From sequence record OK283619.1: a stretch of 64,000 nucleotides of DNA, one strand, 5' to 3'. Source of the stretch: Escherichia phage LPEK22. This document shows positions 1-64,000 of this stretch, piece by piece. How positions within the stretch are numbered: position 1 is the first letter of the stretch; every line of letters starts with the position of its first letter. The notes under the pieces are model-generated. The model had not been told where the DNA came from and did not search any database. It saw nothing but the letters and a program-made list of their open reading frames with translations. The position numbers were made by a program, and so were the translations under genes.

Positions 1-3000
1 CCTTCCCCTACGCGTATTGGGGATTCCGTTACTATTTGTGATGCTTATGGGAAATTTGCCACTTACCCATTGACCGTGTCTCCTTCTGGAAATAATTTGT
101 ATGGCTCCACTGAAGACATGGCTATAACAACTGATAACGTATCAGCAACGTTCACTTGGTCTGGACCTGAACAAGGTTGGGTTATCACATCCGGCGTCGG
201 TCTTGGCCAAGGCCGTGTCTACAGTCGTGAAATCTTTACACAAATTTTGGCGTCTGAAACAAGTGCTGTCACTCTCAATACTCCACCAACAATCGTGGAC
301 GTGTATGCTGACGGAAAACGTCTTGCGGAATCCAAATATTCACTAGATGGGAATGTAATCACTTTCAGTCCTTCTTTGCCAGCCAACACAGAACTTCAGG
401 TGATTGAATATACTCCGATTCAATTGGGTAATGGCGGTGGTTCTGGTTCTTCTACGATTACCTGGGTCTATAATGGGGGTTCAGCGATTGGCGGTGAAAC
501 CGAAATCACGTTAGACATCGTTGTTGATGATGTTCCGGCCATTGATATAAACGGAAGTCGCCAGTATAAAAATCTGGGGTTCACATTCGATCCATTAACC
601 AGTAAAATCACTCTTGCGCAAGAACTGGATGCAGAGGATGAAGTTGTTGTAATTATCAATGGAACGCCAAACATCTATAATCAAATTGATTATACTTTGC
701 GGGAAGTGGCTCGTGTAACCAATGTTAAAGATACAGAGGTCGTTTATTTTAGTGTTGGTGCTGTGTTAAGCGGGTATAAAGTTATCTACGATAAAATAAC
801 ACAGAGATCATATTTTATTCCAGAGTTACCGACTGGAACCACGGCAGTCAGCCTTAGTTCTTCGGCTGTGCTTGTACATTCTGCTGGTAGTGTTGATCTG
901 GGCGCATTAGCTGTATCTCGTGAAGAATATGTTACCTTGGCTGGGACATTTGATTCTGGTGCTGTCATCAATACTAAAAATGAATTACTCACCCATACTG
1001 ATGGAAAGTATCGTTGGGATGGTACACTTCCTAAAACTGTAGCTGCTGGCTCAACACCTGCAACAACTGGAGGCGTTGGTTCGGGAGCGTGGTTGAGTGT
1101 TGGTGATGCCACTGCCCGCCAGTGGGTAGCTAATAATTATATCAATAGTAAATTCGAGAAGTTTGGGTCTTTCTTGCAAGGTTCAGTTTTAACCACCAAC
1201 GAGCAAGCTCTTGTTGATTCAAGTGGTCTTTTCTGGGTTAAATATGGTGCTATACAAAGTGGTGGTTATACAGTAGCGCCGGGAACTGTTCCAGACTATC
1301 CCGATTTTTACTGTGTTGGATATTTAACAGATTATGATTGGCAGTCTGTTACAAACTGGGGTGCTGATAACAACTATTCTATCGCAGATAAGATCGGTGT
1401 AGACGCGGTCGATGCTATAAACCTCGCAGGTTATCATGCGGAGAAACGTGCGGAACTATTCGGATCCCAGCAAGTTGTCATGGTTCCTGCTGGCACTTAT
1501 CTGTTGGATAAAACGACTCTTGTGGAAGGCACGGCGCATGGTCTGACTATTTATCGTAATCAGGAAGTTATGATTTTTCTTCGCAACAACGTTACTTTCA
1601 TCGGCGATGGCGACGCAACGTTACTGTATGTTGCCGATGGTGTTGTTGAGCGCAATAAGGAAAACGGGGGCACTAAAGGCTTTGTAGTTTTCGGTGATGG
1701 TATTCGTGAAATTCAGAACGCATATGTCCACGATATGCTAATTGATGAAAATGGTGACAATAACCTTGTCCCGCCATTGAACTGGTCTGGAGCACAAGCT
1801 CATTGTCCAGCAGTAGCTTGTTACGAAGGTAGTAATGGTGTGACTGTTTCTGGAGTTAACGTCAAGAATGCTCCTGGTGCAAACGTAATGGTATTCCAGG
1901 AAGCTCAGGCAGCGTTCAACAGCTACAATACGCGTGTAGAGAATTGCAACTTCTATCGCGTTGCTGACGCTGTGACTGGAAACAGTAACCTAATAGACCA
2001 CTCATCAATAAGAATTCATTCCGATGGCTACGTTATAAATAACGTTAAATGTATCCAGCCAACCATGTCAGACATGTGTACGGTATTTGAGTGTCATGGT
2101 AATGGGATCGTTGATGGATGCATCACCAAAAAAGCTCGCTACCCATTCCTGAAGGCTAACGACGGTGCTACATCGACATCTATAGTCACCTTCACAAATA
2201 ACGTCTGTGAGGACGCAGGTAGTGCTTTGGTTCTGGATACCGTACCTAACGTTACAACTGTTGCCAGATTTATTGGTAATACTGTAACGCTACGATCAGA
2301 AAAGCAAGTTATCGGGTATCCTAATACTGCGGCATTCACAACACAGCAGCCGTCTGTTTTGTCATCTGACCCAACCACTATTAATGCAATTATTTACTCT
2401 GCAAATAATAACATATTGCAAAAAAACAGAGCCGCAGATTGGACAACTGAACAAAAAGCTGCAAACGTTGCTTATGACCTGGACTATTTCAAAGAAGTTG
2501 TTAGTGAAAATAACACTTTCTCAGGTTTTTGGGGGTGTGTTCGCTTGGGTAAACAAAAAACAGGTGCTACTTTCAACAGCAATGACTCTTTTGTCTCTTG
2601 CGGGACCAACGGTTCACCTCAATTATCAGACAACACAGCCATAAGGTTTACCAATAAATTTGCCAACGATTATCTTGTTCACCTTGATGAAATGCATATT
2701 AAATGGAATATGACAAAATGTCAGTTTGGTGGTGTCCTGGGTTTATTGCAACAAGCAGCAGGAGTGACTGTTGGTGTTGTGCAATTCACTGCTGATATTA
2801 AAACAGATAGATGGATGCATCCAGCGCTTGGGATAGCTCCACTATCCGTACAGGATTACTACTTCAACATTGATGTATACAGTGATGTGAATACCAGTGA
2901 ACCTTTATACGGATACGCTGGTATTCATGGGCAAATTAATGTTGACTCGCCAACTCAACCATATGTTAAACAATTTTACAAATACAAACCAAACACCCAG

Positions 3001-3168
3001 AATGGATGGTGGTTTAAAGGCATTTTAGCAACTGACACAACTTCTGTTCCTGACAGGCCTTTTGGTAATGCGTCTGGTGACAGATATGATGTTATTGCTG
3101 GGGCATCAAATATTTTCGGGTATCGACATAATGGTACAACATGGGATGCAATGAAATTTACATCATAG
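1..3168 (+). CDS. Tailspike protein, 5'-partial (reading frame open to window start; track start at 70 is a TTG). Long N-terminal extension, then the shared anchor module, then a C-terminal domain.
   Basis: Frame has no stop from nt 1. Residues about 236-370 (VKDTEVVYFSVG...YRWDGTLPK...GAWLSVGDA) are about 70 percent identical to the N-termini of the ORFs at 3272 and 8300. Beta-helix or depolymerase fold of the C-terminal part is assumed, not shown. Confidence 0.75.
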   Translation, partial: PSPTRIGDSVTICDAYGKFATYPLTVSPSGNNLYGSTEDMAITTDNVSATFTWSGPEQGWVITSGVGLGQGRVYSREIFTQILASETSAVTLNTPPTIVDVYADGKRLAESKYSLDGNVITFSPSLPANTELQVIEYTPIQLGNGGGSGSSTITWVYNGGSAIGGETEITLDIVVDDVPAIDINGSRQYKNLGFTFDPLTSKITLAQELDAEDEVVVIINGTPNIYNQIDYTLREVARVTNVKDTEVVYFSVGAVLSGYKVIYDKITQRSYFIPELPTGTTAVSLSSSAVLVHSAGSVDLGALAVSREEYVTLAGTFDSGAVINTKNELLTHTDGKYRWDGTLPKTVAAGSTPATTGGVGSGAWLSVGDATARQWVANNYINSKFEKFGSFLQGSVLTTNEQALVDSSGLFWVKYGAIQSGGYTVAPGTVPDYPDFYCVGYLTDYDWQSVTNWGADNNYSIADKIGVDAVDAINLAGYHAEKRAELFGSQQVVMVPAGTYLLDKTTLVEGTAHGLTIYRNQEVMIFLRNNVTFIGDGDATLLYVADGVVERNKENGGTKGFVVFGDGIREIQNAYVHDMLIDENGDNNLVPPLNWSGAQAHCPAVACYEGSNGVTVSGVNVKNAPGANVMVFQEAQAAFNSYNTRVENCNFYRVADAVTGNSNLIDHSSIRIHSDGYVINNVKCIQPTMSDMCTVFECHGNGIVDGCITKKARYPFLKANDGATSTSIVTFTNNVCEDAGSALVLDTVPNVTTVARFIGNTVTLRSEKQVIGYPNTAAFTTQQPSVLSSDPTTINAIIYSANNNILQKNRAADWTTEQKAANVAYDLDYFKEVVSENNTFSGFWGCVRLGKQKTGATFNSNDSFVSCGTNGSPQLSDNTAIRFTNKFANDYLVHLDEMHIKWNMTKCQFGGVLGLLQQAAGVTVGVVQFTADIKTDRWMHPALGIAPLSVQDYYFNIDVYSDVNTSEPLYGYAGIHGQINVDSPTQPYVKQFYKYKPNTQNGWWFKGILATDTTSVPDRPFGNASGDRYDVIAGASNIFGYRHNGTTWDAMKFTS

Positions 3169-3170
3169 TA

Positions 3171-3198
3171 AAAACCCCGCTTCGGCGGGGTTCTTATT
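3171..3198 (+). terminator. Rho-independent terminator after the first tailspike gene
   Basis: ccccgcttcggcgggg hairpin plus ttcttatt. Confidence 0.75.
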
Positions 3199-3231
3199 AT
3201 ATCCATGTTTATAAAATTTTGTTAATTCAGA

Positions 3232-3238
3232 CTAAATA
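3232..3238 (+). promoter_or_regulatory. Late-promoter-like motif CTAAATA(cc) upstream of a tailspike gene
   Basis: T4 late promoters are TATAAATA. The variant [C/T]TAAATAcc recurs upstream of many late genes in this window. Confidence 0.45.
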
Positions 3239-3271
3239 CCCCATATTGGTCATCCTTTATGGGGTATTATC

Positions 3272-5368
3272 ATGATTTCTCAATTCAATCAACCACGCGG
3301 CTCCACTTCCATAGAAGTTAACAAACAATCTATCGCTCGAAATTTCGGTGTCAAAGAAGACGAAGTCATTTATTTCACTGTCGGTATTGATCTCAGCGGA
3401 TTTAAAGTAATTTATGATGAGTCTACCCAACGGGCTTATTCTCTTCCTTCAGGTATTGTTTCAGGAACGACTGCGATAAGTCTGAACGAACAAGCCATCC
3501 TTACTCATTCTTCTGGCTCTGTTGATCTCGGGGAATTAGCAGTAAGCCGCGAAGAATATGTGACTTTACCTGGTTCTTTTAATTTCGGCCATACTATTAA
3601 TGTGAAAAATGAACTTCTTGTTCACGATGATGAAAAATATCGATGGGATGGTGCATTACCTAAAGTTGTTCCTGCTGGTTCAACTCCAGCATCAACTGGT
3701 GGCGTTGGTTTAGGTGCTTGGGTTAGTGTTGGTGATGCTGCATTTAGGCAGGAAGCTAATAAGAAATTCAAATATTCAGTAAAGTTATCTGATTATTCTA
3801 CATTACAGGATGCAGCGACAGCAGCCGTAGATGGATTGCTTATTGATGTTGACTACACTTTTACTGCAGATGAGAATGTAGATTTTAGCGGTAAAGTTTT
3901 AATCATTGAATGCAAAGGAAAATTCATTGGCGATGGTATGTTGGTTTGGAATGGTTTGGGTGCGGGCTCAGTAATTAAGAAACCGCACATGCATACTAAA
4001 ACTACGCCGTATACTGTTTACCGATTCGATGCAAACGGTAATTGGGTTACAGACCCAACACAAGTTCTGGCATCTGTTCAGCAGCGTTTGGATGTTGGAT
4101 ATAAGCCAAATATTAACGATTTAGATATTTGGGACGACCTTCCTGATAATGTAAAAAATCAGGTTGCTGGTGCTACTTTGCGAATAATGAGCGGCGATAA
4201 TATCATCGTAGAGAACCCAGAAGCTACATTTGGTGGTTATCTATTTACTTTATGTAATAGGATTCTTGTTAAGAATCCACGCAATTTTATTGCTTTGGAA
4301 TCGGGCATTACATTTGAGAACCATCATACAACTGCATGGGGTACTGGCAACTGGGTTGTTGGGGGTGAGATAAAATATGGCTCTGGTTCCGCTGTACTGT
4401 TCATTCGCAATGATGGTGGTACAGACCATGATGGTGGAGTAAGGGATTTAATCTCATACCGTGTTGGAGAATCAGGTATTAAAACCTATCAGAACGAAAT
4501 TGGAGGTCGTTCAGCCAGGAACTACCGTTTAGTGTTCGACAATATAACTACAATCCAGTGTTACTATGATGGTATTGATGTTAATGCTGACACAGGGTCG
4601 CCAACTGAACGTGTGGATGACTACTCACTCGCAGAGTATCCATGGTTCCACCTACCTACTCAACATATCATCCGTAATATTATTACTCGTGATTGTATGG
4701 GGATTGGTGCTTGGTGGGATGGTCAGAAAAATATTATTGATAATGTTGTTACTTATGAGGCCCATAAGGAAGGCGTCTTCGATAGGGGTACTAACAATGA
4801 TATTACTAACATTACTGTAGTAGGTGCGAATAAGGATTTAACTAACCTAAATCAGCTTACCTGTGAGGGAGGTAGTAGACTTCGTGGTATTAACATCCAT
4901 GCATATACTACACAAGGTTACGCTATATACGCTCCGTCTTCAGAAGTAAGTAATGTTTCCTGTGCTGGTTCCGGTACTAAGAAATTACTATGTACCTATA
5001 TAAGCGATATTCAGGGAGGTAATATCAATGTTCAGCATAGTGCCAACCAAATGACACTTGCAATGCAACCTGCTATGGGTGGTACTACAAACCCATCTTT
5101 GCTTATGACGGCAGATTGCCAGGTTGCTACACCAGGGGGTGAGGCAAGTATTGTCAAGCTTTCGGCAATTCAGGAGGGTGTACGTGTAGGTGAGTTTCAG
5201 CTTAACCGCTTAGGCTTTAAGCATATGAGTATACCTGCTGCCCCTTTACAATTACCAGAGAGCGCTCTGGAACATAATTCATCTATAGGATTCTTCTTCG
5301 GAAGTGACGGAGCATTGAGGTTGCTTGCTAAAAAACCAGATGGAAGTTATGTAACATACACACTTTAA
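3272..5368 (+). CDS. Tailspike protein (698 aa) with N-terminal shared anchor module
   Basis: ATG start. N-terminal 150 aa (VKEDEVIYFTVG...YRWDGALPKVVPAGSTPASTGGVGLGAWVSVGDA) matches the module in the other tailspikes. Preceded by terminator and late-promoter-like motif. Confidence 0.8.
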   Translation: MISQFNQPRGSTSIEVNKQSIARNFGVKEDEVIYFTVGIDLSGFKVIYDESTQRAYSLPSGIVSGTTAISLNEQAILTHSSGSVDLGELAVSREEYVTLPGSFNFGHTINVKNELLVHDDEKYRWDGALPKVVPAGSTPASTGGVGLGAWVSVGDAAFRQEANKKFKYSVKLSDYSTLQDAATAAVDGLLIDVDYTFTADENVDFSGKVLIIECKGKFIGDGMLVWNGLGAGSVIKKPHMHTKTTPYTVYRFDANGNWVTDPTQVLASVQQRLDVGYKPNINDLDIWDDLPDNVKNQVAGATLRIMSGDNIIVENPEATFGGYLFTLCNRILVKNPRNFIALESGITFENHHTTAWGTGNWVVGGEIKYGSGSAVLFIRNDGGTDHDGGVRDLISYRVGESGIKTYQNEIGGRSARNYRLVFDNITTIQCYYDGIDVNADTGSPTERVDDYSLAEYPWFHLPTQHIIRNIITRDCMGIGAWWDGQKNIIDNVVTYEAHKEGVFDRGTNNDITNITVVGANKDLTNLNQLTCEGGSRLRGINIHAYTTQGYAIYAPSSEVSNVSCAGSGTKKLLCTYISDIQGGNINVQHSANQMTLAMQPAMGGTTNPSLLMTADCQVATPGGEASIVKLSAIQEGVRVGEFQLNRLGFKHMSIPAAPLQLPESALEHNSSIGFFFGSDGALRLLAKKPDGSYVTYTL

Positions 5369-5380
5369 TTTATCTTGAGC

Positions 5381-5409
5381 AAAAACCCCGCTTTGGCGGG
5401 GTTCTTATT
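5381..5409 (+). terminator. Rho-independent terminator after the second tailspike gene
   Basis: ccccgctttggcgggg hairpin plus ttcttatt. Confidence 0.75.
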
Positions 5410-5441
5410 ATACCTTTGTTCATAAATTTTATTAGTTCAGA

Positions 5442-5448
5442 CTAAATA
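5442..5448 (+). promoter_or_regulatory. Late-promoter-like motif CTAAATA(cc)
   Basis: Same motif, upstream of the third tailspike gene. Confidence 0.45.
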
Positions 5449-5483
5449 CCCCATATTGGCAAATCCTTATGGGGTATTTTCAA

Positions 5484-8249
5484 ATGACCAGAAATGTAGA
5501 AGAATTATTCGGCGGCGTAATCACAGCTCCCCACCAGATTCCTTTCACGTATAAATCAAATGTCGGTGGAGAAACTTTCCTTTCTTTGCCGTTCCATCCC
5601 GTCACTGGTGTTATCACAATCAACGGTGGTATGCAAGTTCCGTTAGACAACTTTGAAATCGAAGGAAATACATTGAATCTCGGACGCGCATTGTCCAAAG
5701 GCGATGTTGTGTATTGCTTATTCGATAAAATTCTTTCGCCAGAAGATACAGCCAAAGGTATCCGCATATACAAATTTCAGGCCGTAGGAGGTGAAACCGA
5801 GTTCACTCCTGATTTCACATCTTATGGAGTCCAATCTCTTTATATCGGTGGCGAGTACAAAACCCCCGAAATTGAATATTCCTATGACAGTACGACAGGA
5901 AAAGTATCTTTGCAAACTGCACTGACTGCAGGCGTTTGGGTAGTCGCTGAAATGTCTGTTAAACAACCGAATATCAGTCCGGCGTTTGACCGAAGTATTC
6001 AAGAAATCGCCCGTTCTGCTAATGTAAAAGACTCTGAAGTCATCGTTAGTACGGACACCATATCTTTGTTGGATGGGAAGAAAGTTGTTTATGACATAGC
6101 GGCGCAAACCAGTTATGGTTTACCAACCATTCCTGATGGTTCTGTCATTTCTTCTGTATCTGCTGGGAAATTGAATTACAATCCAGGTGATGTGCAGGTT
6201 GATTTGTTGCCTTTAGAAGATTCATTTATTAATGTGATAAACACTCTGGGGCGAAATGATGGTGCCAAGTATATTGGAGAATGCCATTCTGTTGCTGATC
6301 TCAGGAATACTGAACCCACTATGGATGGACAACGCATTATTCTTAAGCAACACACTGCGGGTACTCTTCTTGGTGGAGGGGTATTCCGTGCGTTAATTGA
6401 TGGTACAGGAAAGACTGATAATAACGGTACTGTGATCAAAACTGTTGGCGGCGCAGCATGGTTACGTGTTAATGCTGATAGAGTTAACCCATTCATGTTT
6501 GGTGCTTTGGGTGGTTCTAATGATGATACTATTCCAGTACAATCTTGTGTGGATAGTGGTAAGGCCACACAATTAACTGGTGTACATTACGTTAGCAATA
6601 TCCAGTTAAAATATAATACGTCGTCTATTTATGGGTCTGGATTACATTACTCAAGGTTGCATCAGTTGCCTTCTGCTACTGGGAATTGTATTACCATAAA
6701 AGATACATGCTCCCTTATTGTATTAGACGCCTTTGGGGTATATGGCACAGGTGCACAACAAGGCACGTCATTTACTGCGGGCACAACAGGTATCTATGTA
6801 GAAACTCCTTCAGGTCTCTCAGCCGATTATCCGTTCCACACTACCGCAGACCCAAGACGGGACTTGTGTATTTCTAAGGTCCATATAGCAGGTTTTGATG
6901 AATATGGGTTAAATATTGATAGTGGTAACTTTAGTGTTACTACAGATTCTCTTTTAGTCAACCACATCAATCAGGTGGGTGTCCGTTGTGCTACTACTGA
7001 TTGGACTTGGACAAATATCCAGGTTAATACCTGCGGTAAACAATGTCTAGTTCTTGATGGTTGTGGTAATGGTCGTATTATTGGCGGTAAATTCATTTGG
7101 GCTAACTGGCAACCTTATGGTACAGTAGGACAGTTCCCAGGCATTACTATTAATAACAGCCAGAATATGGTTATTAATGGTATTGAGGTACAAGATTGTG
7201 GCGGGAATGGTATTGAGATTAGCGAGTCATATTCAATTTCCATGAACGGATTGAACACCAATCGTAACGGCATCAATGCTAACAACACTTTCTACAACAT
7301 CGTATTTAACAAAAGTGATGCAGTTATCAACGGATTCGTAGGACTCAATTATGCCGCGAATAGTGGTTCAGGTGCTAACTCTAGTGCAGGCAATTTTCAG
7401 TTCCTGTCTAATGATTGTAGTGTCACCATTAATGGTGTGGTTGAGACTGGTTATATGGGCATTAACTTTATTGGTGATAACAATATTATCAACCCCACCA
7501 ATTCCGACCTGAGCATTAACGGATTGGTTAATTATTCCAAGACTGGTTTGCAAACCATGAACGAGACCCCTACATTTGATGGTGTTAGCACTACACCTGT
7601 TTATGTAAGTGTCCCATCTTCTGTAGGGCAAGTAAATGGTCTGAGACTATCACAAGCCAACAAAGATAAATTACTGTATTCAAGAACAGCAGGTCCAGAA
7701 GGTATTACCATGGCTGCTGTTGTAGTACCCACCATATCTGGAGCTGAAGTATTTAACTTCATGGCCATTGGTTCAGGGTTTAGTGATACATCCAACAGTC
7801 TTCATCTTCAATTAGTTATAGACGCTTCTGGAAAACAAACAATTGCTTTGCTATTGGGGGGCGATGGTACAACCCAAATTTTATCTGGGGATTTACCTAA
7901 CGACCTTAAACTACAAAGTGGTGTACCATATCATATAGCTATTGGTGCTAAACCTGGATATTTCTGGTGGAGTATTCTTAATATTCAGACGGGTAAGAGA
8001 ATCAGACGGTCATTCCGAGGCGCTTATTTAGCCGTACCATTTAATTCTATATTCGGATTAACTTCTTCATTAACATTCTTCTCGGATAGCAATGCTGGTG
8101 GGGATGCTTGTTCTGGGGTGGGCGCTAAAGTGTATGTTGGTATGTTCTCTTCCGAGAACGATTATGTAGCTTCACGATACTACAATCTGATTAATCCGGT
8201 AGACCCTACTAAGTTAATTAGTTACCGTATATTGGATTCTTCTATTTAA
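5484..8249 (+). CDS. Tailspike protein (about 921 aa) with N-terminal extension and a diverged anchor module
   Basis: ATG at 5484 preferred over the in-frame ATG at 5469, which lies inside the upstream hairpin. Residues about 180-250 (ANVKDSEVIV...VVYDIAAQTSYGLP) are a diverged copy of the module. C-terminal domain fold not verified. Confidence 0.7.
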   Translation: MTRNVEELFGGVITAPHQIPFTYKSNVGGETFLSLPFHPVTGVITINGGMQVPLDNFEIEGNTLNLGRALSKGDVVYCLFDKILSPEDTAKGIRIYKFQAVGGETEFTPDFTSYGVQSLYIGGEYKTPEIEYSYDSTTGKVSLQTALTAGVWVVAEMSVKQPNISPAFDRSIQEIARSANVKDSEVIVSTDTISLLDGKKVVYDIAAQTSYGLPTIPDGSVISSVSAGKLNYNPGDVQVDLLPLEDSFINVINTLGRNDGAKYIGECHSVADLRNTEPTMDGQRIILKQHTAGTLLGGGVFRALIDGTGKTDNNGTVIKTVGGAAWLRVNADRVNPFMFGALGGSNDDTIPVQSCVDSGKATQLTGVHYVSNIQLKYNTSSIYGSGLHYSRLHQLPSATGNCITIKDTCSLIVLDAFGVYGTGAQQGTSFTAGTTGIYVETPSGLSADYPFHTTADPRRDLCISKVHIAGFDEYGLNIDSGNFSVTTDSLLVNHINQVGVRCATTDWTWTNIQVNTCGKQCLVLDGCGNGRIIGGKFIWANWQPYGTVGQFPGITINNSQNMVINGIEVQDCGGNGIEISESYSISMNGLNTNRNGINANNTFYNIVFNKSDAVINGFVGLNYAANSGSGANSSAGNFQFLSNDCSVTINGVVETGYMGINFIGDNNIINPTNSDLSINGLVNYSKTGLQTMNETPTFDGVSTTPVYVSVPSSVGQVNGLRLSQANKDKLLYSRTAGPEGITMAAVVVPTISGAEVFNFMAIGSGFSDTSNSLHLQLVIDASGKQTIALLLGGDGTTQILSGDLPNDLKLQSGVPYHIAIGAKPGYFWWSILNIQTGKRIRRSFRGAYLAVPFNSIFGLTSSLTFFSDSNAGGDACSGVGAKVYVGMFSSENDYVASRYYNLINPVDPTKLISYRILDSSI

Positions 8250-8299
8250 AAAATACACCCCTCTTAGGAGGGGCTTACTAGAAAAACAAAGAGGTATGT

Positions 8300-10612
8300 A
8301 TGAACGAGATGTTTAGTCAAGGTGGTAAGGGTTCAACTGGAATCCTAACCAACAAACAAGCAGTAGCTAGACACTTTGGGGTTAAGCAATCTGAGATTGT
8401 TTACTTTTCGGTTGGTGTAGATTTAGGGGGGTATAAAGTTATCTATGACAAGGAAACGCAAAGAGCTTATTCCTTACCTGCTGGTATTGCTTCTGGTACT
8501 ACTGCCGTCAGTCTTAATACTGCTGCTGTACTTGTACATTCAGCAGGTTCTGTAGACTTAGGTGCATTAGCTGTATCTCGTGAAGAATACGTAACCTTAC
8601 CTGGTTCGTTTGATTCTGGCTCTACGCTTAACGTTAAAAATGAATTACTCACTTATACAGATGGTAAGTATCGCTGGGATGGAGCATTACCTAAAGCTGT
8701 CCCTGCCGGTTCAACTCCTGCATCAACTGGTGGTATTGGTCTTGGCGCGTGGGTTAGTGTTGGTGATGCTTCTTTGAGAACACAACTGGCAAACGGCAAT
8801 GGCTCGTTGATTGGAATTCACCCGCAGGGAACGCTAAATAATGTATTAACTGTGCGCACACCTGAACAGTACAATGCGGTAGGCGACGGAATAGATGACG
8901 ATACTTCAAAATTAAAAGAAATGCTTTCAGACATAAACAACGTTCCTGAAACACTTCCTGATGCTGCGGCTGTAAACTCGTACATGGAGCAAGTAGCAGT
9001 AAAAATTAACCTGACCAAGTTATACCGATTCACAGAGACGCTATACATACCCCCAGGTGTTTCAATTGAAATGCCAGCACCAAACTTTTTTACTCGTGAG
9101 TGTAAGCAAGGATTGTTTTATGACCCAGTAGATAAGAATACAGCAGCAATCAGCTTAATGGTGTACCGTAAACAACCTGATGGTTCATACAAACTCAATA
9201 AAGATGTAGATTATTATCCTACTGGGTTAGATATTGATAATGGGTACGCTGTAACATGTGCCAGAAAAATTGATATTAGTAACCTTAACCTGATTACAGC
9301 ACCAGGTGTAAAGGTTGGTGTTAAATGGATAGGTGGGGCAGGTTGCACTACAAAAGGGTTATCTATTGGGGAGAATACAGGGAGCGATATTACAACAGCA
9401 AGACTGCCAAGAGTAGGATTGTTGCAGTCAGCATCATGGGGTTCTGTTCATGAAAATCTACGCATCCTGTATAAAACTCAGGGCGCAGTGTTCATTGACT
9501 CTAATGGCGGTGCTACTGTAAACAATGCTTACATTTCCCGCCTTGGTAATACCAATGGTGAGCTAGAACAAGCGGTGTATAAACCAGCAGGGTTTACTGA
9601 GGTAGGTGATGTTGCCATCACTCAGTTTGCAGGTTCAGAGGTTAAGTTTAATAGCCCAATCATCGAACAAGCATCATTCGACTTTGTTCACGCTGGCCGG
9701 GATACTGATTCCTACGGTTTATTTATGGTTGATAAACCCCACATTGAATCATCTGGTGGGAAGAAAAAACATAGTTTCTACCTGATCAATACCAGTTCAG
9801 ATGTTACGTTGTCAGGGGTAGGTCTTTCCGGACAAGACCCTGATCTAGATAGTATGTACTTCCTTAAAAACTGCCCAGAAACTGCCCGAAATGTTGTCAG
9901 AGGACAAATGCCAGTAGGTGGTTTAAAACTCGTTAGAGGTACTGGTAACTACCCTACATTGGTACTCGACTGTACAAATATGGGAAGTCAATTCCAATTT
10001 GGGGAAGTTGGTGACATTTTCTATATCAAAGATGTTGTTGGTGTAAAAGCAGACACTCTATACATAGATCCTGTAAATGGTAATAACTACAACTGGGGAT
10101 TTAACGGAACCAAACCTATAAGAGAGCTACTTAATATTTCAAAGTTATGCCAGCTATTCAAGTGCAAAAGAGTTTATCTTAACCCAGGTGAGATAGCCAT
10201 TACCTCTAACACGGAGTTGCCGATGGTTAATTTTGAAGGTACTGGTAGCTTGAAGGCAAATTCTGGTAGTAGCTTCCTTATCAAAACCGGTGGGACATTA
10301 TCATTAATTGGGCTTGCTGGTATATCTACAGATGGCGGCCATATGTTTAGAGTCTCCACCACGGAAAAAGTAAACATACATACTAACTGCCCAGTGGATT
10401 CTGGTGCGGCCTATGTTGTACTAAGTGAGATTCAGGGTAATATTGAATACAGGCAATTATTCTATTCTGTAAATTGTTCTAAGTATGTAGGTGCAACAGC
10501 TGGACAAACTATCGCTGGTGTCATGGTTAAGACAGCGTCAAGACCGACAGGAATAGATGCTGATCCAGTTGATGGTAATACTTCTCTAACCTATAAAATT
10601 ATAGGATCATAG
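8300..10612 (+). CDS. Tailspike protein (770 aa) with N-terminal shared anchor module
   Basis: ATG with RBS aaagaggt. N-terminal 150 aa about 75 percent identical to the ORF at 3272. Followed by a strong hairpin plus T-run terminator. Confidence 0.8.
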   Translation: MNEMFSQGGKGSTGILTNKQAVARHFGVKQSEIVYFSVGVDLGGYKVIYDKETQRAYSLPAGIASGTTAVSLNTAAVLVHSAGSVDLGALAVSREEYVTLPGSFDSGSTLNVKNELLTYTDGKYRWDGALPKAVPAGSTPASTGGIGLGAWVSVGDASLRTQLANGNGSLIGIHPQGTLNNVLTVRTPEQYNAVGDGIDDDTSKLKEMLSDINNVPETLPDAAAVNSYMEQVAVKINLTKLYRFTETLYIPPGVSIEMPAPNFFTRECKQGLFYDPVDKNTAAISLMVYRKQPDGSYKLNKDVDYYPTGLDIDNGYAVTCARKIDISNLNLITAPGVKVGVKWIGGAGCTTKGLSIGENTGSDITTARLPRVGLLQSASWGSVHENLRILYKTQGAVFIDSNGGATVNNAYISRLGNTNGELEQAVYKPAGFTEVGDVAITQFAGSEVKFNSPIIEQASFDFVHAGRDTDSYGLFMVDKPHIESSGGKKKHSFYLINTSSDVTLSGVGLSGQDPDLDSMYFLKNCPETARNVVRGQMPVGGLKLVRGTGNYPTLVLDCTNMGSQFQFGEVGDIFYIKDVVGVKADTLYIDPVNGNNYNWGFNGTKPIRELLNISKLCQLFKCKRVYLNPGEIAITSNTELPMVNFEGTGSLKANSGSSFLIKTGGTLSLIGLAGISTDGGHMFRVSTTEKVNIHTNCPVDSGAAYVVLSEIQGNIEYRQLFYSVNCSKYVGATAGQTIAGVMVKTASRPTGIDADPVDGNTSLTYKIIGS

Positions 10613-10613
10613 T

Positions 10614-10644
10614 AAAAACCCCGCTTCGGCGGGGGTTTTATTTC
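10614..10644 (+). terminator. Rho-independent terminator after the fourth tailspike gene
   Basis: ccccgcttcggcggggg hairpin plus ttttatttc. Confidence 0.8.
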
Positions 10645-10666
10645 TATCCTGTTTGTTGGCTGTATA

Positions 10667-10684
10667 CTAAATATCTCTATAAAT
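10667..10684 (+). promoter_or_regulatory. Late-promoter-like motifs (ctaaata and tataaatg) upstream of the 1612-aa gene
   Basis: tactaaatatctctataaatgg. Confidence 0.4.
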
Positions 10685-10705
10685 GGCACTCTATGGAGCA
10701 TCAAA

Positions 10706-13700
10706 ATGCAATCTACAAATTTAAACCGTCGCCCGTATTGGGATGACTGGAATCCTGGGAAACGTTTTTCACGGATTCTTTTTCGTCCGATGCCTATCAA
10801 GGTTCAGACTCGAGAACTGAACCAGATGCAGACTATTCTTCAGGATCAAATTGAAAAACTAGGCAACCATTTGTTCAAAGATGGTTCTATGGTTATCCCT
10901 GGCGGTCTGACGATTACCAATGCCGCAGTCTCTTTGAAATTCACTTTGGCTGGTGGTACTGAATTCACTGATCTGGAAGGTATTTCTGAACTCTACGTTT
11001 TGGGGAAGGACAATAATGCCAAAGCACGTGTGTTGTCTCTTGAACGTGATCTGTCTGCTCCTGATACGATGCTGGCTATCCTTGAGATGACTGAAGCGGG
11101 TAATGCTGACGGATTCCATGTTAACGATAATCTGTATTTCCAGACTTACGACGTGAATGATAATTTCATTCGTATTGGTTATGGTATCGCAGCTGCAGTA
11201 ACTGGTTCTATCGTCGCTCGTATGACGAAAGGCGTTTACTTCATTCGTGGGATGTTCCTAGACGTTGATGACGCAACTCTTATCGTTGATAAAACTTCTA
11301 ACATCACTTCCCACCGCATCGGATTTAAAGTCACCGAAACTATTGTCACCGAAACAGAAGATGAATCCCTTTATTCAAATGCTCAGGGAACGATTAACTC
11401 CAAAGCCCCAGGCGCTCATCGTCTTCGAATAGATCTGGTCTTATCTCGATTTGATTATGACGCCGTGGTTGAAGATTTTGTTGAACTGGCCAAAGTTCGT
11501 GATGGTAAAATCCAGTCTATGGTGACTCAGTCCACCTATAATATTCTGGAAGACACGTTGGCCCAACGGACGTATGAAACCAACGGCGATTACAACGTTT
11601 CAACGCACCAGATCGACATCCGCGAACACCTGAAAGTCAATAACAATGGCGGGGTATTCAATGCCGCTGATGGCGGTGACGAGAGCAAATTTGTTTCTGT
11701 GATGAAACCAGGCATCTCCTATGTTCGCGGTCGACGTATCGAAAATGTCGGGGAAGAACTGGTTATTGTCGACAAGGCGCGGGATACCGATGTCCTGAAT
11801 AACACCCCTGTTGCGGTGGCCACAGGCAATTATCTGGTCACTAAGAATTCTAAAGGTGTGCCAGTGATATCCCGCACCGTTCGATACAAATTACTGAATG
11901 CTTCAGGCGTTACCCAGGCTACAGCACTTTGTATATCAGCTGAACGTAATTCAACAGAATTTCGTCTGTATATGCGCGACCTGGTCGTTACTGGCGATGC
12001 ATCCACTATCACCAAAGTGTCTTACGAAGAAAGCGGTATCACCATGTTCTCTGCTGAACTGGAATCCAATCAGTTTAACCAGAGTTCTATGATAGATCTG
12101 ATCTTCTCTCTTCCGGTATTCGGTGTCAAGACTTTAGCACCAACTGGCTCCGTGGATATCAACTACACTGTTCTCAGAACGTATAAAGTGACGTTGGACA
12201 ACAGCGGCGCGGGTTCTATTTCTGCTCCATTGGGATATAGTTTTTCCCCAGAATTTTCGTTGTACTCTGCAGCGAAATCTGATGGTTCTGAAGCGCAGTT
12301 CGATATCTCTGGTTCTTTGTCTTTGACTGGTTCTCCGGTCGGTTCGGCGCTGCAGATTTCTCTGGGCAGTGGTAATGCTAACCAGTCAATCAATTTGCTG
12401 GCGCTGATGATTCGTACCACGGCCACAATCAAAACGAAGACCATCACTGAAACAACTGAAACAGTGACATTCACCTCGCAGACTAGCCGTCCTTTGGCGA
12501 ATCACGATGGTTGGAAATTGGTGTCGGTCAAAAACGATACTGGCGCAGACGTGACCTCCAGCTTCGTCCTAGATGGCGGACAGCGTGATGCAGGGTATTA
12601 CAAGTCTAACTTGTTATCCAGCGCTGGAGCAATCTCAGGGACGTATACAGTGGTGTATCAATACTTCGCCCACAGTTCCGGTGATTTCTTCTCTGCTGAT
12701 TCGTATACTTCGATGGATTATAAAGATATCCCGAATTATACATCTTCTACATCAGGCGCGGTGTACGGCCTGGCAGATAGTTTGGATTTCCGTCCGAAAA
12801 TCACCAACGGAACTTCTGACACAGATATGGTTCGTCCAAACACTGCAGTTATTCTGGACACAGAATATTATCTGCCGCGTATCGACGCGATTTATCTGGC
12901 AGACAACGGCGTGTTTGGTGTGGCTCGTGGCATCAGTTCTAATAATCTGGCTTCTCCAGCAATCCCAGCGAACGCCATGCGTTTGTATGAATTGTTGATC
13001 CCGCCGTATACACCGAATATTGATGATATCCAAATTCGAACTATTGATAATCGTCGTTATACAATGCGCGATATCGGTAAACTGGAAACCCGTATTTCCA
13101 ATGTTGAATACTATACCTCTCTGTCACAGCTGGAATCTTCAGCGATGACACAGCAAGTGTTCGACCCCATTACGGGTAATCCTCGTTTCAAAAATGGTAT
13201 CGCAGCTGATCCGTTCAAAGACTTCCGGTTGATTGATGACTTGTCTGAAGATTGGATGGGTTCTATCGATACCGAAAACGGACGTCTGCGCCCGTTTGTA
13301 CAACAAAACGTTGTTGACATGACTCCGGTTGGCTGGAACAAAGTGATGGATGGGATGGTGGTTTGTAATTACACGCCTGAAATCTCGGTGAACCAAGAAT
13401 ATGCGACGACGACGATCAACGTTAACCCGTATGCAGTATTCAATTGGGAAGGTTTCTTGAAGATTAACCCGACCACAGACTACTGGTTCGAAAACTATTA
13501 TGTTGCGCCGCGTATTATCAATGAAACGATCAACACCCGTGGTACTGTACAAGAAGGTTCAGTGTACGGAACATGGCGTACTGTTTCTGTTTCTGATCGT
13601 GTTTGGGAACCGCATGGTGCTGGTGGTGTGTGGTGGGGATATCGTTACCGCACGACTGTTTCTGCCCGTGATGTCACCACATATACATACACGGACAAAA

Positions 13701-15544
13701 CAACCACGACCATGACTGGTGAACAGATTGTGGAGACGCAAGTTATCCCATACATGCGCGAGATCGATATTTCTTTCGACGCATCTGGGCTGCGACCTTT
13801 CACTCGTATGTATGCGTTCTTCTCTGGTCGTGACGTCAATCTGTATTGCAAACCGAATGGTGGTAATTTCGGAGACCCAATCACCACTGATGCCAATGGT
13901 GCTGTTAAAGGTGTATTCCGCGTTCCACAGAACGATACAATCAAGTTCAACACAGGCGACAACGTGTTCCGCTTAACGGATAGCCCTGTTGACAGTAAAT
14001 CTGCGGATGATACACTGACCAATGCAGAAATTGTTCATAAATCTTTCGGTAAGAAACAAGGTATTCAAAAGACCTTTGTCAACACTCGTGTCCTGGGTTA
14101 CACTGCTAGTACTCGCACCGAAACTTCTACTTCTGAAGTGGTTGTTGATCAATGGCGTGATCCGATTGCCCAATCGTTTATGGTGGCGACTAAGATTGGC
14201 GGCGAGTATATCGAAGGCGTGGAAGTATTCTTCTCTACCAAGTCACGTGATGTTCCGATCACTCTGGAAATTCGCGAGATGGAGAATGGCTTACCTTCTC
14301 ATACAGTCATTACTCGTAAAACTTTGAACCCGTCTGAAGTGACGATCTCTACAGACTCTTCCGGCGGTACGAAGTTCACCTTTGATTATCCGGTGTATCT
14401 GCAAGCATCGACTGAGTTTGCTATCGTTTTGTTGGCGAATACTCAGGATTACAACGCGTATATCGCGGAAATGGGCAAGAAAAACCTTCTGTCCAACGAA
14501 TATATCGCCAAACAACCGTATACAGGGGTGTTCTTCACTTCTTCAAACGGTTCTACATGGTCTCCAAACCAAATGGCTGATATGAAATTCCGCATATATC
14601 GTTGTAACTTCGCTGCGGGACAGAACGTTGTAACATTTGATCCGAAGCTCGGGCCAAAACAACGTCCGTTGGGATTGAACACTCTGAACTGCGTAAGCGG
14701 GTCTTCTGTTGTGACTGTGTTTGCAACTGGTCATGGTTTGGTTGCTGGGAACAATGTTACTCTTTCTGAATTGACAGGCGGTTGTGGCTTTACTCCTGAA
14801 CAACTTAACAAAACGTTTACTGTGACAGATGCGAGCTATACTTCATTCAAGATTGACGTCGGTACGGCAGCAGACAGCAATGGACAAATCGGTGGAGATA
14901 ATGCTTCTTTCTTGGGCAATTATCTAGTTGATATGTTCTATGCCAGCGTTACCAATTCGGCTCTGGAAGGTTCAATTCTGAAATTGGAATACCGTTATCG
15001 CGATGCCACTTCAAATTCTATGTCTGATTGGGCTGAGTTTGAAACTGACACTGACGTGGCATTGCCGACTGAAGGTATCTATCGCCAGGTCGGGGATTTC
15101 CAAATCCGAGCCACCATGACGCGTAGTGAAAACAACGTGTACACTGCTCCAATGATTGATGGCGATGACCTGAGCGTAATCTTCAACTCATACGGTGTGG
15201 ATCCATTTGAAGATGTCTTCAAATACGTGACAAAGGACATCGGATTTGATAATCCGTGTTCTACTGTGAAGTTGTTCTTTGGTGCAATGCTCCCATCTCA
15301 GTCTTCGATGAAGGTGCAGGTGAAACTTCTACGAGCAGGGCAAGAGATGGATAGTGTGGCTTGGGAAGACGTCACCCCAACTTCGCCTCTGGTTAACGAC
15401 GGTTCCACATTCTTTGAATATGAGTATGACAAGACTGTGGCGAGCAATAACCCGTTTGTTGGCCTGAAAGTCCGAGCGCTTGTACGGGGGAACCGCGTTG
15501 CTCCTCCATCATTCAAAGACTTCCGTCTTATTGCTCTGGCATAA
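10706..15544 (+). CDS. Very large virion-associated structural protein (1612 aa), function unassigned
   Basis: Uninterrupted 4.8-kb ORF, ATG with GGAG RBS, late-promoter-like ctaaata and tataaatg upstream. T/S/N/G-rich fiber-like composition. Sits between the tailspikes and the neck genes. Confidence 0.6.
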   Translation: MQSTNLNRRPYWDDWNPGKRFSRILFRPMPIKVQTRELNQMQTILQDQIEKLGNHLFKDGSMVIPGGLTITNAAVSLKFTLAGGTEFTDLEGISELYVLGKDNNAKARVLSLERDLSAPDTMLAILEMTEAGNADGFHVNDNLYFQTYDVNDNFIRIGYGIAAAVTGSIVARMTKGVYFIRGMFLDVDDATLIVDKTSNITSHRIGFKVTETIVTETEDESLYSNAQGTINSKAPGAHRLRIDLVLSRFDYDAVVEDFVELAKVRDGKIQSMVTQSTYNILEDTLAQRTYETNGDYNVSTHQIDIREHLKVNNNGGVFNAADGGDESKFVSVMKPGISYVRGRRIENVGEELVIVDKARDTDVLNNTPVAVATGNYLVTKNSKGVPVISRTVRYKLLNASGVTQATALCISAERNSTEFRLYMRDLVVTGDASTITKVSYEESGITMFSAELESNQFNQSSMIDLIFSLPVFGVKTLAPTGSVDINYTVLRTYKVTLDNSGAGSISAPLGYSFSPEFSLYSAAKSDGSEAQFDISGSLSLTGSPVGSALQISLGSGNANQSINLLALMIRTTATIKTKTITETTETVTFTSQTSRPLANHDGWKLVSVKNDTGADVTSSFVLDGGQRDAGYYKSNLLSSAGAISGTYTVVYQYFAHSSGDFFSADSYTSMDYKDIPNYTSSTSGAVYGLADSLDFRPKITNGTSDTDMVRPNTAVILDTEYYLPRIDAIYLADNGVFGVARGISSNNLASPAIPANAMRLYELLIPPYTPNIDDIQIRTIDNRRYTMRDIGKLETRISNVEYYTSLSQLESSAMTQQVFDPITGNPRFKNGIAADPFKDFRLIDDLSEDWMGSIDTENGRLRPFVQQNVVDMTPVGWNKVMDGMVVCNYTPEISVNQEYATTTINVNPYAVFNWEGFLKINPTTDYWFENYYVAPRIINETINTRGTVQEGSVYGTWRTVSVSDRVWEPHGAGGVWWGYRYRTTVSARDVTTYTYTDKTTTTMTGEQIVETQVIPYMREIDISFDASGLRPFTRMYAFFSGRDVNLYCKPNGGNFGDPITTDANGAVKGVFRVPQNDTIKFNTGDNVFRLTDSPVDSKSADDTLTNAEIVHKSFGKKQGIQKTFVNTRVLGYTASTRTETSTSEVVVDQWRDPIAQSFMVATKIGGEYIEGVEVFFSTKSRDVPITLEIREMENGLPSHTVITRKTLNPSEVTISTDSSGGTKFTFDYPVYLQASTEFAIVLLANTQDYNAYIAEMGKKNLLSNEYIAKQPYTGVFFTSSNGSTWSPNQMADMKFRIYRCNFAAGQNVVTFDPKLGPKQRPLGLNTLNCVSGSSVVTVFATGHGLVAGNNVTLSELTGGCGFTPEQLNKTFTVTDASYTSFKIDVGTAADSNGQIGGDNASFLGNYLVDMFYASVTNSALEGSILKLEYRYRDATSNSMSDWAEFETDTDVALPTEGIYRQVGDFQIRATMTRSENNVYTAPMIDGDDLSVIFNSYGVDPFEDVFKYVTKDIGFDNPCSTVKLFFGAMLPSQSSMKVQVKLLRAGQEMDSVAWEDVTPTSPLVNDGSTFFEYEYDKTVASNNPFVGLKVRALVRGNRVAPPSFKDFRLIALA

Positions 15545-15596
15545 ATAATGTTGAAAGGTGGGCGTAAAGCCCACCAAACCAATAGAGGATAAAGAT

Positions 15597-15845
15597 ATGC
15601 GTGGAGTGAAAGTACAGGGGCACGCATCCATGTTGAGAAGCAGTTCTTGCCCTGGCGCGATTATTTGCACCGATCACGCCGCTGGCATGGCTGCATTGCA
15701 AGCCCGTCAACGCAATGAAACCCGTGAAGCCACCATTGTTGAACAATCAAACCAGATATCTAATCTGGAGGCGACAATCAAAATGATGGCCGAAAAGTTG
15801 GGGATCGAAATCCCCGAAGGAGGTCAGAATGGCGACGCAAGCTGA
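15597..15845 (+). CDS. Hypothetical protein (82 aa)
   Basis: ATG at 15597 with aggat RBS, downstream of a hairpin. Track start at 15558 is an alternative start codon. Confidence 0.35.
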   Translation: MRGVKVQGHASMLRSSSCPGAIICTDHAAGMAALQARQRNETREATIVEQSNQISNLEATIKMMAEKLGIEIPEGGQNGDAS

Positions 15846-16170
15846 AAGAACGGGGCTTGACATCCGTGGTATCTTAACCGCTGTCGTGGCTTCTGCATTG
15901 GTCTCGGCAGCATCGTTCCTTTGGTTCATGGGCGGGATGGAAACGCGCGTGAATGTATTGGAACGAGATTCCAACAAGATGGATCAAGTTCTTCAGAAAG
16001 TGAATGACATGAGTGAACGTATGGCGATCATGAATACTGACCTCGCATATGTCAAACAAAACATGGCTGAGTTAAAACTCAATAGCAGCAGTCTTTCAGA
16101 TGATGTTCGCACACTGCGGATTACTGTATCTGATTTGCAGCAAAAGGGGAATAACAATGGCCGTCAATAA
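15829..16170 (+). CDS. Hypothetical membrane-anchored coiled-coil protein (113 aa)
   Basis: ATG with strong RBS gaaggagg. One hydrophobic helix (ILTAVVASALVSAASFLWFM) followed by a heptad-like region. Confidence 0.45.
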   Translation: MATQAERTGLDIRGILTAVVASALVSAASFLWFMGGMETRVNVLERDSNKMDQVLQKVNDMSERMAIMNTDLAYVKQNMAELKLNSSSLSDDVRTLRITVSDLQQKGNNNGRQ

Positions 16171-16909
16171 GATTCGAGACAAAAAATCTTTTATGAATTA
16201 TGTCTTGCGTAAATTGGGTGCTCCTGTGATCCAAATTAACCTTGACAGTTCACAAGTCGAAGATGCAGTCGATGATGCTCTGCAGAAATTTTGGGAATAT
16301 CATCGTGATGGTAGCCAAGATGCGTTCTTCCTGTACCAAGTTAAACAAGAAGATATCGACAAGGGATATATAGAATTTCCCGATGATATTGACGATGTGA
16401 TTGAAGTTATCCCTGGACCTCCTATTGAGTCAATCGGAAACTGGGCAACTCCTCAATGGCAAATGGCTCAAGCAATGCTTGTCCCCAAAGCAGCGCTGGT
16501 TTCTATTCGTCTCATTGATTATGTTTCCATGCAACAACGCCTGTCGGATATCACAAGCGTCTTAAATGTTCGCCGTAATTTTGTGTACAAGAAGTTCCAG
16601 CGACGCCTTTACCCGCAGTTTGCTGCCATTGTTGATGAAACTCTGGCTTTTCGTTGTTATCAAAATATCGACCCCGAATCGGAAGAAAACGCTGAAGCAT
16701 GGAATGATATGTGGTTGAAAGCGTATGCGACTGCATTGGTCAAGCGCCGTTGGGCAGAGGTGCTTAAGAAGGCAAGAGGCATCCGTCTCCCTGGTGGTAT
16801 CGAACTGGATGGTGATAGTATGTTCAGTGAGGCCGAGACCGAGATAGAGCGGCTGGAGGAAGAATTGCGTACTGGTCAGCAATACCCCATTGATTTTATG
16901 ATGGGATAA
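16157..16909 (+). CDS. Neck protein, T4 gp13-like
   Basis: ATG at 16157 with RBS aagggga. N-terminus (VLRKLGAPVIQINLDSSQVEDAVDDALQKFWEYHRDG) and C-terminus (YATALVKRRW...LPGGIELDG) align with T4 gp13 as recalled. Confidence 0.8.
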   Translation: MAVNKIRDKKSFMNYVLRKLGAPVIQINLDSSQVEDAVDDALQKFWEYHRDGSQDAFFLYQVKQEDIDKGYIEFPDDIDDVIEVIPGPPIESIGNWATPQWQMAQAMLVPKAALVSIRLIDYVSMQQRLSDITSVLNVRRNFVYKKFQRRLYPQFAAIVDETLAFRCYQNIDPESEENAEAWNDMWLKAYATALVKRRWAEVLKKARGIRLPGGIELDGDSMFSEAETEIERLEEELRTGQQYPIDFMMG

Positions 16910-16913
16910 GAGA

Positions 16914-16939
16914 AGGCGGGTTATCCCGCCTTTCTTTTT
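16914..16939. terminator. Bidirectional rho-independent terminator between convergent genes
   Basis: aaggcgggttatcccgcc hairpin followed by tttcttttta. Confidence 0.7.
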
Positions 16940-17150
16940 ATAACTTGATGTCGCGTCCGGAAGGATCTGAATTTGCTAGAATATAACCATCAACCACGTT
17001 CTTTTCGTCCCACCATTCAATAAAATCATTTCCCTTTTCGCCTTTGATAAGACCCACAATGTTATATGAACCATCGGCGATTTTAGCATCTACACAGATA
17101 ATTCTCACACGCCTTCCGTCACGAGTTTCTTTAATATCTTCAACCTTCAT
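16938..17150 (-). CDS. Hypothetical protein (70 aa), antisense to the structural operon
   Basis: ATG on minus strand with good RBS (gagga, 9 nt upstream). Ends at the bidirectional terminator. Confidence 0.45.
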   Translation of the reverse strand: MKVEDIKETRDGRRVRIICVDAKIADGSYNIVGLIKGEKGNDFIEWWDEKNVVDGYILANSDPSGRDIKL

Positions 17151-17181
17151 TTATCAATTCCTCAAAAGAATTAATGATTGA

Positions 17182-17188
17182 CTAAATA
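17182..17188 (+). promoter_or_regulatory. Late-promoter-like motif upstream of the gp14-like gene
   Basis: gactaaatacc. Confidence 0.45.
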
Positions 17189-17211
17189 CCTTCAAAATTG
17201 AGGGTAAAGTC

Positions 17212-17853
17212 ATGGCTACTTCAAAATATTTCAACTATACAGCACATCAAGGTACTCAAAAATTAATTGATGACTTGGTGGTCGAGATGATACAATTGCG
17301 TGGGATTGACGTCAAGTATATCCCACGTTCTATTGTTGAAAAATACCCAATTTTAAACGAGGCCGAACACAAATTCGACCAAGCGTTTGACATCGAAGTG
17401 TATATGCAGGATTATCAAGGCTTCAACACACAGATGTGGGAAAAGTTCGGCGGTATCCAATTACAAGATGAAGTGACATTCACTATTGCTCGTCGTCGTT
17501 TTTCAGAAGTTATTGGTAATGGTCCAGGCCTTGAACAAATGCCTCAAGAAGGTGATTTGATATATCTGCCTATGGCTAACAAAATATTTAAAGTGAATAA
17601 CCCGAATAACGATGAAGAATTCATGCAATTTGGGAAATGGTACACATATTCCCTACCATGTACGTTGTTCCAATACGGTAACGAAGATTTCGATACAGGT
17701 GTATCTGAAATAGACGATATTGATAAACGATTGCAGGATCTGGAAGGAGACGGTGTGTACAAAGACGCCAGCCTGCAAACGGATAACCAATTTGCGGACG
17801 AAATAGAGAAAGATCTTTCGCCCAATAAAATGAAGATAGACTTCGGGGAATAA
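17212..17853 (+). CDS. Neck protein, T4 gp14-like
   Basis: LIDDLVVEMIQLRGIDVKYIPRS, LQDEVTFTIARRRF and PQEGDLIYLPMANKIFKVN align with T4 gp14 as recalled. gactaaatacc motif upstream. Confidence 0.8.
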   Translation: MATSKYFNYTAHQGTQKLIDDLVVEMIQLRGIDVKYIPRSIVEKYPILNEAEHKFDQAFDIEVYMQDYQGFNTQMWEKFGGIQLQDEVTFTIARRRFSEVIGNGPGLEQMPQEGDLIYLPMANKIFKVNNPNNDEEFMQFGKWYTYSLPCTLFQYGNEDFDTGVSEIDDIDKRLQDLEGDGVYKDASLQTDNQFADEIEKDLSPNKMKIDFGE

Positions 17854-17855
17854 TC

Positions 17856-18554
17856 ATGGCCAGACCATTTGAAAAATATTTCTATCATGAATCATTGTTG
17901 AAATACATACATGTGTTCAACGCTATCATGTCAGATTTAAAAGTCAAAACCGAACGTGGCTTGATGGAAATCCCGCTGCATATGGCCATTGGCCGCCGTA
18001 ATGACCTCAACAGGAACGTGCCAGCCAATATGCTGCCATTTGCAACAATGTCCTTTGGTCAGTTCGAAATCAATAAACAGGTGACGAAGTCATACCACAA
18101 CCAAATATCGACCGCTACGGCACGGTCCAAACAACGCATTCCGATCATTATAGATTTTGAATACAATATCAGAACTAAAAAATTGGTCGAAATGTTGCAA
18201 GTATTAGAACAAATTTATTCTGTGTTCACTCCTTCTGTTGACTGTCAGATAAAGGACAACGATACTTTATCTCAAGATCAGAACGTGAAGATAATGTTGG
18301 TAAATCACACGATTTCTGACAACTGGGAAGGGGACGCAACAGAATCACCACACATAGATTGTTCATTCAATTTTCAATTACATGGTCACATCTATGGAGA
18401 AGATTATTGGGTTGATGATGGTTCGGGCGGTGGGGATCCAAACGTCATCAAAGAGATAATTATTGAAATGTCTAATGATTTGAACATGCCATGGTCGGAA
18501 CTTCCTGAGTGGTTCCGAGTTGATAAAGACGGCATACATCATCCGGAGGATTGA
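17856..18554 (+). CDS. Tail sheath stabilizer / tail completion protein, T4 gp15-like
   Basis: N-terminus (FEKYFYHESLLKY...) and FEYNIRTKKLVEMLQVLEQIYSVFTP resemble T4 gp15 as recalled. Position between gp14 and terminase. Confidence 0.75.
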   Translation: MARPFEKYFYHESLLKYIHVFNAIMSDLKVKTERGLMEIPLHMAIGRRNDLNRNVPANMLPFATMSFGQFEINKQVTKSYHNQISTATARSKQRIPIIIDFEYNIRTKKLVEMLQVLEQIYSVFTPSVDCQIKDNDTLSQDQNVKIMLVNHTISDNWEGDATESPHIDCSFNFQLHGHIYGEDYWVDDGSGGGDPNVIKEIIIEMSNDLNMPWSELPEWFRVDKDGIHHPED

Positions 18555-18556
18555 TC

Positions 18557-19237
18557 ATGAGCAATATGTCAGAAAGGTTACTCGCCACGCTTGATGCAGT
18601 GACCGCCCGAGACGAAGTCGGGAAGGAGGCGATGGAGGCTGTCGCCCCTCGTCCAGGTATTGACTTCGATGAAAATACAGGTGAATGGTTTGGTGAACGT
18701 CCGGAAGGGTATCAGCCGATTCCTGAACCTCCTTCATTGGAGGATATTGCTTCCAAGGAATCCAAAGTACCTGAGTTTGCGGACACTGATGCTACAACGG
18801 ATTACAAACGGATACGCGACACAACATATGCCATGCAAGAAGCCACAATGTTCATGATGGGACAAGCCGCTAAATTGGCTGCATCCACAGAAGCTCCGCG
18901 AGCATTTTCTGTTTTCCGTGAATTGGGTGAACTCATGCGCGGTCTGAATAAAGACTTGATGGAAAACCAGAAAACCATCAAGGCAGTAACAGGTGATAAA
19001 GAACCACCTGTTGATGACACGACAGTGGATGTTACAACTTCACCAGACGGAACAACAACAGTATCGGTTGGGAAAAAGGCGCGATCTTCTCGCGATTTAT
19101 TGAAGACGATTGAAGATGCCCGCCGTCGCGCTGAAGAAAGATCACAAGCAAAGGCCGCACAACAACCAGAAGATGAAATCATTGATGGTGAAACAGTTGA
19201 TGTGAAGGAAGAAGACGATGGCGTATCAGAAGCGTGA
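18557..19237 (+). CDS. Terminase small subunit, T4 gp16-like
   Basis: ATG at 18557 after RBS ggagga (track start at 18551 is TTG). Position immediately upstream of, and overlapping, the large terminase. Weak similarity to T4 gp16. Confidence 0.65.
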   Translation: MSNMSERLLATLDAVTARDEVGKEAMEAVAPRPGIDFDENTGEWFGERPEGYQPIPEPPSLEDIASKESKVPEFADTDATTDYKRIRDTTYAMQEATMFMMGQAAKLAASTEAPRAFSVFRELGELMRGLNKDLMENQKTIKAVTGDKEPPVDDTTVDVTTSPDGTTTVSVGKKARSSRDLLKTIEDARRRAEERSQAKAAQQPEDEIIDGETVDVKEEDDGVSEA

Positions 19238-21428
19238 TATAGAATATGCCCCAATTAAAACGGGGTTCAAAATAGACGATGTGAAATTGCGTATGGACCA
19301 AACGTTCATGCGCAAACCTTCTGTGCGTGCTCCCCGAGTCGAGTTAATGCTGACAGATGAACAAGAAGACGAATTCGTTGAATGTTCAATGGACGCGCAT
19401 TACTTCGCCGCCAACTATTACAAGATAACCACGATCGATAAAGGCTTTATCCTTTTCGATATGCATGATTATCAGAAGCAGTTGTTCCATGACTTTCAGG
19501 ACTATCGATTCAATGCGGTCGTCCAGGCTCGTCAGTCCGGTAAATGCGTCCGTGGTGATACTCTTGTTTATGTCTATGATACAATCAGTCAACAAGAGTT
19601 GCATCTCACCATAGAAGAGCTTCACAAGCGCTTCGAAGGACCTAACCATGCTGTGCCACTGAATACCATTGGCAACCACAATAAGTTTGTAGACAGCCGT
19701 TTCGGGAAACGATATTTTGTTGAGTCCGACACTGGCTGGGTTCCGGTTATTGCCGCTCATAAAACGAAAGAATACGCTGAATACGTTGTCAGGACTGAAA
19801 CCGGACGCACAATTCATGTCGCAGATGAGCACATGTTCTTCAATGAATATGGGCGCGAAGTATTTGCTAAAGACATGGAGGCCGGAGATGCCATAATGAC
19901 CCAGGAGGGAATAGAATTCATCTCTGAGATCTGGGAGACTGGTGAGTACCACCACATGTATGACTTGCAAGTCAAGTCCAGCGATCAACGTTATTACACG
20001 AATGGGTTCCTCAGCCATAATACCACGGTCGTGGCTGCGTTTCTTCTTTGGTATGCGATGTTCCACTCAGACAAAGAAATCGCGGTACTGGCAAACAAAG
20101 AGAAACAAGCGATTGAAATTCTTGACCGTATCAGGAAGGCGTATCAGGACCTCCCATTCTTCCTTCAGCAGGGTTGTGAGAAGTTTGGTTCTACACTGAT
20201 AGAGTTTGAGAACGGCTCTAAGATATATGCTTATGCAACGTCTTCGGACTCTATTCGTGGTCGTTCTGTATCTCTCTTGTACGTGGACGAAGTAGCGTTC
20301 ATCGAAAATGACTTTGAATTTTGGGAATCAACATTCCCAGCGATCGCATCTGCTGATACTTCACGTTGTATCCTGACCAGTACTCCGAAAGGCCAGCGAG
20401 GGTTGTTCTACGATATCGTTACAAAAGCCGACCCACGCCATCCACAATACAACGATTTCCATCTTACCGAAGTCCCTTGGTACAAGGTTCCGGCGTACAC
20501 CAAAGACCCTGATTGGGAAACCAAACAACGCGCTCGTCTGGGGGATGCTCGTTTCGATCAAGAATTTGGCATTAAGTTCCGTGGTTCCGTGGGTTCATTG
20601 ATTCCGGCCAAATGCTTAGATAAAATGACGTCCAAGTTGTATCGGGAACCTAATGAATTCACCAAGATTTATAAGGAATACGACCCACAACGTCTCTACT
20701 TTGGGATTGCGGACACTGGGAAGGGGGTGGAAGGAGATTATTCCGTCTTAACAATTCTGGATATAACTGAATATCCGCATGTCATAGCAGCCAAGTACAG
20801 GAATAACACGATACCTCCTATGATGTATGCATACACGATAGCTGATATGTGCACCGAATACGGGGAATGCCCTGTCCTTGTTGAAACAAACAACGACGTC
20901 GGTGGACAGGTTATCACGATCTTGTATCAAGAAATTGAGTATCCAGAGATCATATTCACGTCGACGGATAACAAAGGGACAGGGAAACGGATTGGTGGTC
21001 GTAAACCAGAGCCAGGCATTAACACCAACAGGAAAGTGCGATCTATTGGTTGTGCTAACCTGAAAGCGCTTATTGAGAAAGAAATGTTGGTGATCGAAGA
21101 CCAAGACACGATAGATGAACTCAGCACATTCGTGTTCCGTGGTGCGCGTTATGAAGCAGATGATGGATGCCACGACGACTGCGTTATGCCGTTGGTATTA
21201 TATTCTTGGGCAGTTAAACAAGAATGGTTCAGTGATCTGACTTCTACCAGTATTTCTCAAGACATGAGAAATAGAATGTCTTCGACTGAGTCACAACAAG
21301 TATTCCCGTTTGGTGGTTTAGTCGTGGGAGACACTCCATCTGGAACTGAGCATCTCCCTGGGTTCGGTGGTGTTCAAGTCTTCGACGAACGTTCAGGGAT
21401 GACAATGGACGAGTGGTTTAAGAATTGA
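19218..21428 (+). CDS. Terminase large subunit, T4 gp17-like, interrupted by an in-frame mini-intein
   Basis: Exteins join as ARQSGK|TTVVAAFLLW, matching the T4 gp17 Walker A (SRQLGKTTVVAIFL). Downstream ATPase and nuclease regions are colinear with gp17. Confidence 0.9.
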   Translation: MAYQKRDIEYAPIKTGFKIDDVKLRMDQTFMRKPSVRAPRVELMLTDEQEDEFVECSMDAHYFAANYYKITTIDKGFILFDMHDYQKQLFHDFQDYRFNAVVQARQSGKCVRGDTLVYVYDTISQQELHLTIEELHKRFEGPNHAVPLNTIGNHNKFVDSRFGKRYFVESDTGWVPVIAAHKTKEYAEYVVRTETGRTIHVADEHMFFNEYGREVFAKDMEAGDAIMTQEGIEFISEIWETGEYHHMYDLQVKSSDQRYYTNGFLSHNTTVVAAFLLWYAMFHSDKEIAVLANKEKQAIEILDRIRKAYQDLPFFLQQGCEKFGSTLIEFENGSKIYAYATSSDSIRGRSVSLLYVDEVAFIENDFEFWESTFPAIASADTSRCILTSTPKGQRGLFYDIVTKADPRHPQYNDFHLTEVPWYKVPAYTKDPDWETKQRARLGDARFDQEFGIKFRGSVGSLIPAKCLDKMTSKLYREPNEFTKIYKEYDPQRLYFGIADTGKGVEGDYSVLTILDITEYPHVIAAKYRNNTIPPMMYAYTIADMCTEYGECPVLVETNNDVGGQVITILYQEIEYPEIIFTSTDNKGTGKRIGGRKPEPGINTNRKVRSIGCANLKALIEKEMLVIEDQDTIDELSTFVFRGARYEADDGCHDDCVMPLVLYSWAVKQEWFSDLTSTSISQDMRNRMSSTESQQVFPFGGLVVGDTPSGTEHLPGFGGVQVFDERSGMTMDEWFKN
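19545..20021 (+). mobile_element. Mini-intein (159 aa) inserted between the Lys and Thr of the terminase P-loop
   Basis: Begins with Cys (CVRGDTLVYVYD), ends with His-Asn (NGFLSHN), +1 residue is Thr. Contains a TxxH-type block B (GRTIHVADEH). No LAGLIDADG or HNH endonuclease domain evident. Confidence 0.85.
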
Positions 21429-21431
21429 TCA

Positions 21432-21438
21432 CTAAATA
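21432..21438 (+). promoter_or_regulatory. Late-promoter-like motif upstream of the sheath gene
   Basis: cactaaatatc. Confidence 0.45.
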
Positions 21439-21480
21439 TCTTTCAAATTGAGCGAAACTCTACCGAGAAGGAATAACATT

Positions 21481-23376
21481 ATGGCAACTCAAAGCTTCAG
21501 CGTTGCGCCGTCCGTTCAGTGGACTGAGCGTGATGCCACGCTTCAGACGTCCCCGTCCGTTGTTGTTCAGGGCGCGACCGTCGGCAAATTTCAATGGGGT
21601 GAAGTTGAACTTCCAGTGCTGGTGACTGGTGGTGAGACAGGTTTGGTGAAGAAATTCTTCAAACCCAACGACAGTACTGCGACAGATTTCCTTGTGATTG
21701 CAGACTTTTTGTCTTACAGCTCTATGGCATGGGTGACTCGTGTTGTTGGTCCTCTGGCCAAGAACTCTGTCACCAAAGGCCAGACAGCCATCACGATCAA
21801 AAACAAGCTGGATTTTGAAACAGCAAGTCCGTCAGCGTCTATCACTTGGGCTGGTCGTTATCCAGGTTCCCTGGGTAATGATATTGCTATCAATGTTTGT
21901 GACTCCGCTGGATTTCCGACCTGGGAATTCCGCAACAACTTTGCGTACGCACCTCAGTCTGGTGAATTCCATGTTGTGGTTGTAGACAAAGTTGGGCGCA
22001 TTACTGACTCTGAAGGCGCAGTCGGTCAGGTTGATCGTATATCTGTTTCTGGCACGGCAACTGCAGCTGGCACCATCAGTGTGGCAGGTGAAGATATTGC
22101 ATATCTGGATACTGATACTCCGGCCACTTTGGCGACCAAAATCGGCGCGGCGCTGACGGCGCTGACAGATGTTTATTCTTCTGTCGTTGTTAAGTCTAAC
22201 ACTGTCATCGTGACCCATAAAGCTATTGGTCCCCAGACAGTTACTGCTATTGTTCCAGATGATAAGGGGCTGACTGCAACCGCCGTGATTACCACTGTTG
22301 GCGCATCTGGTTCTATTATCGAAAAATACGAACTCATGCAGAACACACAGGGTTCCAAAAAGTCCGATGGCGCGAATGCGTACTTCAAAGATGTCATCAA
22401 TGATACATCAAATTGGGTGTACACCTTCGCTACCGCTCTGGCCGCAGGTGTTGTTGAATTAGAAGGCGGCGTAGACGATTATAACATCAACCGCGTGGCG
22501 GCTATCCAAGTCTTGAACAATGCCGAAGCATATGATGCGAAGCCAGTATTTGCATACTGTGAAGAGTTGATTGAGCAACAAGCATTGATCGACTTATCTA
22601 CTGAGCGAAAAGATACAGTATCTTTCGTATCCCCGCTCCGTGATACGGTTGTTGGCAACCGTGGTCGTGAAATGGATGATGTCGTTGCTTGGCGTGAAAG
22701 CCTTGTTCGCGACTCTTCTTATTTCTTCATGGATGATAACTGGGCATATGTGTACGACAAGTACAACGACAAAATGCGTTGGATTCCGGCTTGTGGTGGC
22801 ACCGCAGGTGTTTGGGCGCGAAGCATTGAAATCGCGGGTATCTACAAATCTCCGGCGTTCCACAACCGTGGTAAATACAACAACTATAATCGAATGGCGT
22901 GGTCTGCGTCTTCTGATGAACGTGCTGTGTTGTACCGCAATCAGATCAACAGCATCGTAACCTTCTCCAATGAAGGCATCGTCCTGTATGGTGACAAAAC
23001 TGGCCTGACCCGCCCGTCGGCGTTTGACCGTATCAACGTTCGTGGCCTGTTCATCATGGCTGAGCAGAACATCGCCGCAATCGCCAAATACTATCTTGGT
23101 GAGAACAATGACGCGTTTACACGTAGTCTGTTCAGCAATGCGGTTCGTCCATATATTCGCCAGCTGGCAAATATGGGCGCGATTTACGATGGTAAAGTCA
23201 AGTGTGATGAAGATAACAACACTGCTGATGTCATTGCGGCAAACCAAATGGTTGCTGGTATCTGGTTGAAGCCTGAGTACAGCATAAATTGGGTGTATCT
23301 TGACTTTGCTGCAGTTCGACCAGATATGGAGTTCAGCGAAATCGAATCCGGTGGCGGCATCGTTGCTGCTTCATAA
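21481..23376 (+). CDS. Tail sheath protein, T4 gp18-like
   Basis: YDKYNDKMRWIP and LYGDKTGLTRPSAFDRINVRGLF match T4 gp18 motifs as recalled. ATG at 21481 with RBS gaagga (track start at 21448 is TTG). Confidence 0.9.
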   Translation: MATQSFSVAPSVQWTERDATLQTSPSVVVQGATVGKFQWGEVELPVLVTGGETGLVKKFFKPNDSTATDFLVIADFLSYSSMAWVTRVVGPLAKNSVTKGQTAITIKNKLDFETASPSASITWAGRYPGSLGNDIAINVCDSAGFPTWEFRNNFAYAPQSGEFHVVVVDKVGRITDSEGAVGQVDRISVSGTATAAGTISVAGEDIAYLDTDTPATLATKIGAALTALTDVYSSVVVKSNTVIVTHKAIGPQTVTAIVPDDKGLTATAVITTVGASGSIIEKYELMQNTQGSKKSDGANAYFKDVINDTSNWVYTFATALAAGVVELEGGVDDYNINRVAAIQVLNNAEAYDAKPVFAYCEELIEQQALIDLSTERKDTVSFVSPLRDTVVGNRGREMDDVVAWRESLVRDSSYFFMDDNWAYVYDKYNDKMRWIPACGGTAGVWARSIEIAGIYKSPAFHNRGKYNNYNRMAWSASSDERAVLYRNQINSIVTFSNEGIVLYGDKTGLTRPSAFDRINVRGLFIMAEQNIAAIAKYYLGENNDAFTRSLFSNAVRPYIRQLANMGAIYDGKVKCDEDNNTADVIAANQMVAGIWLKPEYSINWVYLDFAAVRPDMEFSEIESGGGIVAAS

Positions 23377-23384
23377 AAATGACC

Positions 23385-23411
23385 AACCCCGCTTCGGCGG
23401 GGTTTTCCTTT
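23385..23411 (+). terminator. Rho-independent terminator after the sheath gene
   Basis: ccccgcttcggcgggg hairpin plus T-run. Confidence 0.8.
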
Positions 23412-23434
23412 GTCTTATTGATTTGAGTTATTGA

Positions 23435-23893
23435 ATGATATACGCATACAAAATTGAAACGATAACTAATGGAAAGGTCTACATCGGTGTGACCAATCAC
23501 CCACAACGAAGATATGATCAGCATTTTGCGAATGCTTTTCATCATGGAGTCCAAAGTGAATTGTATGATGCTATGCGTAAGTATGGAACATCTGGATTTA
23601 CTTTCGTTGTAATTGCTCAGACCGATGAAGTCCATAAATGGGAATTAGAGAAGCAACTCATCGCTCAATATAATTCTTATGAGATGGGTTACAACATGAA
23701 TAAAGGCGGTAATGATGGAAGTCATATGCTGGGTAAAACTGCAGCAAAATTGACATCCACAGGTGAACACATTGGTCTTGTTTCTCTCATAGATCCCCGT
23801 TGGGAATTGTGTGAAATCGAACCTGTTTCAAGTAATGTTCATCATGGTTTCGATCTTTCTTCCATGAAGATTAAAAGATTGACGACTAATTAG
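23435..23893 (+). CDS. Free-standing GIY-YIG homing-endonuclease-like protein (152 aa)
   Basis: N-terminal IYAYKIETITNGKVYIGVTNHPQRRYDQH carries the GIY...YIG...R...H core. Inserted between the sheath and tube genes, downstream of a terminator. Confidence 0.7.
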   Translation: MIYAYKIETITNGKVYIGVTNHPQRRYDQHFANAFHHGVQSELYDAMRKYGTSGFTFVVIAQTDEVHKWELEKQLIAQYNSYEMGYNMNKGGNDGSHMLGKTAAKLTSTGEHIGLVSLIDPRWELCEIEPVSSNVHHGFDLSSMKIKRLTTN

Positions 23894-23923
23894 AATTGTG
23901 TACTCTTATTTGGAGATATAAAA

Positions 23924-24457
23924 ATGGCGACAGTCAATGAGTTTCGCGCAGCCATGTCACGAGGGGGCGGCGTACAACGCCAACACCGCTGGCGTGTGAC
24001 TGTAAACTTTCCTTCTTTTGTTGCTGGTTCCGACACAATTCGTGACGTGTCCTTGCTGGCTGTAACCACCAACACCCCAACAGGTCAGCTGGGCGAAATT
24101 CTGGTGCCCTGGGGTGGTCGTGAACTTCCGTTCCCAGGGGATCGTCGTTTCGAAGCGCTTCCTGTGACGTTCATTAACGTGGTGAACAACGCTCCATACA
24201 ATGCTTTTGAAGTGTGGCAGCAATTCATCAACGGTAGTGAAAACAACCGCGCCAGCGCGAATCCAGATGATTATTTCCGTGATATCATCATGGAACTTCT
24301 GGACGCGAATGACAACGTGACTAAGACATGGACTTTACAGGGCGGCTGGCCTCAAAACCTCGGCCAACTGGAACTCGATATGTCGGCAATGGACTCTTAC
24401 ACACAGTTCACTGTCGACTTGCGTTATTTCCAAGCCGTTTCTGACAAGTCATTGTAA
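23924..24457 (+). CDS. Tail tube protein, T4 gp19-like
   Basis: C-terminal WTLQGGWPQNLGQLELDMSAMDSYTQFTVDLRYFQA parallels T4 gp19 (GLWPTNVGELQLDWDS...FEVTLALDYWE). RBS tggagat. Confidence 0.8.
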   Translation: MATVNEFRAAMSRGGGVQRQHRWRVTVNFPSFVAGSDTIRDVSLLAVTTNTPTGQLGEILVPWGGRELPFPGDRRFEALPVTFINVVNNAPYNAFEVWQQFINGSENNRASANPDDYFRDIIMELLDANDNVTKTWTLQGGWPQNLGQLELDMSAMDSYTQFTVDLRYFQAVSDKSL

Positions 24458-24524
24458 TGTCCTCGGTGCTGGGGGAATGTTATTCCCCCTCACTAATTAC
24501 AAGAAAACGTTGAGGACTTAGATC

Positions 24525-26207
24525 ATGGCTGGATACGGCATGGGGTTCTTCGGTTTGTTTGGTGGCGGCGGTTTAGTCAATGCCAAAGTCGACACCGATA
24601 AGTTAGCCCAAAAACAAGATGAATTGTTGCTCACCAAGGCGACAGTTGTTGCTCTGGACGATGCTCAAGACGGTTCTATAATCCTTCAGGGCGGTGCAAA
24701 CACCTACAACTATGTTGGCGTTGAGAGTGAACTTCTCAGCGTTAAAACAGTTGTGGAAGAATATCAGTCCATGGCTCAACAGCCTGAAATTCGCAAAGCT
24801 GTGGACATTATTGTCAATGATGTTGTCACCTGTGAGGAAGATGAAACTCCAGTGACAGTAAACCTTGACAAAGTTGAAGGGATATCTGATACTGTTAAAG
24901 AATCTATCACCGAATGCTTCAAAGAAGTTATGCACTTGATGGACTTTGACAATACAGCATATCAGAAGATCCGGAAATGGTATGTTGACGGTCGACAAGC
25001 ATATCATGTCATCGTTGATCCCACGAATAAAAAAGGCGGGATCAAGAAATTGGTTATGCTTGATTCTCGTTGCATTCGTCCTGTCTATATCGTTGAGAAG
25101 GCGATGCGTGAAGGCGGTATTGAAGCAATAGAATCTGTAACATTGAAGTATTATTACAACCCGAATTATAATCGAAACCAATTCACTGGCCAATCTGGTA
25201 CTTCTCAAAACTTCCAGCCTTCACAGCAAGAACTCGTATTCGATGACGAAAGCATTGTTTACATCGATAGTGGTGAAGAGCCATTGGCCAATGGTATTGT
25301 CCCAGGCCTTTTAAATCCTGCTATCCGTCCGTTGAACAACCTGGTTACGACTGAAGATGCGACTGTAATTTATGCCATCACTCGCGCCCCTGAGAAACGC
25401 GCATTCTATCTTGACGTCGGTACTCTCGGTAAGAAATCTGCTGAAGAATACATGACCATGATGATGGGTAAATTCAAAAACCGCAACGCATATGACCGCA
25501 CCACTGGTAAGATAACAGGTAATGCCCATCTTATGGGTATTGCAGAGGATTATTGGTTGCCGCGCCGCGAAGGTCAGAATGCTACAGAGATTGCGACTGT
25601 TGGGGGTGGGAATCAATTGGGCGAAATGGATCACGTGAACTATTTCCGTGAAAAACTCTATGATGCTCTAATGATCCCTAAGAGCCGCCTCCAAGAGGAA
25701 GGATCTATTAACATTGGGGGTTCTAACCTTGCGGAGATTACACAGGAAGAGCTGCGCTTCAGCAAGTTCTGTGCTGGGTTACGACGCCGTTACTCCCATT
25801 TCTTTATGGAATTCTTGCGCCGCCAGTTAATTTTGAAAGGCGTTACGGATGAAAAGGATTGGAATGAGAAGATCAAACCGTTTATAAAGTTTGAATTCAC
25901 ATCCGATAGTTACATTCGTGAACAACAAGAAAACGCTATCTTGAATGATCGTCTGGCTTCATTGAACACTGTTGAGCCATTTGTTGGTTCCATTTTCTCC
26001 ATAGACTACGTCATGAGAAATGTATTGCGTATGTCTGATGAAGAAGTTAAAGAACAACAAACGAAGATCGCGGAAGAGAAGAAGAAAGGTCTCTATCCGA
26101 AGGTTCAAGCAGATGAAACTGGCAATTATAGCGGTTCAGATGTTAGTCCGTTGAAGTTTAAACCTGAGACTATCCCATTCTCCGGTTCAACAGACGATAG
26201 TATTTAA
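24525..26207 (+). CDS. Portal protein, T4 gp20-like
   Basis: AITRAPEKRAFYLDVGTLGKKSAEEYM...YDRTTGKITGN...EDYWLPRREGQNATEI aligns with T4 gp20 as recalled. Confidence 0.9.
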   Translation: MAGYGMGFFGLFGGGGLVNAKVDTDKLAQKQDELLLTKATVVALDDAQDGSIILQGGANTYNYVGVESELLSVKTVVEEYQSMAQQPEIRKAVDIIVNDVVTCEEDETPVTVNLDKVEGISDTVKESITECFKEVMHLMDFDNTAYQKIRKWYVDGRQAYHVIVDPTNKKGGIKKLVMLDSRCIRPVYIVEKAMREGGIEAIESVTLKYYYNPNYNRNQFTGQSGTSQNFQPSQQELVFDDESIVYIDSGEEPLANGIVPGLLNPAIRPLNNLVTTEDATVIYAITRAPEKRAFYLDVGTLGKKSAEEYMTMMMGKFKNRNAYDRTTGKITGNAHLMGIAEDYWLPRREGQNATEIATVGGGNQLGEMDHVNYFREKLYDALMIPKSRLQEEGSINIGGSNLAEITQEELRFSKFCAGLRRRYSHFFMEFLRRQLILKGVTDEKDWNEKIKPFIKFEFTSDSYIREQQENAILNDRLASLNTVEPFVGSIFSIDYVMRNVLRMSDEEVKEQQTKIAEEKKKGLYPKVQADETGNYSGSDVSPLKFKPETIPFSGSTDDSI

Positions 26208-26214
26208 AGTTCAA

Positions 26215-26221
26215 CTAAATA
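26215..26221 (+). promoter_or_regulatory. Late-promoter-like motif upstream of the prohead core genes
   Basis: aactaaatata. Confidence 0.4.
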
Positions 26222-26248
26222 TAGAAAATTAATTCGGAGATCAAAATC

Positions 26249-26419
26249 ATGAGCGCAATTGATATCGTTCGTGCAGTAATTGACGGTGACACTGAAACTG
26301 CTGTTGCAGAATGCAACATGGAACTTGATGCACGTAGTCAAGAACTATTAAACCAAGGCACAGCATATGTTCTGGATTCTATCGCAGCTGATATGAATTC
26401 AAACAACAACGGCCAGTAA
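26249..26419 (+). CDS. Small acidic protein (56 aa), prohead core gp67-like by position
   Basis: ATG with RBS, between portal and protease as in T4 (20-67-68-21). Not in the ORF track because it is under 60 aa. Confidence 0.35.
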   Translation: MSAIDIVRAVIDGDTETAVAECNMELDARSQELLNQGTAYVLDSIAADMNSNNNGQ

Positions 26420-26427
26420 GGAGATGC

Positions 26428-26745
26428 ATGATGGAAATCACAGAGATCGCCACGTTCGCTGATTTCCTGGCCTCTCGTATGGACGAGCAGCGAGTCATCG
26501 ATAAAGTGAACGCTCGTGGTAAACGCCGCCGCCGCTTGAAATGTGCCCCTGGGTTCAAATTGTCGGCTGATGGTTCACGTTGTGAAGTCATGGATGCCAG
26601 CGAACGTCGTGTGCGCAAAATCGGCAACCGAAAAGCTCTTCGCTCCAAAAAGCGTATGGGTATGGGCTACCAACGAAAAATCGAGCGTCGTAAGAAAAAG
26701 GCTATGAAGTTCCGCAAAATGATGGGACTGAGTAAGAACAAGTAA
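26428..26745 (+). CDS. Highly basic small protein (105 aa), prohead core / internal protein (gp68-like by position)
   Basis: Very high Arg/Lys content (RGKRRRRLK...RKKKAMKFRK). RBS aaggag. Confidence 0.5.
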   Translation: MMEITEIATFADFLASRMDEQRVIDKVNARGKRRRRLKCAPGFKLSADGSRCEVMDASERRVRKIGNRKALRSKKRMGMGYQRKIERRKKKAMKFRKMMGLSKNK

Positions 26746-26752
26746 GGAGTTT

Positions 26753-27421
26753 ATGATGAAACTGTTGCGTGAGATCACAGCGATAGGGAAGGATCTTCAA
26801 ATCGGTGAGGATACGACCTCAACTGGTGGGAAGGCCATGTTCATCGAAGGTCCGTTTGTGATGTGTAACCAAGTAAACCGGAACGGGCGTAACTATGATC
26901 TACAGAAAGTGGGTATCCCTGCTGTCGAAGCATATGACAAAGAGTATATCCAAGATCGTCGCGCAATCGGTGAAGTCACACATCCTGACTATCCTTTCCC
27001 TAATCTGGTGGAAGCAGCGCTCAAAACCGAATCCCTTCGCTGGGAAGGCACCAATGCCATCGGTCGGGCGCGAATTTTAAATACACCAAAAGGCCAAATC
27101 ATACGTGCATTGGCTGAAGCAGACTTCAATCTGGCCGTGTCTACACGTGGTCTGGGTGAGACCAAGTCAGTAAACGGTTATGACGACGTTCAACCTGGCT
27201 TTATGCTCACCGCTGTTGATGCAGTCGACCGTCCTTCTGGACAAGTTTGTTATGTTAAGGCTGTGAGTGAATCTGTTGAATGGCAGCTTGATGAGGCTTC
27301 TGGTATTTGGATGCCTCGGGATGTTAAAGGAAACGTTGTTGATCAGTTGGTGAAAGCCAATATTCAAGTAGAAGACGACTTCCTGCGCCGCCTTGATGCA
27401 GCATTGAATCATCTGGGCTGA
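26753..27421 (+). CDS. Prohead core protease, T4 gp21-like
   Basis: AIGEVTHP, GRARIL and VSTRGLGE parallel T4 gp21 (ALGELNHP, GRARVI, VSSRGLGS). Confidence 0.85.
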   Translation: MMKLLREITAIGKDLQIGEDTTSTGGKAMFIEGPFVMCNQVNRNGRNYDLQKVGIPAVEAYDKEYIQDRRAIGEVTHPDYPFPNLVEAALKTESLRWEGTNAIGRARILNTPKGQIIRALAEADFNLAVSTRGLGETKSVNGYDDVQPGFMLTAVDAVDRPSGQVCYVKAVSESVEWQLDEASGIWMPRDVKGNVVDQLVKANIQVEDDFLRRLDAALNHLG

Positions 27422-27432
27422 AATTCAGCTCA

Positions 27433-27439
27433 CTAAATA
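27433..27439 (+). promoter_or_regulatory. Late-promoter-like motif upstream of the scaffold gene
   Basis: cactaaatact. Confidence 0.45.
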
Positions 27440-27467
27440 CTGAAAAATCGTTCAGAAGGAAACTATC

Positions 27468-28307
27468 ATGAAACCTGAATTGCAAAAACTGTTTGAAGGC
27501 GTTAATGGCCTCAGCACCGATTTCTTGGACAAAGTATCTGGTCTGCTGGAATCTAAAGTTGAAGCCGCCCGTCTGCAAGCTATTCAAGAAACTGAAGCGG
27601 CTGGTAACGTTGAGCGCCTGACTCTGGTAGAAGCCCACCAGAAAGAAGTCGCAGACCTTAAAGAAAATTTCACTCTTCAGTTGGCGGAAAAAGTTGATTC
27701 GTTCCTCAACGCGGTTGTTGAAGAATGGGCTAACAAAAATGCTCCGGCTATTGACGCTCAGATCAAAACCGAAGCTGCTGAACGCTTCCTCACTGGTTTC
27801 TCTAATGTTCTGAAAGAAGCAGGTGTTAGTTTCGCCACTGACCCAGACGGTCAGATTGCAGCTCTCACCAACCGCCTGGCTGAAGCAGAGCAACGCGCCA
27901 GCATTGCCAATACTGAATTGGCTCAGCTCAAAGAAAGTGAAACCAAACGCCAGCGCAATGATGTCATTGATCGTATTTGTGAAGGTATGGTTGACACCAA
28001 GAAAGACACTGTTGTCAACCTGCTGGAAGGTATTGAATTCCAGACCGAGTCTGAATTTGAATCCCGTGTGCGCACCTTCCGTAACCTGGTAGAAGGCAAA
28101 GATGACTTCTCTGATAAAGTCGGCAAAGACAATGAAAAAGGCAAGCCGGATGGCGACAAGTCTGAAAAAGACATCAAAGAAGGTAAAAAACCGAAGAAAG
28201 AAGGTGAAGCCGACGATGATGACGATGACGATGATGACAAAGACGAAGTTGGCAAAGAAGTCAACGAAGCCGTCCGTCGCCAGATCAGTGCTTTGCTGAA
28301 CGGCTAA
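27468..28307 (+). CDS. Prohead scaffolding protein, T4 gp22-like
   Basis: Alpha-helical, acidic, with a C-terminal poly-Asp tract. Position between protease and major capsid gene. Confidence 0.7.
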   Translation: MKPELQKLFEGVNGLSTDFLDKVSGLLESKVEAARLQAIQETEAAGNVERLTLVEAHQKEVADLKENFTLQLAEKVDSFLNAVVEEWANKNAPAIDAQIKTEAAERFLTGFSNVLKEAGVSFATDPDGQIAALTNRLAEAEQRASIANTELAQLKESETKRQRNDVIDRICEGMVDTKKDTVVNLLEGIEFQTESEFESRVRTFRNLVEGKDDFSDKVGKDNEKGKPDGDKSEKDIKEGKKPKKEGEADDDDDDDDDKDEVGKEVNEAVRRQISALLNG

Positions 28308-28398
28308 TTTTAGCAGCCACAGCCCTCGAAAGGGGGCTTGATTTTGAACTACTAAGTAATTTCAACTTAACTGAATATCAATGTAAGGAACGAGCATC

Positions 28399-29721
28399 AT
28401 GACTAAGAAACTTGTAACCGAAGAAATGCGCAAACAGTGGCTGCCAGTTCTCCAAAAAGAATCTGAAGCTATTCAACCTCTGTCTGCCGAAAACGTAACC
28501 ATCCGTCTGATGCAGAACCAGGCTGAATGGAACGCAAAAAACCTGGGCGAATCTGACGCACCTGGTTCTGTGAACAGCACTGTCGGTAAATGGCAGCCAG
28601 TTCTGATCGACATGGCAAAACGTCTGGCGCCGATCAACATCGCGATGGACTTCTTCGGTGTTCAGCCGCTGTCTGGTCCTGACGGTCAGATCTTTGCACT
28701 GCGCGCTCGCCAGGGTATTGGTGACAGTTCCAACACCGCACAGTCTCGTAAAGAACTGTTCATGCAGGAAGCCGATTCCGGCTATTCCGGTGATGGTACT
28801 GTACAGGCTGGCGACCCGTCAGGCTTTAGTCAGGCTGAGATCGAAGGTTCCGGCTCTGGCGTGACCACTATCGGTAAAGGTATGCCGTCAACCGACGCGG
28901 AACTGCTGGGTACTACCACCAATCCGTGGGCGCGTGTTGGTATCACCGTTCAGAAAGCGACCGTTACTGCCAAGTCTCGCGGCCTGTATGCTGATTACAG
29001 CCATGAACTGCGTCAGGATATGATGGCAATTCACGGCGAAGACGTGGATAATATCCTGTCTGACGTGATGGTAACTGAAATTCAGGCGGAAATGAACCGT
29101 GAATTCATCCGTACCATGAACTTCAGTGCTGTTCGCTTCAAAAAATTCGGCACCAACGGTGTTGTTGATATCGCGCAGGACATCTCTGGTCGTTGGGCGC
29201 TGGAAAAATGGAAGTTCCTGACTTTCATGCTGGAAGTTGAAGCGAACGGTATCGGTGTTGACACCCGTCGTGGTAAAGGCAACCGTGTTCTGTGTTCTCC
29301 GAACGTGGCATCCGCTCTGGCGATGTCTGGCATGCTGGACTATGCTCCAGTTCTGCAGGAAAACACTAAACTGGCTGTTGACCCGACTGGCCAGACCTTC
29401 GCTGGTGTTCTGTCCAACGGTATGCGCGTCTATGTTGACCCGTATGCTGTAGCAGAATATATCACTCTGGCATACAAAGGCGCAACTGCGCTGGATGCCG
29501 GTATCTTCTTCGCGCCGTATGTGCCGCTGGAAATGTACCGCACCCAGGGTGAAACCACCTTCGCTCCGCGTATGGCGTTCAAAACCCGTTACGGCATCTG
29601 TGCTAACCCGTTCGTACAGATTCCGGCTAACCAAGACCCGCAGGTTTACGTGACTGCTGACGGTATTGCTCAAGACAGCAACCCGTATTTCCGCAAAGGT
29701 CTGATCAAATCTCTGTTCTAA
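28399..29721 (+). CDS. Major capsid protein, T4 gp23-like
   Basis: DFFGVQPLSGPDGQIFALRARQG parallels T4 gp23 (FDICGVQPMNSPTGQVFALRAVYG). Strong codon bias. Followed by a terminator. Confidence 0.9.
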   Translation: MTKKLVTEEMRKQWLPVLQKESEAIQPLSAENVTIRLMQNQAEWNAKNLGESDAPGSVNSTVGKWQPVLIDMAKRLAPINIAMDFFGVQPLSGPDGQIFALRARQGIGDSSNTAQSRKELFMQEADSGYSGDGTVQAGDPSGFSQAEIEGSGSGVTTIGKGMPSTDAELLGTTTNPWARVGITVQKATVTAKSRGLYADYSHELRQDMMAIHGEDVDNILSDVMVTEIQAEMNREFIRTMNFSAVRFKKFGTNGVVDIAQDISGRWALEKWKFLTFMLEVEANGIGVDTRRGKGNRVLCSPNVASALAMSGMLDYAPVLQENTKLAVDPTGQTFAGVLSNGMRVYVDPYAVAEYITLAYKGATALDAGIFFAPYVPLEMYRTQGETTFAPRMAFKTRYGICANPFVQIPANQDPQVYVTADGIAQDSNPYFRKGLIKSLF

Positions 29722-29739
29722 TCGACAGGTTTTGATAAC

Positions 29740-29768
29740 AAACCCCGCTTCGGCGGGGTTTTTCTTTA
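29740..29768 (+). terminator. Rho-independent terminator after the major capsid gene
   Basis: aaccccgcttcggcggggtt hairpin plus tttctttat. Confidence 0.8.
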
Positions 29769-29815
29769 TAGGGATATGTAAGATAATAAAGCCTCATTTA
29801 TCAAAGGAGGTTAAA

Positions 29816-30052
29816 ATGTCTCATCAATTATCTGGCGGTGCAGTCGATACTCTATTCGTTCTTTTCTGGTTTGGACCTCGTGAAGCTGGGGAAATACCTG
29901 CTAAATCTGGAGAAGCCGAATTGGCCTCCCTGGGGTTTTGTAAACGAGTTGATGTTAAAAACGTACCAAAAGGTCGAGATACACATCTGTGTGTACTCAC
30001 CGAGGAAGGTTACAAATACGCATATCTGAAATATGTTTCTCAAAATGCGTGA
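29816..30052 (+). CDS. Hypothetical protein (78 aa)
   Basis: ATG after RBS aaaggagg (track start upstream is an alternative start). Confidence 0.45.
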   Translation: MSHQLSGGAVDTLFVLFWFGPREAGEIPAKSGEAELASLGFCKRVDVKNVPKGRDTHLCVLTEEGYKYAYLKYVSQNA

Positions 30053-30139
30053 TTGTTTATCGTAACGATTTAATACGCGAATAGTTCAATAACAATTCCT
30101 GTTGTACGATATAACTTTCTTACAACAGGAGTATCAGTC

Positions 30140-30454
30140 ATGACAACCCGAAATATTACCTCTGAACAATCCGTGTCACAAATCCTCATTAATTCCCGCA
30201 CCCAAAAAGAACGTCTTTTTGACATCCTCACTAATGTGATCAATATTCGTCGACAATTAGATGGTGAATTTCCCGAATCTGATTCTGAAGAAAAATCAAC
30301 ACACAATCCAGGTCTTGTTGGTGCTATCCTTAACATACAAGGAGAGCAGGACGATATCATCGATAGAATCAATGCCCACATGGACGTCATCCATACTAAA
30401 CTGGGAACGTTTTATCACCCAAATTGTGAAGACGAGTCTAAAGATAATTGTTAA
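30140..30454 (+). CDS. Hypothetical protein (104 aa)
   Basis: ATG. RBS aggag lies in the 3' arm of a hairpin (30098-30129). Confidence 0.45.
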   Translation: MTTRNITSEQSVSQILINSRTQKERLFDILTNVINIRRQLDGEFPESDSEEKSTHNPGLVGAILNIQGEQDDIIDRINAHMDVIHTKLGTFYHPNCEDESKDNC

Positions 30455-30515
30455 TGTTTTCAATAAATGGGTAATGAACCATCATTACCCAACTTTCACA
30501 ATAGGAATACAACTC

Positions 30516-30710
30516 ATGGCAAAAGAAACTCTTAACAATGAAAACTCCAACTTTGCAGAATGGCATACCGAATTAGAGCGCGTTGCCCGTTCTCAACATG
30601 GTTCTGCCGCTGATGCAGATGCTTGGCGTGAAGATTATGAATCTGGAAAAACTCCACGTCAGGCTTGGGAAGACGAATGGGGGTGGGATGATGCCGACTC
30701 TAATCCGTAA
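30516..30710 (+). CDS. Hypothetical small protein (64 aa)
   Basis: ATG at 30516. The longer track ORF from 30261 overlaps the ORF at 30140 out of frame and is probably not its true start. Confidence 0.3.
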   Translation: MAKETLNNENSNFAEWHTELERVARSQHGSAADADAWREDYESGKTPRQAWEDEWGWDDADSNP

Positions 30711-30921
30711 GATATATCTGGATAAGAACTATTTGGAATCTAAAATCGAAGTTTTCACGGCTCAAAAAATATTTGAAGACGGTGAAACGAGATATTATCT
30801 GAATCCAGACCTTTATCTCCCAGGAAGTAATTTGAATCGCGACATATCCCAAATAGACGGCACAATCATTCGTTGGGAAATAGCGACGCAAGAAGACAAC
30901 TGTCACAACATAACACTTTGA
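30685..30921 (+). CDS. Hypothetical small protein (78 aa)
   Basis: ATG at 30685 after a G-rich RBS. The upstream part of the track ORF overlaps the previous gene. Confidence 0.3.
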   Translation, partial: GMMPTLIRKIYLDKNYLESKIEVFTAQKIFEDGETRYYLNPDLYLPGSNLNRDISQIDGTIIRWEIATQEDNCHNITL

Positions 30922-30936
30922 AGAGAGAACTACATC

Positions 30937-31383
30937 ATGTCTAAACAAAATTATATCTTTATTAGTCCAGGACGTTCCCAGTTTTTTCGTAGCGACATCG
31001 ATACACCTATCGAAGGTTTTCGCATTTTCAAATGCTATAAATTGGCCAGCGGTGACATTGATTATCAAAGTCACGACAATGACCGCCAAGACTTGGTTGA
31101 TAACGGTTGGGAAGAAATAGATTCTCCTCAATATCTGACCGTCAACCTTTATTATATGAAGGAAAGCGGTAAATATTATTCGACTGGGGAGTTGAAAATC
31201 CGAGTTTCAGAAGCCCAATCCAATCCAGCAAAAAGTTGGTATGACACGCAAGAGTTAGTGCGTGATCTCCTGAAGAAAGGCGAACTGCCTGGCTTGGTTA
31301 AAGGTTCCCGTTTTGATACCTTCATGTCCTGTGAACAACACCCGTGCTATGTTCCGACTTTATTTAAAATCAGCAACATGTGA
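30937..31383 (+). CDS. Hypothetical protein (148 aa)
   Basis: ATG with upstream gagagaactacatcATG context shared with the ORF at 32106. Confidence 0.5.
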   Translation: MSKQNYIFISPGRSQFFRSDIDTPIEGFRIFKCYKLASGDIDYQSHDNDRQDLVDNGWEEIDSPQYLTVNLYYMKESGKYYSTGELKIRVSEAQSNPAKSWYDTQELVRDLLKKGELPGLVKGSRFDTFMSCEQHPCYVPTLFKISNM

Positions 31384-31394
31384 GAGATTAATAT

Positions 31395-31769
31395 ATGAGC
31401 AATTTACCACTGCTTCAAGTCGGCGATGTGTTCGTTCTCACAGAAGAAATGACCATTGAAACTCAGGTGCCTAAGCATTTCTTGTATTCTAATTGCAAGG
31501 GAGATTGGCAAACGGACTCTGGTTATATCACCCCTGAGGGATTCTTCGGTTACATGCAAGGGCATTATGTCGTTACCAAAACAGCTCTACAAGGAGGTAG
31601 CGCTGGTCACGACCCATACCCAGACGGTCATCATGTTTGGGCACAGCATACCGAAAATGAACGCATCAGGATCTGTTTTTATCAGACAGGCAGCTTCAGA
31701 AACATGCACCGTAACGTTCCAGTAGTCGGAAAAGCCAAGGCGCAAACATGGACTTGGGAGAAATTATGA
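31395..31769 (+). CDS. Hypothetical protein (124 aa)
   Basis: ATG with RBS gagag. ATGA overlap with the next ORF. Confidence 0.5.
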   Translation: MSNLPLLQVGDVFVLTEEMTIETQVPKHFLYSNCKGDWQTDSGYITPEGFFGYMQGHYVVTKTALQGGSAGHDPYPDGHHVWAQHTENERIRICFYQTGSFRNMHRNVPVVGKAKAQTWTWEKL

Positions 31770-32002
31770 GAATCAAAAAGATTGGAGCAAGCCCGTTGAC
31801 GGGCACTATCTTCCAAGGTACATTGAATACCAAAACCAGTATGTGGGTAGGTGAGAAGACCGACGTGACTAACGACTGTGTAGCGGCTACGGCTGAACAT
31901 ATGCGCCACATCAAGAAAGACTACTGCTTCCCTACTAAAGACGGCAAGTTCCTGGTGCTGAGCGCTGAGGTTCACGACACTCTTCCTGATCGCTTCAAAT
32001 AA
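31766..32002 (+). CDS. Hypothetical protein (78 aa)
   Basis: ATG at 31766 after gggagaaatt. Confidence 0.45.
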   Translation: MRIKKIGASPLTGTIFQGTLNTKTSMWVGEKTDVTNDCVAATAEHMRHIKKDYCFPTKDGKFLVLSAEVHDTLPDRFK

Positions 32003-32105
32003 ATTTAAAATTTATTCAATAAACGGGGTTTACTTCTTCAATAAACCCCGTATACTTCATTCCATAAGCAGCACAACACTGACTCTGAAATGAAGGAACT
32101 ACATC

Positions 32106-32570
32106 ATGACAACCGTAAAAATCTCCGTCTGGGCATTCAACAATTTCACCAAATTTGACGCGTTTGTTAAAAACGCTCTGGGCATCACCAACATAGAATC
32201 TTTCACTTCTTATGACCGCGAAGATCAGGTCAAAATGCTTCGTCCTGAAATCGACCTTGACGCAATGCTGAACGCCATCAAGAATCACGATGACAACCTG
32301 GCTGAATTCGAAAACCTCCGCACCTCTATCTTCAAAAAGAACGGTGGCATTCGTAAGCTGAGCAACAAAACCATCAAATATGTCACCGAAGGGTTCTTTG
32401 TGGTGTTCGACTTCATAGAAACCAAGCCGAACGAACTTCGTAAAGATTTAGACGGCAACGTTATCACCCTGAAAATATTTGGCGAAGCCAAAGCCGATAT
32501 GATGCGTGACGGCCTATGTGATGAGACATTCACATACGACGAATATTGCGATCAGTGCCAAGATCTGTAA
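32106..32570 (+). CDS. Hypothetical protein (154 aa)
   Basis: ATG with RBS aaggaa. Preceded by a hairpin at 32023-32051. Confidence 0.5.
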   Translation: MTTVKISVWAFNNFTKFDAFVKNALGITNIESFTSYDREDQVKMLRPEIDLDAMLNAIKNHDDNLAEFENLRTSIFKKNGGIRKLSNKTIKYVTEGFFVVFDFIETKPNELRKDLDGNVITLKIFGEAKADMMRDGLCDETFTYDEYCDQCQDL

Positions 32571-32638
32571 TTTGTTCTAAACCATTTGAACGGGTATGTT
32601 AAAATCATACCCAACCCCTACAAATAGAGGACTATAAC

Positions 32639-32956
32639 ATGGCTTGTAAAACACCAGAAATGAAATTAGTTGTTTCGTCAAAGGGACGTCGCAGCCGCAG
32701 TCGAAATCTCATCACCCGTTTAGATATTCTACGTCAAAAATATCAAGGTCACAGCGTGTTCACGCGCATCCGTAACGCATTAAAGGAAGGGCGAACCGAG
32801 TTGGAGCTATATCGTCCAAACGGTTCGACTCGTGCGTATCAGACCACCGACGGTTTGCTGGAACTGATCCGCCTCTCGGGAATGAGCATAGAACCTCGTT
32901 CATCAGGGACTCCCTTGTGCAGCCTGTATGTAATCGGCAATCTTGGGGCGCTGTGA
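32639..32956 (+). CDS. Hypothetical basic protein (105 aa)
   Basis: ATG with RBS agagga. Confidence 0.45.
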   Translation: MACKTPEMKLVVSSKGRRSRSRNLITRLDILRQKYQGHSVFTRIRNALKEGRTELELYRPNGSTRAYQTTDGLLELIRLSGMSIEPRSSGTPLCSLYVIGNLGAL

Positions 32957-32961
32957 GTTCT

Positions 32962-33384
32962 ATGAAGAAGTATATCGTTCTTATAACGGGTTCCCGTTCT
33001 ATAACTGAGCGGGATAAAATCTTCGCCAAACTGGATGAACTGTTAGATCCCCACGAGATCGAAACTTTTATAGAAGGTGAAGCGGTTGGTGTGGACTTGA
33101 TATCTCGTGATTGGTGTGAAATCAATTATGTCCATGTTACACCAATGGAGATCCCTAAGAATTATCACACGATATATGGGAAAGGCGCAGGAAACCAACG
33201 TAACAAAGATATGTTAGACAAAGCTATGACCCTGGCCAAACAAAAAGGTCTTGAGGTCTTTGGAATTGCATTATGGGATGGTTCGTCTACTGGGACGCAA
33301 GACATGATTACCCGCATGAAAAAAGCAGGTGTCAATGTCAATATCACTCTCATGGGCAAACCCAAAACCAAACGATTGTTATAA
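32962..33384 (+). CDS. SLOG / DprA-like Rossmann-fold protein (DUF2493-like), 140 aa, tentative
   Basis: MKKYIVLITGSRSITE...IETFIEGEAVGVD...GKGAGNQRNKDM resembles the SLOG (Smf/DprA/LOG) fold pattern. Recognition by eye only. Confidence 0.4.
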   Translation: MKKYIVLITGSRSITERDKIFAKLDELLDPHEIETFIEGEAVGVDLISRDWCEINYVHVTPMEIPKNYHTIYGKGAGNQRNKDMLDKAMTLAKQKGLEVFGIALWDGSSTGTQDMITRMKKAGVNVNITLMGKPKTKRLL

Positions 33385-33418
33385 ATATGTTTGCCTTCAC
33401 ACCCATATGGAGTTAGCT

Positions 33419-33589
33419 ATGCTGCAATTAATTTTGATTCTTTGCGTCGCTTTTACCATGTACTTTCTGGCGCGAATCAGTTATATCACACTAAATGATC
33501 TGAAAAATACACCACGCGAACCTAAATTTATATTTCTAAAGAAATACACCAAAAAGTTCTGCGAGAATTTTATCTATCATCTTCCGTGA
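33419..33589 (+). CDS. Small hydrophobic membrane protein (56 aa)
   Basis: One predicted TM helix (LQLILILCVAFTMYFLA). Start uncertain. Confidence 0.25.
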   Translation: MLQLILILCVAFTMYFLARISYITLNDLKNTPREPKFIFLKKYTKKFCENFIYHLP

Positions 33590-33590
33590 T

Positions 33591-33618
33591 TATAAATACC
33601 CCCAAAATTGGGGGTATT
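33591..33618 (+). promoter_or_regulatory. TATAAATA late-promoter-like box fused to a 9-bp-stem hairpin immediately upstream of the ATG at 33621
   Basis: tataaataccccc aaaatt gggggtattt. Arms aataccccc / gggggtatt. Confidence 0.45.
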
Positions 33619-33620
33619 TT

Positions 33621-34349
33621 ATGAACGCACAAATCTACGATGTCCTTTCCTCTGGTAATGCATTTAGCAACCCGCTTCCGTCCCTCTCCGGTCCCTCACA
33701 GGATTTAATCACCAGTGGTAGTACCAATATACCATTGATAACTGCCAACGCGACTCCGGAGATGCAGGCGGCTATGGTTGCTGGTGGACTAACACCAGAA
33801 AAACTCACAGCAGCCACCACCATGTATAGCGCCGCCAACACGGGGATAACGACACTGAACACATATGGCGACCAAAGTATCAATGACGCGTATTCTCGCA
33901 TCGGTACTTCCGTGTCATACAAATCAGGTCTGAAGGGTATATCACGAGAGCCAAACAATTGTGATTTGATCAACAAGGCTTTTGGTGTTGTTCAGGATTT
34001 AGGACGCCAATGGCTGAATGCTATGGAAGGTGCTCTACAGACCGTAACAAACAAGATATCGGAATTGTATGACATGATTATGGAAGGTGCCTCAGAAGGG
34101 ATGGCAAAACTACAGCAATTGGCTGCTGAAGTAACAGGACATATCAATGAGGCAATAACCGCAGTCAACGGGGTTATAAGTGATATTACAGATGGTATAG
34201 CCGCAGAACTTGCTCACATTGAAAGCATGATCAAAGAATGTCTAAACTTCTCTTTTGCGAATGTTCTTGGAGAATGGGCTAAAGATCTCTGTGCTGGAGG
34301 CGTTATTGATAAAATAGGGACTCCAGAATTAAAAGAGTCCCTGAAATAA
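33621..34349 (+). CDS. Hypothetical protein (242 aa)
   Basis: ATG immediately after the TATAAATA plus hairpin element at 33591-33618. Confidence 0.5.
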   Translation: MNAQIYDVLSSGNAFSNPLPSLSGPSQDLITSGSTNIPLITANATPEMQAAMVAGGLTPEKLTAATTMYSAANTGITTLNTYGDQSINDAYSRIGTSVSYKSGLKGISREPNNCDLINKAFGVVQDLGRQWLNAMEGALQTVTNKISELYDMIMEGASEGMAKLQQLAAEVTGHINEAITAVNGVISDITDGIAAELAHIESMIKECLNFSFANVLGEWAKDLCAGGVIDKIGTPELKESLK

Positions 34350-34970
34350 TTAATGTCTAGCGGGGAGAACTCCCACTGGTTCGATACCTTCCATCACCAG
34401 GGAGTTCACCCCAACATCACTCATTCGAATCCATACTTTACCGCCTGGTCTTATTTCATAGATGTTCATTTCATTACCCACAGCAGATCCATTAACGAAA
34501 ACACCCTGAGTGGCAATTCGGATCGGAGATTTGGTGTTATTAACTATCTGAAATGATATTGCAACGTCTCTGGTGATTTCTACGTCCCTTGCTTGAGTAT
34601 TCCTTCTGAGTTTGTCAAAGAAAGAAGGGTTGAAAGTCGCTATGATGCTATTATTCTGAGAGTAATAAATACTTGCGGATAGATATGGGATCTTTCCTTC
34701 GTCACCTTTCCTCAATAGGGGAATCGTGGTTTTCCAGTATGGTCTCAGTGACTGGTTGTTATCATCAAAACAACCAACAGCTTGAAGAGTCTGGAAGTTC
34801 TGAAAATCAGATACTACTTGATTCAGAATATTTTTATTGCATTTATCAATGTCGGCTGAGATGTTAACAGGTATGGTTCTGATTTCAGGATCCCAGAGGT
34901 CGGTTACAGAAATGACGGACGTGACAAAGATACGGCAACTTGTGAGTGCAAGCACCATTATCATCGTCAT
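34350..34970 (-). CDS. Hypothetical secreted or membrane protein (about 206 aa), antisense to the flanking genes
   Basis: Minus-strand ORF. ATG at 34970 gives a hydrophobic N-terminus (MTMIMVLALTSCRIF). The track start at 35048 is a TTG. Confidence 0.4.
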   Translation of the reverse strand: MTMIMVLALTSCRIFVTSVISVTDLWDPEIRTIPVNISADIDKCNKNILNQVVSDFQNFQTLQAVGCFDDNNQSLRPYWKTTIPLLRKGDEGKIPYLSASIYYSQNNSIIATFNPSFFDKLRRNTQARDVEITRDVAISFQIVNNTKSPIRIATQGVFVNGSAVGNEMNIYEIRPGGKVWIRMSDVGVNSLVMEGIEPVGVLPARH

Positions 34971-35033
34971 GATCCATTTTCTGAATCCGCGTATCAGGAA
35001 CACTAAAACGTTCTCCACAGCAAAGGTGCTAAC

Positions 35034-35531
35034 ATGACAGGTGTACAATTCAAAAACGAAAATCCTAATTTCGCGGCTTCCGATAAATGGCGCTTAACTA
35101 TCGGAGACCTGATATTGCTTACTCGTTCAATACATGACTTCAGTATTCCTGGAGTGTATTCTGAAGGTATCGAGGGACCATCCCCTGGCGATGTGCTCAA
35201 CTCCATACCTTCAGAACGTCTCACGTATGACCCCATCGTATTTACGTTCGTTATCGATGAGAGTTGGTACAACTGGGAACAGATTTACAATTGGATTGCG
35301 TCCAATGCTGGATCTGATTTAGCTGTTAGCCGTGACATCACCATCGACCTTCTTGATAACATGAATCGCCCTGTTGGTCTACAATTGTTGTTGGAAGAAG
35401 CCCGTCCCACAGCTTTGGACAACGTATTGGTGGATGTGGATGCTGCGGTTCCCCAACTGGTCACGACTGTCACGTTCAAATATTTGAAACTGACTCCGAC
35501 TCGCGTCACCCGCGAAATTGATAAACAATAA
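35034..35531 (+). CDS. Hypothetical protein (165 aa)
   Basis: ATG with RBS aaggtg. Confidence 0.5.
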   Translation: MTGVQFKNENPNFAASDKWRLTIGDLILLTRSIHDFSIPGVYSEGIEGPSPGDVLNSIPSERLTYDPIVFTFVIDESWYNWEQIYNWIASNAGSDLAVSRDITIDLLDNMNRPVGLQLLLEEARPTALDNVLVDVDAAVPQLVTTVTFKYLKLTPTRVTREIDKQ

Positions 35532-35569
35532 GTTATAATACAGAGAGTTGAAACAGCAGGGAATAAATC

Positions 35570-36025
35570 ATGAGCGAAACAAAACTTGAAACGATGAAAA
35601 CCGAAGATATAATGGCAGAATTGGAGCCTCTTATTTCGGTAAATCCTGAAGACATGAACTTAGACCAAATGTCATTGAAAATTGGTCGTTCGTGGATGAC
35701 TGTGCAACGCCATTATATTCGTGAAGGAAGATATCTGGAGTATCTAACTGGCAAATTCCGCCAAATAGATCTCTATTTACGCCGATTTTATGCAGGGGAA
35801 TTGCCGCCCAACGTTTATGTTGAACGCCCATTAAAAGTTCGACCCCTGAAATCTGATATAGATGTATGGGTAAAAGCAGATGATGATTATATCGAATTGT
35901 CTAGCATGCTTCAAGAGCAGAAAGCCAAAGTCAAGTTCATCGAAAGTTGCTTAGATCGTTTGAACAAACTCGGATATGAAGTGAAGAATGCTATTGATTG
36001 GCGAAAATATTTGGATGGGATGTAA
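35570..36025 (+). CDS. Hypothetical protein (151 aa)
   Basis: ATG with RBS caggga. TAATG overlap with the next gene. Confidence 0.5.
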   Translation: MSETKLETMKTEDIMAELEPLISVNPEDMNLDQMSLKIGRSWMTVQRHYIREGRYLEYLTGKFRQIDLYLRRFYAGELPPNVYVERPLKVRPLKSDIDVWVKADDDYIELSSMLQEQKAKVKFIESCLDRLNKLGYEVKNAIDWRKYLDGM

Positions 36026-36771
36026 TGGTTTCTCTACAGGCTTTGCGCAAACTTAATGACTTTGAAAATCGTCATCATACATTTCAGCAATATTCCTTGC
36101 CGTTTAAGGAACTGACTTGCGTAACTACCGAAAATGGTCGTCACTATGTTTCCCCCACTGGAGTCAAACTAACTTCAGTGACGACCATGTTAGGGCGTAC
36201 TGGTGACCACACATGGTTAGAAGCCTGGCGGGACAAGTTGGGGCATGAAGCTGCTGATATAGAAACACATCGTTGCGCAGACCGTGGGGAAAAACTTCAT
36301 TTGGCTTGTGAGTTGTATCTCAAAAACAGACCAATGAAGGAAGTTCTGGAAGCTGCAGGGGAATACGTGTTTATGTTCAAACAGGTTTTCCCCTACCTTA
36401 ACAAAATGAGCAAGATATATGCACAAGAGATTCCATTATATAGCGAAGTCCTGGGTCTTGCTGGTCGTGTTGACCTCATCGGGGTTTACGAAGGAATTCC
36501 AAGCATAATCGATTTCAAAACATCTAACACCCTAAAAACTCGAAGCATGATAGAAGATTATAGTATTCAATTGTGTCTATACTCAGTCATGTTTCAACAA
36601 ATGTTTAATGTCAAGATAGAGCGTTTAATCAATATTATATCCAACGAAAATGCCCTTGTTCCCACCATAATCGAATTCGATCGCAAAGACGTTATTTCTA
36701 AAATGTTTGACCGTGTCCGTCTGTATCACAAAATGAACAAAGAACAGAACGGAATCTGGGCGGATCGCTAA
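36025..36771 (+). CDS. PD-(D/E)XK family nuclease (RecB/Cas4-like exonuclease fold), tentative
   Basis: GRVDLIGVYEGIPSIIDFKTS fits the D...(D/E)xK catalytic core. ATG at 36025 overlaps the upstream stop. Confidence 0.55.
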   Translation: MVSLQALRKLNDFENRHHTFQQYSLPFKELTCVTTENGRHYVSPTGVKLTSVTTMLGRTGDHTWLEAWRDKLGHEAADIETHRCADRGEKLHLACELYLKNRPMKEVLEAAGEYVFMFKQVFPYLNKMSKIYAQEIPLYSEVLGLAGRVDLIGVYEGIPSIIDFKTSNTLKTRSMIEDYSIQLCLYSVMFQQMFNVKIERLINIISNENALVPTIIEFDRKDVISKMFDRVRLYHKMNKEQNGIWADR

Positions 36772-36774
36772 ATA
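36768..36774 (+). promoter_or_regulatory. Late-promoter-like motif upstream of uvsW
   Basis: gctaaatactc, about 27 nt before the uvsW ATG. Confidence 0.4.
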
Positions 36775-36800
36775 CTCCATAATATTGGGGGAAATTAGTG

Positions 36801-38300
36801 ATGTCTGAGATCCAAATAGTCAAAGTGAACGAAGTTAGAATGCGGATCCTTACCGAGGATTATATCCGTGAAGAACTCAACGATTACTTCAAATTTGAAG
36901 ATCCTAATTTCCAACCGAATCCGTTCAGTAAATGGGACGGCGTAGTGCGGCTGTTCACAAAGAGTTCTGGGCTTATCGACATCGGCCTGTTATTTGAGGT
37001 GTTCAAATTCTGTAAGATGAACGGTTACACCATCAAATTAGATCCGACCTTAAAATATATTCAAGATATTCCGGATGAAGAAATTCATGCGTTCATCGAT
37101 ACATTGAATGCGGTGTACCGAGACGAAAACAAACAATATCAAAAAGCGATTGTCCGCGATTATCAATTTGATTCTGTTGCCACAGCAATACGCCAAAGCA
37201 GATGTGTCCTCGAAGCTGCCACGAGTGCTGGCAAATCCTTTATTTTGTACATCATGGCGCGTTACTACAGGCAACGCAGAGATGCCCTCGAAAGTAATCT
37301 GAGGACGTTAATTGTTGTACCATCCATTCATTTGGTGACTCAGTTGTATGACAACTTCGAAGAATATAGCCACGGGACAGAATGGAAGCCATTGATGAAC
37401 GTCCAGACAATATACGAAGGGGCAACGAAAGAGATTTTCAAACCCATAGTTATTTCAACTTGGCAAGGTATCCAGAACCAACCCAAAGAGTGGTTCCATC
37501 AATTTGGAGATATCGTCGTCGACGAAGTACATACATCAAAATCAGATAAATTGTCTTACATCTTGAACAACTGTATTAACGCTGATCAACGTTTGGGAGT
37601 AACCGGAACCCTGGCGAATACAAAGGTCGCAGGGTTACAAGTCGTTGCTCACTTTGGCGCATATCATAAAATTATTACAGCGCGCGATTTAATCGATCTA
37701 GGATATGCGGTAGACATCAATGTTAATATGATTGAAGTCATACATCCTATGGCAGACTGTATTGAAATGCACGGTGCTGAGTATCAAAAGGAAATAGAAT
37801 TCCTCATTGCTAACGAACGCCGCAATGAATTGATAGCCCGAATGGCTCTATCTTTGAAAGGGAACGTCGCAGTCATGTTCGAACGTATCGATGCACACAT
37901 GATGTTGGTTTATGAAATGCTATCGGCAGTCAAGAAAAACGTATTCGTCATCAACGGGGAAGTCAAGACAGAAGTTCGTAAACAGATTCAGGCTGCTATG
38001 GAAGAAGGGGAAGATATAACACTGTTGGCATCATATGGTACTATGCAACAGGGCGTATCTATCAAAAAACTCCATCATCTGATATTGGCCCATCCCAGCA
38101 AATCTTATATCCGTGTTATACAGACATTGGGGCGTTTGATGCGCCAGCATTCCTCTAAGGATGTTGCGCGAATCTGGGACCTGGTAGACAACCTGCGTTA
38201 CAACGGTTCCTACAACCATGCTCTCAGGCATTCTCATGAGAGATATAAATTTTATCTTATGGAGCGCCACCCTGTTAAAATGAAAAAAGTGGCGCTCTAA
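36801..38300 (+). CDS. uvsW: UvsW-like DNA helicase
   Basis: KWDGVVRL, ATSAGKSF (Walker A), STWQGIQNQPKEWFHQFG, DEVH, ASYGTMQQGVSIKKLHHLILAH, QTLGRLMR and WDLVD align along the length with T4 UvsW as recalled. ATG at 36801 (track start is GTG). Confidence 0.9.
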   Translation: MSEIQIVKVNEVRMRILTEDYIREELNDYFKFEDPNFQPNPFSKWDGVVRLFTKSSGLIDIGLLFEVFKFCKMNGYTIKLDPTLKYIQDIPDEEIHAFIDTLNAVYRDENKQYQKAIVRDYQFDSVATAIRQSRCVLEAATSAGKSFILYIMARYYRQRRDALESNLRTLIVVPSIHLVTQLYDNFEEYSHGTEWKPLMNVQTIYEGATKEIFKPIVISTWQGIQNQPKEWFHQFGDIVVDEVHTSKSDKLSYILNNCINADQRLGVTGTLANTKVAGLQVVAHFGAYHKIITARDLIDLGYAVDINVNMIEVIHPMADCIEMHGAEYQKEIEFLIANERRNELIARMALSLKGNVAVMFERIDAHMMLVYEMLSAVKKNVFVINGEVKTEVRKQIQAAMEEGEDITLLASYGTMQQGVSIKKLHHLILAHPSKSYIRVIQTLGRLMRQHSSKDVARIWDLVDNLRYNGSYNHALRHSHERYKFYLMERHPVKMKKVAL

Positions 38301-38305
38301 CCATT

Positions 38306-38671
38306 TCAAAGATCTTGGTTCACATAGGCGGGGGTTGCCTCGCCTTCTTTGTTGGAACCAAATAAACAGTCGATCGTGCCAATACATTGTTGTAGCACTT
38401 TCGGCTCAAGAATCTGAGAAAACAATTCTTCATTAGATGCCAGCAGTGGAACAACTTTCACTTCCCGCGCCTGGCCTTGTTGAATAATGCCAACATACAG
38501 ACCTTTGTTATTTGGGAGTAATGGTATCACCAACATCGGTGACACAATAAACCCCGATGTACAGAAAAGACTTTGTAAATAAACGCCTTTTAATGACGGA
38601 CGTTGTTCTGCTATGGAAAGAATTACTTCTTGGTCTTCCCCTACTGCGTATAAACCAACAAATTGCTTCAT
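38306..38671 (-). CDS. Hypothetical protein (121 aa), minus strand, divergent from the clamp gene
   Basis: ATG on minus strand, convergent with uvsW. Function unknown. Confidence 0.45.
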   Translation of the reverse strand: MKQFVGLYAVGEDQEVILSIAEQRPSLKGVYLQSLFCTSGFIVSPMLVIPLLPNNKGLYVGIIQQGQAREVKVVPLLASNEELFSQILEPKVLQQCIGTIDCLFGSNKEGEATPAYVNQDL

Positions 38672-39010
38672 ATATTATTTCTCACGTGTTAGCAAACTTG
38701 ACTACATAATAATGTCATGTTCTGTTTAGACCAAATAAAATATTTTAATTGTTGAATAAAAATCGCTTTCTTGTTGAACAATCCGTGCGTAATATACGAG
38801 TTGTGAGCTTTGCGAGCAACGAGTATTATCACGAGCGAAGCGAGTAGACTGATAAAGAAAGGTTTTATTAAAACAGAATATTATAAATGCCGTCAGGCAT
38901 TTATTTATCGCGCGTAGGGCAATTTATCACTTGTTCTATAACTACAAACACGCGATACTAATTTGCGTCAAATATGACTTGAACCCCACTATATTTTGAG
39001 GATACAACTA
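38672..39010. promoter_or_regulatory. Long AT-rich divergent intergenic region (about 340 bp) with short direct repeats
   Basis: Largest non-coding gap in the window. Lies between the divergent minus ORF at 38306-38671 and the clamp gene. Contains TTGTTGAA twice and a cluster of ACGAG/GCGAG repeats at 38796-38844. Confidence 0.4.
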
Positions 39011-39679
39011 ATGCAAGAGATCACTCTCTCCGAACGCACTTTACAACTGCTGGCTAACTTTGAAACCATCTGCCCCTCTATCGTTCTGGCACCTGGTAAA
39101 AAGTTGCGCACTGTTAACGATTCCAGTACAGTTATCGCTATTGCCGACATTGACGAAGACTTCCCGTTCGAATTCCCGATTCTGGATCTGACCAAATTGC
39201 TGGCAATCCAGCGTCTGCCGAGTTTTAAAGGCGGTAAAATTGAAATGTCGGAAGACCACATTTTGCTGAAAGGTGAAAACTCCCAACTGCAATTCTGGCG
39301 TTCCGCTAAAGAACTGACTGTCGTTCCGGCAGACAGCATCGATCTCCCGTCTGTAGAATTTGAAGCAACAGTCACTCCTGAAAAAATGAAAGAGCTGACC
39401 CGCGCATGTTCTACTCTGGGCCACAAAACTGTACGCCTGGTTGCCAGCGGCGGTAAAACTCGTCTGGTGGGCACGACCACTACTATCGACAATTCCAACG
39501 ATTACACTGTTGAGTTGGGTGAAACAACTCTGGGTGATTTTGCTATGCCTGTTGATGTGGTCAACCTGAAAATGATCGAAGGCAACTACGTGATCCGCGC
39601 CTGTGCCGAAATGCAACTGGTTAACTTCCAATCCGCAGACGGCACCATCAACTATTACGTCGGCATGCAGCTGGATTAA
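39011..39679 (+). CDS. Sliding clamp, T4 gp45-like
   Basis: LQLLANFETICPSIVLAPG parallels T4 gp45 (LLKNFATINSGIMLKSG). ATG at 39011 with RBS gagga (track start is TTG). Lies upstream of the clamp loader. Confidence 0.8.
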   Translation: MQEITLSERTLQLLANFETICPSIVLAPGKKLRTVNDSSTVIAIADIDEDFPFEFPILDLTKLLAIQRLPSFKGGKIEMSEDHILLKGENSQLQFWRSAKELTVVPADSIDLPSVEFEATVTPEKMKELTRACSTLGHKTVRLVASGGKTRLVGTTTTIDNSNDYTVELGETTLGDFAMPVDVVNLKMIEGNYVIRACAEMQLVNFQSADGTINYYVGMQLD

Positions 39680-39708
39680 TCAATAACGATTCGGCGCTTT
39701 ATTATCGG

Positions 39709-39740
39709 TGGCGGGGGTTTCCCCGCCCTTTGAAACGTTT
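39709..39740 (+). terminator. Hairpin, possible attenuator or terminator between clamp and clamp loader
   Basis: gcgggggtttccccgc hairpin followed by an interrupted T-run. Confidence 0.45.
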
Positions 39741-39757
39741 TATCTAAAGAGGCTGCA

Positions 39758-40747
39758 ATGTCTAACATCACTATCGTCACAGATCAATACGCGTGGGAAA
39801 ACAAATATCGTCCTGACAATCTGGATGAGATCGTCCTCCCTTCAGACGTCCGTGCAAAAATCCATGGCTATGTTACATCAGGCAATGGAAACATCCCCTC
39901 AATGCTGTTCTATTCCCCTCAGCCTGGTACGGGCAAGACTACTTCTGCTCTGGCTGTGTGTAACGAAATCGGTTGTATCAAACCGTTGATGATCAATGCG
40001 TCACTGGATAACAGCATTGATGTCATCCGTGACCGTGTTATTCAATACGCAACTGGCGTCAGTGTTTTCGGTGGCCGCAAAGTCGTTATCCTCGATGAAG
40101 TTGAGCGACTTTCCATGGCGGCGCAGGAATCCCTGAAAGGCATCGTAGAGAAAGTCTCAAAAAACTGCTCCTTCATCCTGACGACTAATGCGAAACAGCG
40201 CGTTAACGAACCTCTGCGTTCCCGCTGTCGTGAAATTGATTTTATCTGGTCTGAAAAGGAAGCAGATGAAGTTAAACTTCAATTCATGCGTCGTTGCGCA
40301 ACTATCCTGACAGAGGAAGGCATTCCGTATGAAGCTGGTGTAATTGCTTCCATTGTGAAATCATATTTCCCAGATAATCGCAAAATTATGGGAACTCTTC
40401 AGGATAATGCCACCACGTTTGGTAAAATCGATGAACGCGCTCTGGCACAGGTTAAAGCAGGGGAATTCCAAGCGTTGGTGGATTTCCTAAAAACCAATGA
40501 TTGGGCTGGGATGAAGCAGTGGGTGACCGACAACCAAAACTACATCACTGAAGATTTTTATTCCCGTTTCTTCCATTTCTGCGTTCCCCAGAACAAGGAA
40601 AAGACTCCTTTGATTCAAAACGAGTCAATCCCTGATCTGGTATGCGTATGTGGTCAGTCTCAGATTGAACATCGTTCCGTCGGCGACGTCTGGTTACACG
40701 GCGTTTACTTCTTGACTAACGTCATGCTCAACATCAAATGGAAGTAA
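39758..40747 (+). CDS. Clamp loader large subunit (AAA+), T4 gp44-like
   Basis: Walker A PQPGTGKTT, Walker B ILDEVERL, RFC-box-like SRC. Confidence 0.9.
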   Translation: MSNITIVTDQYAWENKYRPDNLDEIVLPSDVRAKIHGYVTSGNGNIPSMLFYSPQPGTGKTTSALAVCNEIGCIKPLMINASLDNSIDVIRDRVIQYATGVSVFGGRKVVILDEVERLSMAAQESLKGIVEKVSKNCSFILTTNAKQRVNEPLRSRCREIDFIWSEKEADEVKLQFMRRCATILTEEGIPYEAGVIASIVKSYFPDNRKIMGTLQDNATTFGKIDERALAQVKAGEFQALVDFLKTNDWAGMKQWVTDNQNYITEDFYSRFFHFCVPQNKEKTPLIQNESIPDLVCVCGQSQIEHRSVGDVWLHGVYFLTNVMLNIKWK

Positions 40748-40751
40748 TATT

Positions 40752-41174
40752 ATGGCCGCTCCGTCACTGTTCGATTACCTCGGTGCGTTGAATAGCACCA
40801 AAGAGAATCTGTTGATGACCGAAGACCCCGAAATCAGAAAGGCTTTTGATCCTTTCATGACTCGGCGCGGCCTTGCTCAGAGTAAAGACACGCTTGTGGT
40901 TGCCGAACAAATGAACCGCTTCCATGCCATTACTCCTTGGATGCAATGGAACCTGGCGTTTCATAGCATTCCGGCAAAACGTCGCTATGACAAGTGGTCT
41001 AAGAAGGGAGCTATGGATCCTGATGTGAAATTGATTTCTGAGTATTATTACATCAGTCCTGAAAAGGCTTCAGAATATGTTCGATTCCTGCCGAAAGAAG
41101 TCCTGGCTGAAATCAAGGCGAAGGTCGAACGTTCCAACAGCAACGAAAAAGCCAAACCGCGCAAGGCTAAGTAA
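40752..41174 (+). CDS. Clamp loader small subunit, T4 gp62-like
   Basis: IPAKRRYDKWSK parallels T4 gp62 (VPRGKRYGKWAK). Position immediately after the gp44-like gene. Confidence 0.7.
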   Translation: MAAPSLFDYLGALNSTKENLLMTEDPEIRKAFDPFMTRRGLAQSKDTLVVAEQMNRFHAITPWMQWNLAFHSIPAKRRYDKWSKKGAMDPDVKLISEYYYISPEKASEYVRFLPKEVLAEIKAKVERSNSNEKAKPRKAK

Positions 41175-41203
41175 TTCAAATAATTGTTAAAGGGGTATGA
41201 GTC

Positions 41204-41668
41204 ATGGCGCGTAATACGCTGGACATCTTAAAACTTTCAGCTGTCAACGATGAGGCCAGCATTGTTGACTGTATGGTTGAAGTTCAATTGAACCAAGACA
41301 AACCAGGGATTTTCCTGGGTATCAAGGAAACGCTGAGTCGGATAGGGGTTAACACTCGTCAAGAGCCTAACACCTTGTATCAAACGTGCCATATTCTGCA
41401 TAAATTTGGCAGATATCACATCGTGCATTTCAAGCATCTTTTCATGCTAGATGGGCACTACAACGGCTTTACGCGTGAAGATGTCCTGCGTATGAATCGG
41501 ATTATACGGCTTCTGGAGCAATGGAATATGGTTAAGATCTTGCATCCGGAACAAATAACCGAAGTGGCTGACATGTCTCGGATCAAAGTTGTAAAACATG
41601 ACCAAGTTTCTGAGTGGAAACTGGTTCCAAAATACACCATTCGCCCAAGTCGGGCAAAAAGCGAATAA
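41204..41668 (+). CDS. regA: RegA-like translational repressor
   Basis: LYQTCHILHKFGRYHIVHFKHLFMLDG and EWKLVPKYTI match T4 RegA (LYQSCHILQKKGLYYIVHFKEM, EWKLVPKYTI) as recalled. Confidence 0.85.
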   Translation: MARNTLDILKLSAVNDEASIVDCMVEVQLNQDKPGIFLGIKETLSRIGVNTRQEPNTLYQTCHILHKFGRYHIVHFKHLFMLDGHYNGFTREDVLRMNRIIRLLEQWNMVKILHPEQITEVADMSRIKVVKHDQVSEWKLVPKYTIRPSRAKSE

Positions 41669-41684
41669 CTGGAGTCGCTATATT

Positions 41685-42548
41685 ATGACAACTACATTTA
41701 ATAAAAACGTGAGATTGAATTTGGCTTTTGGTAATGCGGCTGGAGATATTACAGCCCCTGACTTCGGTAAAATTCGCAATCAGGCCAAACTGGTTCTGGA
41801 AGAGACCCGCGAATTACTGGAAGCGGCTTATTTCGATCATGACATCAAACTTGAGCTGGTGGCAACTCCAAAAGAAGACACCGATGATGTTGATATGGAT
41901 AAAATCCTGAAAGCCATCATGGACGCTCAGGGTGATATCACAACTGTTAATGACGGCGTGGCCCATATCGCTGGTTTTAATGGTGATGAATGTTTACAAC
42001 GCGTGTTTGCCTCTAACATGAGCAAATTTATTCGCTCAGAAGATGAAGTCGGTCCGGCACTGGAATATTATTATTCACGCGGTTTCCCAGATGGCCAGTT
42101 ACGCGTTGAAGGTGAATTCCCTCAGGCATGCATCAAAGTGAATGAGACTGTGATGTGGAATGGCAAAGAATATCCGAAAGGAAAATTCCTGAAAAACATG
42201 GCTGTGTTCAAAGAGCCTGATTTCTCTGATATGCTGACGAATACCCCTTCCCGTCAGATCAATGACATCGTTGCCAGCATGGCAATTGAAGAAGGTCAGG
42301 TATTTGTTGATGATATGAACGGCGTGGCGTTGGTATCTCCAAAAACGTTGGAAGTAATTCTTTCTATGGCAGTTGAAAAATCTTCTCGACCCGTAGATGT
42401 TAACGGCCAAATTGAAAGTTATGTGCCAGCGTATATCATTAACGATACCAATATGCCTAAGCTGTGTGGGGTGTGGGGTGCTAATGTTCGTGTATACGCG
42501 TGCGCACCTGTTCAAAACACTGTGACACACCTCTCTCGCTTCGATTAA
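41685..42548 (+). CDS. Hypothetical protein (287 aa); N-terminal region is possibly a MazG/HisE-like nucleotide pyrophosphohydrolase
   Basis: ATG at 41685 with GGAG RBS (track start at 41598 overlaps regA). LVLEETRELLEAA resembles the EExxE metal-binding helix of MazG-type all-alpha NTP pyrophosphatases. Weak. Confidence 0.45.
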   Translation: MTTTFNKNVRLNLAFGNAAGDITAPDFGKIRNQAKLVLEETRELLEAAYFDHDIKLELVATPKEDTDDVDMDKILKAIMDAQGDITTVNDGVAHIAGFNGDECLQRVFASNMSKFIRSEDEVGPALEYYYSRGFPDGQLRVEGEFPQACIKVNETVMWNGKEYPKGKFLKNMAVFKEPDFSDMLTNTPSRQINDIVASMAIEEGQVFVDDMNGVALVSPKTLEVILSMAVEKSSRPVDVNGQIESYVPAYIINDTNMPKLCGVWGANVRVYACAPVQNTVTHLSRFD

Positions 42549-42572
42549 TATAATCCGTTATTCACTAAACAA

Positions 42573-42600
42573 CAGAGGCTATAATGGCCTCTGTTTTTGT
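42573..42600 (+). terminator. Rho-independent terminator
   Basis: cagaggc/gcctctg stem with tataatg loop, followed by tttttg. Confidence 0.7.
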
Positions 42601-42617
42601 ATTCTAGAGAGGATACC

Positions 42618-43823
42618 ATGAAAGATAAACCACATGACATCCCATATTGCGGTGTCCGTGAAACCAAAATCAAATCAGCCCATCCTATGTTAAGTTCATT
42701 CCACCGCCAGCTGGCATATGAATGGATGAGGGATCGTTATGCGATACATGTCAAGAAGGACGTGCAATGCCTTCCAGCGCCATGGACGGATAATCCGGTA
42801 TTACGCCAAGTCAAGTTTTGTAACGTGCGGAGAGAGCACGATAGGCAGTCTCGAAATTTGATCAATAATATCATCCTCGATCAGGATCTCACGCTATCTG
42901 ACAAAATGTTCAACTGTGTATTGTTCCGCATGTACAACATGTGGGAACCTATACAGGCTTTGGGTGGTCCATGGACGATCGAAGAATTCGGAAACATAAA
43001 TCTTGAATGGTGTCGAGATGTTCTTCAGGAATTCGAATCTAAAGGTGGCAAAGTTTTCACCAATGCGTTTAATACAGGCGGTCTGAAACAATGCCTGGCT
43101 TTCCCTGAACTAGTTGTCAACCACAAGGAGCAACGCTTTGGCGGCATGAAGGTAAAAGTCCATCGGGTTGGCGGTGTTATAGATGAAATGGATTACAAGG
43201 TTGCCAAGAAGCTGGCCGAAGATAATCCTGGTGAATACAAAATAGAAGGCTGGGAACCATACATGCCGATGCGAGTCATCCGCTCTTTGAAGGCATTCGT
43301 CAACAAACACCCTCATTACTTTGATCGCCTCAGGGAATTTAGCCGTCCCGACTCTGTTTACCAGGCGATGTATGACGACATTGAGGGGCTTGGACCATTC
43401 TTGGCATACCAGATTTGGGTTGATTTTACATACATCGATGAATATCCATTCAGTGAAAACCACTTCACTATCGCTGGTCCAGGTTGCCGTGCTGGTATCG
43501 ATCTGTTATTTTTGGACAAGGACGGCATGACGCATGAAGAATGCATATTCTGGGTTCGTGATCATCAAGATCAATTGTTCGCTCAGTACGGGTATAAACG
43601 TAATGAATTTTGGTCGGCAGAAGAACCGGAAGACCGTTGCATGAATGTTATGCAGTTGGAGAACATGTTCTGTGAACTTCAGAAATATACCCGCTGCGTT
43701 GAGGCGGTGATGCGCGGGGAGAAACCTCGAGGAAAGGTGGGGTATAATGGTGGTGAAGTTAATCAGCCATTACAGAAGACTCCCGTTCGTTCTATTAATC
43801 TGTTAGAGAAGATGAAAAAATGA
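42618..43823 (+). CDS. Hypothetical protein (401 aa), unassigned enzyme-sized ORF
   Basis: ATG at 42618 with RBS agagagga (track start is TTG). No P-loop, no thymidylate-synthase or ThyX motif seen. Confidence 0.55.
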   Translation: MKDKPHDIPYCGVRETKIKSAHPMLSSFHRQLAYEWMRDRYAIHVKKDVQCLPAPWTDNPVLRQVKFCNVRREHDRQSRNLINNIILDQDLTLSDKMFNCVLFRMYNMWEPIQALGGPWTIEEFGNINLEWCRDVLQEFESKGGKVFTNAFNTGGLKQCLAFPELVVNHKEQRFGGMKVKVHRVGGVIDEMDYKVAKKLAEDNPGEYKIEGWEPYMPMRVIRSLKAFVNKHPHYFDRLREFSRPDSVYQAMYDDIEGLGPFLAYQIWVDFTYIDEYPFSENHFTIAGPGCRAGIDLLFLDKDGMTHEECIFWVRDHQDQLFAQYGYKRNEFWSAEEPEDRCMNVMQLENMFCELQKYTRCVEAVMRGEKPRGKVGYNGGEVNQPLQKTPVRSINLLEKMKK

Positions 43824-44227
43824 AACCCGTAAAACATCATCGTTCATGGAAAGTATGCCCAGCGTGTTCAAGTCGGGCGACAAAATTGTTCAACATGAAT
43901 ACTGGGAAATATGAATGTCAAGTCTGTCGGCATCATTATGATGATCCAAAATGTCGATCTTTGGTCGACAAAATTTATAAATTTATCATTTTGTTGGGTA
44001 ATTGCGAGCAATATCAATATACCGTGTATGGTGATAGTTTAAGCCAGATCGATAAACATCTTTTGAAATTGATTTCGAAATACGATAAAGAAAGCAAGCG
44101 CCCTGTGCGCGTTGTGAGTACTCCAAAGGGTTATCCAAAGGGAACAAGATCAGTTACGGTTGTTGGTTACACCAGTTATGACGGGAAACGGTTCAGAAGT
44201 ATTCGAGTAAACATGATTCCCGTTTAA
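43820..44227 (+). CDS. Zinc-ribbon protein (135 aa)
   Basis: CPAC...CQVC pattern. ATGA overlap with the upstream gene. Confidence 0.5.
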   Translation: MKPVKHHRSWKVCPACSSRATKLFNMNTGKYECQVCRHHYDDPKCRSLVDKIYKFIILLGNCEQYQYTVYGDSLSQIDKHLLKLISKYDKESKRPVRVVSTPKGYPKGTRSVTVVGYTSYDGKRFRSIRVNMIPV

Positions 44228-44323
44228 ACTTTTCAATAAATCTTTTCAGCGTATATTGACCTCACTTTAACGACGCGCCCCGATAAGGGCGCTCACTTTG
44301 AACTGAAACAGGAAGACTATACC

Positions 44324-46342
44324 ATGGCAGAATTCAAACCCTTCGCAACGGCAGTTAATAACAACGTGCTGGCGATGTCCGCAACTGGTCTGTTCATGAC
44401 CAATATCGATAAAGATGCTCTTTGGGATCTGTATCTGGCATCTTTCCCTGCTGGTACTAACCCGCTGTACCGCGAACGTACTGAACACGATTGCACCTGC
44501 TGTAAACAATTCATCCGTAACATCGGCGGTGTTGTCACCATCGATTCAGAACTGAACGTAATTTCTATCTGGGACAACATTGATCTGGGTAATGAATATG
44601 ACGTGGTGGCTGCGGCTCTTTCCGCGTATGTCAAACAACACGCAATCGTCGATGTTTATTTTAACGATTCTGCCAAAGTCGGCCTGTCTCACAATCACGA
44701 ATCTGGTGAAGATGGCAAAATCCGTACTTACAATCATTTCCATACCCAATTACTTGGTAGCTATGTTCTGCGTCCGGACGCAATCGCTTCGAAAAAAGGT
44801 GAAATCCGCCAGGCTATTGAATTGTTTGAACGCGGTCTGCGTGAAATTACTCTGGAATCAGCTGAAATCGTTCTGGAACTGATTGACCAGAATTCTCTGT
44901 ATCGCGGCGCAGAACACAAAGCAGCAGTGAAGGGATTTGTTGAAACCAAAAAGGCATATGAACAAGTCCCCGAATCAGCCCGTTCTCTTTGGGCATGGCA
45001 TACTGGATACCGTTCAAACAATCATGTTCCACACGGCATCCGCAACACAGTTATCGGCACTCTGCTGACAGATATCAGCGAAGGCGTGGAACTGGAAAAG
45101 GCTGTTAAATCGTTTGAATCCAAAGTTGCTCCGGCGAACTACAAACGTCCGACAGCGCTGGTTTCAAAATCCATGATCGAAAACGCTCAGAAAGAAGTTA
45201 TTGCTCTGGGTTTGGAAGACTCACTGGCGCGTCGTTATGCGGTTTACGATGATCTGACAATCAACAACGTTCTGTTCGCAGATCTGGCCGCTCAGAAAGC
45301 GATGGATCCGTTTGCACAGCTGGCCGCCGAAGTGAAAACTCCGACCAAATCCCTGGAAAAAGTTGAAGAGATCAGCGTTGATGATTTCCTGAGCAATGTT
45401 CTGCCAAAAGCGCATTCAATGGAAGTGCTTGTAGAGAATTCTCATACTAGCAACCTGATGTCCCTGGTTGCTCCGGCGAACCCAGATGCGCCTAACCTGT
45501 TCAAGTGGAACAACGGTTTCTCCTGGTCTTACAACGGTGAAGTGACCGATTCCATTAAAGAACGTGTAAAGGCTGCTGGTGGTAAAGTTGACGGGTATCT
45601 GCGCGTTTCCTTGGCGTGGCACAACAACGACGACCTCGATCTGCATATGTTCAACAACATGGAGCACGTTTACTTCCGTGATCGCCGCTCTATGACAGGT
45701 GCCCATCTGGATATCGATATGAACGGTATGGATGGTATTGATCCAAACCGCGCTCCGGTGGAAAATATCATCTTTACAGATGAAAGCAAGCTGCGCGATG
45801 GTGAATACCGTTTCGAAATCCACAACTACAATCAACGTGAAAAAATCGACGAAGGGTTTGAAGTCGAAGTAGAATACAAAGGCGCAACGCATCGTTTCAG
45901 CCATCCTGGCCTGAAAGATCAGGGGCGTATCACTGCAGTCATCCTGACTGTTAAAGACAAACAAGTTGTTGGCATTAAGTCCGAACTGGCTAATGTTGAT
46001 AAGTCTAAAGAAGTTTGGGGTATCAAGACCGCGACCTTCCAGAAAGTACAGCTGGTTCTGAATTCACCAAACCATTGGGATGGGGAGCAAACTGGTAACA
46101 AGCATGTGTTCTTCATTCTTGAAGGCTGTGCTAATCCTGAAGGTACTCGTGGTTTCTACAACGAATATCTGAAGCCGGAACTGGATAAACATCGTAAGGT
46201 TTTTGAAATGTTGGGTAGTAAAATGAAAGTCCAGCCGAATGAAAACCAACTGTCCGGTCTGGGATTCTCGACGACGCAACGCAACCACGTGTTCGTCAAA
46301 GTGTCCGGCGCGTTTAACCGTACTGTAAAAGTCATTTTCTAA
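44324..46342 (+). CDS. Hypothetical protein (672 aa), unassigned
   Basis: Long clean ORF with ATG and upstream caggaagactataccATG context. No motif recognised by eye. Confidence 0.6.
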   Translation: MAEFKPFATAVNNNVLAMSATGLFMTNIDKDALWDLYLASFPAGTNPLYRERTEHDCTCCKQFIRNIGGVVTIDSELNVISIWDNIDLGNEYDVVAAALSAYVKQHAIVDVYFNDSAKVGLSHNHESGEDGKIRTYNHFHTQLLGSYVLRPDAIASKKGEIRQAIELFERGLREITLESAEIVLELIDQNSLYRGAEHKAAVKGFVETKKAYEQVPESARSLWAWHTGYRSNNHVPHGIRNTVIGTLLTDISEGVELEKAVKSFESKVAPANYKRPTALVSKSMIENAQKEVIALGLEDSLARRYAVYDDLTINNVLFADLAAQKAMDPFAQLAAEVKTPTKSLEKVEEISVDDFLSNVLPKAHSMEVLVENSHTSNLMSLVAPANPDAPNLFKWNNGFSWSYNGEVTDSIKERVKAAGGKVDGYLRVSLAWHNNDDLDLHMFNNMEHVYFRDRRSMTGAHLDIDMNGMDGIDPNRAPVENIIFTDESKLRDGEYRFEIHNYNQREKIDEGFEVEVEYKGATHRFSHPGLKDQGRITAVILTVKDKQVVGIKSELANVDKSKEVWGIKTATFQKVQLVLNSPNHWDGEQTGNKHVFFILEGCANPEGTRGFYNEYLKPELDKHRKVFEMLGSKMKVQPNENQLSGLGFSTTQRNHVFVKVSGAFNRTVKVIF

Positions 46343-46379
46343 TTGATTTGACCACAAATTCGTAATAAGGAACAATGAA

Positions 46380-46751
46380 ATGTTTGATCAAGCAACCCGT
46401 TTAAAACTGCGTTTCAACTCTAACAAAGGTCTGCTGTCTGTTGAGCAGGTTTGGGATCTGAACCTGAATGCCCTAAACGAACTGGCGAAAGACCTCAGCC
46501 GTCAGGTGAAGGAAGCCGCCAGCGATGAAGAAGATTTCATCGGCGTGAAAAGCGCAGTCGACTCTCAGTTACAACTGCGTTTCGATATCGTGAAAGCGAT
46601 CATCGGTGTCAAACTGAAAGAACGTGACGAAAGCGCAACCGCCGCCGAACGTAAAGCGAACAACCAGGTTATTCTGGAACTGATCCAGCGTAAGAAACAG
46701 CAGGAGCTTGAAGGTAAATCTGTTGAAGAACTGGAAGCGCTGTTGAAATAA
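46380..46751 (+). CDS. Hypothetical coiled-coil protein (123 aa)
   Basis: ATG with RBS taaggaa. Followed by a strong terminator. Confidence 0.5.
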   Translation: MFDQATRLKLRFNSNKGLLSVEQVWDLNLNALNELAKDLSRQVKEAASDEEDFIGVKSAVDSQLQLRFDIVKAIIGVKLKERDESATAAERKANNQVILELIQRKKQQELEGKSVEELEALLK

Positions 46752-46771
46752 TCTGTCGGCTCCGGCCTGAG

Positions 46772-46800
46772 CAACCCCGCCTTGTGCGGGGTTTCTTTTG
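46772..46800 (+). terminator. Rho-independent terminator
   Basis: ccccgccttgtgcgggg hairpin plus tttcttttg. Confidence 0.75.
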
Positions 46801-46810
46801 GAGAAATATT

Positions 46811-47047
46811 ATGAAACAAATTACTAAGACAGTACAAATCACCCAATATCAAACGGATGACGGCAGAGTGTTCGATACTCTTGGTCAGGCCGAACATTAT
46901 GAGAAGATGAAGTCCGGTATTCGCAAGGTATGCCCTTCTTGTGATGGCAAAGGTCGCGACTCTCCGTCTGGCGACGGGCGTGATATGACGACTTGTCATT
47001 ATTGTGGTGGTAAAGGCTGGGTAGAAAAGAAAGAGATATGGGGTTAA
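46811..47047 (+). CDS. Small zinc-ribbon protein (78 aa)
   Basis: ATG at 46811 (track start is GTG). CPSCDGKG...CHYCGGKG. Confidence 0.4.
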   Translation: MKQITKTVQITQYQTDDGRVFDTLGQAEHYEKMKSGIRKVCPSCDGKGRDSPSGDGRDMTTCHYCGGKGWVEKKEIWG

Positions 47048-47457
47048 TGAAACCTGTCATCTGTGATTACTGCGGCCTTCCTGCCAAATACGTCGGGGGT
47101 GATGTTGTATACCCCCACCGCCCTGAACTCCGCAATCTGAAGTTCTGGGTGTGCACTCCATGTGACGCCCGAGTCGGTTGCCATAAACATGGTGATGGAA
47201 AGACCCCTATGGGAAGGATGGCGAATGCCGCTCTCCGTGCTGCTAAGCAGGAAGCTCATAGGTCGTTTGACCCTATCTGGAAAAGTGGGCAGAGGAGCAG
47301 GAGTGATGCTTACAGCTGGCTGGCTCATAATCTGGGGATCAAGAAGCGCGATTGCCATATCGGCTTGTTCGATATCGACACGTGCCGTAAAGTAATATCT
47401 GTGTGTGACCAACTAGAGGTGTCAAACGATGTCAAAGGAAATACAAGAATCTTTTGA
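47047..47457 (+). CDS. Cys-rich hypothetical protein (about 136 aa)
   Basis: ATG overlapping the upstream stop (TAATG). CDYCG...CTPCD pattern. Confidence 0.4.
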   Translation: MKPVICDYCGLPAKYVGGDVVYPHRPELRNLKFWVCTPCDARVGCHKHGDGKTPMGRMANAALRAAKQEAHRSFDPIWKSGQRSRSDAYSWLAHNLGIKKRDCHIGLFDIDTCRKVISVCDQLEVSNDVKGNTRIF

Positions 47458-47680
47458 AAAGTTATCTCAGGTAATGACCGATTGCAACCGCCGAAATTAT
47501 TGCGATGAAGCGTATACGCAATTGAAAACCGTCGTCGAATCTGAGTTGAATAACCTTTCAACTTTTAAAGATATTCAGACCGAAGTGCTATATCTGTCGG
47601 ATGAAGATTTAAGGCGTTGTCCCCGCAAGATTTACCAATTACTGGATCGTTTGGTGAAAGTGGGGGTGGATAATGGGTAA
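47429..47680 (+). CDS. Hypothetical protein (83 aa)
   Basis: ATG with RBS gaggtg. Confidence 0.4.
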   Translation: MSKEIQESFEKLSQVMTDCNRRNYCDEAYTQLKTVVESELNNLSTFKDIQTEVLYLSDEDLRRCPRKIYQLLDRLVKVGVDNG

Positions 47681-48398
47681 TCGTGAAGGGATTAAACTCA
47701 CTCCAGAACTTCTAAAGTCCCACATCGCCGAAGTGATTTATGAAGACCGTGAAGTCGGTGGTCATCGTGTCATTACATGCCACTTCAAGATGGACAATGG
47801 CTTCGTCGTCTGGGGGAAGAATAGTTCAACTTCTATCGACCCAGCCAACTTTGATGAAGAGTTGGGTAAGAAACTGGCCTATGAAAAGACCTTCTCCCAG
47901 CTGTGGGAACTGGAAGCATATCGCGCGATGGTAGAAAAGCAGATCATCGATGTGTCCGTCAAAGATGCTAAGATCAACATTGATGAATATGTGTCAGAAA
48001 GGGAAGCGATACATGAGATGGGTGGTTCTGAATTCCTTAAGGGTAAAGGACAATCTGTCGTGTTTCGTCATCCCAAGGATCCAAGTCGGGGATTTCGAGT
48101 TGAATTTGTTCGCACCGATAACGAACGTTATAACGAACGACGTAATGGTGAAGCAAGATCTTTGGTGGAAGCGTATCTTCGCTCGTTCATGACTTCTGAA
48201 GAACTAAATTCTGAACTTGTTTTGCGTTTGGCGAAAACGTGTAATGCTGCTTCAGGGGATTATCCGTGGTGTGACCTGTCAGAAGACAAACGCCAAGCAG
48301 CTTGTGATCGTGTTAAGAAATTCTTGTTAGATCCGAAAGCCGAACCTGATGATTCCGTGGGGGCGCTGTATAGAGCCATCGTGGTGTCATACTTGTGA
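47673..48398 (+). CDS. Hypothetical protein (241 aa) with N-terminal phage Gp49/gp66-like domain, tentative
   Basis: LTPELLKSHIAEVIYEDREVGGHRVITCHFKMDNGFVVWG...LAYEKTFSQLWELEAY resembles the N4 gp49 / Sf6 gp66 family pattern as recalled. Confidence 0.45.
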   Translation: MGNREGIKLTPELLKSHIAEVIYEDREVGGHRVITCHFKMDNGFVVWGKNSSTSIDPANFDEELGKKLAYEKTFSQLWELEAYRAMVEKQIIDVSVKDAKINIDEYVSEREAIHEMGGSEFLKGKGQSVVFRHPKDPSRGFRVEFVRTDNERYNERRNGEARSLVEAYLRSFMTSEELNSELVLRLAKTCNAASGDYPWCDLSEDKRQAACDRVKKFLLDPKAEPDDSVGALYRAIVVSYL

Positions 48399-48497
48399 TT
48401 TTCAAAAGTCTTTCAAAATCAATAACGTCCGGCAAATTGCTGGGCGTTTCAATTAACAAGCCAAGGTATAATGGTCTAATTGTAAAGCGAGGAAATC

Positions 48498-48857
48498 ATG
48501 TCCGTAAAAATGAAAGGTGTTGAATTCAACGCCTACTATAACGATGACGAATATTGGGAAAAGGGTGCTTGGCACGATGATCATTGCGTCAAAGTTAATG
48601 GAGAATACCGTGAAGAACTCGATGAAAATATTCCAGACGATGCTGATGTCGTAATTGAGTCAGGCACAGTTTATATCCCTGTAGCTGGAGAAAGTGGTGC
48701 TGAAGAGAAAGATATCCAGTTGGTCACTCATTTCAAGAATTGGCGTAAGAAAAAGAACTTTTCTTTCATTGTTGTGATTGTAAAGAAAGATAAGGCGTCG
48801 GAAGTCCGTGAAGCCCTGAAGAATATTTCTGGTGTCATGGAAGTGAAAGGGAATTGA
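48498..48857 (+). CDS. Hypothetical protein (119 aa)
   Basis: ATG with RBS gaggaa. Confidence 0.45.
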   Translation: MSVKMKGVEFNAYYNDDEYWEKGAWHDDHCVKVNGEYREELDENIPDDADVVIESGTVYIPVAGESGAEEKDIQLVTHFKNWRKKKNFSFIVVIVKKDKASEVREALKNISGVMEVKGN

Positions 48858-48858
48858 T

Positions 48859-49029
48859 ATGACCAAACCATTTTTGCGTTCAGGAGTTGACTCTCTTGAC
48901 TCACAGTTTAAACCCAGCGAAGTTTTAATCCAACAGATTGAAACTAATCGCGAATTCATAGAACACATGCTGGCGAAGCCGGAAGGTGAAGCCGTCCATA
49001 CCACTAAAGAAGGTAATAACGATGATTGA
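48859..49029 (+). CDS. Possible small ORF (56 aa)
   Basis: ATG with RBS aaggga. Overlaps the start of the vWA gene. Under 60 aa, so absent from the track. Confidence 0.2.
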   Translation: MTKPFLRSGVDSLDSQFKPSEVLIQQIETNREFIEHMLAKPEGEAVHTTKEGNNDD

Positions 49030-51238
49030 ATCATTAACATTTAAGAATGCGGTTGCGACCGTCGCGCCGTCTAACCATGTAATCGTTGTGGATATCTCCG
49101 GTTCCATGTATCGTTCACTTCCAGAAGTCCGTAAGCATCTGAAGGAGAACCTGCCTTCCCTGGTGAAACCGGAAGATACTGTGAGCATCCTTTACTTTTC
49201 ATCTCGCGGTGATTTCGGAACGGTATTTGCCGGACGTCAGATTAACAGTGCAACTGACCTCAGTGAGATCAATAATCTAATTGACCGTTTCCTGAAGCCT
49301 TCTGGTTGTACTGGTTTTGTTGAGCCGCTGAAACTGGCTGCGGAAACTGCCATTAGCCTGAATAAACCTGGTTATGTTAACAACCTGGCATTCATGACCG
49401 ACGGGTATGACAACTGCTGGCGTTCTAATGAAATCCTGGATGCCGCTGAAGTACTGCCCAAAGCGTTTGATAACATTACCTTCATCGAATACGGTTGGTA
49501 TTGTAATCGCGAACTGCTGGGGCTAATGGCAGAACGTTCTGGTGCGACCCACGTATTCGCCGAAGGACAGAATGAATATCAGACCGAATTGGAAAACGTG
49601 CTGAAAACTTCTTCACCGAAAGTTGTAGTCGATGTTCCTCTGGTTTATACCCATGCCATTTATGTTGAAAATGGCGTGGCGACTGTTTTAGCTGTGCATC
49701 CTGATGAAGAGCACCCTATTGGCCACGTCAGCATCCCTGAAAGCGTTTCTCAGCTGTGGGTTGTAAACCCCAACATGATCGACCAGCTGGATAATCTGGC
49801 AGACATCCAAGCGGCATACGTGCTGGCATTTTACGGCGTGTATACCATGGACGCCGATCTGGTCTGGGCCGCGCTGAAGAAGACGGGTGACGTCCGCTTC
49901 ATCAAACAGTACAGCAACTGTTTCACCAAGCAGGACTATTCCAACATCAAAGTCGATCTGACTCAGGCTATCGTAGACGAATCTCTGCGAGGAGTTGATG
50001 GCATCGATTATAATATGGTTCCGGCTGAAGACGCCACCACCATTGTTGATGTTCTGACGTATCTGGCTGAAGCAGATGTCTCTATCGTCACCAAGCATCC
50101 ACTATTCTCTTACAAGAGCATTGGGCGCGGTACTGTACAGAAAGTTGATGACACCGAAGACAAGTTGGCCGAAGAGATTGCGAATGCGACTTCTAAAGAA
50201 GAGCGTAAAGCCCTGGCGCTCAAACTGGCCGAGCACGAAGATTGGACCCCCGAATTCAATCCGGTTGATGATAAAGGGATTGTCCCGATCAGCAATTTGG
50301 TCTACAATTCAGAACGTCCTAACATCAGTGTGCAGACAGTTCAACACGGAACGGTTGTTGTGCCTGAGTTTGTACAGAAGAAATATGAACTTCCTGAAGA
50401 GCTGGGGACCTGGCGTTATCGCAATTACACCATTGTCAAGGATGGTATCATCAACCTGAAAACAATGCCTATCACTGCAGATTCTCCGATTGTTCGGGCT
50501 AAGGTGGCACAGGATTTGACTGCCATGGGTGTTCATGTGTTTGGTGGACCGGAAGTCTTCATTGTAAATCTGGAAAGTGTCCCAATGGTTAACCGCGCCA
50601 TGACAAAGAATATCAGTGCTGCTGAATTCTTTGCAGACAATGTGCGCCGTGAAGCATTGAAGGCAAAACAGAAAGTTCTGAAATTCTACCGTGATGAACT
50701 GGTTGGTAAAGGCAACGCTACTGGTCTGGCTTCAAAATATGGCAAAGAAGCAGCTGATTTCCTGTCAGCAAACGGAATTCGCGACTATGGATTTTCACCG
50801 AAGACTTCTTCTGTAGAATCAACCGATGTCTATATGAGTCGTGAATTGAATGTGAAAATCAAAGGCGCATCTTCACTGCCGAGCATCGCGTCTGTTATCA
50901 AAAAACAGACGGACGGTAAAAAACTGAATGTCGCTGATCAGCTGATCGCTAATGCCCTGGCTGAATACAATGCATTTGTTAAATCGCCGATGATCACCAG
51001 CGTACCGGAAGAGACTCAGAAAAAGCTGATTGAAAGCTGGATCGGAGACGCAGCAAAAGCGGCCATTAACGAAGTCCGCGCCCTGAACAAAACGCTGTCC
51101 AAGGTAGTTTATGGGATTGTTGCAGGCCATGGTTGGTTTACCGACCTGGATTTGGAAGAATCCACTATGGATGTGGAAGTTGATGGGGTGAAATACACCG
51201 TCACTGCCGAACTGGCTGAAAAAGAAGTCAAAATCTAA
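49022..51238 (+). CDS. von Willebrand factor A (vWA) domain protein with MIDAS motif (738 aa)
   Basis: ATG at 49022 with RBS aaagaaggt (track start is GTG). N-terminal VVDISGSM...FMTDG fits the MIDAS pattern (DxSxS...T...D). Long C-terminal region unassigned. Confidence 0.7.
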   Translation: MIESLTFKNAVATVAPSNHVIVVDISGSMYRSLPEVRKHLKENLPSLVKPEDTVSILYFSSRGDFGTVFAGRQINSATDLSEINNLIDRFLKPSGCTGFVEPLKLAAETAISLNKPGYVNNLAFMTDGYDNCWRSNEILDAAEVLPKAFDNITFIEYGWYCNRELLGLMAERSGATHVFAEGQNEYQTELENVLKTSSPKVVVDVPLVYTHAIYVENGVATVLAVHPDEEHPIGHVSIPESVSQLWVVNPNMIDQLDNLADIQAAYVLAFYGVYTMDADLVWAALKKTGDVRFIKQYSNCFTKQDYSNIKVDLTQAIVDESLRGVDGIDYNMVPAEDATTIVDVLTYLAEADVSIVTKHPLFSYKSIGRGTVQKVDDTEDKLAEEIANATSKEERKALALKLAEHEDWTPEFNPVDDKGIVPISNLVYNSERPNISVQTVQHGTVVVPEFVQKKYELPEELGTWRYRNYTIVKDGIINLKTMPITADSPIVRAKVAQDLTAMGVHVFGGPEVFIVNLESVPMVNRAMTKNISAAEFFADNVRREALKAKQKVLKFYRDELVGKGNATGLASKYGKEAADFLSANGIRDYGFSPKTSSVESTDVYMSRELNVKIKGASSLPSIASVIKKQTDGKKLNVADQLIANALAEYNAFVKSPMITSVPEETQKKLIESWIGDAAKAAINEVRALNKTLSKVVYGIVAGHGWFTDLDLEESTMDVEVDGVKYTVTAELAEKEVKI

Positions 51239-51244
51239 ATTCAA

Positions 51245-51272
51245 CTGGCGGGGAAACCCGCCTTCATTTTGA
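51245..51272 (+). terminator. Rho-independent terminator
   Basis: ggcggggaaacccgcc hairpin plus ttcattttg. Confidence 0.7.
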
Positions 51273-51275
51273 GAT

Positions 51276-51593
51276 ATGCTTATGTCAAACAAACCAACTT
51301 ATGTTGAAGTAATGCGTGTTCTGGCTCAGTACGCTTGTGACAACCTGAACATGGAAACCTGGCGCAACGGGGATCACAAGGACAAGTTTGATAACATTGA
51401 TGATAATATCGATGCTTTAGCGCCGTTACGGGTTAAGAATGATCTCGGCGGTGACGATCTTGACATGATTGAGCTGGTCATGGAAATCGAAGAAGAGTAC
51501 GATGTAGAAATTAGTGACGAGTGGGTGGGTAAACATGGAGATGATCCTACCCTCGGAGAGTTAGCTGAACTCGTCGTTGTTCTCTGCAAATAA
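51276..51593 (+). CDS. Acyl-carrier-protein-like protein lacking the phosphopantetheine-site Ser (Ser to Asp)
   Basis: DLGGDDLDMIELVMEIEEEYDVEISDE aligns with the ACP helix II region ([20 protein letters not shown]..EIPDE). The position of the conserved Ser is Asp. Confidence 0.6.
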   Translation: MLMSNKPTYVEVMRVLAQYACDNLNMETWRNGDHKDKFDNIDDNIDALAPLRVKNDLGGDDLDMIELVMEIEEEYDVEISDEWVGKHGDDPTLGELAELVVVLCK

Positions 51594-51602
51594 TAATCCA
51601 TG

Positions 51603-51632
51603 AAATCCCCAATAATTATTGGGGATTTTTAC
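51603..51632 (+). terminator. Rho-independent terminator
   Basis: aaatcccca/tggggattt stem followed by a T-run. Confidence 0.75.
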
Positions 51633-51724
51633 TTTCAAAGGCTTTACTTGAATAAACATTTGCCGTATTATTCAATAACTGGCTAACGTGGGGTTGGTCA
51701 GAAATTGAATAGGTTGATTATAAC

Positions 51725-51964
51725 ATGTCAAACAAGAAAGTAGAAACGGCAGTAGAAATAGACCGCAATTGGGGCTTGCTCCGCGCTAAAGGATTCCGCC
51801 GTGTGTACATGACTAAGGAAGTCTATGCTTCGCGCCGAGATGTTATCATTAGCAAGAAAGGAAAAGTATGGGTTGCTGAAGAGGTTGATGCCGAAACGGG
51901 TGTCGTCGGTAAGGTTAAAGCCAAGGCGAATATTCTTTTCGCTCTTCTGAAGCATATCAATTAA
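51725..51964 (+). CDS. Hypothetical protein (79 aa)
   Basis: ATG start. Confidence 0.4.
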   Translation: MSNKKVETAVEIDRNWGLLRAKGFRRVYMTKEVYASRRDVIISKKGKVWVAEEVDAETGVVGKVKAKANILFALLKHIN

Positions 51965-52023
51965 TTCTATAAATTATGGCGGGGTATGATTACCCCGCCG
52001 ATTTGAAATGCAGGAACTATACC

Positions 52024-52479
52024 ATGACCCGTATCAATGTTATTCCCGTTGAATCTCTTTGCGACCAACACCTCCTTGCCGAGTACAAAGAACTTGCGCC
52101 AGTTGTCCTTAACGTGGTGAATGGAAAACGCCGTAATCTCAAGGGCGCTCCAAAGCAGTACAAACTCAACGAAGGTCATGTGCTGTTCTTCCGCGACAAA
52201 CTCATTTATCTGATCGAGCGCTACGATCAGCTTGTTGCCGAACTGATTTCTCGTGGGTATGTTGTCAACTATCCTTCGCTCCGCAATCAGGTGACGTCTG
52301 ACAATCGACAGGAACTCGCGATCTATTTGAACGATTACCAACCGACCCAGGCAGCAGTAGAAGAGAATGCCGAGCGCATTGTCGAACGTCTGAATGGCAT
52401 GGGCAAGATCACGTATAACAGAACACCAGTAGATCCATCCTACATGGTGAACGTTATGAAACAAACATTCCAATTTTGA
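52024..52479 (+). CDS. denV: Pyrimidine-dimer DNA glycosylase, T4 endonuclease V (DenV)-like
   Basis: N-terminus MTRINVIPVESLCDQHLLAEYKEL parallels T4 DenV ([24 protein letters not shown]). ATG at 52024 with RBS (track start upstream is an alternative start). Confidence 0.85.
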   Translation: MTRINVIPVESLCDQHLLAEYKELAPVVLNVVNGKRRNLKGAPKQYKLNEGHVLFFRDKLIYLIERYDQLVAELISRGYVVNYPSLRNQVTSDNRQELAIYLNDYQPTQAAVEENAERIVERLNGMGKITYNRTPVDPSYMVNVMKQTFQF

Positions 52480-52491
52480 AGAGACTATATC

Positions 52492-52770
52492 ATGACAGAT
52501 CAAAGAAGTATTGCTCGTTCGGAAATCAAAGATATTATACAGAGCAAAACCAACGAAACTCATGCTCAATCCAGAATGCTATCTCGATTTGTTGAAATTA
52601 AGTTTGACATTGAAGAGAATAACAATCGGAGAGCGCTGGAGGGAATGTTGGCGATTATCTTGGGCCATGTCACCAATTCAGCATACGACATGGATGATTT
52701 AACTCGTTTGTTGAACGCCCAGAATAACGTTGGGAATTCTGTTCGCGAATTGCTGTTTAAGTCCGAATGA
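52492..52770 (+). CDS. Hypothetical protein (92 aa)
   Basis: ATG start. Confidence 0.4.
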   Translation: MTDQRSIARSEIKDIIQSKTNETHAQSRMLSRFVEIKFDIEENNNRRALEGMLAIILGHVTNSAYDMDDLTRLLNAQNNVGNSVRELLFKSE

Positions 52771-52807
52771 ACTAACTAAGGGATAATCCTATATCCCGAG
52801 GTGTGTC

Positions 52808-53257
52808 ATGTTCCTTACATCCTTTATTGACTGGATGAATATCATAAATGGCCTGAGGATTCCTGTTGGGAACCTCGGGCTTTCTCGTTCTTCTATGCCG
52901 CAAATCGATGCCGACAAACAAGAAGATTTTCACAAATATCTTGAAGACAACGGCGTGTCCATAGATGCTGCGCAAGTGCCCATCAAAATGCTTCGTCTTA
53001 CCCAGAACGAAATCAATAAAATGAAGGTCTGGAAGATTATGAAGCAGATCAGAAATAAGAAGCCCATGGGTCGAGTTTGGGTGTCTTCTGACAATTACGT
53101 TGTTGACGGGTCTCACCGATTTGTCGCTGCGTTGAACATGGACGGCAAACAGCGCATGAAGGTCTACAAAGTTGATTTGCCAGCGATGGAATTTGTTAAA
53201 CTCGCTAAACAGTTTCAGGGTGTGCGATACAGAACGGTCAGCGATACCCGTTTCTGA
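52808..53257 (+). CDS. ParB/Srx-like nuclease-domain protein (149 aa), tentative
   Basis: VVDGSHRFVAA resembles the DGxHR core of the ParB N-terminal domain. RBS gaggtg. Confidence 0.45.
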   Translation: MFLTSFIDWMNIINGLRIPVGNLGLSRSSMPQIDADKQEDFHKYLEDNGVSIDAAQVPIKMLRLTQNEINKMKVWKIMKQIRNKKPMGRVWVSSDNYVVDGSHRFVAALNMDGKQRMKVYKVDLPAMEFVKLAKQFQGVRYRTVSDTRF

Positions 53258-53336
53258 ATACGATAGTTTATTGAAACCCTTTACTCAACATGGTGACAGC
53301 CCTATCATTTTATCCAATGAAATAAGGAGAATCACC

Positions 53337-54026
53337 ATGAAACGTTTAATCATCGGGGTTGTGCTGGCTGGTCTGGCACTTCCTGCCACCGCCAAGCTGA
53401 ACTCCACAGGTGAAAAACTGTGGTCTGATCTTTCCTACTGTGCTGGGTTCTCCCAAGCCGTCGCTATAGACAAAACTGGTTCCATAGAGAACTTTGCTGA
53501 ACTCTGGACCACAGGTAATGTCACAGATGCCGTTGTAAATGCTGGTATTGAGTTTAATCGATATAAGCAAGGCGCGTTCAACCTGAAAGGATATATGAAC
53601 GACAAAGAATTTAACCGAGGAGGCATGGAGGCTGGCGATCTTATTATGACTGGTCGTATGGGTACACAAGGACGAATGACCGTAAGACAGTGCCGTTCTC
53701 TTCCTTCTCCAGCATTACAAAAAGGTGTGCAGGTTGGCCGACGTCAGCTGGATCTCATCAATGATGGCAACCAATGCATCAAGGTGTTTGAATATAGTGC
53801 CGACCAAGAATCAGATCGACGTTTGAAAAAGGAATGGCGGACTCGCGCCCTTGGCCTGAGAGCATGGCTGGTGGAAAATGATCATTATTATGAAGACCGT
53901 GTTCAGAATGGTTTGAAAGATCTTTCCACTAATTTGTCTGTCAATCTTGATGATCCAAGGCTTTCCCGTGAACTCAAGCAAACAAGAATTGACTGTGATA
54001 ATATGATGAAGGAGAACGAAAGATGA
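53337..54026 (+). CDS. Secreted / periplasmic protein with signal peptide (229 aa)
   Basis: ATG at 53337 after RBS aaggaga. N-terminus MKRLIIGVVLAGLALPATA is signal-peptide-like. Confidence 0.5.
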   Translation: MKRLIIGVVLAGLALPATAKLNSTGEKLWSDLSYCAGFSQAVAIDKTGSIENFAELWTTGNVTDAVVNAGIEFNRYKQGAFNLKGYMNDKEFNRGGMEAGDLIMTGRMGTQGRMTVRQCRSLPSPALQKGVQVGRRQLDLINDGNQCIKVFEYSADQESDRRLKKEWRTRALGLRAWLVENDHYYEDRVQNGLKDLSTNLSVNLDDPRLSRELKQTRIDCDNMMKENER

Positions 54027-54343
54027 AAATCAAAATCTTATTGTTATTCCTGTGCACTTTCATGTCTTCCCAAGTATTGGCAGCTCCGGCCAGTAAGTTG
54101 AATATTTGTGCTGCTTGGTTGTCTACATATCAACAATTCCATCCGGATGATAAGGATACATCAATTCTTTTATCTGATTATGAAGGTGAATTGAAACGCC
54201 TTGATCTCTATAGTGTGGACCAGATAGAGAATGCGCTTGATTTATCTATGATGGAATCTGCCGCAGACAACAGCAAACAGACTATTAAAGATCTGACGAT
54301 GTGTCGTGAAATTGCAACTAATTTCGTTGGAAATCAAAGATAG
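54023..54343 (+). CDS. Small secreted protein with signal peptide (106 aa)
   Basis: MKIKILLLFLCTFMSSQVLAAP signal-peptide-like. RBS gaaggag. Confidence 0.45.
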   Translation: MKIKILLLFLCTFMSSQVLAAPASKLNICAAWLSTYQQFHPDDKDTSILLSDYEGELKRLDLYSVDQIENALDLSMMESAADNSKQTIKDLTMCREIATNFVGNQR

Positions 54344-54392
54344 TTTCAGGTTAAAATTTTATTCCCCATTGAACTGAAAGGTGTATTTCGTG

Positions 54393-55184
54393 ATGATCAT
54401 TACCAAAAAGATCGCTGAGGCGATCGTTGAAAAGAATAAAATGTTCGCACCTAACAAAGCAAAGGTTATTCTGATCCATGATGATGGTCGCGTGGTCTTC
54501 GCTGAAAAATTTGAGCAAGGGTGCGCTTTCTGGTTTGCAGACACGATGCGTGAAAGCAAGCTACAGGGCATCATTTACAAATTAACTCTGGTTGCCAAGC
54601 GCAACGACCAGGGTGACTGGGTTACGGTTTGTGATTTCAGCTCCAAGGTTGATACTCGACCAAAATCTCGCCAAGAGAGAATTCTGGAAGCTCAGGAAAA
54701 ACTTGTTGCTGCTCGTACTTCACCAGTCATTAAGCCAGCAGTCATCTCCCCTTCTATTGATCTGCCGCCTGTCAGCCAAAAGGCTGTTGAGCAATATGCA
54801 GAAAAACGAAAAGAAGAACCCGTGAAGTCTCCGGTTGAGAATAAAGAAGAATCTGAATTTATTTCAATCAGGCAGTTATGTCCGCAAGAAAGGCGATTTT
54901 CTTCACCAAATGATTTATTCGTGTCTTTCCGGTCTAATGGGAAGATTATATTGTGCAAAACCCTACGGGAACAATTGCAGTGGCCTAACATCAATATGAT
55001 GGTGAGTCGGAACTTCAAACGATTCGCAATCGGTGAAGGTAAAGATTATCCTGTTAATAAGAGCGGAACATATGCAAATCGTCATATGTGCGACAAATTG
55101 TCTTTCCCAAACGATTCTGGCACTATTCGTGTTCGTTTAGAATGGGATGAAAGTTTGAACATGTATGTCGGTGATATAAAATAA
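54393..55184 (+). CDS. Hypothetical protein (263 aa)
   Basis: ATG at 54393 (track start is GTG). Followed by a terminator at 55207-55238. Confidence 0.5.
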   Translation: MIITKKIAEAIVEKNKMFAPNKAKVILIHDDGRVVFAEKFEQGCAFWFADTMRESKLQGIIYKLTLVAKRNDQGDWVTVCDFSSKVDTRPKSRQERILEAQEKLVAARTSPVIKPAVISPSIDLPPVSQKAVEQYAEKRKEEPVKSPVENKEESEFISIRQLCPQERRFSSPNDLFVSFRSNGKIILCKTLREQLQWPNINMMVSRNFKRFAIGEGKDYPVNKSGTYANRHMCDKLSFPNDSGTIRVRLEWDESLNMYVGDIK

Positions 55185-55206
55185 TTCAATAACATTAGGG
55201 CGGTTA

Positions 55207-55238
55207 TTATTAAACCGCCTTTTATTTGAGAGATCTAT
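55207..55238 (+). terminator. Rho-independent terminator
   Basis: ggcggtt/aaccgcc stem plus ttttatttg. Confidence 0.7.
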
Positions 55239-55241
55239 ATT

Positions 55242-55910
55242 ATGAACAACAAGAGCCGTATTATCATCGGGGCTGACCAGGGTAATTTATATTTTGAAAG
55301 ATCTGATGTTGTCGCCCACGCTATCCTTCCCACTGGAATTTCCGTTTATTGTGTGGAACATCCTGACCCTGCAGTTAAACGTCTTTGCTATGTCTCCCGT
55401 GAAAATGGACTAATTGTATTGCCAGAAGGCGCGATTATGCGCGCTCGTTTTTGGCCGATCGATTTTAATTCCATGAGCAATAGGGAGATCGACGCCCGTT
55501 TCTTCGTACATAATATGAACCGGACTCTGAAAAATGAAACTCAGAGAGTTGTTCATTTCGACAATGAAACTCATGGAGTGACGTTAGAATTCAGAACTCG
55601 TGGTGAAGCTCTTCAGGTGAAGAAATCAAGCTGGAAAACTGAAGGGACGTTCACATATGATTATGCGTTAATCGACAAATTGTGTAATCAGTTTCGCATT
55701 AGCCTGACTGCCAACGACGATTTAGGTCAGTATGTTGTATGGACAGCCCGTTCACCACATATGAACGGTATCATGATGGAGAGTGAAACTCGTAATCGCG
55801 CTGTGCTCCAACTGCTGCTGTTAGACGCGTATTCTCGCAACCCGTTGGAATATCTGTCTCGGGAACAGATTGATAACGCGCTTTCTCATTGTAACCGTCT
55901 GGAGGTGTAA
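55242..55910 (+). CDS. Hypothetical protein (222 aa)
   Basis: ATG start. Confidence 0.5.
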   Translation: MNNKSRIIIGADQGNLYFERSDVVAHAILPTGISVYCVEHPDPAVKRLCYVSRENGLIVLPEGAIMRARFWPIDFNSMSNREIDARFFVHNMNRTLKNETQRVVHFDNETHGVTLEFRTRGEALQVKKSSWKTEGTFTYDYALIDKLCNQFRISLTANDDLGQYVVWTARSPHMNGIMMESETRNRAVLQLLLLDAYSRNPLEYLSREQIDNALSHCNRLEV

Positions 55911-55911
55911 T

Positions 55912-56199
55912 ATGTCCGGCGTATGGTGTGATGTATTGTTGGTAAGATTTTCAAACGGGATGGATAATCAGATCATTTCATTCTTTTATCCTGTTCCCTT
56001 TTCTTCTATGGGTCTGACTGTCAAGCGCGTTCTTGACATAGAAGAAAAACTCAACACGATGCCGTATATGGCGCGACCACACGTGCTGGGTTGTGAACTG
56101 TTAAACGAAATGATGATTGACGAGAATCTTGTTGAAACAATTATCACGCGTGAACAGATGAAAACCATACTGTCTCAGGGAGAACCCCATGTCGAATAA
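55912..56199 (+). CDS. Hypothetical protein (95 aa)
   Basis: ATG at 55912 after RBS ggaggtg. Confidence 0.4.
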   Translation: MSGVWCDVLLVRFSNGMDNQIISFFYPVPFSSMGLTVKRVLDIEEKLNTMPYMARPHVLGCELLNEMMIDENLVETIITREQMKTILSQGEPHVE

Positions 56200-56509
56200 A
56201 CCGTTTGAACTTAAATTTCGCGTTTGGCATATTCCCCAGGTTCCTGGGATCGCTTTTCATGTTGAGGTTCCAACATTTGAAGAAGCGCAGCGCCTGAAGA
56301 ATACTCTGGCTGATTACGACCTGTTTCAGTATAACAATAACATCAAGCCGGATTATTGTAATGCTTCCGGCGTTCAAATATACCAACATGATCTGACTGA
56401 AGAAGATCTAAATGATATGGGTCTGGATGATCGTTGGGTTGATATCGAAGATATTGACGAACTCAACGATTATTTTGATCATCTGCGTAGCACAGGGTGG
56501 GAAATATGA
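56189..56509 (+). CDS. Hypothetical acidic protein (106 aa)
   Basis: ATG start. ATGA overlap with the downstream gene. Confidence 0.45.
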   Translation: MSNKPFELKFRVWHIPQVPGIAFHVEVPTFEEAQRLKNTLADYDLFQYNNNIKPDYCNASGVQIYQHDLTEEDLNDMGLDDRWVDIEDIDELNDYFDHLRSTGWEI

Positions 56510-56715
56510 TCGGGTTAATCCGTTATCTGTTCATATTCGTAATTTCAACATTCATTTTATTTTTCTTTTTCAAATACTTGAAAGAGACTAAAATCTACCG
56601 AAGTAAACGTTGGCGTAAACGGGTGAGGGTAACTTTCCTGCTGCTGATTTCTTCGGTTACAATAACCGCACTCACATTGGGTGCATATATCTACATTTTT
56701 GAAGGGGTACATTGA
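56506..56715 (+). CDS. Small membrane protein with two predicted TM helices (69 aa)
   Basis: ATG at 56506. Hydrophobic stretches flank a basic loop (RSKRWRKRVR). Confidence 0.4.
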   Translation: MIGLIRYLFIFVISTFILFFFFKYLKETKIYRSKRWRKRVRVTFLLLISSVTITALTLGAYIYIFEGVH

Positions 56716-57506
56716 TGTTCAAGAAATTGGTGTTTGGTGCAATTATGGTTCTGGCTGCAAGTCTACTTTCTGGTTGTGGTGGCGTTATCGATGAAGGTAA
56801 TGTCGGCGTTCGCACCCAATGGGGTGAAGTAGACATGAACCCTGTAACAGCGGGGATCTACACCAGCTTTGTTTCAAGCGTGGATGTTTACACGACCAAA
56901 GAAGCCGTTGTGAGTCTGACGAAAATGACGCCAAAGGCCAAAGACAACCTGACCTTGGAAGATCTGGATGTGGACGTTTATTACACACCGAACGTCGCGA
57001 AGGTTCCTTGGTTCCATACCAAATTTGCAGGTCAGAGCGCTGAACTCGGTGACGGCACGATAGCGGTGGGATTCAACCTGGTTAAAACCGCCGCAGCATC
57101 CTCAACGATGGACGCCGTTTCCTCTTTGGATTCTATGACAATTCACACCCAACGGGCTGAGTTAGAAAAGATGATCAAGGAACGCACCCAGCAGCAATTG
57201 GAAACTGCTGCGCCTGGCATGTTCACAATCACACGTGTGTTGGTGAAAAAGGCGCTGACAGATCCTTCGATTGAGCAATCTATCCGTGATAATGTCATGG
57301 CCGACAAACGTTTGGATACAGCAAGAAAGAACGTTGAAATTCGAGACCAAGAAGCCAGGGCGAATCAGAAACTGACGACATCTCTGACACCTGAATATTT
57401 ACAACACGAATATAACATGGTGTTGCAATCTTGCGCCAACAGCGGGAAATGTACTCTGATTGTTGATGGTTCAGGCTCAAGTAAAATGCTAAACGTCGGC
57501 AAATAA
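56715..57506 (+). CDS. Lipoprotein, possibly SPFH/band-7-like (263 aa)
   Basis: Signal peptide plus lipobox (AASLLSGCGG). RBS gaagggg. The SPFH resemblance (NVGVRTQWGEV...) is by eye only. Confidence 0.5.
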   Translation: MFKKLVFGAIMVLAASLLSGCGGVIDEGNVGVRTQWGEVDMNPVTAGIYTSFVSSVDVYTTKEAVVSLTKMTPKAKDNLTLEDLDVDVYYTPNVAKVPWFHTKFAGQSAELGDGTIAVGFNLVKTAAASSTMDAVSSLDSMTIHTQRAELEKMIKERTQQQLETAAPGMFTITRVLVKKALTDPSIEQSIRDNVMADKRLDTARKNVEIRDQEARANQKLTTSLTPEYLQHEYNMVLQSCANSGKCTLIVDGSGSSKMLNVGK

Positions 57507-57589
57507 ACGCTTTATTCAATAGTATTTGTTAGGTAAGCTGTAGTCCTCTTGTAGTGAAACATCGTAAACAACTAACTGGAGTAATCCGA

Positions 57590-57868
57590 ATGAACCGTAC
57601 TGATTTTATCGCTCACATCGCTCAAACCCAGGGTATGACCAAAGGCGAAGCTGAGAAAATCGTTGCATCTTTTATCAATGGCGTGAAAACTGCAGTCGCG
57701 GCTGGCCAATCTGTCCAATTCGTAGGCTTCGGCGCGTTCGAAGTTAAACATCAGGAAGCGCGCACTGGCCGCAACCCGCTGAACGGACAACAGATCCAGA
57801 TCGAAGCGAAAAATGTAGTTAAATTCAAAGTCGGTGAAGGTCTGAAAGCTGCTGCCAACGGCCAGTAA
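57590..57868 (+). CDS. HU/IHF-family histone-like DNA-binding protein
   Basis: MNRTDFIAHIAQ...VQFVGFGAFEVKHQEARTGRNPLNGQQIQIEAKNV aligns along the length with bacterial HU (...[35 protein letters not shown]). ATG at 57590 with GGAG RBS. Confidence 0.85.
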   Translation: MNRTDFIAHIAQTQGMTKGEAEKIVASFINGVKTAVAAGQSVQFVGFGAFEVKHQEARTGRNPLNGQQIQIEAKNVVKFKVGEGLKAAANGQ

Positions 57869-57928
57869 TCACACCAGGCGTCGGCTCAGCGCATGTCTGC
57901 AGTGCAGCGGCGCAAGGCTAAAAGGAGA

Positions 57929-57956
57929 AGCCGAGGTTAATGCCTCGGCTTTTTCG
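57929..57956 (+). terminator. Rho-independent terminator after the HU-like gene
   Basis: agccgagg/cctcggct stem plus ttttt. Confidence 0.8.
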
Positions 57957-58003
57957 TTGTTGGGATTCGGGTAAACTATAACAGAATCCAAAGGAGGAAC
58001 AAC

Positions 58004-59725
58004 GTGACAGCATTTAATCAACACCGAAAGGCGATTGACGCCATAGGCCGTAAGGTTCCTGTGGAAGAAATACAACGCCTTACCAAAGATGAATTCCCAT
58101 ATGACAAAGCGAACCCAGGCCAGATGGAATGCATCGTCGAAGCCATAGATGCGCTTATCAACAAAAAGGTTAAACATGTCATCATTGAAGCTCCGACAGG
58201 TGTCGGTAAATCTTTGATTGGCACTACCATTCATAAAGTGATTCGCCATCTAGTTTTACAGGCTGATCCTTATGGGCAATTTCGCACTTCTATCAGCACC
58301 CCGACCAAAGGTCTGCAAGATCAGTATGCTGCTGAAAAGGCGGTGGCGATAGACATCCTAAAAGGCAAGAAGAACTATCGTTGCCACGTACATCCAGATG
58401 TGTATTACAATGCTGTCCAATGCCGTATAGCATGCCGTGACGGGCATTGTAGCAAACGCCGCTGTCCTTATGTACAGGCGCGTAATTTGTGGACGGATAT
58501 TTCATCATTGCGTTGTACTAATGCTGCCATGATGATCGAAATGTGTACAACCATCTGCATGAAGCCCGAAAACCGTTCCGATATGCTGATCCTTGACGAG
58601 TGCCATAAAATGCCCTCTACGCTCCTAGAGCACACGATCATGGAATACAATACAAAGGCCGTGGAGGGGCTGCGTTCTATCCCTGATGGCAAGGAGATCG
58701 TCTCTACCATTGGTGATATCGTAGAACGCACCAAGGACTATGTCCTGGGCAAGTTATATTCCTTGTCTGGTGAACTACATTCAATGTTTGAAGACCTCCA
58801 TCTCAAAGTAGAAAATTTGTTGGAAGTTCTTGAAGAATTGGTCGAAGATGATCGCTTGAGTGAAAGCCAAGTGATGAAACTCGCCGACATTATAGATGTC
58901 TTGCATAACTTGAGTGATTATTGCGGTATTATGTCTCAGACAAAGGCCAGCACCTTTATCGTACAGGAAAAGGGAGATGACTTTATTCGGTTTAAACCCG
59001 TTATGCCTTCTGATGTAAGTGAATTCGGGTTATTCCGAAAAGCTGATTATCACGTTCATATGTCAGCAACGATCTGTGGTATAGATTCGTATGCTCGTTC
59101 ATTGGGTATTCGACAGGGGGATTATCATTCCATTCAGATCGGCAACCCTATCCCGATTGAAAACAGAAAAGTCAACTATATGCCCATAGTGAAGATGACT
59201 AACAATATGGGTGACTATGAAATGAAAAGGTTGACGGAATATATTGATGAAATAATCGCGTTCCACCCAGGTCAGTCCGGTATTATCCATACAGTGAGTT
59301 ATGATCGCGCGTTGGCAATACAAAAATTCAGCAAATATCAGAATTTTATCCATGTTCCGCGCACCCGAAAGGCGTTGATGGATATTATGGAAAATGCTTT
59401 TAGAACAAAGTCCCCATGCGTCATTGCCAGTCCTGCCATGGAAGAAGGTTATGATTTCAAAGGGGATTACAGCCGTTTCCAAATACTGATCAAAGTCCCT
59501 TATGATTATCTGGGCGATCCACTGATAGCACATATCAATTCAGTGGATCCGTCGGCATATTTCCGCAATGCAGTACTGCGCATTGTTCAAATGTGTGGGC
59601 GTTCGGTCAGGGGTGTTGATGACTGGGCTGCGACATACATCATTGATTCATCTTTTGAATCTCTTATGATGCGCAACCCAGAATTCTTCCCAACCTGGTT
59701 CACCGATGCAGTGTTTGAGGTTTAA
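58004..59725 (+). CDS. DinG/Rad3 (XPD)-family Fe-S helicase, GTG start
   Basis: Walker A EAPTGVGKS, DEAH-type box ILDECH, four-Cys cluster between them (C..C....C....C). Strong RBS aaggagg 6 nt before the GTG. Confidence 0.8.
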   Translation: MTAFNQHRKAIDAIGRKVPVEEIQRLTKDEFPYDKANPGQMECIVEAIDALINKKVKHVIIEAPTGVGKSLIGTTIHKVIRHLVLQADPYGQFRTSISTPTKGLQDQYAAEKAVAIDILKGKKNYRCHVHPDVYYNAVQCRIACRDGHCSKRRCPYVQARNLWTDISSLRCTNAAMMIEMCTTICMKPENRSDMLILDECHKMPSTLLEHTIMEYNTKAVEGLRSIPDGKEIVSTIGDIVERTKDYVLGKLYSLSGELHSMFEDLHLKVENLLEVLEELVEDDRLSESQVMKLADIIDVLHNLSDYCGIMSQTKASTFIVQEKGDDFIRFKPVMPSDVSEFGLFRKADYHVHMSATICGIDSYARSLGIRQGDYHSIQIGNPIPIENRKVNYMPIVKMTNNMGDYEMKRLTEYIDEIIAFHPGQSGIIHTVSYDRALAIQKFSKYQNFIHVPRTRKALMDIMENAFRTKSPCVIASPAMEEGYDFKGDYSRFQILIKVPYDYLGDPLIAHINSVDPSAYFRNAVLRIVQMCGRSVRGVDDWAATYIIDSSFESLMMRNPEFFPTWFTDAVFEV

Positions 59726-60489
59726 TAACCCGCAATAAACGATAAATGGCACTTGATATTTGGTTCAAGTGTCGTTATCGTGATAATCATATTGTCCACA
59801 TCTTGGCTGAAAGATATATTTGCGATCGGTTTGGTTTGAACATGATTATACAGGCTATAAATCAGATCTTCACCACGATAACCGATTTTGCCATCAGTGT
59901 CCTGCCAATGACCGAGGGTAGACTCTCGAGCGTGTACTCGGAATTCGACCATATGAAACAATGCTTTTGGGATTGTCTTCAGTATGCTGGTCCCAACAAC
60001 CGGAATATCAATAGAAGAGTCGTTGGAGTTTCCTTCATAAACAGATTCCCAACCAAATATTGGATCACCTCCTGCCACAGGAGTTCTTTTCCAGTATTGG
60101 AATTCTGGGTTGCCCGAAGCGTTCTTTTGTAGGAGGATTACTTCACCGCCTTCAAAATTGGAAGTGTCTATATCGTCCCTTGCTAATAAATCTGCCGGAG
60201 AACCAATAAATTTCCAAGTTTCGCGATCTAAAATAGACTTATAATAATCGGTGAATACGTTGCTGTCGTTAGCTGCATTGATTGCGTCTTTAAGACCTTC
60301 ACCTGTGACCATCTCATTAAGTTTTAGCCACATGTTTTTGACAGCTGACGCAGCTGCGACTTGACCTTCAGTCCCACCCGCCGTGTAGTCATAAATGATG
60401 TCCAGCTTTTGTATGGAATCATTTATAGACAAGAGCAAACGCTCAATTTCTGGGGCGGTCAGACTGAAACGATATGCGCGTTCTGACAT
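59722..60489 (-). CDS. Hypothetical protein (255 aa), minus strand
   Basis: ATG on minus strand with RBS gaggaa. Its stop overlaps the helicase stop tail-to-tail (ttaa). Confidence 0.5.
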   Translation of the reverse strand: MSERAYRFSLTAPEIERLLLSINDSIQKLDIIYDYTAGGTEGQVAAASAVKNMWLKLNEMVTGEGLKDAINAANDSNVFTDYYKSILDRETWKFIGSPADLLARDDIDTSNFEGGEVILLQKNASGNPEFQYWKRTPVAGGDPIFGWESVYEGNSNDSSIDIPVVGTSILKTIPKALFHMVEFRVHARESTLGHWQDTDGKIGYRGEDLIYSLYNHVQTKPIANISFSQDVDNMIITITTLEPNIKCHLSFIAGY

Positions 60490-60531
60490 GATTCGTTCCT
60501 CATCGATAAAACCAGTTTGGGATACTTATAC

Positions 60532-61059
60532 ATGATTGAAATATACACTGACGGGGCATCATCCCCTCAGAAGACACGAGCCGCTGGTTGGGCATTTGCC
60601 ATCAGTCCAATCACTGGAGAGCAATGGAAAGTGTTTTATGGGTATTTACCCCCGCCGTCAACGAACAATATAGCTGAGTTACTCGGGGTTATAAACGCAA
60701 TGAAGATCCTATGGAAATTCTCTAATTGCGGTGAACGCTGCATTCCCCCAGCCCGCATCATATCCGACAGCCAATATGTTATCAATAGCGTTTTGGAGTG
60801 GCGTCGTAAATGGGAATATGAAGGAATGCCGCCTAAGAACACAGAACTTCTGCTCGAGTTGTTCGATTATTATGACAAAGTTTGTTCAATTTGTGAACTT
60901 GAATTAAAATGGGTGAAAGGTCATGCAGGAACGATGGGCAACGAAATTGCGGATCAGTGGAGCGTTAGAGCCAAAGAAGATAGTTCAATGGTTCTTGAAA
61001 ATAACCGTTTCTCGGTCAAGAAAGTCGTTGGTTCTTTCAATGAATTCATTGGTATTTGA
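60532..61059 (+). CDS. Ribonuclease HI (RNase H1-type)
   Basis: IYTDGAS...AGWAF...NNIAELLGVINAM...SDSQYVIN...WVKGHAG..GNE.AD carries the catalytic-residue pattern of RNase HI. ATG at 60532 (track start is TTG). Confidence 0.85.
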   Translation: MIEIYTDGASSPQKTRAAGWAFAISPITGEQWKVFYGYLPPPSTNNIAELLGVINAMKILWKFSNCGERCIPPARIISDSQYVINSVLEWRRKWEYEGMPPKNTELLLELFDYYDKVCSICELELKWVKGHAGTMGNEIADQWSVRAKEDSSMVLENNRFSVKKVVGSFNEFIGI

Positions 61060-61070
61060 GGATTATCACG

Positions 61071-61862
61071 ATGGGTATGAATTTTGTAGACAGGGGTGAT
61101 AACGTCACCAAATATTTCACAGACGAAGATAATGACCGTGTTGTTGGAATATTGAGAGATTGGATTCCGGCTCGCAAAAAGGCTTTGGCCGAAGGAACAC
61201 CCCTACCAAGAATCCCCAATTATGTGGCCATGAATGTTCAGATGATTATTAAGAACATGAGTATGCGCTACAACTATCGTGATTATCCATACCGCGAAGA
61301 CATGGTCAGTGAGGCCGTTGTCAACATCCTTCGTTACCTCCATACATTTGACGTCAGTCATATCGGCAAGAAAGGAAAAATCAATTTCTTCTCTTGGGTA
61401 ACGATGTGCGCCGATCGTTCATTCGCCAAGAAACTCACCAGTGAAGAAGAACACAATTATATCAAGTTGCGTTCATTTGAAGAAGCAGGTGGTTTCGCTG
61501 CATTATCAGATGACCCAGACTTCCAGCAACAGACATTCGTAGACAGCACTGGTATAACAATGGACTTCCGTGAGCGTATCGGAAATTTTGAAACTAAGAA
61601 AGAAGCACAGCGCGAAAAGGAACGCCAAAAGCAAATCGCCATCAAAGAAGAGGAAAAGAATAAGAAAATTCCTCGCGGTATACTTCAATGTCTCACAAAG
61701 AGTGAAAATACCATTACCGCCGACGCCGAAGATAATTCAGACTATGACTTCGGCTCTACTCAATTCAATCTGGAAGACGAAATATGTTCTATGGAACCAG
61801 ATTGGGAAGAAGCAAAGAAACGAGCATTAGAACGGGAGCAACAAAATAATGGCGATTGCTAA
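61071..61862 (+). CDS. Late-transcription sigma factor, T4 gp55-like, with C-terminal extension
   Basis: QMIIKNMSMRYNYRDYPYREDMVSEAVVNILRYLHTFD and INFFSWVTMCADRSFAKKLTSEEE parallel T4 gp55 as recalled. 263 aa against about 185 aa in T4; extra Lys/Glu-rich C-terminal region. Confidence 0.75.
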   Translation: MGMNFVDRGDNVTKYFTDEDNDRVVGILRDWIPARKKALAEGTPLPRIPNYVAMNVQMIIKNMSMRYNYRDYPYREDMVSEAVVNILRYLHTFDVSHIGKKGKINFFSWVTMCADRSFAKKLTSEEEHNYIKLRSFEEAGGFAALSDDPDFQQQTFVDSTGITMDFRERIGNFETKKEAQREKERQKQIAIKEEEKNKKIPRGILQCLTKSENTITADAEDNSDYDFGSTQFNLEDEICSMEPDWEEAKKRALEREQQNNGDC

Positions 61863-62964
61863 AATAGGCGATTTACATATCGGGAGCCGTAATGGTTCCC
61901 GTTACGTTCGAGAATTCATAAAGAATTATCTCATCAATTATTTTATTCCAGAATTGGTTGACGCCGATATTAAAGAAGTGTGGCAATTTGGTGATACGTT
62001 TGATGTTCGCAAATTCATGTATGGTCGCGATAAAGATTGGTTGAAAGATGAATTGACGCCAGCGCTGCGCAAAGCAGGTATTAAATGGAATGGCATCGTC
62101 GGCAACCATGATATCACGTTAGAAGAGTCCAATCGCATTAACTGGCCTTCTTATCTTAATGAATTGGCACCGGATGTTTATCATTATTACAGCGAACCAA
62201 CTGAAGTAATGATTGAAGGTGTCAAGACCCTCCTACTGCCGTGGATTAACAAAGAGAACTATGATGCGTCCATTAAAGCGATACAAGATACAGACGCCAA
62301 GTACTGTTTTGCGCATCTGGAGTTGGCAGGGTTCAAAATGTATCAGTCCTCTATATGTGATAAAGGTCAGATCGACGTGGCGCTCCTTTCGAAATTCGAG
62401 CGCGTGGATACCGGACATTTCCATACCCGTTCGATGGAAGGTAACATTCAGTATATTGGGACTCCTTATCACCTTACCTGGGAAGACCACAAAGACGGGA
62501 CGAACCGAGGATTCTATGTAGACGACATGAATGGCGGGGAATTGTTTATCCCCAACAACGAACAACAAACGTTGTTCCGGTTCGTGGAATACGACTACAC
62601 GCAAATGTCTTCTGACACCGAAGGTAATTGGATCGACCCCGATTGGTTAAACAATGTTTTGGGTATTGAAGGGCAAATCGTTAAGGTGATTGTACAGAAC
62701 CGTGACAATGCCAAGCATTATGAAAAGTTCTGTGACGCATTGAAGCGCTGTAAATGCATCGATTACAACTTCATCGATCGGACGATTACTGTTGCTTCCG
62801 AGAAGGTAGAAGTCACTGAAGAGATGGTGGCGACTGATGCTGTGGAAGTCCTGAAGAAAGATATCCGCGCCGCCAATAATATCCAGCGCCCTGAAAATGT
62901 TTGCAAATTAGCAGAACAATTCTATAATGCTGCCCAACAACGCCTGAACACATTGGATGCATAA
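61849..62964 (+). CDS. Recombination nuclease subunit, T4 gp47-like (Mre11/SbcD family)
   Basis: Phosphoesterase motifs GDLHIG, GDTFD, VGNHD, GHFH and YIGTP, colinear with T4 gp47. Confidence 0.9.
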   Translation: MAIAKIGDLHIGSRNGSRYVREFIKNYLINYFIPELVDADIKEVWQFGDTFDVRKFMYGRDKDWLKDELTPALRKAGIKWNGIVGNHDITLEESNRINWPSYLNELAPDVYHYYSEPTEVMIEGVKTLLLPWINKENYDASIKAIQDTDAKYCFAHLELAGFKMYQSSICDKGQIDVALLSKFERVDTGHFHTRSMEGNIQYIGTPYHLTWEDHKDGTNRGFYVDDMNGGELFIPNNEQQTLFRFVEYDYTQMSSDTEGNWIDPDWLNNVLGIEGQIVKVIVQNRDNAKHYEKFCDALKRCKCIDYNFIDRTITVASEKVEVTEEMVATDAVEVLKKDIRAANNIQRPENVCKLAEQFYNAAQQRLNTLDA

Positions 62965-62966
62965 TA

Positions 62967-64000
62967 ATGAACAATGTAGACCTATTATCAAAATTTGGTT
63001 CGCTGTTGAAAGAAGCGGACACTCCTGTTTCTGTTGAAGCACCATTTGAAATCCGTGGGGAAATTACCCACAAACTGACTTTCCATCGCGGTCGCGCTAA
63101 AAACTTTCGTTCTATCGGTAATGAATTCATGGAAATTGATTACCAACGCAACCCTGCAACCTTGGTTACATCCGATGACAATGGCGCTGGTAAATCCACC
63201 ATGCTTGTCTGGCTGCTGTTCTTCGTTCTGTATAATGACACATATAGCAAGAAAGAAAAGAAAGCCGGATTAGTCAATTCCCAAAACAAAAAGGAATGCG
63301 TGGGTGAAGTTGAGTTCTCCACTCGAGGAAGTGAATGGAAAGTCCGTCGTGGTATCAAACCTGATTTCGTAGAAGTCTATCAGATGGTAGACGGTGAGTG
63401 GAAGCAGGTCGTGAATGATGCGGCCAAAGCCGACATGAACAAATATATTGTGAACCTGATTGGCGTAGACCAGAAGATGTTTGAGAACTCCCTGGTTCTG
63501 GGCAAAGAGAAGTTCATCCCATTCACGGAAATGTACACTGCCGACCGTCGCGCTATGGTAGAGACAATCTGGGATTTGGGGTTCTTCAGTCTGATGAATG
63601 AAGATGTAAAAGCATCTATCAAGACAGTAACGAATGAACTCACGACGGTCACCAATGATTACGCCTTTCATGATGTAAATTTAAAAGGCCAGCAATCGCA
63701 GTTGGAACAGATCAATAATTCCAATGCGATGATCCAGCAACAATCTGCTGATATCCTTGTCCAAGAGAAGGAACGTCTGAATAGCCTGAATTCAGATATC
63801 AGCGCAGTGCAGGAACAACTGACAGAGTCCCGTGCTCAAGACTCTAAATTGGAATCAGAATTATCAGAAGTCCGTAATCGCCTGAATGCCGAAATGAAAG
63901 GGGATATCGATGCCATCAATGAAGAGTATGCGGCCAAAATCCAAGCAGTTCAGGATGAAGCCGATACCAAGGCTGAAGATTATGAACGCATAGAAGTATC
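62967..64000 (+). CDS. Recombination ATPase subunit, T4 gp46-like (Rad50/SbcC family), 3'-partial at window end
   Basis: Walker A DNGAGKSTML and NSQNKKE parallel T4 gp46, then coiled-coil. Frame open to nt 64000. Confidence 0.85.
   Translation, partial: MNNVDLLSKFGSLLKEADTPVSVEAPFEIRGEITHKLTFHRGRAKNFRSIGNEFMEIDYQRNPATLVTSDDNGAGKSTMLVWLLFFVLYNDTYSKKEKKAGLVNSQNKKECVGEVEFSTRGSEWKVRRGIKPDFVEVYQMVDGEWKQVVNDAAKADMNKYIVNLIGVDQKMFENSLVLGKEKFIPFTEMYTADRRAMVETIWDLGFFSLMNEDVKASIKTVTNELTTVTNDYAFHDVNLKGQQSQLEQINNSNAMIQQQSADILVQEKERLNSLNSDISAVQEQLTESRAQDSKLESELSEVRNRLNAEMKGDIDAINEEYAAKIQAVQDEADTKAEDYERIEV

What the first reader, a model, noticed from the sequence alone, without database searches (positions are those of the whole stretch)
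1..10612. Four tandem tailspike genes sharing one anchor module
Four consecutive large ORFs share a module of about 140 aa (consensus VxYFxVG...YxLPxG...SVDLGxLAVSREEYVTL...YRWDGxLPK...GAWxSVGDA). It is N-terminal in the ORFs at 3272 and 8300, follows an extension of about 235 aa in the first ORF, and is diverged in the ORF at 5484. This matches the branched four-tailspike receptor-binding complex of Vi1-like (Ackermannviridae) phages as recalled from the literature. The C-terminal domains are unrelated to each other, suggesting four different glycan specificities. The module DNA copies (roughly 775-1140, 3330-3740, 8370-8770) could serve as recombination substrates for swapping receptor-binding domains.
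Basis: partly seen in the sequence, partly recalled or inferred. Interest (0 to 1): 0.55.

Follow-up and report, generated by a model that had tools for sequence, protein, structure and literature searches.

The report
Known Kuttervirus four-tailspike gene cluster

Summary
Window 1-10612 carries tsp4, tsp3, tsp2 and tsp1 of a Kuttervirus. It is 99.5-99.7% identical in DNA to phages SFP10, kage, aagejoakim and S117.

The shared module of about 150 aa is the published tailspike "head" (domains D1+D2, also called TD1/TD2). It is 62-72% identical between TSP4, TSP3 and TSP1. TSP2 keeps only D1.

Two corrections:
- tsp4 runs off the left edge of the window and lacks its first 112 codons. The module therefore follows about 345 aa (anchor domain plus XD1-XD3), not 235.
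- The true baseplate anchor lies outside the window. The module itself is a docking head, not the anchor.

The receptor-binding domains:
- TSP1, TSP2 and TSP3 match solved structures: CBA120 TSP1 (Salmonella O:21), CBA120 TSP2 (E. coli O157), and a 9NA/P22-type endorhamnosidase (O:4/O:9).

Homology to related phages breaks at the 3' end of the head module and resumes at the terminator after the gene. This supports cassette swapping, which is already published and shown experimentally.

The receptor of this TSP4 type is still unknown. Its few relatives include Citrobacter prophages.

The parts
1..3168 (+). tsp4 (tailspike 4, subtype TSP4-1). It is 5'-truncated by the window edge: the first 112 codons, with the baseplate anchor domain AD and the start of XD1, lie upstream.
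   Evidence: The frame is open from base 1. It is 99.5% identical to S117 TSP4 residues 113-1167. S117 orf165 starts 336 nt before the window.
1..669 (+). TSP4 assembly domains: XD1 (partial, about 1-198), XD2 (about 229-411) and XD3 (about 457-669), with Gly-rich linkers. These are the docking platforms for TSP2 (XD2) and TSP1 (XD3).
   Evidence: phmmer matches CBA120 TSP4-N (7REJ residues 113-338) with E 5e-143. There are no gaps against CBA120. Domain limits are taken from PMC8825819 by subtracting 112 residues.
682..1122 (+). TSP4 head module D1+D2 (module copy 1). The GTTAVSL motif is at nt 835-855.
   Evidence: Matches 5W6H residues 5-147. PF18668 covers aa 304-369. DNA repeat at 724-1109. 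Motif at aa 279.
1126..3165 (+). TSP4 receptor-binding domain. It is predicted to be a right-handed beta-helix depolymerase. Its receptor is unknown.
3167..3271 (+). Intergenic cassette: an intrinsic terminator hairpin (3173-3192 plus a T-run), a late-promoter-like ACTAAATA (3231-3238), and a 5'UTR hairpin (3238-3265).
   Evidence: Repeat families D3 and D5. Terminator scan. Folds of -19.3 and -16 kcal/mol, z -5.5 and -3.4.
3272..5368 (+). tsp3 (subtype TSP3-1). Head D1+D2 is about 3272-3748 (module copy 2). The receptor-binding domain (3737-5365) is a 9NA/Det7/P22-type endorhamnosidase for Salmonella O:4/O:9.
   Evidence: 100% identical to S117 TSP3. Residues 1-166 match the CBA120 TSP3 head; residues 156-698 match 3RIQ (1071 bits), 2V5I and P22. 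PF09251 E 6e-106. E400/D433/D436 align with P22 E359/D392/D395.
5378..5483 (+). Second copy of the terminator / ACTAAATA / 5'UTR hairpin cassette, 86-87% identical to the first.
5484..8249 (+). tsp2 (subtype TSP2-1, E. coli O157-specific). XD2+XD3 is about 5484-5987, the D1-only head about 5988-6215, and the neck plus body 6216-8246.
   Evidence: Matches 6W4Q over its full length (2070 bits). 99.2% identical to CBA120 TSP2. D506, E568 and D571 are conserved. Domain limits come from PMC7506556.
8300..10612 (+). tsp1 (subtype TSP1-1, Salmonella O:21-specific). Head D1+D2 is about 8300-8797 (module copy 3). The rest is the beta-helix body.
   Evidence: Matches 4OJ5 over its full length (1638 bits). 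93.5% identical to CBA120 TSP1 and 99.7% to S117 TSP1. E456 and E483 are conserved. PF18668 covers aa 91-156.
10611..10673 (+). Third copy of the terminator hairpin, followed by ACTAAATA (10666-10673) upstream of the VriC-like gene.

Best explanation
The region encodes the branched four-tailspike receptor-binding complex of a Kuttervirus of the SFP10/S117 type.

Assembly. TSP4 is the hub. Its N-terminal anchor domain, just outside the window, fixes the complex to the baseplate. Its XD2 domain binds the XD2 of TSP2, and its XD3 binds the D1-D2 head of TSP1. The XD3 of TSP2 binds the head of TSP3. It is kept in TSP1, TSP3 and TSP4 and reduced to D1 in TSP2.

Function. Each protein ends in a different trimeric beta-helix glycanase that binds and cleaves one surface polysaccharide: TSP1 Salmonella O:21, TSP2 E. 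coli O157, TSP3 Salmonella O:4/O:9, and TSP4 a still unidentified glycan. One virion can therefore infect several serotypes.

Evolution. Host range changes by cassette exchange of the receptor-binding domain. The conserved head module gives the 5' homology arm, and the conserved terminator/promoter cassette after the stop codon gives the 3' arm.

Shown here: identity, domain content, folds and breakpoints. Taken from the literature: physical interactions and receptors. Inferred: the route of recombination.
For: - The region is 99.5-99.7% identical in DNA to SFP10, kage, aagejoakim and S117, with the same gene order.
- The proteins are 99.5-100% identical to S117 TSP1-4.
- Solved-structure matches exist for TSP1, TSP2, the TSP3 head and body, and TSP4 XD1-3 and head.
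- PF18668 is found in TSP4, TSP3 and TSP1 but not in TSP2.
- Catalytic residues are conserved in TSP1, TSP2 and TSP3.
- The TSP4 C-terminus is modelled as a tailspike beta-helix.
- Homology to CBA120, S8, GG32 and heyday stops at nt 1109 and resumes at 3169-3175. CBA120 tsp3 homology covers 3175-3748 and resumes at 5381. Heyday tsp1 homology stops at 8778.
- Literature: assembly map (PMC8825819, PMC7506556); S117 receptors and the GTTAVSL recombination motif (PMC8432352); experimental tsp swaps and a spontaneous tsp4/tsp5 recombinant (PMC11414711, PMC9965104).
Against: - Nothing contradicts it.
- The anchor domain of TSP4 is not in the window.
- Complex assembly and glycan specificities are inferred from near-identical proteins, not tested on this sequence.
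- The TSP4 receptor-binding model has only moderate confidence: pLDDT 67.9, and the last 80 or so residues are below 50.
Confidence: 0.97

Rival explanations
1. The three or four module copies within this one genome are themselves the main recombination substrates. Receptor-binding domains would be shuffled between tsp positions inside a single phage.
For: - The copies are direct repeats on the same strand.
- PMC8432352 reports identical receptor-binding domains at TSP1 and TSP4, or TSP3 and TSP4, positions in different Kutterviruses. The junction is at the GTTAVSL motif, which is present here in TSP4 and TSP1 and as GTTAISL in TSP3.
Against: - Paralogous copies are only 65-78% identical. Their longest perfect matches are 14, 21 and 26 nt, and 8-11 nt against tsp2. 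That is marginal for homologous recombination.
- Direct-repeat recombination within one genome would delete the intervening tsp genes rather than swap domains.
- The breakpoints seen between phages fit exchange between orthologous copies, which are 89-98% identical over 370-1100 nt.
Confidence: 0.25
2. The TSP4 C-terminal domain is a non-functional passenger. It would be kept only because the TSP4 N-terminus is needed to assemble the complex.
For: - No halo or host was found for S117 TSP4 on 148 strains (PMC8432352).
- S117 with tsp4 replaced still infects all known hosts (PMC11414711).
- Limestonevirus TSP4 naturally lacks a receptor-binding domain (PMC11414711).
Against: - The 680-aa domain is intact and at least 98% identical in 37 Kuttervirus records.
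- Compared with relatives on other phage chassis, synonymous sites are saturated (pS 0.75-0.78) while pN is 0.12-0.28. The family is therefore under strong purifying selection.
- Within Kuttervirus, differing codons split 12 synonymous to 8 non-synonymous, and 5 to 6. This is more synonymous than neutral expectation, but the counts are small.
- It folds as a complete tailspike beta-helix.
Confidence: 0.12
3. The region belongs to a prophage, tailocin or bacterial polysaccharide-degrading locus rather than to a lytic phage.
For: Tailspike-like beta-helix proteins also occur in prophages. Relatives of the TSP4 domain sit in Citrobacter prophages.
Against: - The whole 64-kb window is collinear with lytic phage S117 at 98-99% identity. 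It includes the major head protein, portal, terminase, sheath, the gp55-like sigma factor and replication genes.
- There is no match in 5,426 E. coli genomes or in the GTDB representative genomes for the TSP4 domain.
Confidence: 0.01

Closest known systems
Salmonella phages S117, SFP10, kage and aagejoakim (Kuttervirus SFP10 species): tsp4-tsp3-tsp2-tsp1 cluster, subtypes TSP4-1, TSP3-1, TSP2-1 and TSP1-1
   Same: Same genes, order and intergenic elements. DNA is 99.5-99.7% identical and the proteins 99.5-100% identical.
   Different: Only a handful of substitutions: 5, 0, 4 and 2 aa differences from S117 TSP4, TSP3, TSP2 and TSP1.
Escherichia phage CBA120 TSP1-4 (PDB 4OJ5, 6W4Q/5W6P, 5W6F/6NW9, 5W6H, 7REJ). 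This is the structural paradigm of the branched complex.
   Same: TSP1 (93.5%) and TSP2 (99.2%) match over their full length. The TSP4 AD/XD1-3 plus head (97.6%) and the TSP3 head (91%) also match. The architecture and assembly logic are identical.
   Different: The receptor-binding domains of TSP3 and TSP4 are unrelated. CBA120 has O77 and O78 glycanases. Here TSP3 is a 9NA/P22-type endorhamnosidase and TSP4 is an uncharacterised beta-helix.
P22, 9NA and Det7 tailspike endorhamnosidases (Pfam PF09251; PDB 1TSP, 3RIQ, 2V5I)
   Same: The TSP3 body aligns end to end (1071 bits to 3RIQ) and keeps the P22 catalytic residues E359/D392/D395.
   Different: The N-terminal attachment domain is the Kuttervirus D1-D2 head instead of the P22 head-binding domain. 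Overall identity to P22 is about 34%.
Phage G7C gp66/gp63.1 and phage T4 gp10 (branching adaptor domains)
   Same: The D1-D2 head matches G7C gp63.1 (4QNL, E 1e-48 to 1e-71). The XD domains have the T4 gp10 fold according to PMC8825819.
   Different: No sequence-level match to T4 gp10 was obtained here. The G7C complex has two branches, not four.
HK620 tailspike (endo-N-acetylglucosaminidase, PDB 2VJI). This is the closest fold to the TSP4 receptor-binding domain.
   Different: Only 12% sequence identity. The catalytic residues and substrate cannot be transferred.

Membership tests
Ackermannviridae (Kuttervirus) branched TSP1-4 receptor-binding complex | Four adjacent tailspike genes in the order tsp4-tsp3-tsp2-tsp1, downstream of the baseplate-wedge genes and followed by the VriC-like gene | tested here: met
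   ORF map. Same order as the S117 and CBA120 annotations. The upstream side is outside the window but is collinear in relatives.
Ackermannviridae (Kuttervirus) branched TSP1-4 receptor-binding complex | TSP4 carries gp10-like XD1, XD2 and XD3 assembly domains upstream of its head | tested here: met
   Matches 7REJ residues 113-338 with E 5e-143. 97.6% identical to CBA120 TSP4 residues 113-486.
Ackermannviridae (Kuttervirus) branched TSP1-4 receptor-binding complex | [quoted passage not shown] | not testable with these tools
   It lies upstream of window position 1. It is present in S117 TSP4, whose residues 113-1167 are 99.5% identical to the window protein.
Ackermannviridae (Kuttervirus) branched TSP1-4 receptor-binding complex | TSP2 has XD2+XD3 and a D1-only head | tested here: met
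   Full-length match to 6W4Q. There is no PF18668 (D2) hit. Only D1-level similarity to the other heads. PMC7506556.
Ackermannviridae (Kuttervirus) branched TSP1-4 receptor-binding complex | TSP1 and TSP3 start directly with the D1-D2 head that docks on XD3 | tested here: met
   for the domain itself. The docking is taken from PMC8825819 and was not tested here.
Ackermannviridae (Kuttervirus) branched TSP1-4 receptor-binding complex | Each TSP ends in a trimeric beta-helix glycanase domain | tested here: met
Ackermannviridae (Kuttervirus) branched TSP1-4 receptor-binding complex | Physical assembly of the four trimers into one branched complex on the baseplate | not testable with these tools
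   Shown for CBA120 by analytical ultracentrifugation and electron microscopy (PMC8825819).
T4 gp10-like adaptor domains | Detectable homology of the XD domains to T4 gp10 | tested here: inconclusive
P22-type tailspike endorhamnosidase (PF09251) | Full-length match to the family profile and conservation of the catalytic Glu/Asp/Asp | tested here: met
   PF09251 at 355 bits against a cut-off of 25, covering profile positions 2-550 of 552. E400/D433/D436 align with P22 E359/D392/D395.

The most novel reading that the evidence does not exclude
The widespread TSP4-1 receptor-binding domain (nt 1126-3165) has no receptor assigned in the published searches I read. It may target an O-antigen of Citrobacter, or of another commensal enterobacterium missing from the Salmonella and E. 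coli test panels.

Its only relatives among 5.8 billion proteins are four metagenomic phage tailspikes, three of which were traced to different chassis, and two prophage remnants in Citrobacter freundii and C. portucalensis. Two of these relatives are followed by an O-antigen-type acyltransferase gene.
Probability: 0.3. Interest if true: 0.3.

Novelty: already known. Interest (0 to 1): 0.08.

Why it matters
It matters little as a discovery. The architecture, structures, three of the four receptors and the modular exchange mechanism are all published for near-identical phages.

It is still useful as an annotation. It identifies the window as an SFP10-species Kuttervirus predicted to infect Salmonella O:4/O:9 and O:21 and E. 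coli O157.

The one question that remains is the receptor of TSP4-1, which is carried by at least 37 sequenced Kutterviruses. The Citrobacter prophage relatives found here give a cheap, testable lead for that question.

Tried and rejected
1. A scan of the GTDB representative genomes for relatives of the TSP4 receptor-binding domain found nothing: 31 pattern hits, none confirmed.
2. A distant blastn search of the same domain against 5,426 complete E. coli genomes gave no match.
3. I tried to infer hosts of the metagenomic relatives from their chassis. The chassis were P22-like (about 79% to Salmonella P22-like phages), HK022-like (6% coverage only) and ECBP5-like. No host could be assigned.
4. 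A literature search for the ACTAAATA late-promoter motif returned only unrelated papers. The promoter reading therefore rests on position, strand bias and the presence of a gp55-like sigma factor.
5. I considered that the first ORF starts at the TTG at position 70, as the ORF tool lists it. I rejected this because the frame is open from base 1 and aligns with S117 TSP4 from residue 113.
6. I considered the ATG at 5469 as the tsp2 start. I rejected it in favour of 5484.
7. A tblastn search for further copies of the head module or the XD domains elsewhere in the 64-kb window found only the three head copies and the one XD region.
Full report
**What is there.** Window 1-10700 holds four consecutive large + strand ORFs, followed by a 1612-aa ORF. 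A megablast search against 50,697 phage records finds 369 matching records. Nineteen cover at least 80% of the query, and fourteen cover all of it at 99.5-99.7% identity; these include Salmonella phages kage, SFP10, aagejoakim, BPS5-7, STP-4, S117, S115 and S118, and Escherichia phage 4HA11. All of these are Kuttervirus, family Ackermannviridae. In the S117 record the four genes are annotated tail spike 4, 3, 2 and 1. They lie downstream of the baseplate-wedge genes and are followed by a 'VriC' protein. CBA120 has the same order, orf213 to orf210. The rest of the 64-kb window is collinear with S117 at 98-99% identity and carries the head, portal, terminase, sheath, replication and gp55-like sigma factor genes. 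The window is therefore a piece of a lytic SFP10-species Kuttervirus.

**Checking the observation.** The shared module is real and far beyond chance. By blastp, TSP4 vs TSP3 is 62% identical over 153 aa (E 4e-54), TSP4 vs TSP1 is 71% over 146 aa (E 4e-60), and TSP3 vs TSP1 is 72% over 162 aa (E 3e-74). A tblastn search of the whole window finds no further copy. Outside the module, no pair of C-terminal regions matches better than E 0.022.

Two details need correcting:
- The first ORF is not complete. The frame is open from base 1, and the protein aligns with residues 113-1167 of the 1167-aa S117 TSP4. That gene starts 336 nt upstream of the window. The module therefore follows about 345 residues, not 235.
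- TSP2 shares only the first half of the module, at 34% identity over 74-118 aa (E 5e-5 to 5e-8). It has no hit to Pfam PF18668, which covers the second half in the other three proteins. [quoted passage not shown]

**What the module is.** It is the tailspike 'head', made of two small fold units called D1 and D2 (TD1 and TD2 in other papers). PDB sequence searches match it to the heads of CBA120 TSP1 (4OJ5), TSP3 (5W6F/6NW9) and TSP4 (5W6H), and to G7C gp63.1 (4QNL). According to PMC8825819, TSP4 consists of a baseplate anchor domain (AD), then XD1, XD2 and XD3, then the head. TSP4 XD2 binds TSP2 XD2, TSP4 XD3 binds the TSP1 head, and TSP3 joins through TSP2 XD3 once TSP4:TSP2 has formed. In the window, TSP4 residues 1-226 match CBA120 TSP4-N (7REJ residues 113-338) with E 5e-143. 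'Anchor module' is therefore only partly apt. The head is a docking element in TSP1 and TSP3 and an internal domain in TSP4 and TSP2. The true anchor lies outside the window.

**The four receptor-binding domains.**
- TSP1 matches CBA120 TSP1 end to end (1638 bits, 93.5% identity) and keeps the catalytic residues E456 and E483.
- TSP2 matches CBA120 TSP2 end to end (2070 bits, 99.2% identity) and keeps D506, E568 and D571.
- The TSP3 body matches the 9NA tailspike (3RIQ, 1071 bits over 543 aa), Det7 and P22. It hits PF09251 at 355 bits. Its E400/D433/D436 align with the P22 catalytic residues E359/D392/D395.
- For the 99.6-100% identical S117 proteins, halo and inhibition assays assigned TSP1 to Salmonella O:21, TSP2 to E. 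coli O157 and TSP3 to Salmonella O:4/O:9 (PMC8432352).

**Recombination.** I compared the window with six relatives by blastn.
- Homology to CBA120, S8, GG32 and heyday runs from nt 1 to exactly 1109, the end of the head. It resumes at 3169-3175, the first bases after the tsp4 stop codon.
- CBA120 tsp3 is homologous only over 3175-3748 (upstream cassette plus head) and resumes at 5381.
- Heyday loses homology in tsp1 at 8778, and BPS3 at 8704.

The receptor-binding domains thus behave as cassettes bounded by the head on the 5' side and by a conserved terminator on the 3' side. Inside this genome, the longest perfect matches between paralogous heads are only 26, 21 and 14 nt. I therefore infer that exchange mostly occurs between orthologous genes of co-infecting phages. 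Rare paralogous exchange is documented in the literature: the same domain is found at TSP1 and TSP4 positions, with the junction at the GTTAVSL motif (PMC8432352). That motif is present here in TSP4 and TSP1, and as GTTAISL in TSP3. Engineered and spontaneous swaps in S117 and SPTD1 confirm that the system tolerates such exchange (PMC11414711, PMC9965104).

**The one open point.** The receptor of S117 TSP4, subtype TSP4-1, was not found on 148 strains and was still unknown in 2024 (PMC8432352, PMC11414711). The domain is intact and at least 98% identical in 37 phage records, all Kuttervirus. A search of 5.8 billion proteins finds only six other clusters:
- a tailspike on a P22-like podovirus, 81% identical, with the PF09008 head-binding domain;
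- a tailspike on a temperate siphovirus whose only hit in the phage collection is a weak one to HK022-like phages (6% coverage, 75% identity), 62% identical, followed by an Acyl_transf_3 gene and an integrase;
- a tailspike on an ECBP5-like podovirus, 61% identical;
- a fourth metagenomic tailspike, 52% identical, whose contig was not examined;
- a frameshifted prophage tailspike next to an acyltransferase in Citrobacter freundii;
- a remnant in C. portucalensis.

Across these chassis, synonymous sites are saturated (pS 0.75-0.78) while pN is 0.12-0.28, so the family is under purifying selection. Within Kuttervirus the few differences lean towards synonymous changes. There is no match in 5,426 E. 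coli genomes or in the GTDB representatives. A functional O-antigen depolymerase for a host outside the tested panels, possibly Citrobacter, is therefore the most economical reading. This is a lead, not a result.

**Verdict.** Everything essential is already published for near-identical phages, so novelty is nil and interest is low.

Noticed in passing
window 3167-3271, 5378-5483, 10611-10673: A repeated intergenic cassette of about 105 nt follows tsp4 and tsp3, and part of it follows tsp1. It holds a strong terminator hairpin (AAAAACCCCGCTTCGGCGGGGTT plus a T-run, -19.3 kcal/mol, z -5.5), then ACTAAATA, then an 8-bp 5'UTR hairpin (ACCCCATA...TATGGGGT) that ends 7-10 nt before the start codon. 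Before tsp1 (8250-8299) there is only a weaker hairpin and no ACTAAATA, so tsp1 may be co-transcribed with tsp2. The terminator copy is also the 3' breakpoint of receptor-binding-domain swaps.
   Followed up: partly
window 3231, 5441, 10666, 17181, 21431, 26214, 27432 (+ strand): ACTAAATA occurs 7 times on the + strand and never on the - strand, against about 2 expected per strand. Each copy lies about 25-55 nt upstream of the start codon of a + strand gene in the tail and head gene region (tsp3, tsp2, the VriC-like gene and others). The phage encodes a T4 gp55-like late sigma factor, so this is probably the late-promoter element, a variant of the T4 TATAAATA. The literature search did not confirm this.
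   Followed up: partly
window 1126-3165; loci L003, L004, L012, L013, L014: The TSP4-1 receptor-binding domain family is very small, with 7 protein clusters. It sits on at least four different phage chassis and in two Citrobacter prophage remnants. In two cases it is followed by an Acyl_transf_3 (O-antigen acetylase-like) gene. This is a possible clue to the unknown TSP4 receptor.
   Followed up: partly
window 29767-31394, 46823-49006, 52494-52767: These three stretches do not align, or align poorly, with S117, although the surrounding sequence is 98-99% identical. The two larger stretches, whose ORFs were listed, contain only small ORFs (60-240 aa) of unknown function, and they look like variable accessory-gene islands. 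The first lies just after the major head protein gene.
   Followed up: no
window 10706-15544: A 1612-aa ORF lies directly after tsp1. It is annotated 'virulence-associated VriC protein' in S117, and its only Pfam hit is DUF4815 (207 bits). It is a large conserved virion-associated protein of unclear role next to the tailspike cluster.
   Followed up: no
hit H20/H43 (MN871475.1), matching window 1-10700: A record named 'Pseudomonas phage Pa-sanjiao', with host given as P. aeruginosa PAO1, is 99.3% identical over 80% of this tailspike region, and its TSP4 receptor-binding domain is 100% identical. The host label of that record looks doubtful for a Kuttervirus that carries at least the TSP4-1 receptor-binding domain.
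   Followed up: no
locus L005 (Salmonella phage rabagast, MT074469.1), matching window 771-10700: The rabagast record (143 kb instead of about 157 kb) lacks the AD-XD1-3 part of tsp4. Homology starts inside the head at nt 771, directly after a truncated upstream gene. Its tsp1 is split into fragments. This is either a real deletion variant, which should not be able to anchor the complex, or an assembly artefact.
   Followed up: no

What the first reader, a model, noticed from the sequence alone, without database searches (positions are those of the whole stretch)
1..64000. Lineage inference: T4-like core plus Vi1-like tailspike array
Gene order 13-14-15-16-17-18-19-20-(67-68)-21-22-23 and 45-44-62-regA mirror T4. 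The denV, gp55, gp47 and gp46 homologues match T4 proteins at the motif level, and the four-tailspike array is characteristic of Ackermannviridae. From memory of that family, thymine is replaced by modified bases, but the enzymes for this are not identifiable in this window by eye. The two large unassigned ORFs at 42618 and 44324 are the only candidates here.
Basis: inference. Interest (0 to 1): 0.45.

Follow-up and report, generated by a model that had tools for sequence, protein, structure and literature searches.

The report
Known Kuttervirus (ViI-like) phage segment
The window is a 64-kb stretch of an already well-known kind of Salmonella/E. coli phage (genus Kuttervirus, family Ackermannviridae), so the lineage guess is right but ordinary. 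Of the two ORFs proposed as DNA-modification enzymes, one belongs to a family experimentally associated with the thymidine-hypermodification pathway, though its own reaction is unknown; the other shows no link to it.

Summary
The lineage call is correct. The window is 97.8-99% identical at DNA level to sequenced Kuttervirus phages (SFP10, S117, BPS6, BSP101, CBA120). It is collinear with SFP10 over 95.7% of its length.

- **T4-like genes.** T4 homologues 13-14-15-16-17-18-19-20-68-21-22-23, 3, uvsY, uvsW, 45-44-62-regA, denV and 55-47-46 are present in the stated order. gp67 could not be verified, and gp55 is supported only through a profile.
- **Tailspikes.** The four ORFs are TSP4 (cut by the window start), TSP3, TSP2 and TSP1. 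TSP1 and TSP2 are near-identical to the solved CBA120 proteins. TSP3 carries a P22/9NA-type endorhamnosidase head.
- **Thymidine hypermodification.** The family's modification is published: about 40% of T is replaced by 5-NeOmdU. Of the five ViI genes used in the reconstitution, only the gp160 homologue lies in this window (42618-43823; Pfam PF18723; predicted DNA-glycosylase-like fold resembling the solved 5-PmdU glycinyltransferase).
- **Second candidate.** ORF 44324-46342 is DUF8224, a family spread through many unrelated phages. Its link to modification is not supported.
A MazG-like pyrophosphatase lies next door.

Novelty: already known. The one open point is what the gp160 family actually does.

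The parts
1..3168 (+). Tailspike TSP4-type. The 5' end is cut by the window start (the SFP10 homologue SFP_0163 starts about 336 nt upstream). It has an N-terminal branching/anchor region and XD domains like CBA120 TSP4, with a different C-terminal receptor-binding part.
   Evidence: 7rej/7rfo (TSP4 N-terminal domain) 4.8e-143 for residues 1-226; 5w6h 2.7e-82 for residues 232-374 only. Pfam Tail_spike_N 4e-24; annotation of SFP_0163.
3272..5368 (+). Tailspike TSP3-type: a CBA120-TSP3-like N-terminus joined to a P22/9NA-type endorhamnosidase head (Salmonella O-antigen).
   Evidence: 3riq E=0 (1071 bits) for residues 156-698; 6nw9 1.3e-93 for residues 1-166. Pfam PhageP22-tail 6e-106.
5469..8249 (+). 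Tailspike TSP2, near-identical to full-length CBA120 TSP2.
   Evidence: 6w4q E=0, 2070 bits, residues 6-926 against chain 1-921.
8300..10612 (+). Tailspike TSP1, near-identical to CBA120 TSP1.
   Evidence: 4oj5 E=0, 1638 bits, residues 1-769.
10706..15544 (+). Large virion protein (1612 aa; 'VriC-like'; DUF4815).
   Evidence: Pfam DUF4815 5.7e-61; annotations in relatives.
16157..29721 (+). T4-like morphogenesis block:
- gp13: 16157-16909
- gp14: 17212-17853
- gp15: 17856-18554
- gp16 (TerS): 18557-19237
- gp17 (TerL): 19218-21428
- gp18: 21481-23376
- GIY-YIG homing endonuclease: 23435-23893
- gp19: 23924-24457
- gp20: 24525-26207
- small ORF at the gp67 position: 26249-26419
- gp68-like: 26428-26745
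- gp21: 26753-27421
- gp22: 27468-28307
- gp23: 28399-29721
   Evidence: phmmer against T4 proteins; Pfam; PHROGs; annotation.
19545..20021 (+). Mini-intein-like 159-aa insert inside the Walker A loop of the large terminase (…ARQSGK|C…SHN|TTVVA…).
   Evidence: the alignment to T4 gp17 breaks exactly at GK|T; sequence. PDB inteins, 6qaz 7.9e-4 and 6rpp 2.9e-3. Pfam Intein_splicing 27 bits, below the cut-off.
35034..38300 (+). gp3 tail completion (35034-35531), UvsY (35570-36025), PD-(D/E)XK exonuclease (36025-36771), UvsW helicase (36798-38300).
   Evidence: (CBA120 annotation).
38996..41668 (+). Replication-accessory block in T4 order:
- gp45 sliding clamp: 38996-39679
- gp44: 39758-40747
- gp62: 40752-41174
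- RegA: 41204-41668
   Evidence: (Translat_reg 4e-35).
41685..42548 (+). MazG-like nucleotide pyrophosphatase (name from PHROG and annotation only).
   Evidence: phrog_2144 6.9e-136 and phrog_671 6.5e-19; annotated 'MazG-like pyrophosphatase' in ViI and SFP10. No Pfam, NCBIfam or PDB sequence hit.
42618..43823 (+). Homologue of ViI gp160 (Vi01_130c): Pfam PF18723, called 'aGPT-Pplase clade 1' in the literature. A glycosylase-fold protein of the thymidine-hypermodification gene set.
44324..46342 (+). DUF8224 protein (672 aa), function unknown. Predicted multi-domain, with a TerD-like beta-sandwich. Split into two ORFs in the ViI record.
48986..51593 (+). VWA-domain protein (48986-51238) and acyl-carrier-protein-like ORF (51276-51593).
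   Evidence: VWA 4e-7, PP-binding 3.8e-7; phrog_4154 acyl carrier protein.
51976..52479 (+). DenV (endonuclease V, pyrimidine-dimer glycosylase).
   Evidence: Pyr_excise 5e-13. T4 denV 6.3e-20.
57554..64000 (+). Replication, transcription and recombination genes:
- HU-like DNA-binding protein: 57554-57868
- helicase: 58004-59725
- unknown ORF on the minus strand: 59722-60489
- RNase H: 60517-61059
- gp55 late sigma: 61056-61862
- gp47: 61849-62964
- gp46: 62967-64000, cut by the window end
   Evidence: (SFP10 annotation).

Best explanation
**What the window is.** It is a contiguous 64-kb segment of a Kuttervirus genome (Ackermannviridae, Cvivirinae), read as the reverse complement of the SFP10 and ViI reference orientation. 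The phage is a close relative of Salmonella/E. coli O157 phages SFP10, S117, BSP101 and CBA120.

**What it encodes:**
1. The branched four-tailspike host-recognition module, in the order TSP4-TSP3-TSP2-TSP1, followed by the large VriC-like protein.
2. A T4-type neck, terminase, tail and head morphogenesis block.
3. A T4-type replication and recombination set: gp3, uvsY, uvsW, 45-44-62-regA, denV, RNase H and 55-47-46.

**Thymidine hypermodification.** The family's published pathway is: dUMP hydroxymethylase, then 5-hmdU in DNA, then 5-hmdU DNA kinase, then serine:DNA transferase gp247, then PLP decarboxylase gp226, giving 5-NeOmdU. This window holds only the homologue of ViI gp160.

- *Shown here:* the gp160 homologue is a member of PF18723. 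Its predicted fold is like a helix-hairpin-helix DNA glycosylase and resembles the solved 5-PmdU glycinyltransferase. It has no kinase P-loop. In more distant Ackermannviridae-type phages its gene lies directly after the transferase and kinase genes.
- *Inferred:* it flips out and acts on phosphorylated 5-hmdU in DNA as a second, accessory group-transfer-type enzyme. Its actual reaction is unknown.

**ORF 44324.** It is a DUF8224 protein, conserved in many unrelated phages beside replication genes. It is not specifically tied to hypermodification.
For: - **DNA identity and collinearity:**
- **Taxonomy lines of the matching records:**
- **T4 homology and order:**
- **Tailspikes:**
- **Hypermodification gene mapping:** the ViI gene names and roles come from PMC5889632 and PMC8989533. 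They were located in the ViI record through the 'orf00NNN' notes. tblastn of the ViI proteins into the window hits only gp160, the MazG-like Vi01_131c and the two DUF8224 halves.
- **DUF8224:**
Against: - Nothing argues against the lineage assignment.
- The window is not identical to any single listed record. Four short accessory segments (30502-30896, 43746-44231, 46818-47046, 47395-49005) do not align to SFP10, and the best-matching record differs between thirds of the window. It is a new isolate or mosaic, not a known strain.
- For the gp160 homologue, the purified-enzyme pathway in PMC8989533 lists and uses only a kinase, gp247 and gp226; gp160 is absent from that protein table. It may therefore be dispensable or non-catalytic.
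- The profile-profile comparison with the gp247 family is not significant (E 0.11).
- No chemistry can be read from sequence. Whether this phage's DNA is modified is inferred from relatives only.
Confidence: 0.96

Rival explanations
1. The window is a true T4-family (Straboviridae) phage that has acquired a ViI-like tailspike cassette.
For: Many T4 homologues lie in T4 order.
Against: - T4 similarity exists only at the protein level and is distant: for example 32% identity for TerL and 18% for gp55.
- The whole 64 kb, including the non-T4 genes, is 94-99% identical in DNA to Kuttervirus genomes.
- regA is followed by the MazG-like gene and the gp160 homologue, not by gene 43 as in T4.
Confidence: 0.01
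2. ORF 44324-46342 (DUF8224) is an enzyme of the thymidine-hypermodification pathway.
For: - It lies 0.5 kb downstream of the gp160 homologue.
- It is large and highly conserved, with 59% mean column identity among relatives of about 50% identity or more.
- It has invariant Cys, His, Asp and Glu residues that could form an active site.
Against: - The family has more than 7,500 members, against 910 for gp160 and 59 for gp247 in the same kind of search.
- It occurs in Vequintavirinae, phiCbK-like, N4-like, cyanophage and Bacillus phage records.
- No hypermodification gene was seen next to it in the four loci inspected.
- In Aeromonas phage phiA8-29 it is about 42 kb from the gp160-like gene.
- It is not among the five ViI proteins sufficient for reconstitution.
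- It has no fold match to any nucleic-acid-modifying enzyme.
Confidence: 0.04
3. ORF 42618 is itself a 5-hmdU DNA kinase, as a literal reading of the Pfam name 'HMUDK_hel' might suggest.
For: The Pfam family name. In SP10 this domain is fused to the kinase (Table 3 of PMC5889632).
Against: - It has no Walker A / P-loop motif.
- The predicted fold is an HhH-type glycosylase, not a P-loop kinase.
- The SP10 kinase domain alone, with the C-terminal part deleted, still phosphorylates 5-hmdU DNA (PMC8989533).
- The ViI kinases are gp67 and gp243, which lie outside the window.
Confidence: 0.02
4. ORF 44324 is a DNA-directed RNA polymerase, as some database records name it.
For: It is annotated 'DNA-directed RNA polymerase' in Klebsiella phage BIS47, Raoultella phage Ro1, Salmonella phage pSC20 and Se-B.
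Against: - No Pfam or NCBIfam polymerase hit.
- PHROG 1735 is 'unknown function'.
- Pfam files the family as a DUF.
- The phage carries gp55 and, in ViI, gp33, the T4-type late-transcription factors. By analogy with T4 (general knowledge) these act on the host RNA polymerase.
Confidence: 0.03

Closest known systems
Salmonella phage SFP10 (NC_016073) and relatives S117, BPS6, BSP101, vB_SalM-ps4; Escherichia phage CBA120 (genus Kuttervirus)
   Same: - 97.8-99% DNA identity, with the same gene order throughout.
- The same TSP1 and TSP2 as CBA120, and the same TSP3 and TSP4 as SFP10.
   Different: - Four short accessory-ORF segments, about 2.7 kb in all, do not align to SFP10.
- No single listed record is the best match for all three thirds of the window.
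Salmonella phage ViI / Vi01 (NC_015296), type phage of the group and the model for 5-NeOmdU biosynthesis
   Same: Collinear genome segment at 80-93% DNA identity outside the tailspike heads. The gp160, MazG-like, regA-62-44-45 and 46-47-55 genes are in the same places.
   Different: - The tailspike receptor-binding parts differ (only N-terminal stretches align).
- DUF8224 is one intact ORF here but two ORFs (Vi01_129c and Vi01_128c) in the ViI record.
- The gp160 homologue is only 78% identical, below its neighbours.
Escherichia phage T4 (Straboviridae)
   Same: Homologues of gp3, 13-23, 45, 44, 62, RegA, DenV, UvsY, UvsW, 55, 47 and 46, with the local order 13→23, 45-44-62-regA and 55-47-46 preserved.
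   Different: - The homology is distant and protein-level only.
- This phage has tailspikes instead of long tail fibres.
- No gene 43 follows regA here; in ViI the DNA polymerase is annotated polA and lies elsewhere.
- The family modifies thymine, not cytosine.
- There is an intein-like insert in TerL.
Amino-acid:DNA transferases (aGPT-Pplase clade 2, PF18724): ViI gp247, M6 gp51, PaMx11 gp46/PUGT (PDB 8z2m)
   Same: - An invariant E-N-x-x-C-E-x-x-K motif resembles the Pplase2 E-T-x-x-C…K catalytic/metal motif (PMC13458397).
- The genes are adjacent in Aeromonas and Vibrio relatives.
   Different: - It is a different Pfam family (PF18723, not PF18724).
- Sequence similarity is not significant: BLASTP E 0.16 and hhalign E 0.11.
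- It is not used in the purified-enzyme 5-NeOmdU pathway.
- No substrate or product is known.

Membership tests
Genus Kuttervirus / family Ackermannviridae | High nucleotide identity and collinearity with recognised members. The ICTV genus criterion of roughly 70% or more over the genome is from general knowledge. | tested here: met
   97.8-99% identity over 99-100% of each third of the window to Kuttervirus records. 95.7% of the window aligns to SFP10. Only 64 kb of about 158 kb could be tested.
Genus Kuttervirus / family Ackermannviridae | Array of four tailspike proteins with shared N-terminal anchor/XD domains forming a branched complex. | tested here: met
   - Four consecutive ORFs were found.
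- Tail_spike_N is present in three of them.
- The PDB matches are to CBA120 TSP1, TSP2, TSP3 (N-terminus) and TSP4 (N-terminus).
Genus Kuttervirus / family Ackermannviridae | T4-like morphogenesis and replication core. | tested here: met
   (20 T4 proteins hit).
Genus Kuttervirus / family Ackermannviridae | Complete thymidine-hypermodification gene set: dUMP hydroxymethylase, two 5-HMUDK, Pplase2, PLP decarboxylase and gp160. | tested here: inconclusive
   Only the gp160 homologue is in the window. The others lie outside it in ViI coordinates and give no tblastn hit here. The rest of the source genome is not available.
Genus Kuttervirus / family Ackermannviridae | Virion DNA with about 40% of dT replaced by 5-NeOmdU. 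| not testable with these tools
   This is a chemical property, known for ViI and CBA120 from PMC5889632 and PMC11721090.
PF18723 (HMUDK_hel; 'aGPT-Pplase clade 1', ViI gp160 family), for ORF 42618-43823 | Match to the Pfam model above its gathering score. | tested here: met
   280.7 bits against a cut-off of 25, covering profile positions 5-278 of 281. 78% identity to ViI gp160.
PF18723 (HMUDK_hel; 'aGPT-Pplase clade 1', ViI gp160 family), for ORF 42618-43823 | Helix-hairpin-helix DNA-glycosylase-like fold. | tested here: met
   - The AF2 model has pLDDT 88.7 and pTM 0.85.
PF18723 (HMUDK_hel; 'aGPT-Pplase clade 1', ViI gp160 family), for ORF 42618-43823 | Co-occurrence or linkage with 5-HMUDK and dUMP hydroxymethylase genes. 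| tested here: met
   Linked in Aeromonas phage phiA8-29 and Vibrio phage D493. Co-resident in ViI.
PF18723 (HMUDK_hel; 'aGPT-Pplase clade 1', ViI gp160 family), for ORF 42618-43823 | Defined catalytic activity on 5-PmdU DNA. | not testable with these tools
   No activity has been assigned to the family in the papers read.
Amino-acid:DNA transferase (Pplase2, PF18724), considered for ORF 42618-43823 | Sequence membership in PF18724. | tested here: not met
   - No PF18724 hit at E <= 0.01.
- BLASTP to ViI gp247 gives E 0.16.
- hhalign of the two families gives E 0.11.
Amino-acid:DNA transferase (Pplase2, PF18724), considered for ORF 42618-43823 | Conserved catalytic Cys with a nearby Glu/Thr metal-binding pair (E-T-x-x-C). 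| tested here: inconclusive
   - E348, N349, C352, E353 and K356 are invariant in 45 homologues.
- The best hhalign local alignment places them on the gp247-family E282, T283, C287 and K291, but without statistical support.
DUF8224 (PF26675), for ORF 44324-46342 | Sequence membership in the family. | tested here: met
   All full-length homologues, from 97% down to 49% identity, carry precomputed PF26675, named DUF8224. The local Pfam copy returned no hit, so membership rests on the precomputed labels.
Thymidine-hypermodification pathway, considered for ORF 44324-46342 | Phyletic distribution or gene linkage matching the 5-HMUDK phages. | tested here: not met
   Found in 558 phage records spanning many unrelated groups. 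The neighbours are DNA polymerase and nucleotide-metabolism genes, not hypermodification genes.

The most novel reading that the evidence does not exclude
The gp160-family protein at 42618-43823 (PF18723) may be the missing second enzyme acting on phosphorylated 5-hmdU in newly replicated DNA. For example, it could convert the roughly 60% of 5-hmdU sites that do not receive serine into plain thymidine, or set the sequence pattern of modification.

[quoted passage not shown] No function is assigned to this paralogue in the papers I could read.

The hypothesis rests on four observations:
- Its predicted fold is like that of the 5-PmdU glycinyltransferase.
- It has an invariant E-N-x-x-C-E motif.
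- Its gene lies directly after the transferase gene in Aeromonas and Vibrio relatives.
- The Pplase2 exocyclic-methylene intermediate yields dT with borohydride (PMC8989533).

It remains only a hypothesis.
Probability: 0.12. Interest if true: 0.6.

Novelty: already known. Interest (0 to 1): 0.12.

Why it matters
As a lineage call it matters little. This is one more member of a heavily sequenced phage genus, with hundreds of matching records. Its tailspikes, T4-like core and DNA hypermodification have all been described.

Practical value:
- It places the window securely, so that other findings in it can be read against the CBA120, ViI and SFP10 literature.
- It corrects which ORF belongs to the hypermodification gene set, and shows that the proven enzymes gave no hit in this window.
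- It flags two well-conserved proteins whose functions are still open. One is the gp160/PF18723 paralogue, which bears on the unsolved 5-hmdU-to-thymidine step. The other is DUF8224, which has more than 7,500 homologues and sits by replication genes in many phage groups.

Tried and rejected
- **Sequence searches of the two ORFs against solved structures.** Nothing useful with single sequences or with family profiles.
- **NCBIfam on the region 41.6-51.2 kb.** Only weak VWA hits.
- **Fold search of the DUF8224 model.**
  - The viral structure library gave only uncharacterised phage proteins.
  - The AlphaFold-database library was not available.
- **gp160 family against gp247 family.** BLASTP and profile-profile comparison were not significant. 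I therefore do not file the ORF as an amino-acid:DNA transferase.
- **MazG-like ORF.** No Pfam, NCBIfam or PDB sequence support. Its name rests on the PHROG and on annotation. Its adjacency to gp160 is not kept in Aeromonas or Vibrio relatives, so a role as dTTPase is only a guess.
- **tRNA and Rfam scans of the window.** Nothing found.
- **'DNA-directed RNA polymerase' label on DUF8224 in some records.** Rejected for lack of any supporting similarity.
- **Literature search for later work on the 5-hmdU-to-T step or on Pplase1.** Nothing found in the held library.

Full report
**Identity of the window**

Megablast of the three thirds of the window against 50,697 phage records gives full-length matches.
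- Window 1-25000 is 98.9-99.0% identical to Salmonella phages BPS6, S117, STP-4 and SFP10.
- Window 25001-50000 is 99.0% identical to vB_SalM-ps4, 98.6% to BSP101 and 97.8% to Escherichia phage CBA120.
- Window 50001-64000 is 98.9-99.0% identical to BSP101 and SFP10.

The matching records are classified Ackermannviridae; Cvivirinae; Kuttervirus. I stitched the corresponding SFP10 segments together and aligned the window to them. 61,279 of 64,000 bases align at 94-98.9% identity. Four short accessory segments do not align: 30502-30896, 43746-44231, 46818-47046 and 47395-49005.

Against the type phage ViI the window is collinear at 80-93% identity, except in the tailspike heads. The window is the reverse complement of the reference orientation. 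The lineage inference is therefore correct, and the object is a new isolate of a very well-sampled genus.

**T4-like core**

I took the T4 proteins from the T4 record and searched them with phmmer against the window's ORFs. In window order, hits were obtained for these T4 proteins:
- gp13, gp14, gp15, gp16, gp17, gp18, gp19, gp20
- gp68 (weak, E 0.003), gp21, gp22, gp23 (also hit by gp24), gp3
- gp45, gp44, gp62, RegA, DenV, gp47, gp46

Pfam independently gives the following:
- T4_neck-protein, T4-gp15_tss, DNA_Packaging, Terminase_6N
- sheath domains, Phage_T4_gp19, Portal_T4, Peptidase_S77, T4_CASP, Gp23
- UvsY, UvsW_N, gp45-slide_C (weak), Gp44_lid, Phage_clamp_A
- Translat_reg, Pyr_excise, RNase_H

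- gp67 is not verified. A 56-aa ORF occupies its position, but it is similar only to a PHROG of unknown function.
- gp55 has no direct phmmer hit to T4 gp55. It rests on PHROG 234, 'late sigma transcription factor', at 1.7e-53, and on a weak pairwise alignment (18% identity, E 0.005).

The local orders 13→23, 45-44-62-regA and 55→47→46 are the same as in T4. After regA, however, T4 has gene 43, whereas this phage has a MazG-like gene and the gp160 homologue.

**Tailspikes**

Four consecutive ORFs occupy 1-10612.
- The first runs off the window start. It matches the solved N-terminal domain of CBA120 TSP4 (7rej, 4.8e-143) and the XD region of 5w6h, but not its receptor-binding part.
- The second has a TSP3-type N-terminus (6nw9 residues 1-166). 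Its head is essentially that of the phage 9NA / P22-type endorhamnosidase (3riq, E=0; Pfam PhageP22-tail 6e-106).
- The third matches full-length CBA120 TSP2 (6w4q, 2070 bits).
- The fourth matches CBA120 TSP1 (4oj5, 1638 bits).

The order along the + strand is TSP4-TSP3-TSP2-TSP1, followed by the 1612-aa DUF4815 / VriC-like protein. This is the branched receptor-binding module described for the family (abstract of PMC11721090).

**DNA modification: which enzymes are here**

The literature establishes four points.
- ViI replaces about 40% of thymidine by 5-(2-aminoethoxy)methyl-dU.
- Five ViI proteins in mixed lysates suffice for the reconstitution: gp67, gp160, gp226, gp243 and gp247.
- The purified-enzyme route is 5-hmdU DNA kinase (gp67 or gp243), then serine:DNA transferase gp247, then PLP decarboxylase gp226.
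- These 'gp' numbers correspond to the 'orf00NNN' notes of the ViI record. That places gp67 at Vi01_061c (next to thyA), gp160 at Vi01_130c, gp226 at Vi01_182, gp243 at Vi01_196 and gp247 at Vi01_199.

I ran tblastn of these proteins into the window, together with thyA, dNMP kinase, dUTPase, dCMP deaminase and the other MazG-like protein. The only hits are gp160 (42618-43820, 78% identity), the MazG-like Vi01_131c (41685-42545, 85%) and the two ORFs Vi01_129c and Vi01_128c, which together equal the 672-aa ORF. The proven pathway enzymes gave no hit in the window.

**The gp160 homologue (42618-43823)**

- *Start codon.* ATG 42618 follows an AGAGGA ribosome-binding site, itself preceded by a hairpin plus T-run. 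The mechanical TTG start at 42597 lies in that T-run.
- *Family.* Pfam gives PF18723, 'HMUDK_hel', at 1.7e-83. The protein has no P-loop.
- *Possible catalytic motif.* Invariant residues include E348, N349, C352, E353 and K356. The gp247 family has invariant E282, T283, C287 and K291. The 2026 study of Pplase2 identifies E-T-x-x-C as metal ligands plus catalytic cysteine. The best local profile-profile alignment puts the two motifs on each other, but it is not significant (E 0.11). I treat this as a lead only.
- *Genomic context.* In Aeromonas phage phiA8-29 (Ackermannviridae, Tedavirus) and Vibrio phage D493, the order is: DNA polymerase … gp243-like kinase – gp247-like transferase – gp160-like – … – gp67-like kinase – thyA-like – dNMP kinase – dUTPase-like. 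I verified this by tblastn to ViI. The family thus sits inside the hypermodification cluster where that cluster is compact. In Kuttervirus the genes are scattered.
- *Best reading.* It is a DNA-binding, base-flipping accessory enzyme acting on activated 5-hmdU. Against a core role, the purified-enzyme pathway does not include it.

**The 672-aa ORF (44324-46342)**

- *Family size and distribution.* It has no hit in the local Pfam or NCBIfam copies. It has more than 7,500 homologues, all labelled PF26675 = DUF8224. In the phage collection it occurs in 558 records. Besides Ackermannviridae, these include Vequintavirinae (BIS47, CR3), phiCbK-like Caulobacter phages, an N4-like Stenotrophomonas phage, Alteromonas and Aeromonas phages, a cyanophage and Bacillus phages.
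- *Neighbours elsewhere.* They are DNA polymerase, a primase-like ATPase, dCTP deaminase, thymidylate synthase and small early genes. Hypermodification genes are not among them.
- *Database labels.* The 'DNA-directed RNA polymerase' label in a few records has no support.
- *Conclusion.* It is a conserved phage protein of unknown function associated with replication-gene neighbourhoods. It is not supported as a thymine-modification enzyme.

**Other points**

A dTTPase/dUTPase has been shown for an Acinetobacter hypermodifying phage. I could not support the assignment here beyond the PHROG name.
- TerL carries a 159-aa insert exactly in the Walker A loop, bounded by Cys…His-Asn|Thr, with weak matches to solved inteins. 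A terminase intein has already been reported for the Ackermannviridae phage Magnus.
- No tRNA or Rfam family is present.

**Verdict**

The object is already known.

The only residual question with some depth is the function of the gp160/PF18723 paralogue. The 2018 paper notes that the conversion of 5-hmdU to thymidine in these phages is unexplained. This paralogue is a reasonable but untested candidate for that step.

Noticed in passing
window 19545-20021 (inside TerL, 19218-21428): A 159-aa insert sits exactly in the Walker A loop of the large terminase relative to T4 gp17. It is bounded by Cys110 and His-Asn268 followed by Thr, and has weak matches to solved mini-inteins (6qaz 7.9e-4). This looks like a mini-intein with no endonuclease domain. 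An intein in an Ackermannviridae terminase is already reported for phage Magnus.
   Followed up: partly
window 23435-23893: A GIY-YIG homing-endonuclease ORF is inserted between the tail sheath (gp18) and tail tube (gp19) genes. It is also present in SFP10 and ViI.
   Followed up: partly
window 44324-46342; ViI 85300-87319; Dickeya phage fragments in BFVD and PHROGs: - DUF8224 is one intact 672-aa ORF here.
- It is annotated as two ORFs in ViI (491 + 183 aa).
- It appears as fragments of 93, 173 and about 472 aa in Dickeya phages and in separate PHROGs.
- This could mean frameshifts, sequencing errors or mobile-element interruptions of a highly conserved gene.
- Some records label it 'DNA-directed RNA polymerase' without support.
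   Followed up: partly
window 41685-42548: A MazG-like pyrophosphatase ORF lies directly upstream of the gp160 homologue, separated from it by a terminator-like hairpin (about 42573-42600). It is a possible nucleotide-pool (dTTP/dUTP) enzyme. Only the PHROG and annotation support the name, and the adjacency is not conserved in Aeromonas or Vibrio relatives.
   Followed up: partly
window 48986-51593: A 750-aa protein with an N-terminal von Willebrand A domain is followed by an acyl-carrier-protein-like ORF (PP-binding, phrog_4154). This is an odd pair for a lytic phage. TerD-like (in DUF8224) and VWA domains also co-occur in bacterial Ter systems, by general knowledge.
   Followed up: no
window 42618-43823 against other Kuttervirus records: The gp160 homologue shows a bimodal identity distribution among phage records: 42 at >=99%, few at 80-95%, and 197 at 60-80%. 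It is only 78% identical to ViI gp160, while the flanking genes are 85-95% identical. This suggests two allelic lineages exchanged by recombination.
   Followed up: no
window 30502-30896, 43746-44231, 46818-47046, 47395-49005: Four short segments do not align to SFP10. They hold small accessory ORFs, for example a Zn-ribbon ORF at 43820-44227 and a Phage_gp49_66-domain ORF at 47673-48398. The best-matching record also differs between thirds of the window, which indicates mosaicism.
   Followed up: partly
L012 (Aeromonas phage phiA8-29) 10346-11035; ViI Vi01_061c and Vi01_196: The 5-hmdU DNA kinases are mis-annotated in reference records. The gp67-type is labelled 'terminase small subunit' and the gp243-type 'guanylate kinase'. 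The thyA-like dUMP hydroxymethylase is labelled 'thymidylate synthase'.
   Followed up: partly

What the first reader, a model, noticed from the sequence alone, without database searches (positions are those of the whole stretch)
3169..3271. Duplicated intergenic cassette: terminator, late promoter, hairpin with G-run
The intergenic DNA before the tailspike genes at 3272 and 5484 is nearly the same about 100-bp element (second copy 5378-5483). Each has a terminator hairpin, an AT-rich spacer, cagaCTAAATAcc, and a perfect 10-bp inverted repeat ataccccata / tatggggtat. The 5' arm overlaps the promoter-like motif, and the 3' arm carries the only G-run near the start codon, which may act as the Shine-Dalgarno. 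One palindrome could therefore couple promoter recognition and translation initiation, and the duplicated cassette could mediate exchange of tailspike genes.
Basis: seen in the sequence. Interest (0 to 1): 0.5.

Follow-up and report, generated by a model that had tools for sequence, protein, structure and literature searches.

The report
Late promoter inside an RBS-masking hairpin
The repeated DNA in front of two tailspike genes of this Salmonella phage is a terminator followed by a T4-type late promoter built into a hairpin that hides the ribosome-binding site, so probably only RNA started at that promoter is translated; this trick is already known from the phage T4 lysozyme gene.

Summary
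The window is a Kuttervirus (100% identical to Salmonella phage SFP10 over 2800-5900). The intergenic regions before TSP3 (ATG 3272) and TSP2 (ATG 5484) are about 85-90% identical. Each holds an intrinsic terminator, an AT-rich spacer, CTAAATA, and a perfect 10-bp inverted repeat whose 3' arm carries the Shine-Dalgarno GGGGU.

The interpretation needs re-aiming. CTAAATA is a gp55-type late promoter, at -12 to -6. It lies inside the 5' arm, so RNA started there (predicted +1 at 3244 and 5454) cannot form the hairpin and has a free ribosome-binding site. RNA arriving from upstream folds a -17 to -21 kcal/mol hairpin over the SD. This is the phage T4 gene e / soc / 49 / I-TevI mechanism.

It is a genome-wide design. 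In SFP10, 11 of 27 TAAATA-preceded genes have such a hairpin, against 13 of 174 other genes. They include TSP4, the endolysin and the RuvC-like resolvase. Orthologues show compensatory changes and shifting G.U pairs.

The element has two halves. The promoter-hairpin half stays with the downstream gene. The terminator-spacer half follows TSP4, TSP3 and TSP1, the three spikes with the GTTA[V/I]SL motif, which is circumstantial support for a role in module exchange.

No transcript ends were mapped. Verdict: a new member of a known kind, of modest interest.

The parts
3173..3202 (+). Intrinsic terminator after TSP4. Stem AACCCCGC / GCGGGGTT, TTCG loop, tail CTTATTATAT.
   Evidence: Flagged by the terminator scan: 8 pairs, 6 of them G-C. 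Folds as predicted. A 29-bp stretch (3162-3190) is 100% identical to 10606-10634.
3203..3231 (+). AT-rich spacer of copy A.
   Evidence: Sequence. It aligns with copy B with small indels. Other Kuttervirus genomes carry the B-type spacer at this position.
3232..3238 (+). CTAAATA, a gp55-type late promoter placed at -12 to -6. The predicted transcript start is about 3244.
   Evidence: Motif enrichment upstream of genes. T4 and Aeh1 geometry from PMC1524935. The start site is inferred, not mapped.
3235..3245 (+). 5' arm of the hairpin (AATACCCCATA). It overlaps the last four bases of the promoter motif.
   Evidence: Fold (11-bp stem). The perfect 10-bp repeat 3236-3245 / 3258-3267 is confirmed.
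3258..3268 (+). 3' arm (TATGGGGTATT). It contains the Shine-Dalgarno GGGGU at 3261-3265.
   Evidence: The anti-SD duplex is -6.0 kcal/mol with 5 nt spacing.
3272..5368 (+). TSP3 tailspike gene (698 aa).
   Evidence: Matches PF09251 (P22 tail-spike, 6e-106) and PF18668. Annotated as tail spike 3 in related records.
5384..5413 (+). Intrinsic terminator after TSP3. Same stem as copy A, TTTG loop, tail CTTATTATAC.
5442..5448 (+). CTAAATA late promoter of copy B. The predicted transcript start is about 5454.
5444..5455 (+). 5' arm of the copy B hairpin (AAATACCCCATA).
   Evidence: (12-bp stem).
5468..5479 (+). 3' arm of copy B (TATGGGGTATTT). It contains the SD GGGGU at 5471-5475 and the spurious annotated ATG at 5469.
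5484..8249 (+). TSP2 tailspike gene (921 aa). The true start is 5484.
   Evidence: The cloned TSP2 gene of S117 is 2766 bp.
10613..10705 (+). Third, partial copy after TSP1. Terminator at 10619-10634, spacer, CTAAATA at 10667-10673, then a hairpin-less leader to the VriC-like gene (ATG 10706).
   Evidence: The energy difference between the long and short leader (ddG) is only -2.8 kcal/mol.
33591..33620 (+). Another element of the same kind in the window: TATAAATA-CCCCCaaaattGGGGGTAT-tttt-ATG. The 5' arm is 33596-33603 and the 3' arm is 33610-33617.
   Evidence: -21.7 kcal/mol for the long RNA against -1.6 kcal/mol from the predicted start. Orthologues show AA/UU changing to AU/AU.
17182..17211 (+). 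Weaker element of the same kind: CTAAATA-CCTTCAAaaTTGAGGG-taaagtc-ATG (head-closure gene).
   Evidence: ddG -11.8 kcal/mol.
36768..36800 (+). Weaker element of the same kind: CTAAATA-CTCC...GGGG before the helicase gene.
   Evidence: ddG -14.7 kcal/mol.
61071..61862 (+). gp55-like late sigma factor, the protein expected to read the CTAAATA promoters.
   Evidence: phrog_234, late sigma transcription factor, E = 1.6e-53. The gp33 coactivator (PF16805, 4.6e-19) and a gp45-type clamp are also encoded.

Best explanation
Each cassette is two devices joined end to end.

1. A rho-independent terminator ends the upstream tailspike transcript.
2. A T4-type (gp55/gp33/gp45-dependent) late promoter, CTAAATA, is embedded in the 5' arm of a hairpin. 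The 3' arm of that hairpin is the Shine-Dalgarno sequence plus the spacer of the next tailspike gene.

RNA polymerase starting at this promoter begins about 6 nt after the motif, at roughly 3244 and 5454. That is at the end of the 5' arm, so the late mRNA lacks the arm, leaves GGGGU free and is translated. Any RNA that enters from upstream contains both arms. Such RNA could be terminator read-through, transcripts from the baseplate operon, or early or middle transcripts. It folds a 10-13 bp hairpin of -17 to -21 kcal/mol over the SD and is translationally silent.

The result is that each tailspike gene is expressed only from its own late promoter, whatever lies upstream. This is the mechanism established for T4 genes e, soc, 49 and I-TevI.

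What is shown here:
- the sequence anatomy;
- the folding energies;
- genome-wide enrichment of the arrangement;
- conservation and covariation of sister hairpins;
- the presence of the late-transcription proteins.

What is inferred:
- the position of the transcript start;
- the existence of read-in transcripts;
- the translational block.

A secondary inference concerns the terminator-spacer half. It forms the shared 3' flank of the exchangeable receptor-binding modules of TSP4, TSP3 and TSP1.
For: - Anatomy and chance tests.
- Folding: RNA containing both arms folds at -20.9 and -18.9 kcal/mol (z = -4.4 and -3.3). RNA from the predicted +1 folds at -5.2 and -3.8 kcal/mol, which is not better than shuffles.
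- SD: GGGGU is the best anti-SD match before each ATG.
- Promoter identity: TAAATA is strongly enriched 14-50 nt upstream of CDS starts, 27 of 72 copies against 1.7 expected, and it is the rarest of its permutations. gp55, gp33 and gp45 homologues are present. T4 TATAAATA lies at -13 to -6 and Aeh1 CTAAATA starts at -12 (PMC1524935).
- Robustness to the exact start site: the stem begins inside the motif (AAATA pairs with UAUUU), so no transcript from this promoter can hold the whole arm.
- Generality: 11 of 27 TAAATA-preceded genes in SFP10 lose at least 11 kcal/mol of leader structure when the RNA starts at the predicted +1. The figure is 13 of 174 for other genes (Fisher p = 2.7e-5) and 6% when arms are swapped between sites.
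- The set includes the endolysin and the Holliday-junction resolvase, functional counterparts of the classic T4 cases e and 49.
- Evolution:
  - Resolvase leaders show AAC/GUU changing to AUC/GAU, an A-U pair changing to G-C, and a paired G/C insertion.
  - Endolysin leaders show G.U pairs that move along the stem, which fits RNA of the sense strand and not a DNA palindrome.
  - TSP4 leaders in another genus replace the inner stem but keep about -18.6 kcal/mol.
- Positive control: the gene e leader of a T4-like contig, ATAAATAcccctatataagggggtattATG before MNIFEMLRIDEG, has nearly the same arms and gives -13.1 against -0.7 kcal/mol.
- T4 mechanism and its roughly 100-fold effect: PMC3014915 and PMC2988022.
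Against: - No transcript 5' end has been mapped for any Ackermannviridae phage. A literature search found none, and the 2024 family review does not mention promoters or transcripts.
- TSP3 and TSP2 already have a strong terminator about 40 nt upstream, so little RNA should read in and the need for a second safeguard is not obvious.
- The upstream genes are themselves late structural genes, unlike T4 e or I-TevI, which sit in early units. The biological reason for silencing read-in RNA here is therefore conjecture. Candidates are equal dosage of the four spikes, or portability of the module.
- The bases just after the motif are CCCC, whereas T4 late promoters are AT-rich there (PMC2988020). The C-run could be partly a promoter preference rather than a pairing partner.
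- The TSP3 and TSP2 hairpins themselves are invariant across all genomes seen, so covariation evidence comes from sister and paralogous hairpins only.
- Formal covariation on the sister hairpins is modest: 2 pairs with changes on both sides, reached by 7 of 500 shuffles.
Confidence: 0.7

Rival explanations
1. The hairpin is present in the functional late mRNA because the real start site lies upstream, for example in the AT-rich spacer. In that case it acts as a 5' stabiliser, or as a translational brake that some factor must open.
For: The spacer holds TATAAAAT and CATAAAT-like strings. The phage encodes a RegA-type translational regulator (PF01818, 4e-35). No start site has been mapped.
Against: The spacer strings are not conserved between the copies, and they are absent where the promoter-hairpin follows coding DNA directly (TSP4 leader; L007, L011, L015, L017, L018). 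CTAAATA is the element that is invariant and genome-wide. A hairpin of -17 to -21 kcal/mol over the SD of abundant structural genes would be counter-productive.
Confidence: 0.07
2. The hairpin is mainly a second, weak intrinsic terminator or attenuator. It stops read-in transcription at the ribosome-binding site, and own-promoter RNA escapes because it lacks the 5' arm.
For: Several members are followed by U-rich tracts: UAUUUUC in copy B, UAUUUUU at the resolvase, UAUUUUCUU at the endolysin. The pattern TAAATACCCC...GGGGTAT followed by a T-run, with no nearby ATG, is common as a terminator-like element in unrelated viral contigs.
Against: Copy A (UAUUAUC) and the TSP4 leader (UAUUACAAA) lack a U-tract. 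The terminator scan does not flag either palindrome, partly because the loop is 12 nt. This reading gives the same outcome, insulation from upstream transcription, and could act together with translational masking.
Confidence: 0.1
3. The palindrome works as DNA. It is either an operator for a dimeric regulator of late promoters, or a cruciform-prone hotspot cut by the phage SbcCD-like or RuvC-like nucleases that stimulates tailspike exchange.
For: It is a perfect inverted repeat overlapping a promoter. The phage encodes gp46/47-like and RuvC-like nucleases. Homology breakpoints between phages fall right at CTAAATA in five loci.
Against: The spacing between arm centres differs among family members, at about 14, 16 and 22 bp, which a single dimeric protein would not tolerate. 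Stems contain G.U pairs that move between orthologues; these pair in sense-strand RNA but are mismatches in DNA and A.C on the other strand. The same design precedes genes that are not exchanged, such as the endolysin, resolvase and helicase. Breakpoints at CTAAATA are also what purifying selection on the promoter, hairpin and N-terminal anchor would produce.
Confidence: 0.06
4. The complementarity has no function of its own. It is a by-product of a C-rich promoter-proximal preference meeting a G-rich SD, carried along by a recent duplication.
For: Many late promoters here read TAAATAcc or TAAATAct, and SDs are G-rich. Copies A and B are clearly duplicates.
Against: Swapping 5' and 3' parts between sites gives strong hairpins in only 6% of combinations, against 41% for native pairs. 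Inner stem positions outside the C-run and G-run pair in every member and co-vary. Apical loops vary while stems stay. The promoter-hairpin is conserved into Limestonevirus, where the TSP2 N-terminus is only 42% identical.
Confidence: 0.05

Closest known systems
Phage T4 gene e (lysozyme) leader, and the same arrangement at T4 soc, 49, I-TevI/II/III, segB and Aeh1 mobE. McPheeters et al. 1986, reviewed in PMC3014915 and PMC2988022.
   Same: A gp55-type late promoter lies in the DNA that encodes the 5' strand of a hairpin sequestering the SD. Long transcripts are masked, and late transcripts start inside the structure and are translated. A T4-like gene e leader retrieved here has almost the same arms, AUACCCCU...GGGGGUAU. 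In this phage the endolysin and the resolvase carry the device too.
   Different: - Here it controls tailspike genes that sit in a late structural cluster and, for TSP3 and TSP2, directly behind a strong terminator.
- The promoter variant is CTAAATA rather than TATAAATA.
- The device is used at about 40% of predicted late promoters, not at a handful of genes.
- It is duplicated as part of a roughly 100-bp cassette.
- Nothing has been tested experimentally.
Aeromonas phage Aeh1 late promoters, consensus CTAAATA from -12 (PMC1524935).
   Same: The same heptamer in the same inferred position relative to genes, in a phage with a divergent gp55.
   Different: Aeh1 is a T4-like phage from a different family. 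The Kuttervirus consensus had been reported as not yet identified (CBA120 paper, PMC3184105), or was searched for only as TATAAATA with one mismatch (AG3 paper, PMC3121705).
Rho-independent terminators with a stable tetraloop, and conserved intergenic junctions flanking exchangeable receptor-binding modules. The GTTAVSL recombination motif of Kuttervirus TSP1, TSP3 and TSP4 is described in PMC8432352.
   Same: The first half of the cassette is a canonical terminator. It follows exactly the three tailspikes that carry the GTTA[V/I]SL motif, so their receptor-binding modules are bracketed by shared DNA on both sides.
   Different: The published model names only the coding motif and the conserved N-termini as recombination sites. 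A role for the intergenic terminator-spacer is an inference from this analysis and is untested.

Membership tests
T4 gene e-type translational gate (late promoter embedded in an RBS-sequestering hairpin) | The phage encodes the gp55 late sigma, the gp33 coactivator and the gp45 clamp. | tested here: met
   phrog_234 late sigma at 61071-61862 (1.6e-53) and phrog_223 clamp. PF16805 late-transcription coactivator in SFP10 (4.6e-19).
T4 gene e-type translational gate (late promoter embedded in an RBS-sequestering hairpin) | A gp55-type -10 motif (TATAAATA or a variant) lies immediately upstream of the gene. | tested here: met
   CTAAATA at 3232-3238 and 5442-5448. The motif is enriched upstream of CDS starts. 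The variant is documented for Aeh1.
T4 gene e-type translational gate (late promoter embedded in an RBS-sequestering hairpin) | A stable hairpin pairs the SD and/or the start codon in transcripts that extend from upstream. | tested here: met
   An 11-12 bp stem covers GGGGU. Folding energies are -20.9 and -18.9 kcal/mol (z = -4.4 and -3.3). The SD is 1-9% unpaired in the long RNA and about 50% unpaired in the short RNA.
T4 gene e-type translational gate (late promoter embedded in an RBS-sequestering hairpin) | The late transcript starts inside the structure and so lacks the 5' strand. | not testable with these tools
   This follows from geometry. The motif is part of the 5' arm, and +1 is expected 6 nt after it. 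No 5'-end data exist for this phage family.
T4 gene e-type translational gate (late promoter embedded in an RBS-sequestering hairpin) | Transcripts from upstream promoters actually reach the gene. | not testable with these tools
   This is certain by layout for the TSP4 leader and for L007 and L011, where there is no terminator and coding DNA abuts CTAAATA. For copies A and B it requires terminator read-through.
T4 gene e-type translational gate (late promoter embedded in an RBS-sequestering hairpin) | Translation is repressed on the long transcript and relieved on the late one. | not testable with these tools
   Needs reporter, toeprint or ribosome-profiling experiments.
T4 gene e-type translational gate (late promoter embedded in an RBS-sequestering hairpin) | The structure, rather than the sequence, is conserved among relatives. 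| tested here: inconclusive
   The TSP3 and TSP2 stems are invariant, so they are uninformative. Sister hairpins (resolvase, endolysin, TSP4, SFP_0133) show compensatory or G.U-preserving changes, but the number of events is small.
Rho-independent (intrinsic) terminator | A G+C-rich stem-loop is followed by a T-run at the end of a gene. | tested here: met
   3173-3192 and 5384-5403 have 8 pairs, 6 of them G-C, with T-rich tails. They lie 5-16 nt after the stop codons.
Known RNA families (Rfam 15) | A match at the gathering threshold. | tested here: not met
   No Rfam family matches anywhere in the 64-kb window.

The most novel reading that the evidence does not exclude
The terminator / promoter-in-hairpin unit is a portable, context-independent expression cassette that Ackermannviridae use for two purposes.

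(a) It equalises the dosage of the branched tailspike complex. TSP4, TSP3 and TSP2 would each be translated only from an identical own promoter, and TSP1 would ride on the TSP2 transcript.

(b) Together with the GTTA[V/I]SL coding motif, it provides the 3' homology arm that lets receptor-binding modules move between the TSP4, TSP3 and TSP1 slots and between phages.

The promoter-inside-hairpin principle may also extend to non-late promoters in this phage, for example the TATAAC box in the loop of the SD-masking hairpin at 30098-30139.
Probability: 0.2. Interest if true: 0.55.

Novelty: new member of a known kind. Interest (0 to 1): 0.33.

Why it matters
- It supplies a concrete late-promoter consensus, (C/T)TAAATA, and predicted start sites for a phage family whose late signals were reported as unidentified. 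This family is widely engineered for diagnostics and biocontrol through tailspike swapping.
- Anyone replacing or inserting tailspike genes should keep the sequence from CTAAATA to the ATG intact. They should also know that a gene placed behind this leader will probably be translated only from its own promoter.
- It corrects two start-codon annotations.
- It shows that the T4 lysozyme-type gate is not a curiosity of a few T4 genes. It is a routine design, at about 40% of predicted late promoters, in a distant T4-related family, and it also occurs at structural genes of marine T4-like phages.
- The link between the terminator half and the GTTA[V/I]SL-bearing spikes gives a testable model for where module exchange happens.

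Tried and rejected
- Rfam scan of the whole window: no family matched.
- Literature searches:
  - Nothing was found on mapped transcription start sites in Ackermannviridae.
  - The 2024 family review contains no mention of promoters, transcripts, terminators or hairpins.
  - The CBA120 and AG3 genome papers do not describe the motif or the hairpin.
  - McPheeters 1986 is not held in the library, so the T4 details are taken from two reviews.
- Sigma-70 promoter scan: 38 sites against 42 expected, so nothing meaningful on the + strand in the cassette. The best hit is on the minus strand of copy A's spacer and is not conserved in copy B.
- Palindrome as a terminator: not flagged by the scan. Kept only as a minor rival.
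- Palindrome as a DNA operator: rejected because of variable arm spacing and G.U pairs.
- Covariation on the TSP3 and TSP2 hairpins themselves: impossible, because the stems are identical in every genome retrieved, including other genera.
- MAFFT misplaced the paired G/C insertion in the resolvase alignment, so the formal counts understate pairing. Single-sequence folds show that all variants form the stem.
- Deletion of TSP3 through the two direct-repeat cassettes: L010 lacks TSP3, but its junction lies in the coding TD/GTTAVSL region and not in the cassette. It is therefore not evidence for cassette-mediated recombination.
- The pattern search in viral contigs was biased towards CCCC/GGGG arms and returned many unrelated terminator-like hits. 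It was used only qualitatively.
Full report
**Identity of the window**

Positions 2800-5900 are 100% identical to Salmonella phage SFP10 (Kuttervirus, Ackermannviridae) and several sister phages. The window is collinear with the reverse complement of SFP10, with a few indels. The gene order on the + strand is as follows:

| Gene | Window coordinates |
|---|---|
| TSP4 | starts before position 1, ends 3168 |
| TSP3 | 3272-5368 |
| TSP2 | 5484-8249 |
| TSP1 | 8300-10612 |
| VriC-like structural gene | 10706-15544 |

The 3272 protein carries the P22-tailspike and TSP N-terminal Pfam domains.

**Check of the observation**

- The two intergenic regions align at 85% identity over the wider stretch, and at 90% over 80 bp by blastn.
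- Each has a canonical intrinsic terminator, at 3173-3192 and 5384-5403.
- Each has an AT-rich spacer.
- Each has cagaCTAAATAcc. CTAAATACC occurs 3 times in 64 kb against 0.3 expected.
- Each has the perfect inverted repeat ATACCCCATA / TATGGGGTAT. It occurs only at these two places and never in shuffles.
- Folding extends the stem to 11-12 bp plus an inner GG/CC pair.
- GGGGU in the 3' arm is the best anti-SD match (-6.0 kcal/mol, spacing 5-7 nt). The ATG at 5469 used in the SFP10 record has none.
- Start at 5484 is further supported by an in-frame TAA after the arm ATG in LIMEstone1 and by the 2766-bp TSP2 clone of phage S117.

**What CTAAATA is**

- In the window, 9 of 10 CTAAATA copies are on the + strand, and 8 of them lie 23-42 nt before a start codon. 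TATAAATA occupies the same position before two more genes.
- In the whole SFP10 genome, 27 of 72 TAAATA copies lie 14-50 nt upstream of an annotated CDS, against 1.7 expected (p about 1e-25).
- TAAATA is the rarest of its 15 permutations. It has 38% of copies upstream of genes, against 3-11% for the others.
- The phage encodes a gp55-like late sigma (window 61071-61862, phrog_234, 1.6e-53), a gp33-like coactivator (PF16805) and a gp45-type clamp.
- The literature places T4 TATAAATA at -13 to -6, and reports CTAAATA starting at -12 as the late consensus of phage Aeh1 (PMC1524935; PMC2988020).
- For the ViI-like phages the late consensus was said to be unidentified (PMC3184105), or was searched for only as TATAAATA with one mismatch (PMC3121705).

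I therefore take CTAAATA as the late promoter. The predicted +1 is at about 3244 and 5454.

**The key geometric point**

The hairpin's 5' arm (3235-3245 and 5444-5455) begins inside the promoter motif and ends at the predicted start site. A transcript made from this promoter therefore cannot contain the arm, whatever the exact start.

| RNA | Copy A (TSP3) | Copy B (TSP2) |
|---|---|---|
| Containing both arms | -20.9 kcal/mol (z = -4.4) | -18.9 kcal/mol (z = -3.3) |
| From the predicted +1 | -5.2 kcal/mol | -3.8 kcal/mol |

The energies from the predicted +1 are no better than shuffles. The SD is 1-9% unpaired in the long RNA and about 50% unpaired in the short RNA.

The palindrome therefore does not act within one RNA to link promoter recognition and translation. 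It makes translation depend on which promoter made the RNA. This is the mechanism established for T4 gene e (lysozyme), soc, 49 and the intron endonucleases. There, long early transcripts are masked about 100-fold, and late transcripts start inside the structure (PMC3014915; PMC2988022).

**It is a family of elements, not a tailspike peculiarity**

- In SFP10, 11 of 27 TAAATA-preceded genes lose at least 11 kcal/mol of leader structure when the RNA is started at the predicted +1.
- The comparison figures are 13 of 174 for other genes (Fisher p = 2.7e-5) and 6% of combinations when 5' and 3' parts are swapped between sites.
- Members include TSP4 (just outside the window: CTAAATAcccctagatg...catttaggggtat, 13 bp, no terminator upstream), TSP3, TSP2, the endolysin, the RuvC-like resolvase, a helicase, a head-closure protein and several small ORFs.
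- Three further members lie in the window, at 17182, 33591 and 36768.
- All five late promoters that head divergent operons lack a hairpin, and every hairpin-bearing one is downstream of a same-strand gene. This is the trend expected if the hairpin deals with read-in RNA, but the numbers are small.

**Evolutionary evidence**

- From CTAAATA to the ATG, the TSP3 and TSP2 leaders are essentially invariant in all Kuttervirus loci. They are also invariant in two loci with 63-65% TSP2 identity and in LIMEstone1 (42% identity). Only the apical loop varies. This shows strong constraint but gives no covariation.
- Resolvase leaders show AAC/GUU changing to AUC/GAU, an A-U pair changing to G-C, and a paired G/C insertion. 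Formally, 2 pairs change on both sides, a value reached by 7 of 500 shuffles.
- Endolysin leaders keep 98.7% pairing through G.U pairs that shift position. This argues for sense-strand RNA rather than a DNA palindrome.
- TSP4 leaders in another genus have a different inner stem with the same stability.
- SFP_0133 orthologues change AA/UU to AU/AU.
- As a positive control, a T4-like contig's gene e leader (before MNIFEMLRIDEG) reads ATAAATAcccctatataagggggtattATG and gives -13.1 against -0.7 kcal/mol.
- Marine T4-like contigs use TATAAATAcccctagg...ctaggggtat before a neck-protein-like gene.

**The cassette has two separable halves**

- In L007 and L011, the coding DNA of a different TSP4 runs right up to CTAAATA.
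- In L013 only half the spacer is present.
- In L015, L017 and L018 there is no terminator.
- In L006, L009, L012, L014 and L016 the TSP4-TSP3 junction carries the B-type spacer.
- The full roughly 100-bp duplication is seen in 8 of 10 genomes that have both genes.

The promoter-hairpin half therefore belongs to the downstream gene, and the terminator-spacer half belongs to the upstream module.

- The terminator aaaaaccccgcttYggcgggg follows TSP4, TSP3 and TSP1, with a 29-bp perfect match between 3162-3190 and 10606-10634.
- These are exactly the three spikes carrying GTTA[V/I]SL. TSP2 has neither the motif nor that terminator.
- That motif was proposed as the recombination site for receptor-binding modules (PMC8432352).

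The modules are thus bracketed on both sides by shared DNA. Selection on function would also leave breakpoints at these places.

**Weak points**

- No 5' ends are mapped.
- A good terminator already precedes copies A and B.
- The upstream genes are late too, so the selective reason is conjecture. Candidates are equal dosage of the four spikes, insulation of a portable module, or protection against early read-through.
- The CCCC after the motif departs from the AT-rich T4 pattern.
- The hairpin might also act as a weak terminator where a U-tract follows it.

**Verdict**

- The element is a new member of a known kind: the T4 gene e-type gate, joined to a terminator.
- It has practical value for annotation and tailspike engineering, and modest scientific surprise.

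Noticed in passing
window 30098-30142: A 9-bp hairpin, CCTGTTGTA...TACAACAGG, masks the SD (AGGAG) of the ORF starting at 30140. A sigma-70 -10-like TATAAC sits in its loop. Similar arrangements with a TTATAAT box occur at the SFP10 DNA ligase and SFP_0085 leaders. The promoter-inside-hairpin gating may therefore also be used with non-late promoters.
   Followed up: partly
window 5469 vs 5484; SFP10 record 45032-45643: The SFP10 annotation starts TSP2 and the RuvC-like resolvase at an ATG inside the 3' arm of the hairpin. In each case the next in-frame ATG, 15 nt downstream, is the one preceded by the SD.
   Followed up: yes
window 8250-8299: TSP1 has no CTAAATA of its own. The 50-bp gap after TSP2 holds only a hairpin (8257-8274) that scores as a terminator on the minus strand and has no T-run on the + strand. 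TSP1 is therefore probably co-transcribed with TSP2.
   Followed up: partly
window 3225..3196, minus strand: The best sigma-70-like match in the first 17.5 kb (TTAACA-18-TATAAT, 11 of 12) lies antisense in the spacer of copy A. It is not conserved in copy B, so it is probably a by-product of AT-rich DNA.
   Followed up: partly
L010 3767-6990: This Kuttervirus genome has no TSP3 gene. Its TSP4 carries the C-terminal module and 3' flank that belong to TSP3 in the window. This looks like an in-frame fusion through the shared TD/GTTAVSL coding repeat.
   Followed up: partly
window 904-1109, 3628-3739, 8564-8770: Direct DNA repeats of 80-88% identity lie in the TD-domain coding regions of TSP4, TSP3 and TSP1. 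With the shared terminators, they bracket the receptor-binding modules.
   Followed up: partly
L109 (reverse strand, about 6190-6230); L119, L070, L175, L111: The gene e (lysozyme) leader of a T4-like contig has arms almost identical to the tailspike hairpin. Marine T4-like contigs carry TATAAATAcccctagg...ctaggggtat just before a neck-protein-like ORF. The design is therefore widespread among T4-related phages.
   Followed up: partly
SFP10 whole genome (L002-L005): TAAATA is the rarest of its 15 same-composition hexamers (72 copies against 93-200). This suggests avoidance of spurious late promoters.
   Followed up: partly
window 41204-41668: A RegA-type translational repressor (PF01818, 4e-35) is encoded. 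Its targets in this phage are unknown.
   Followed up: no
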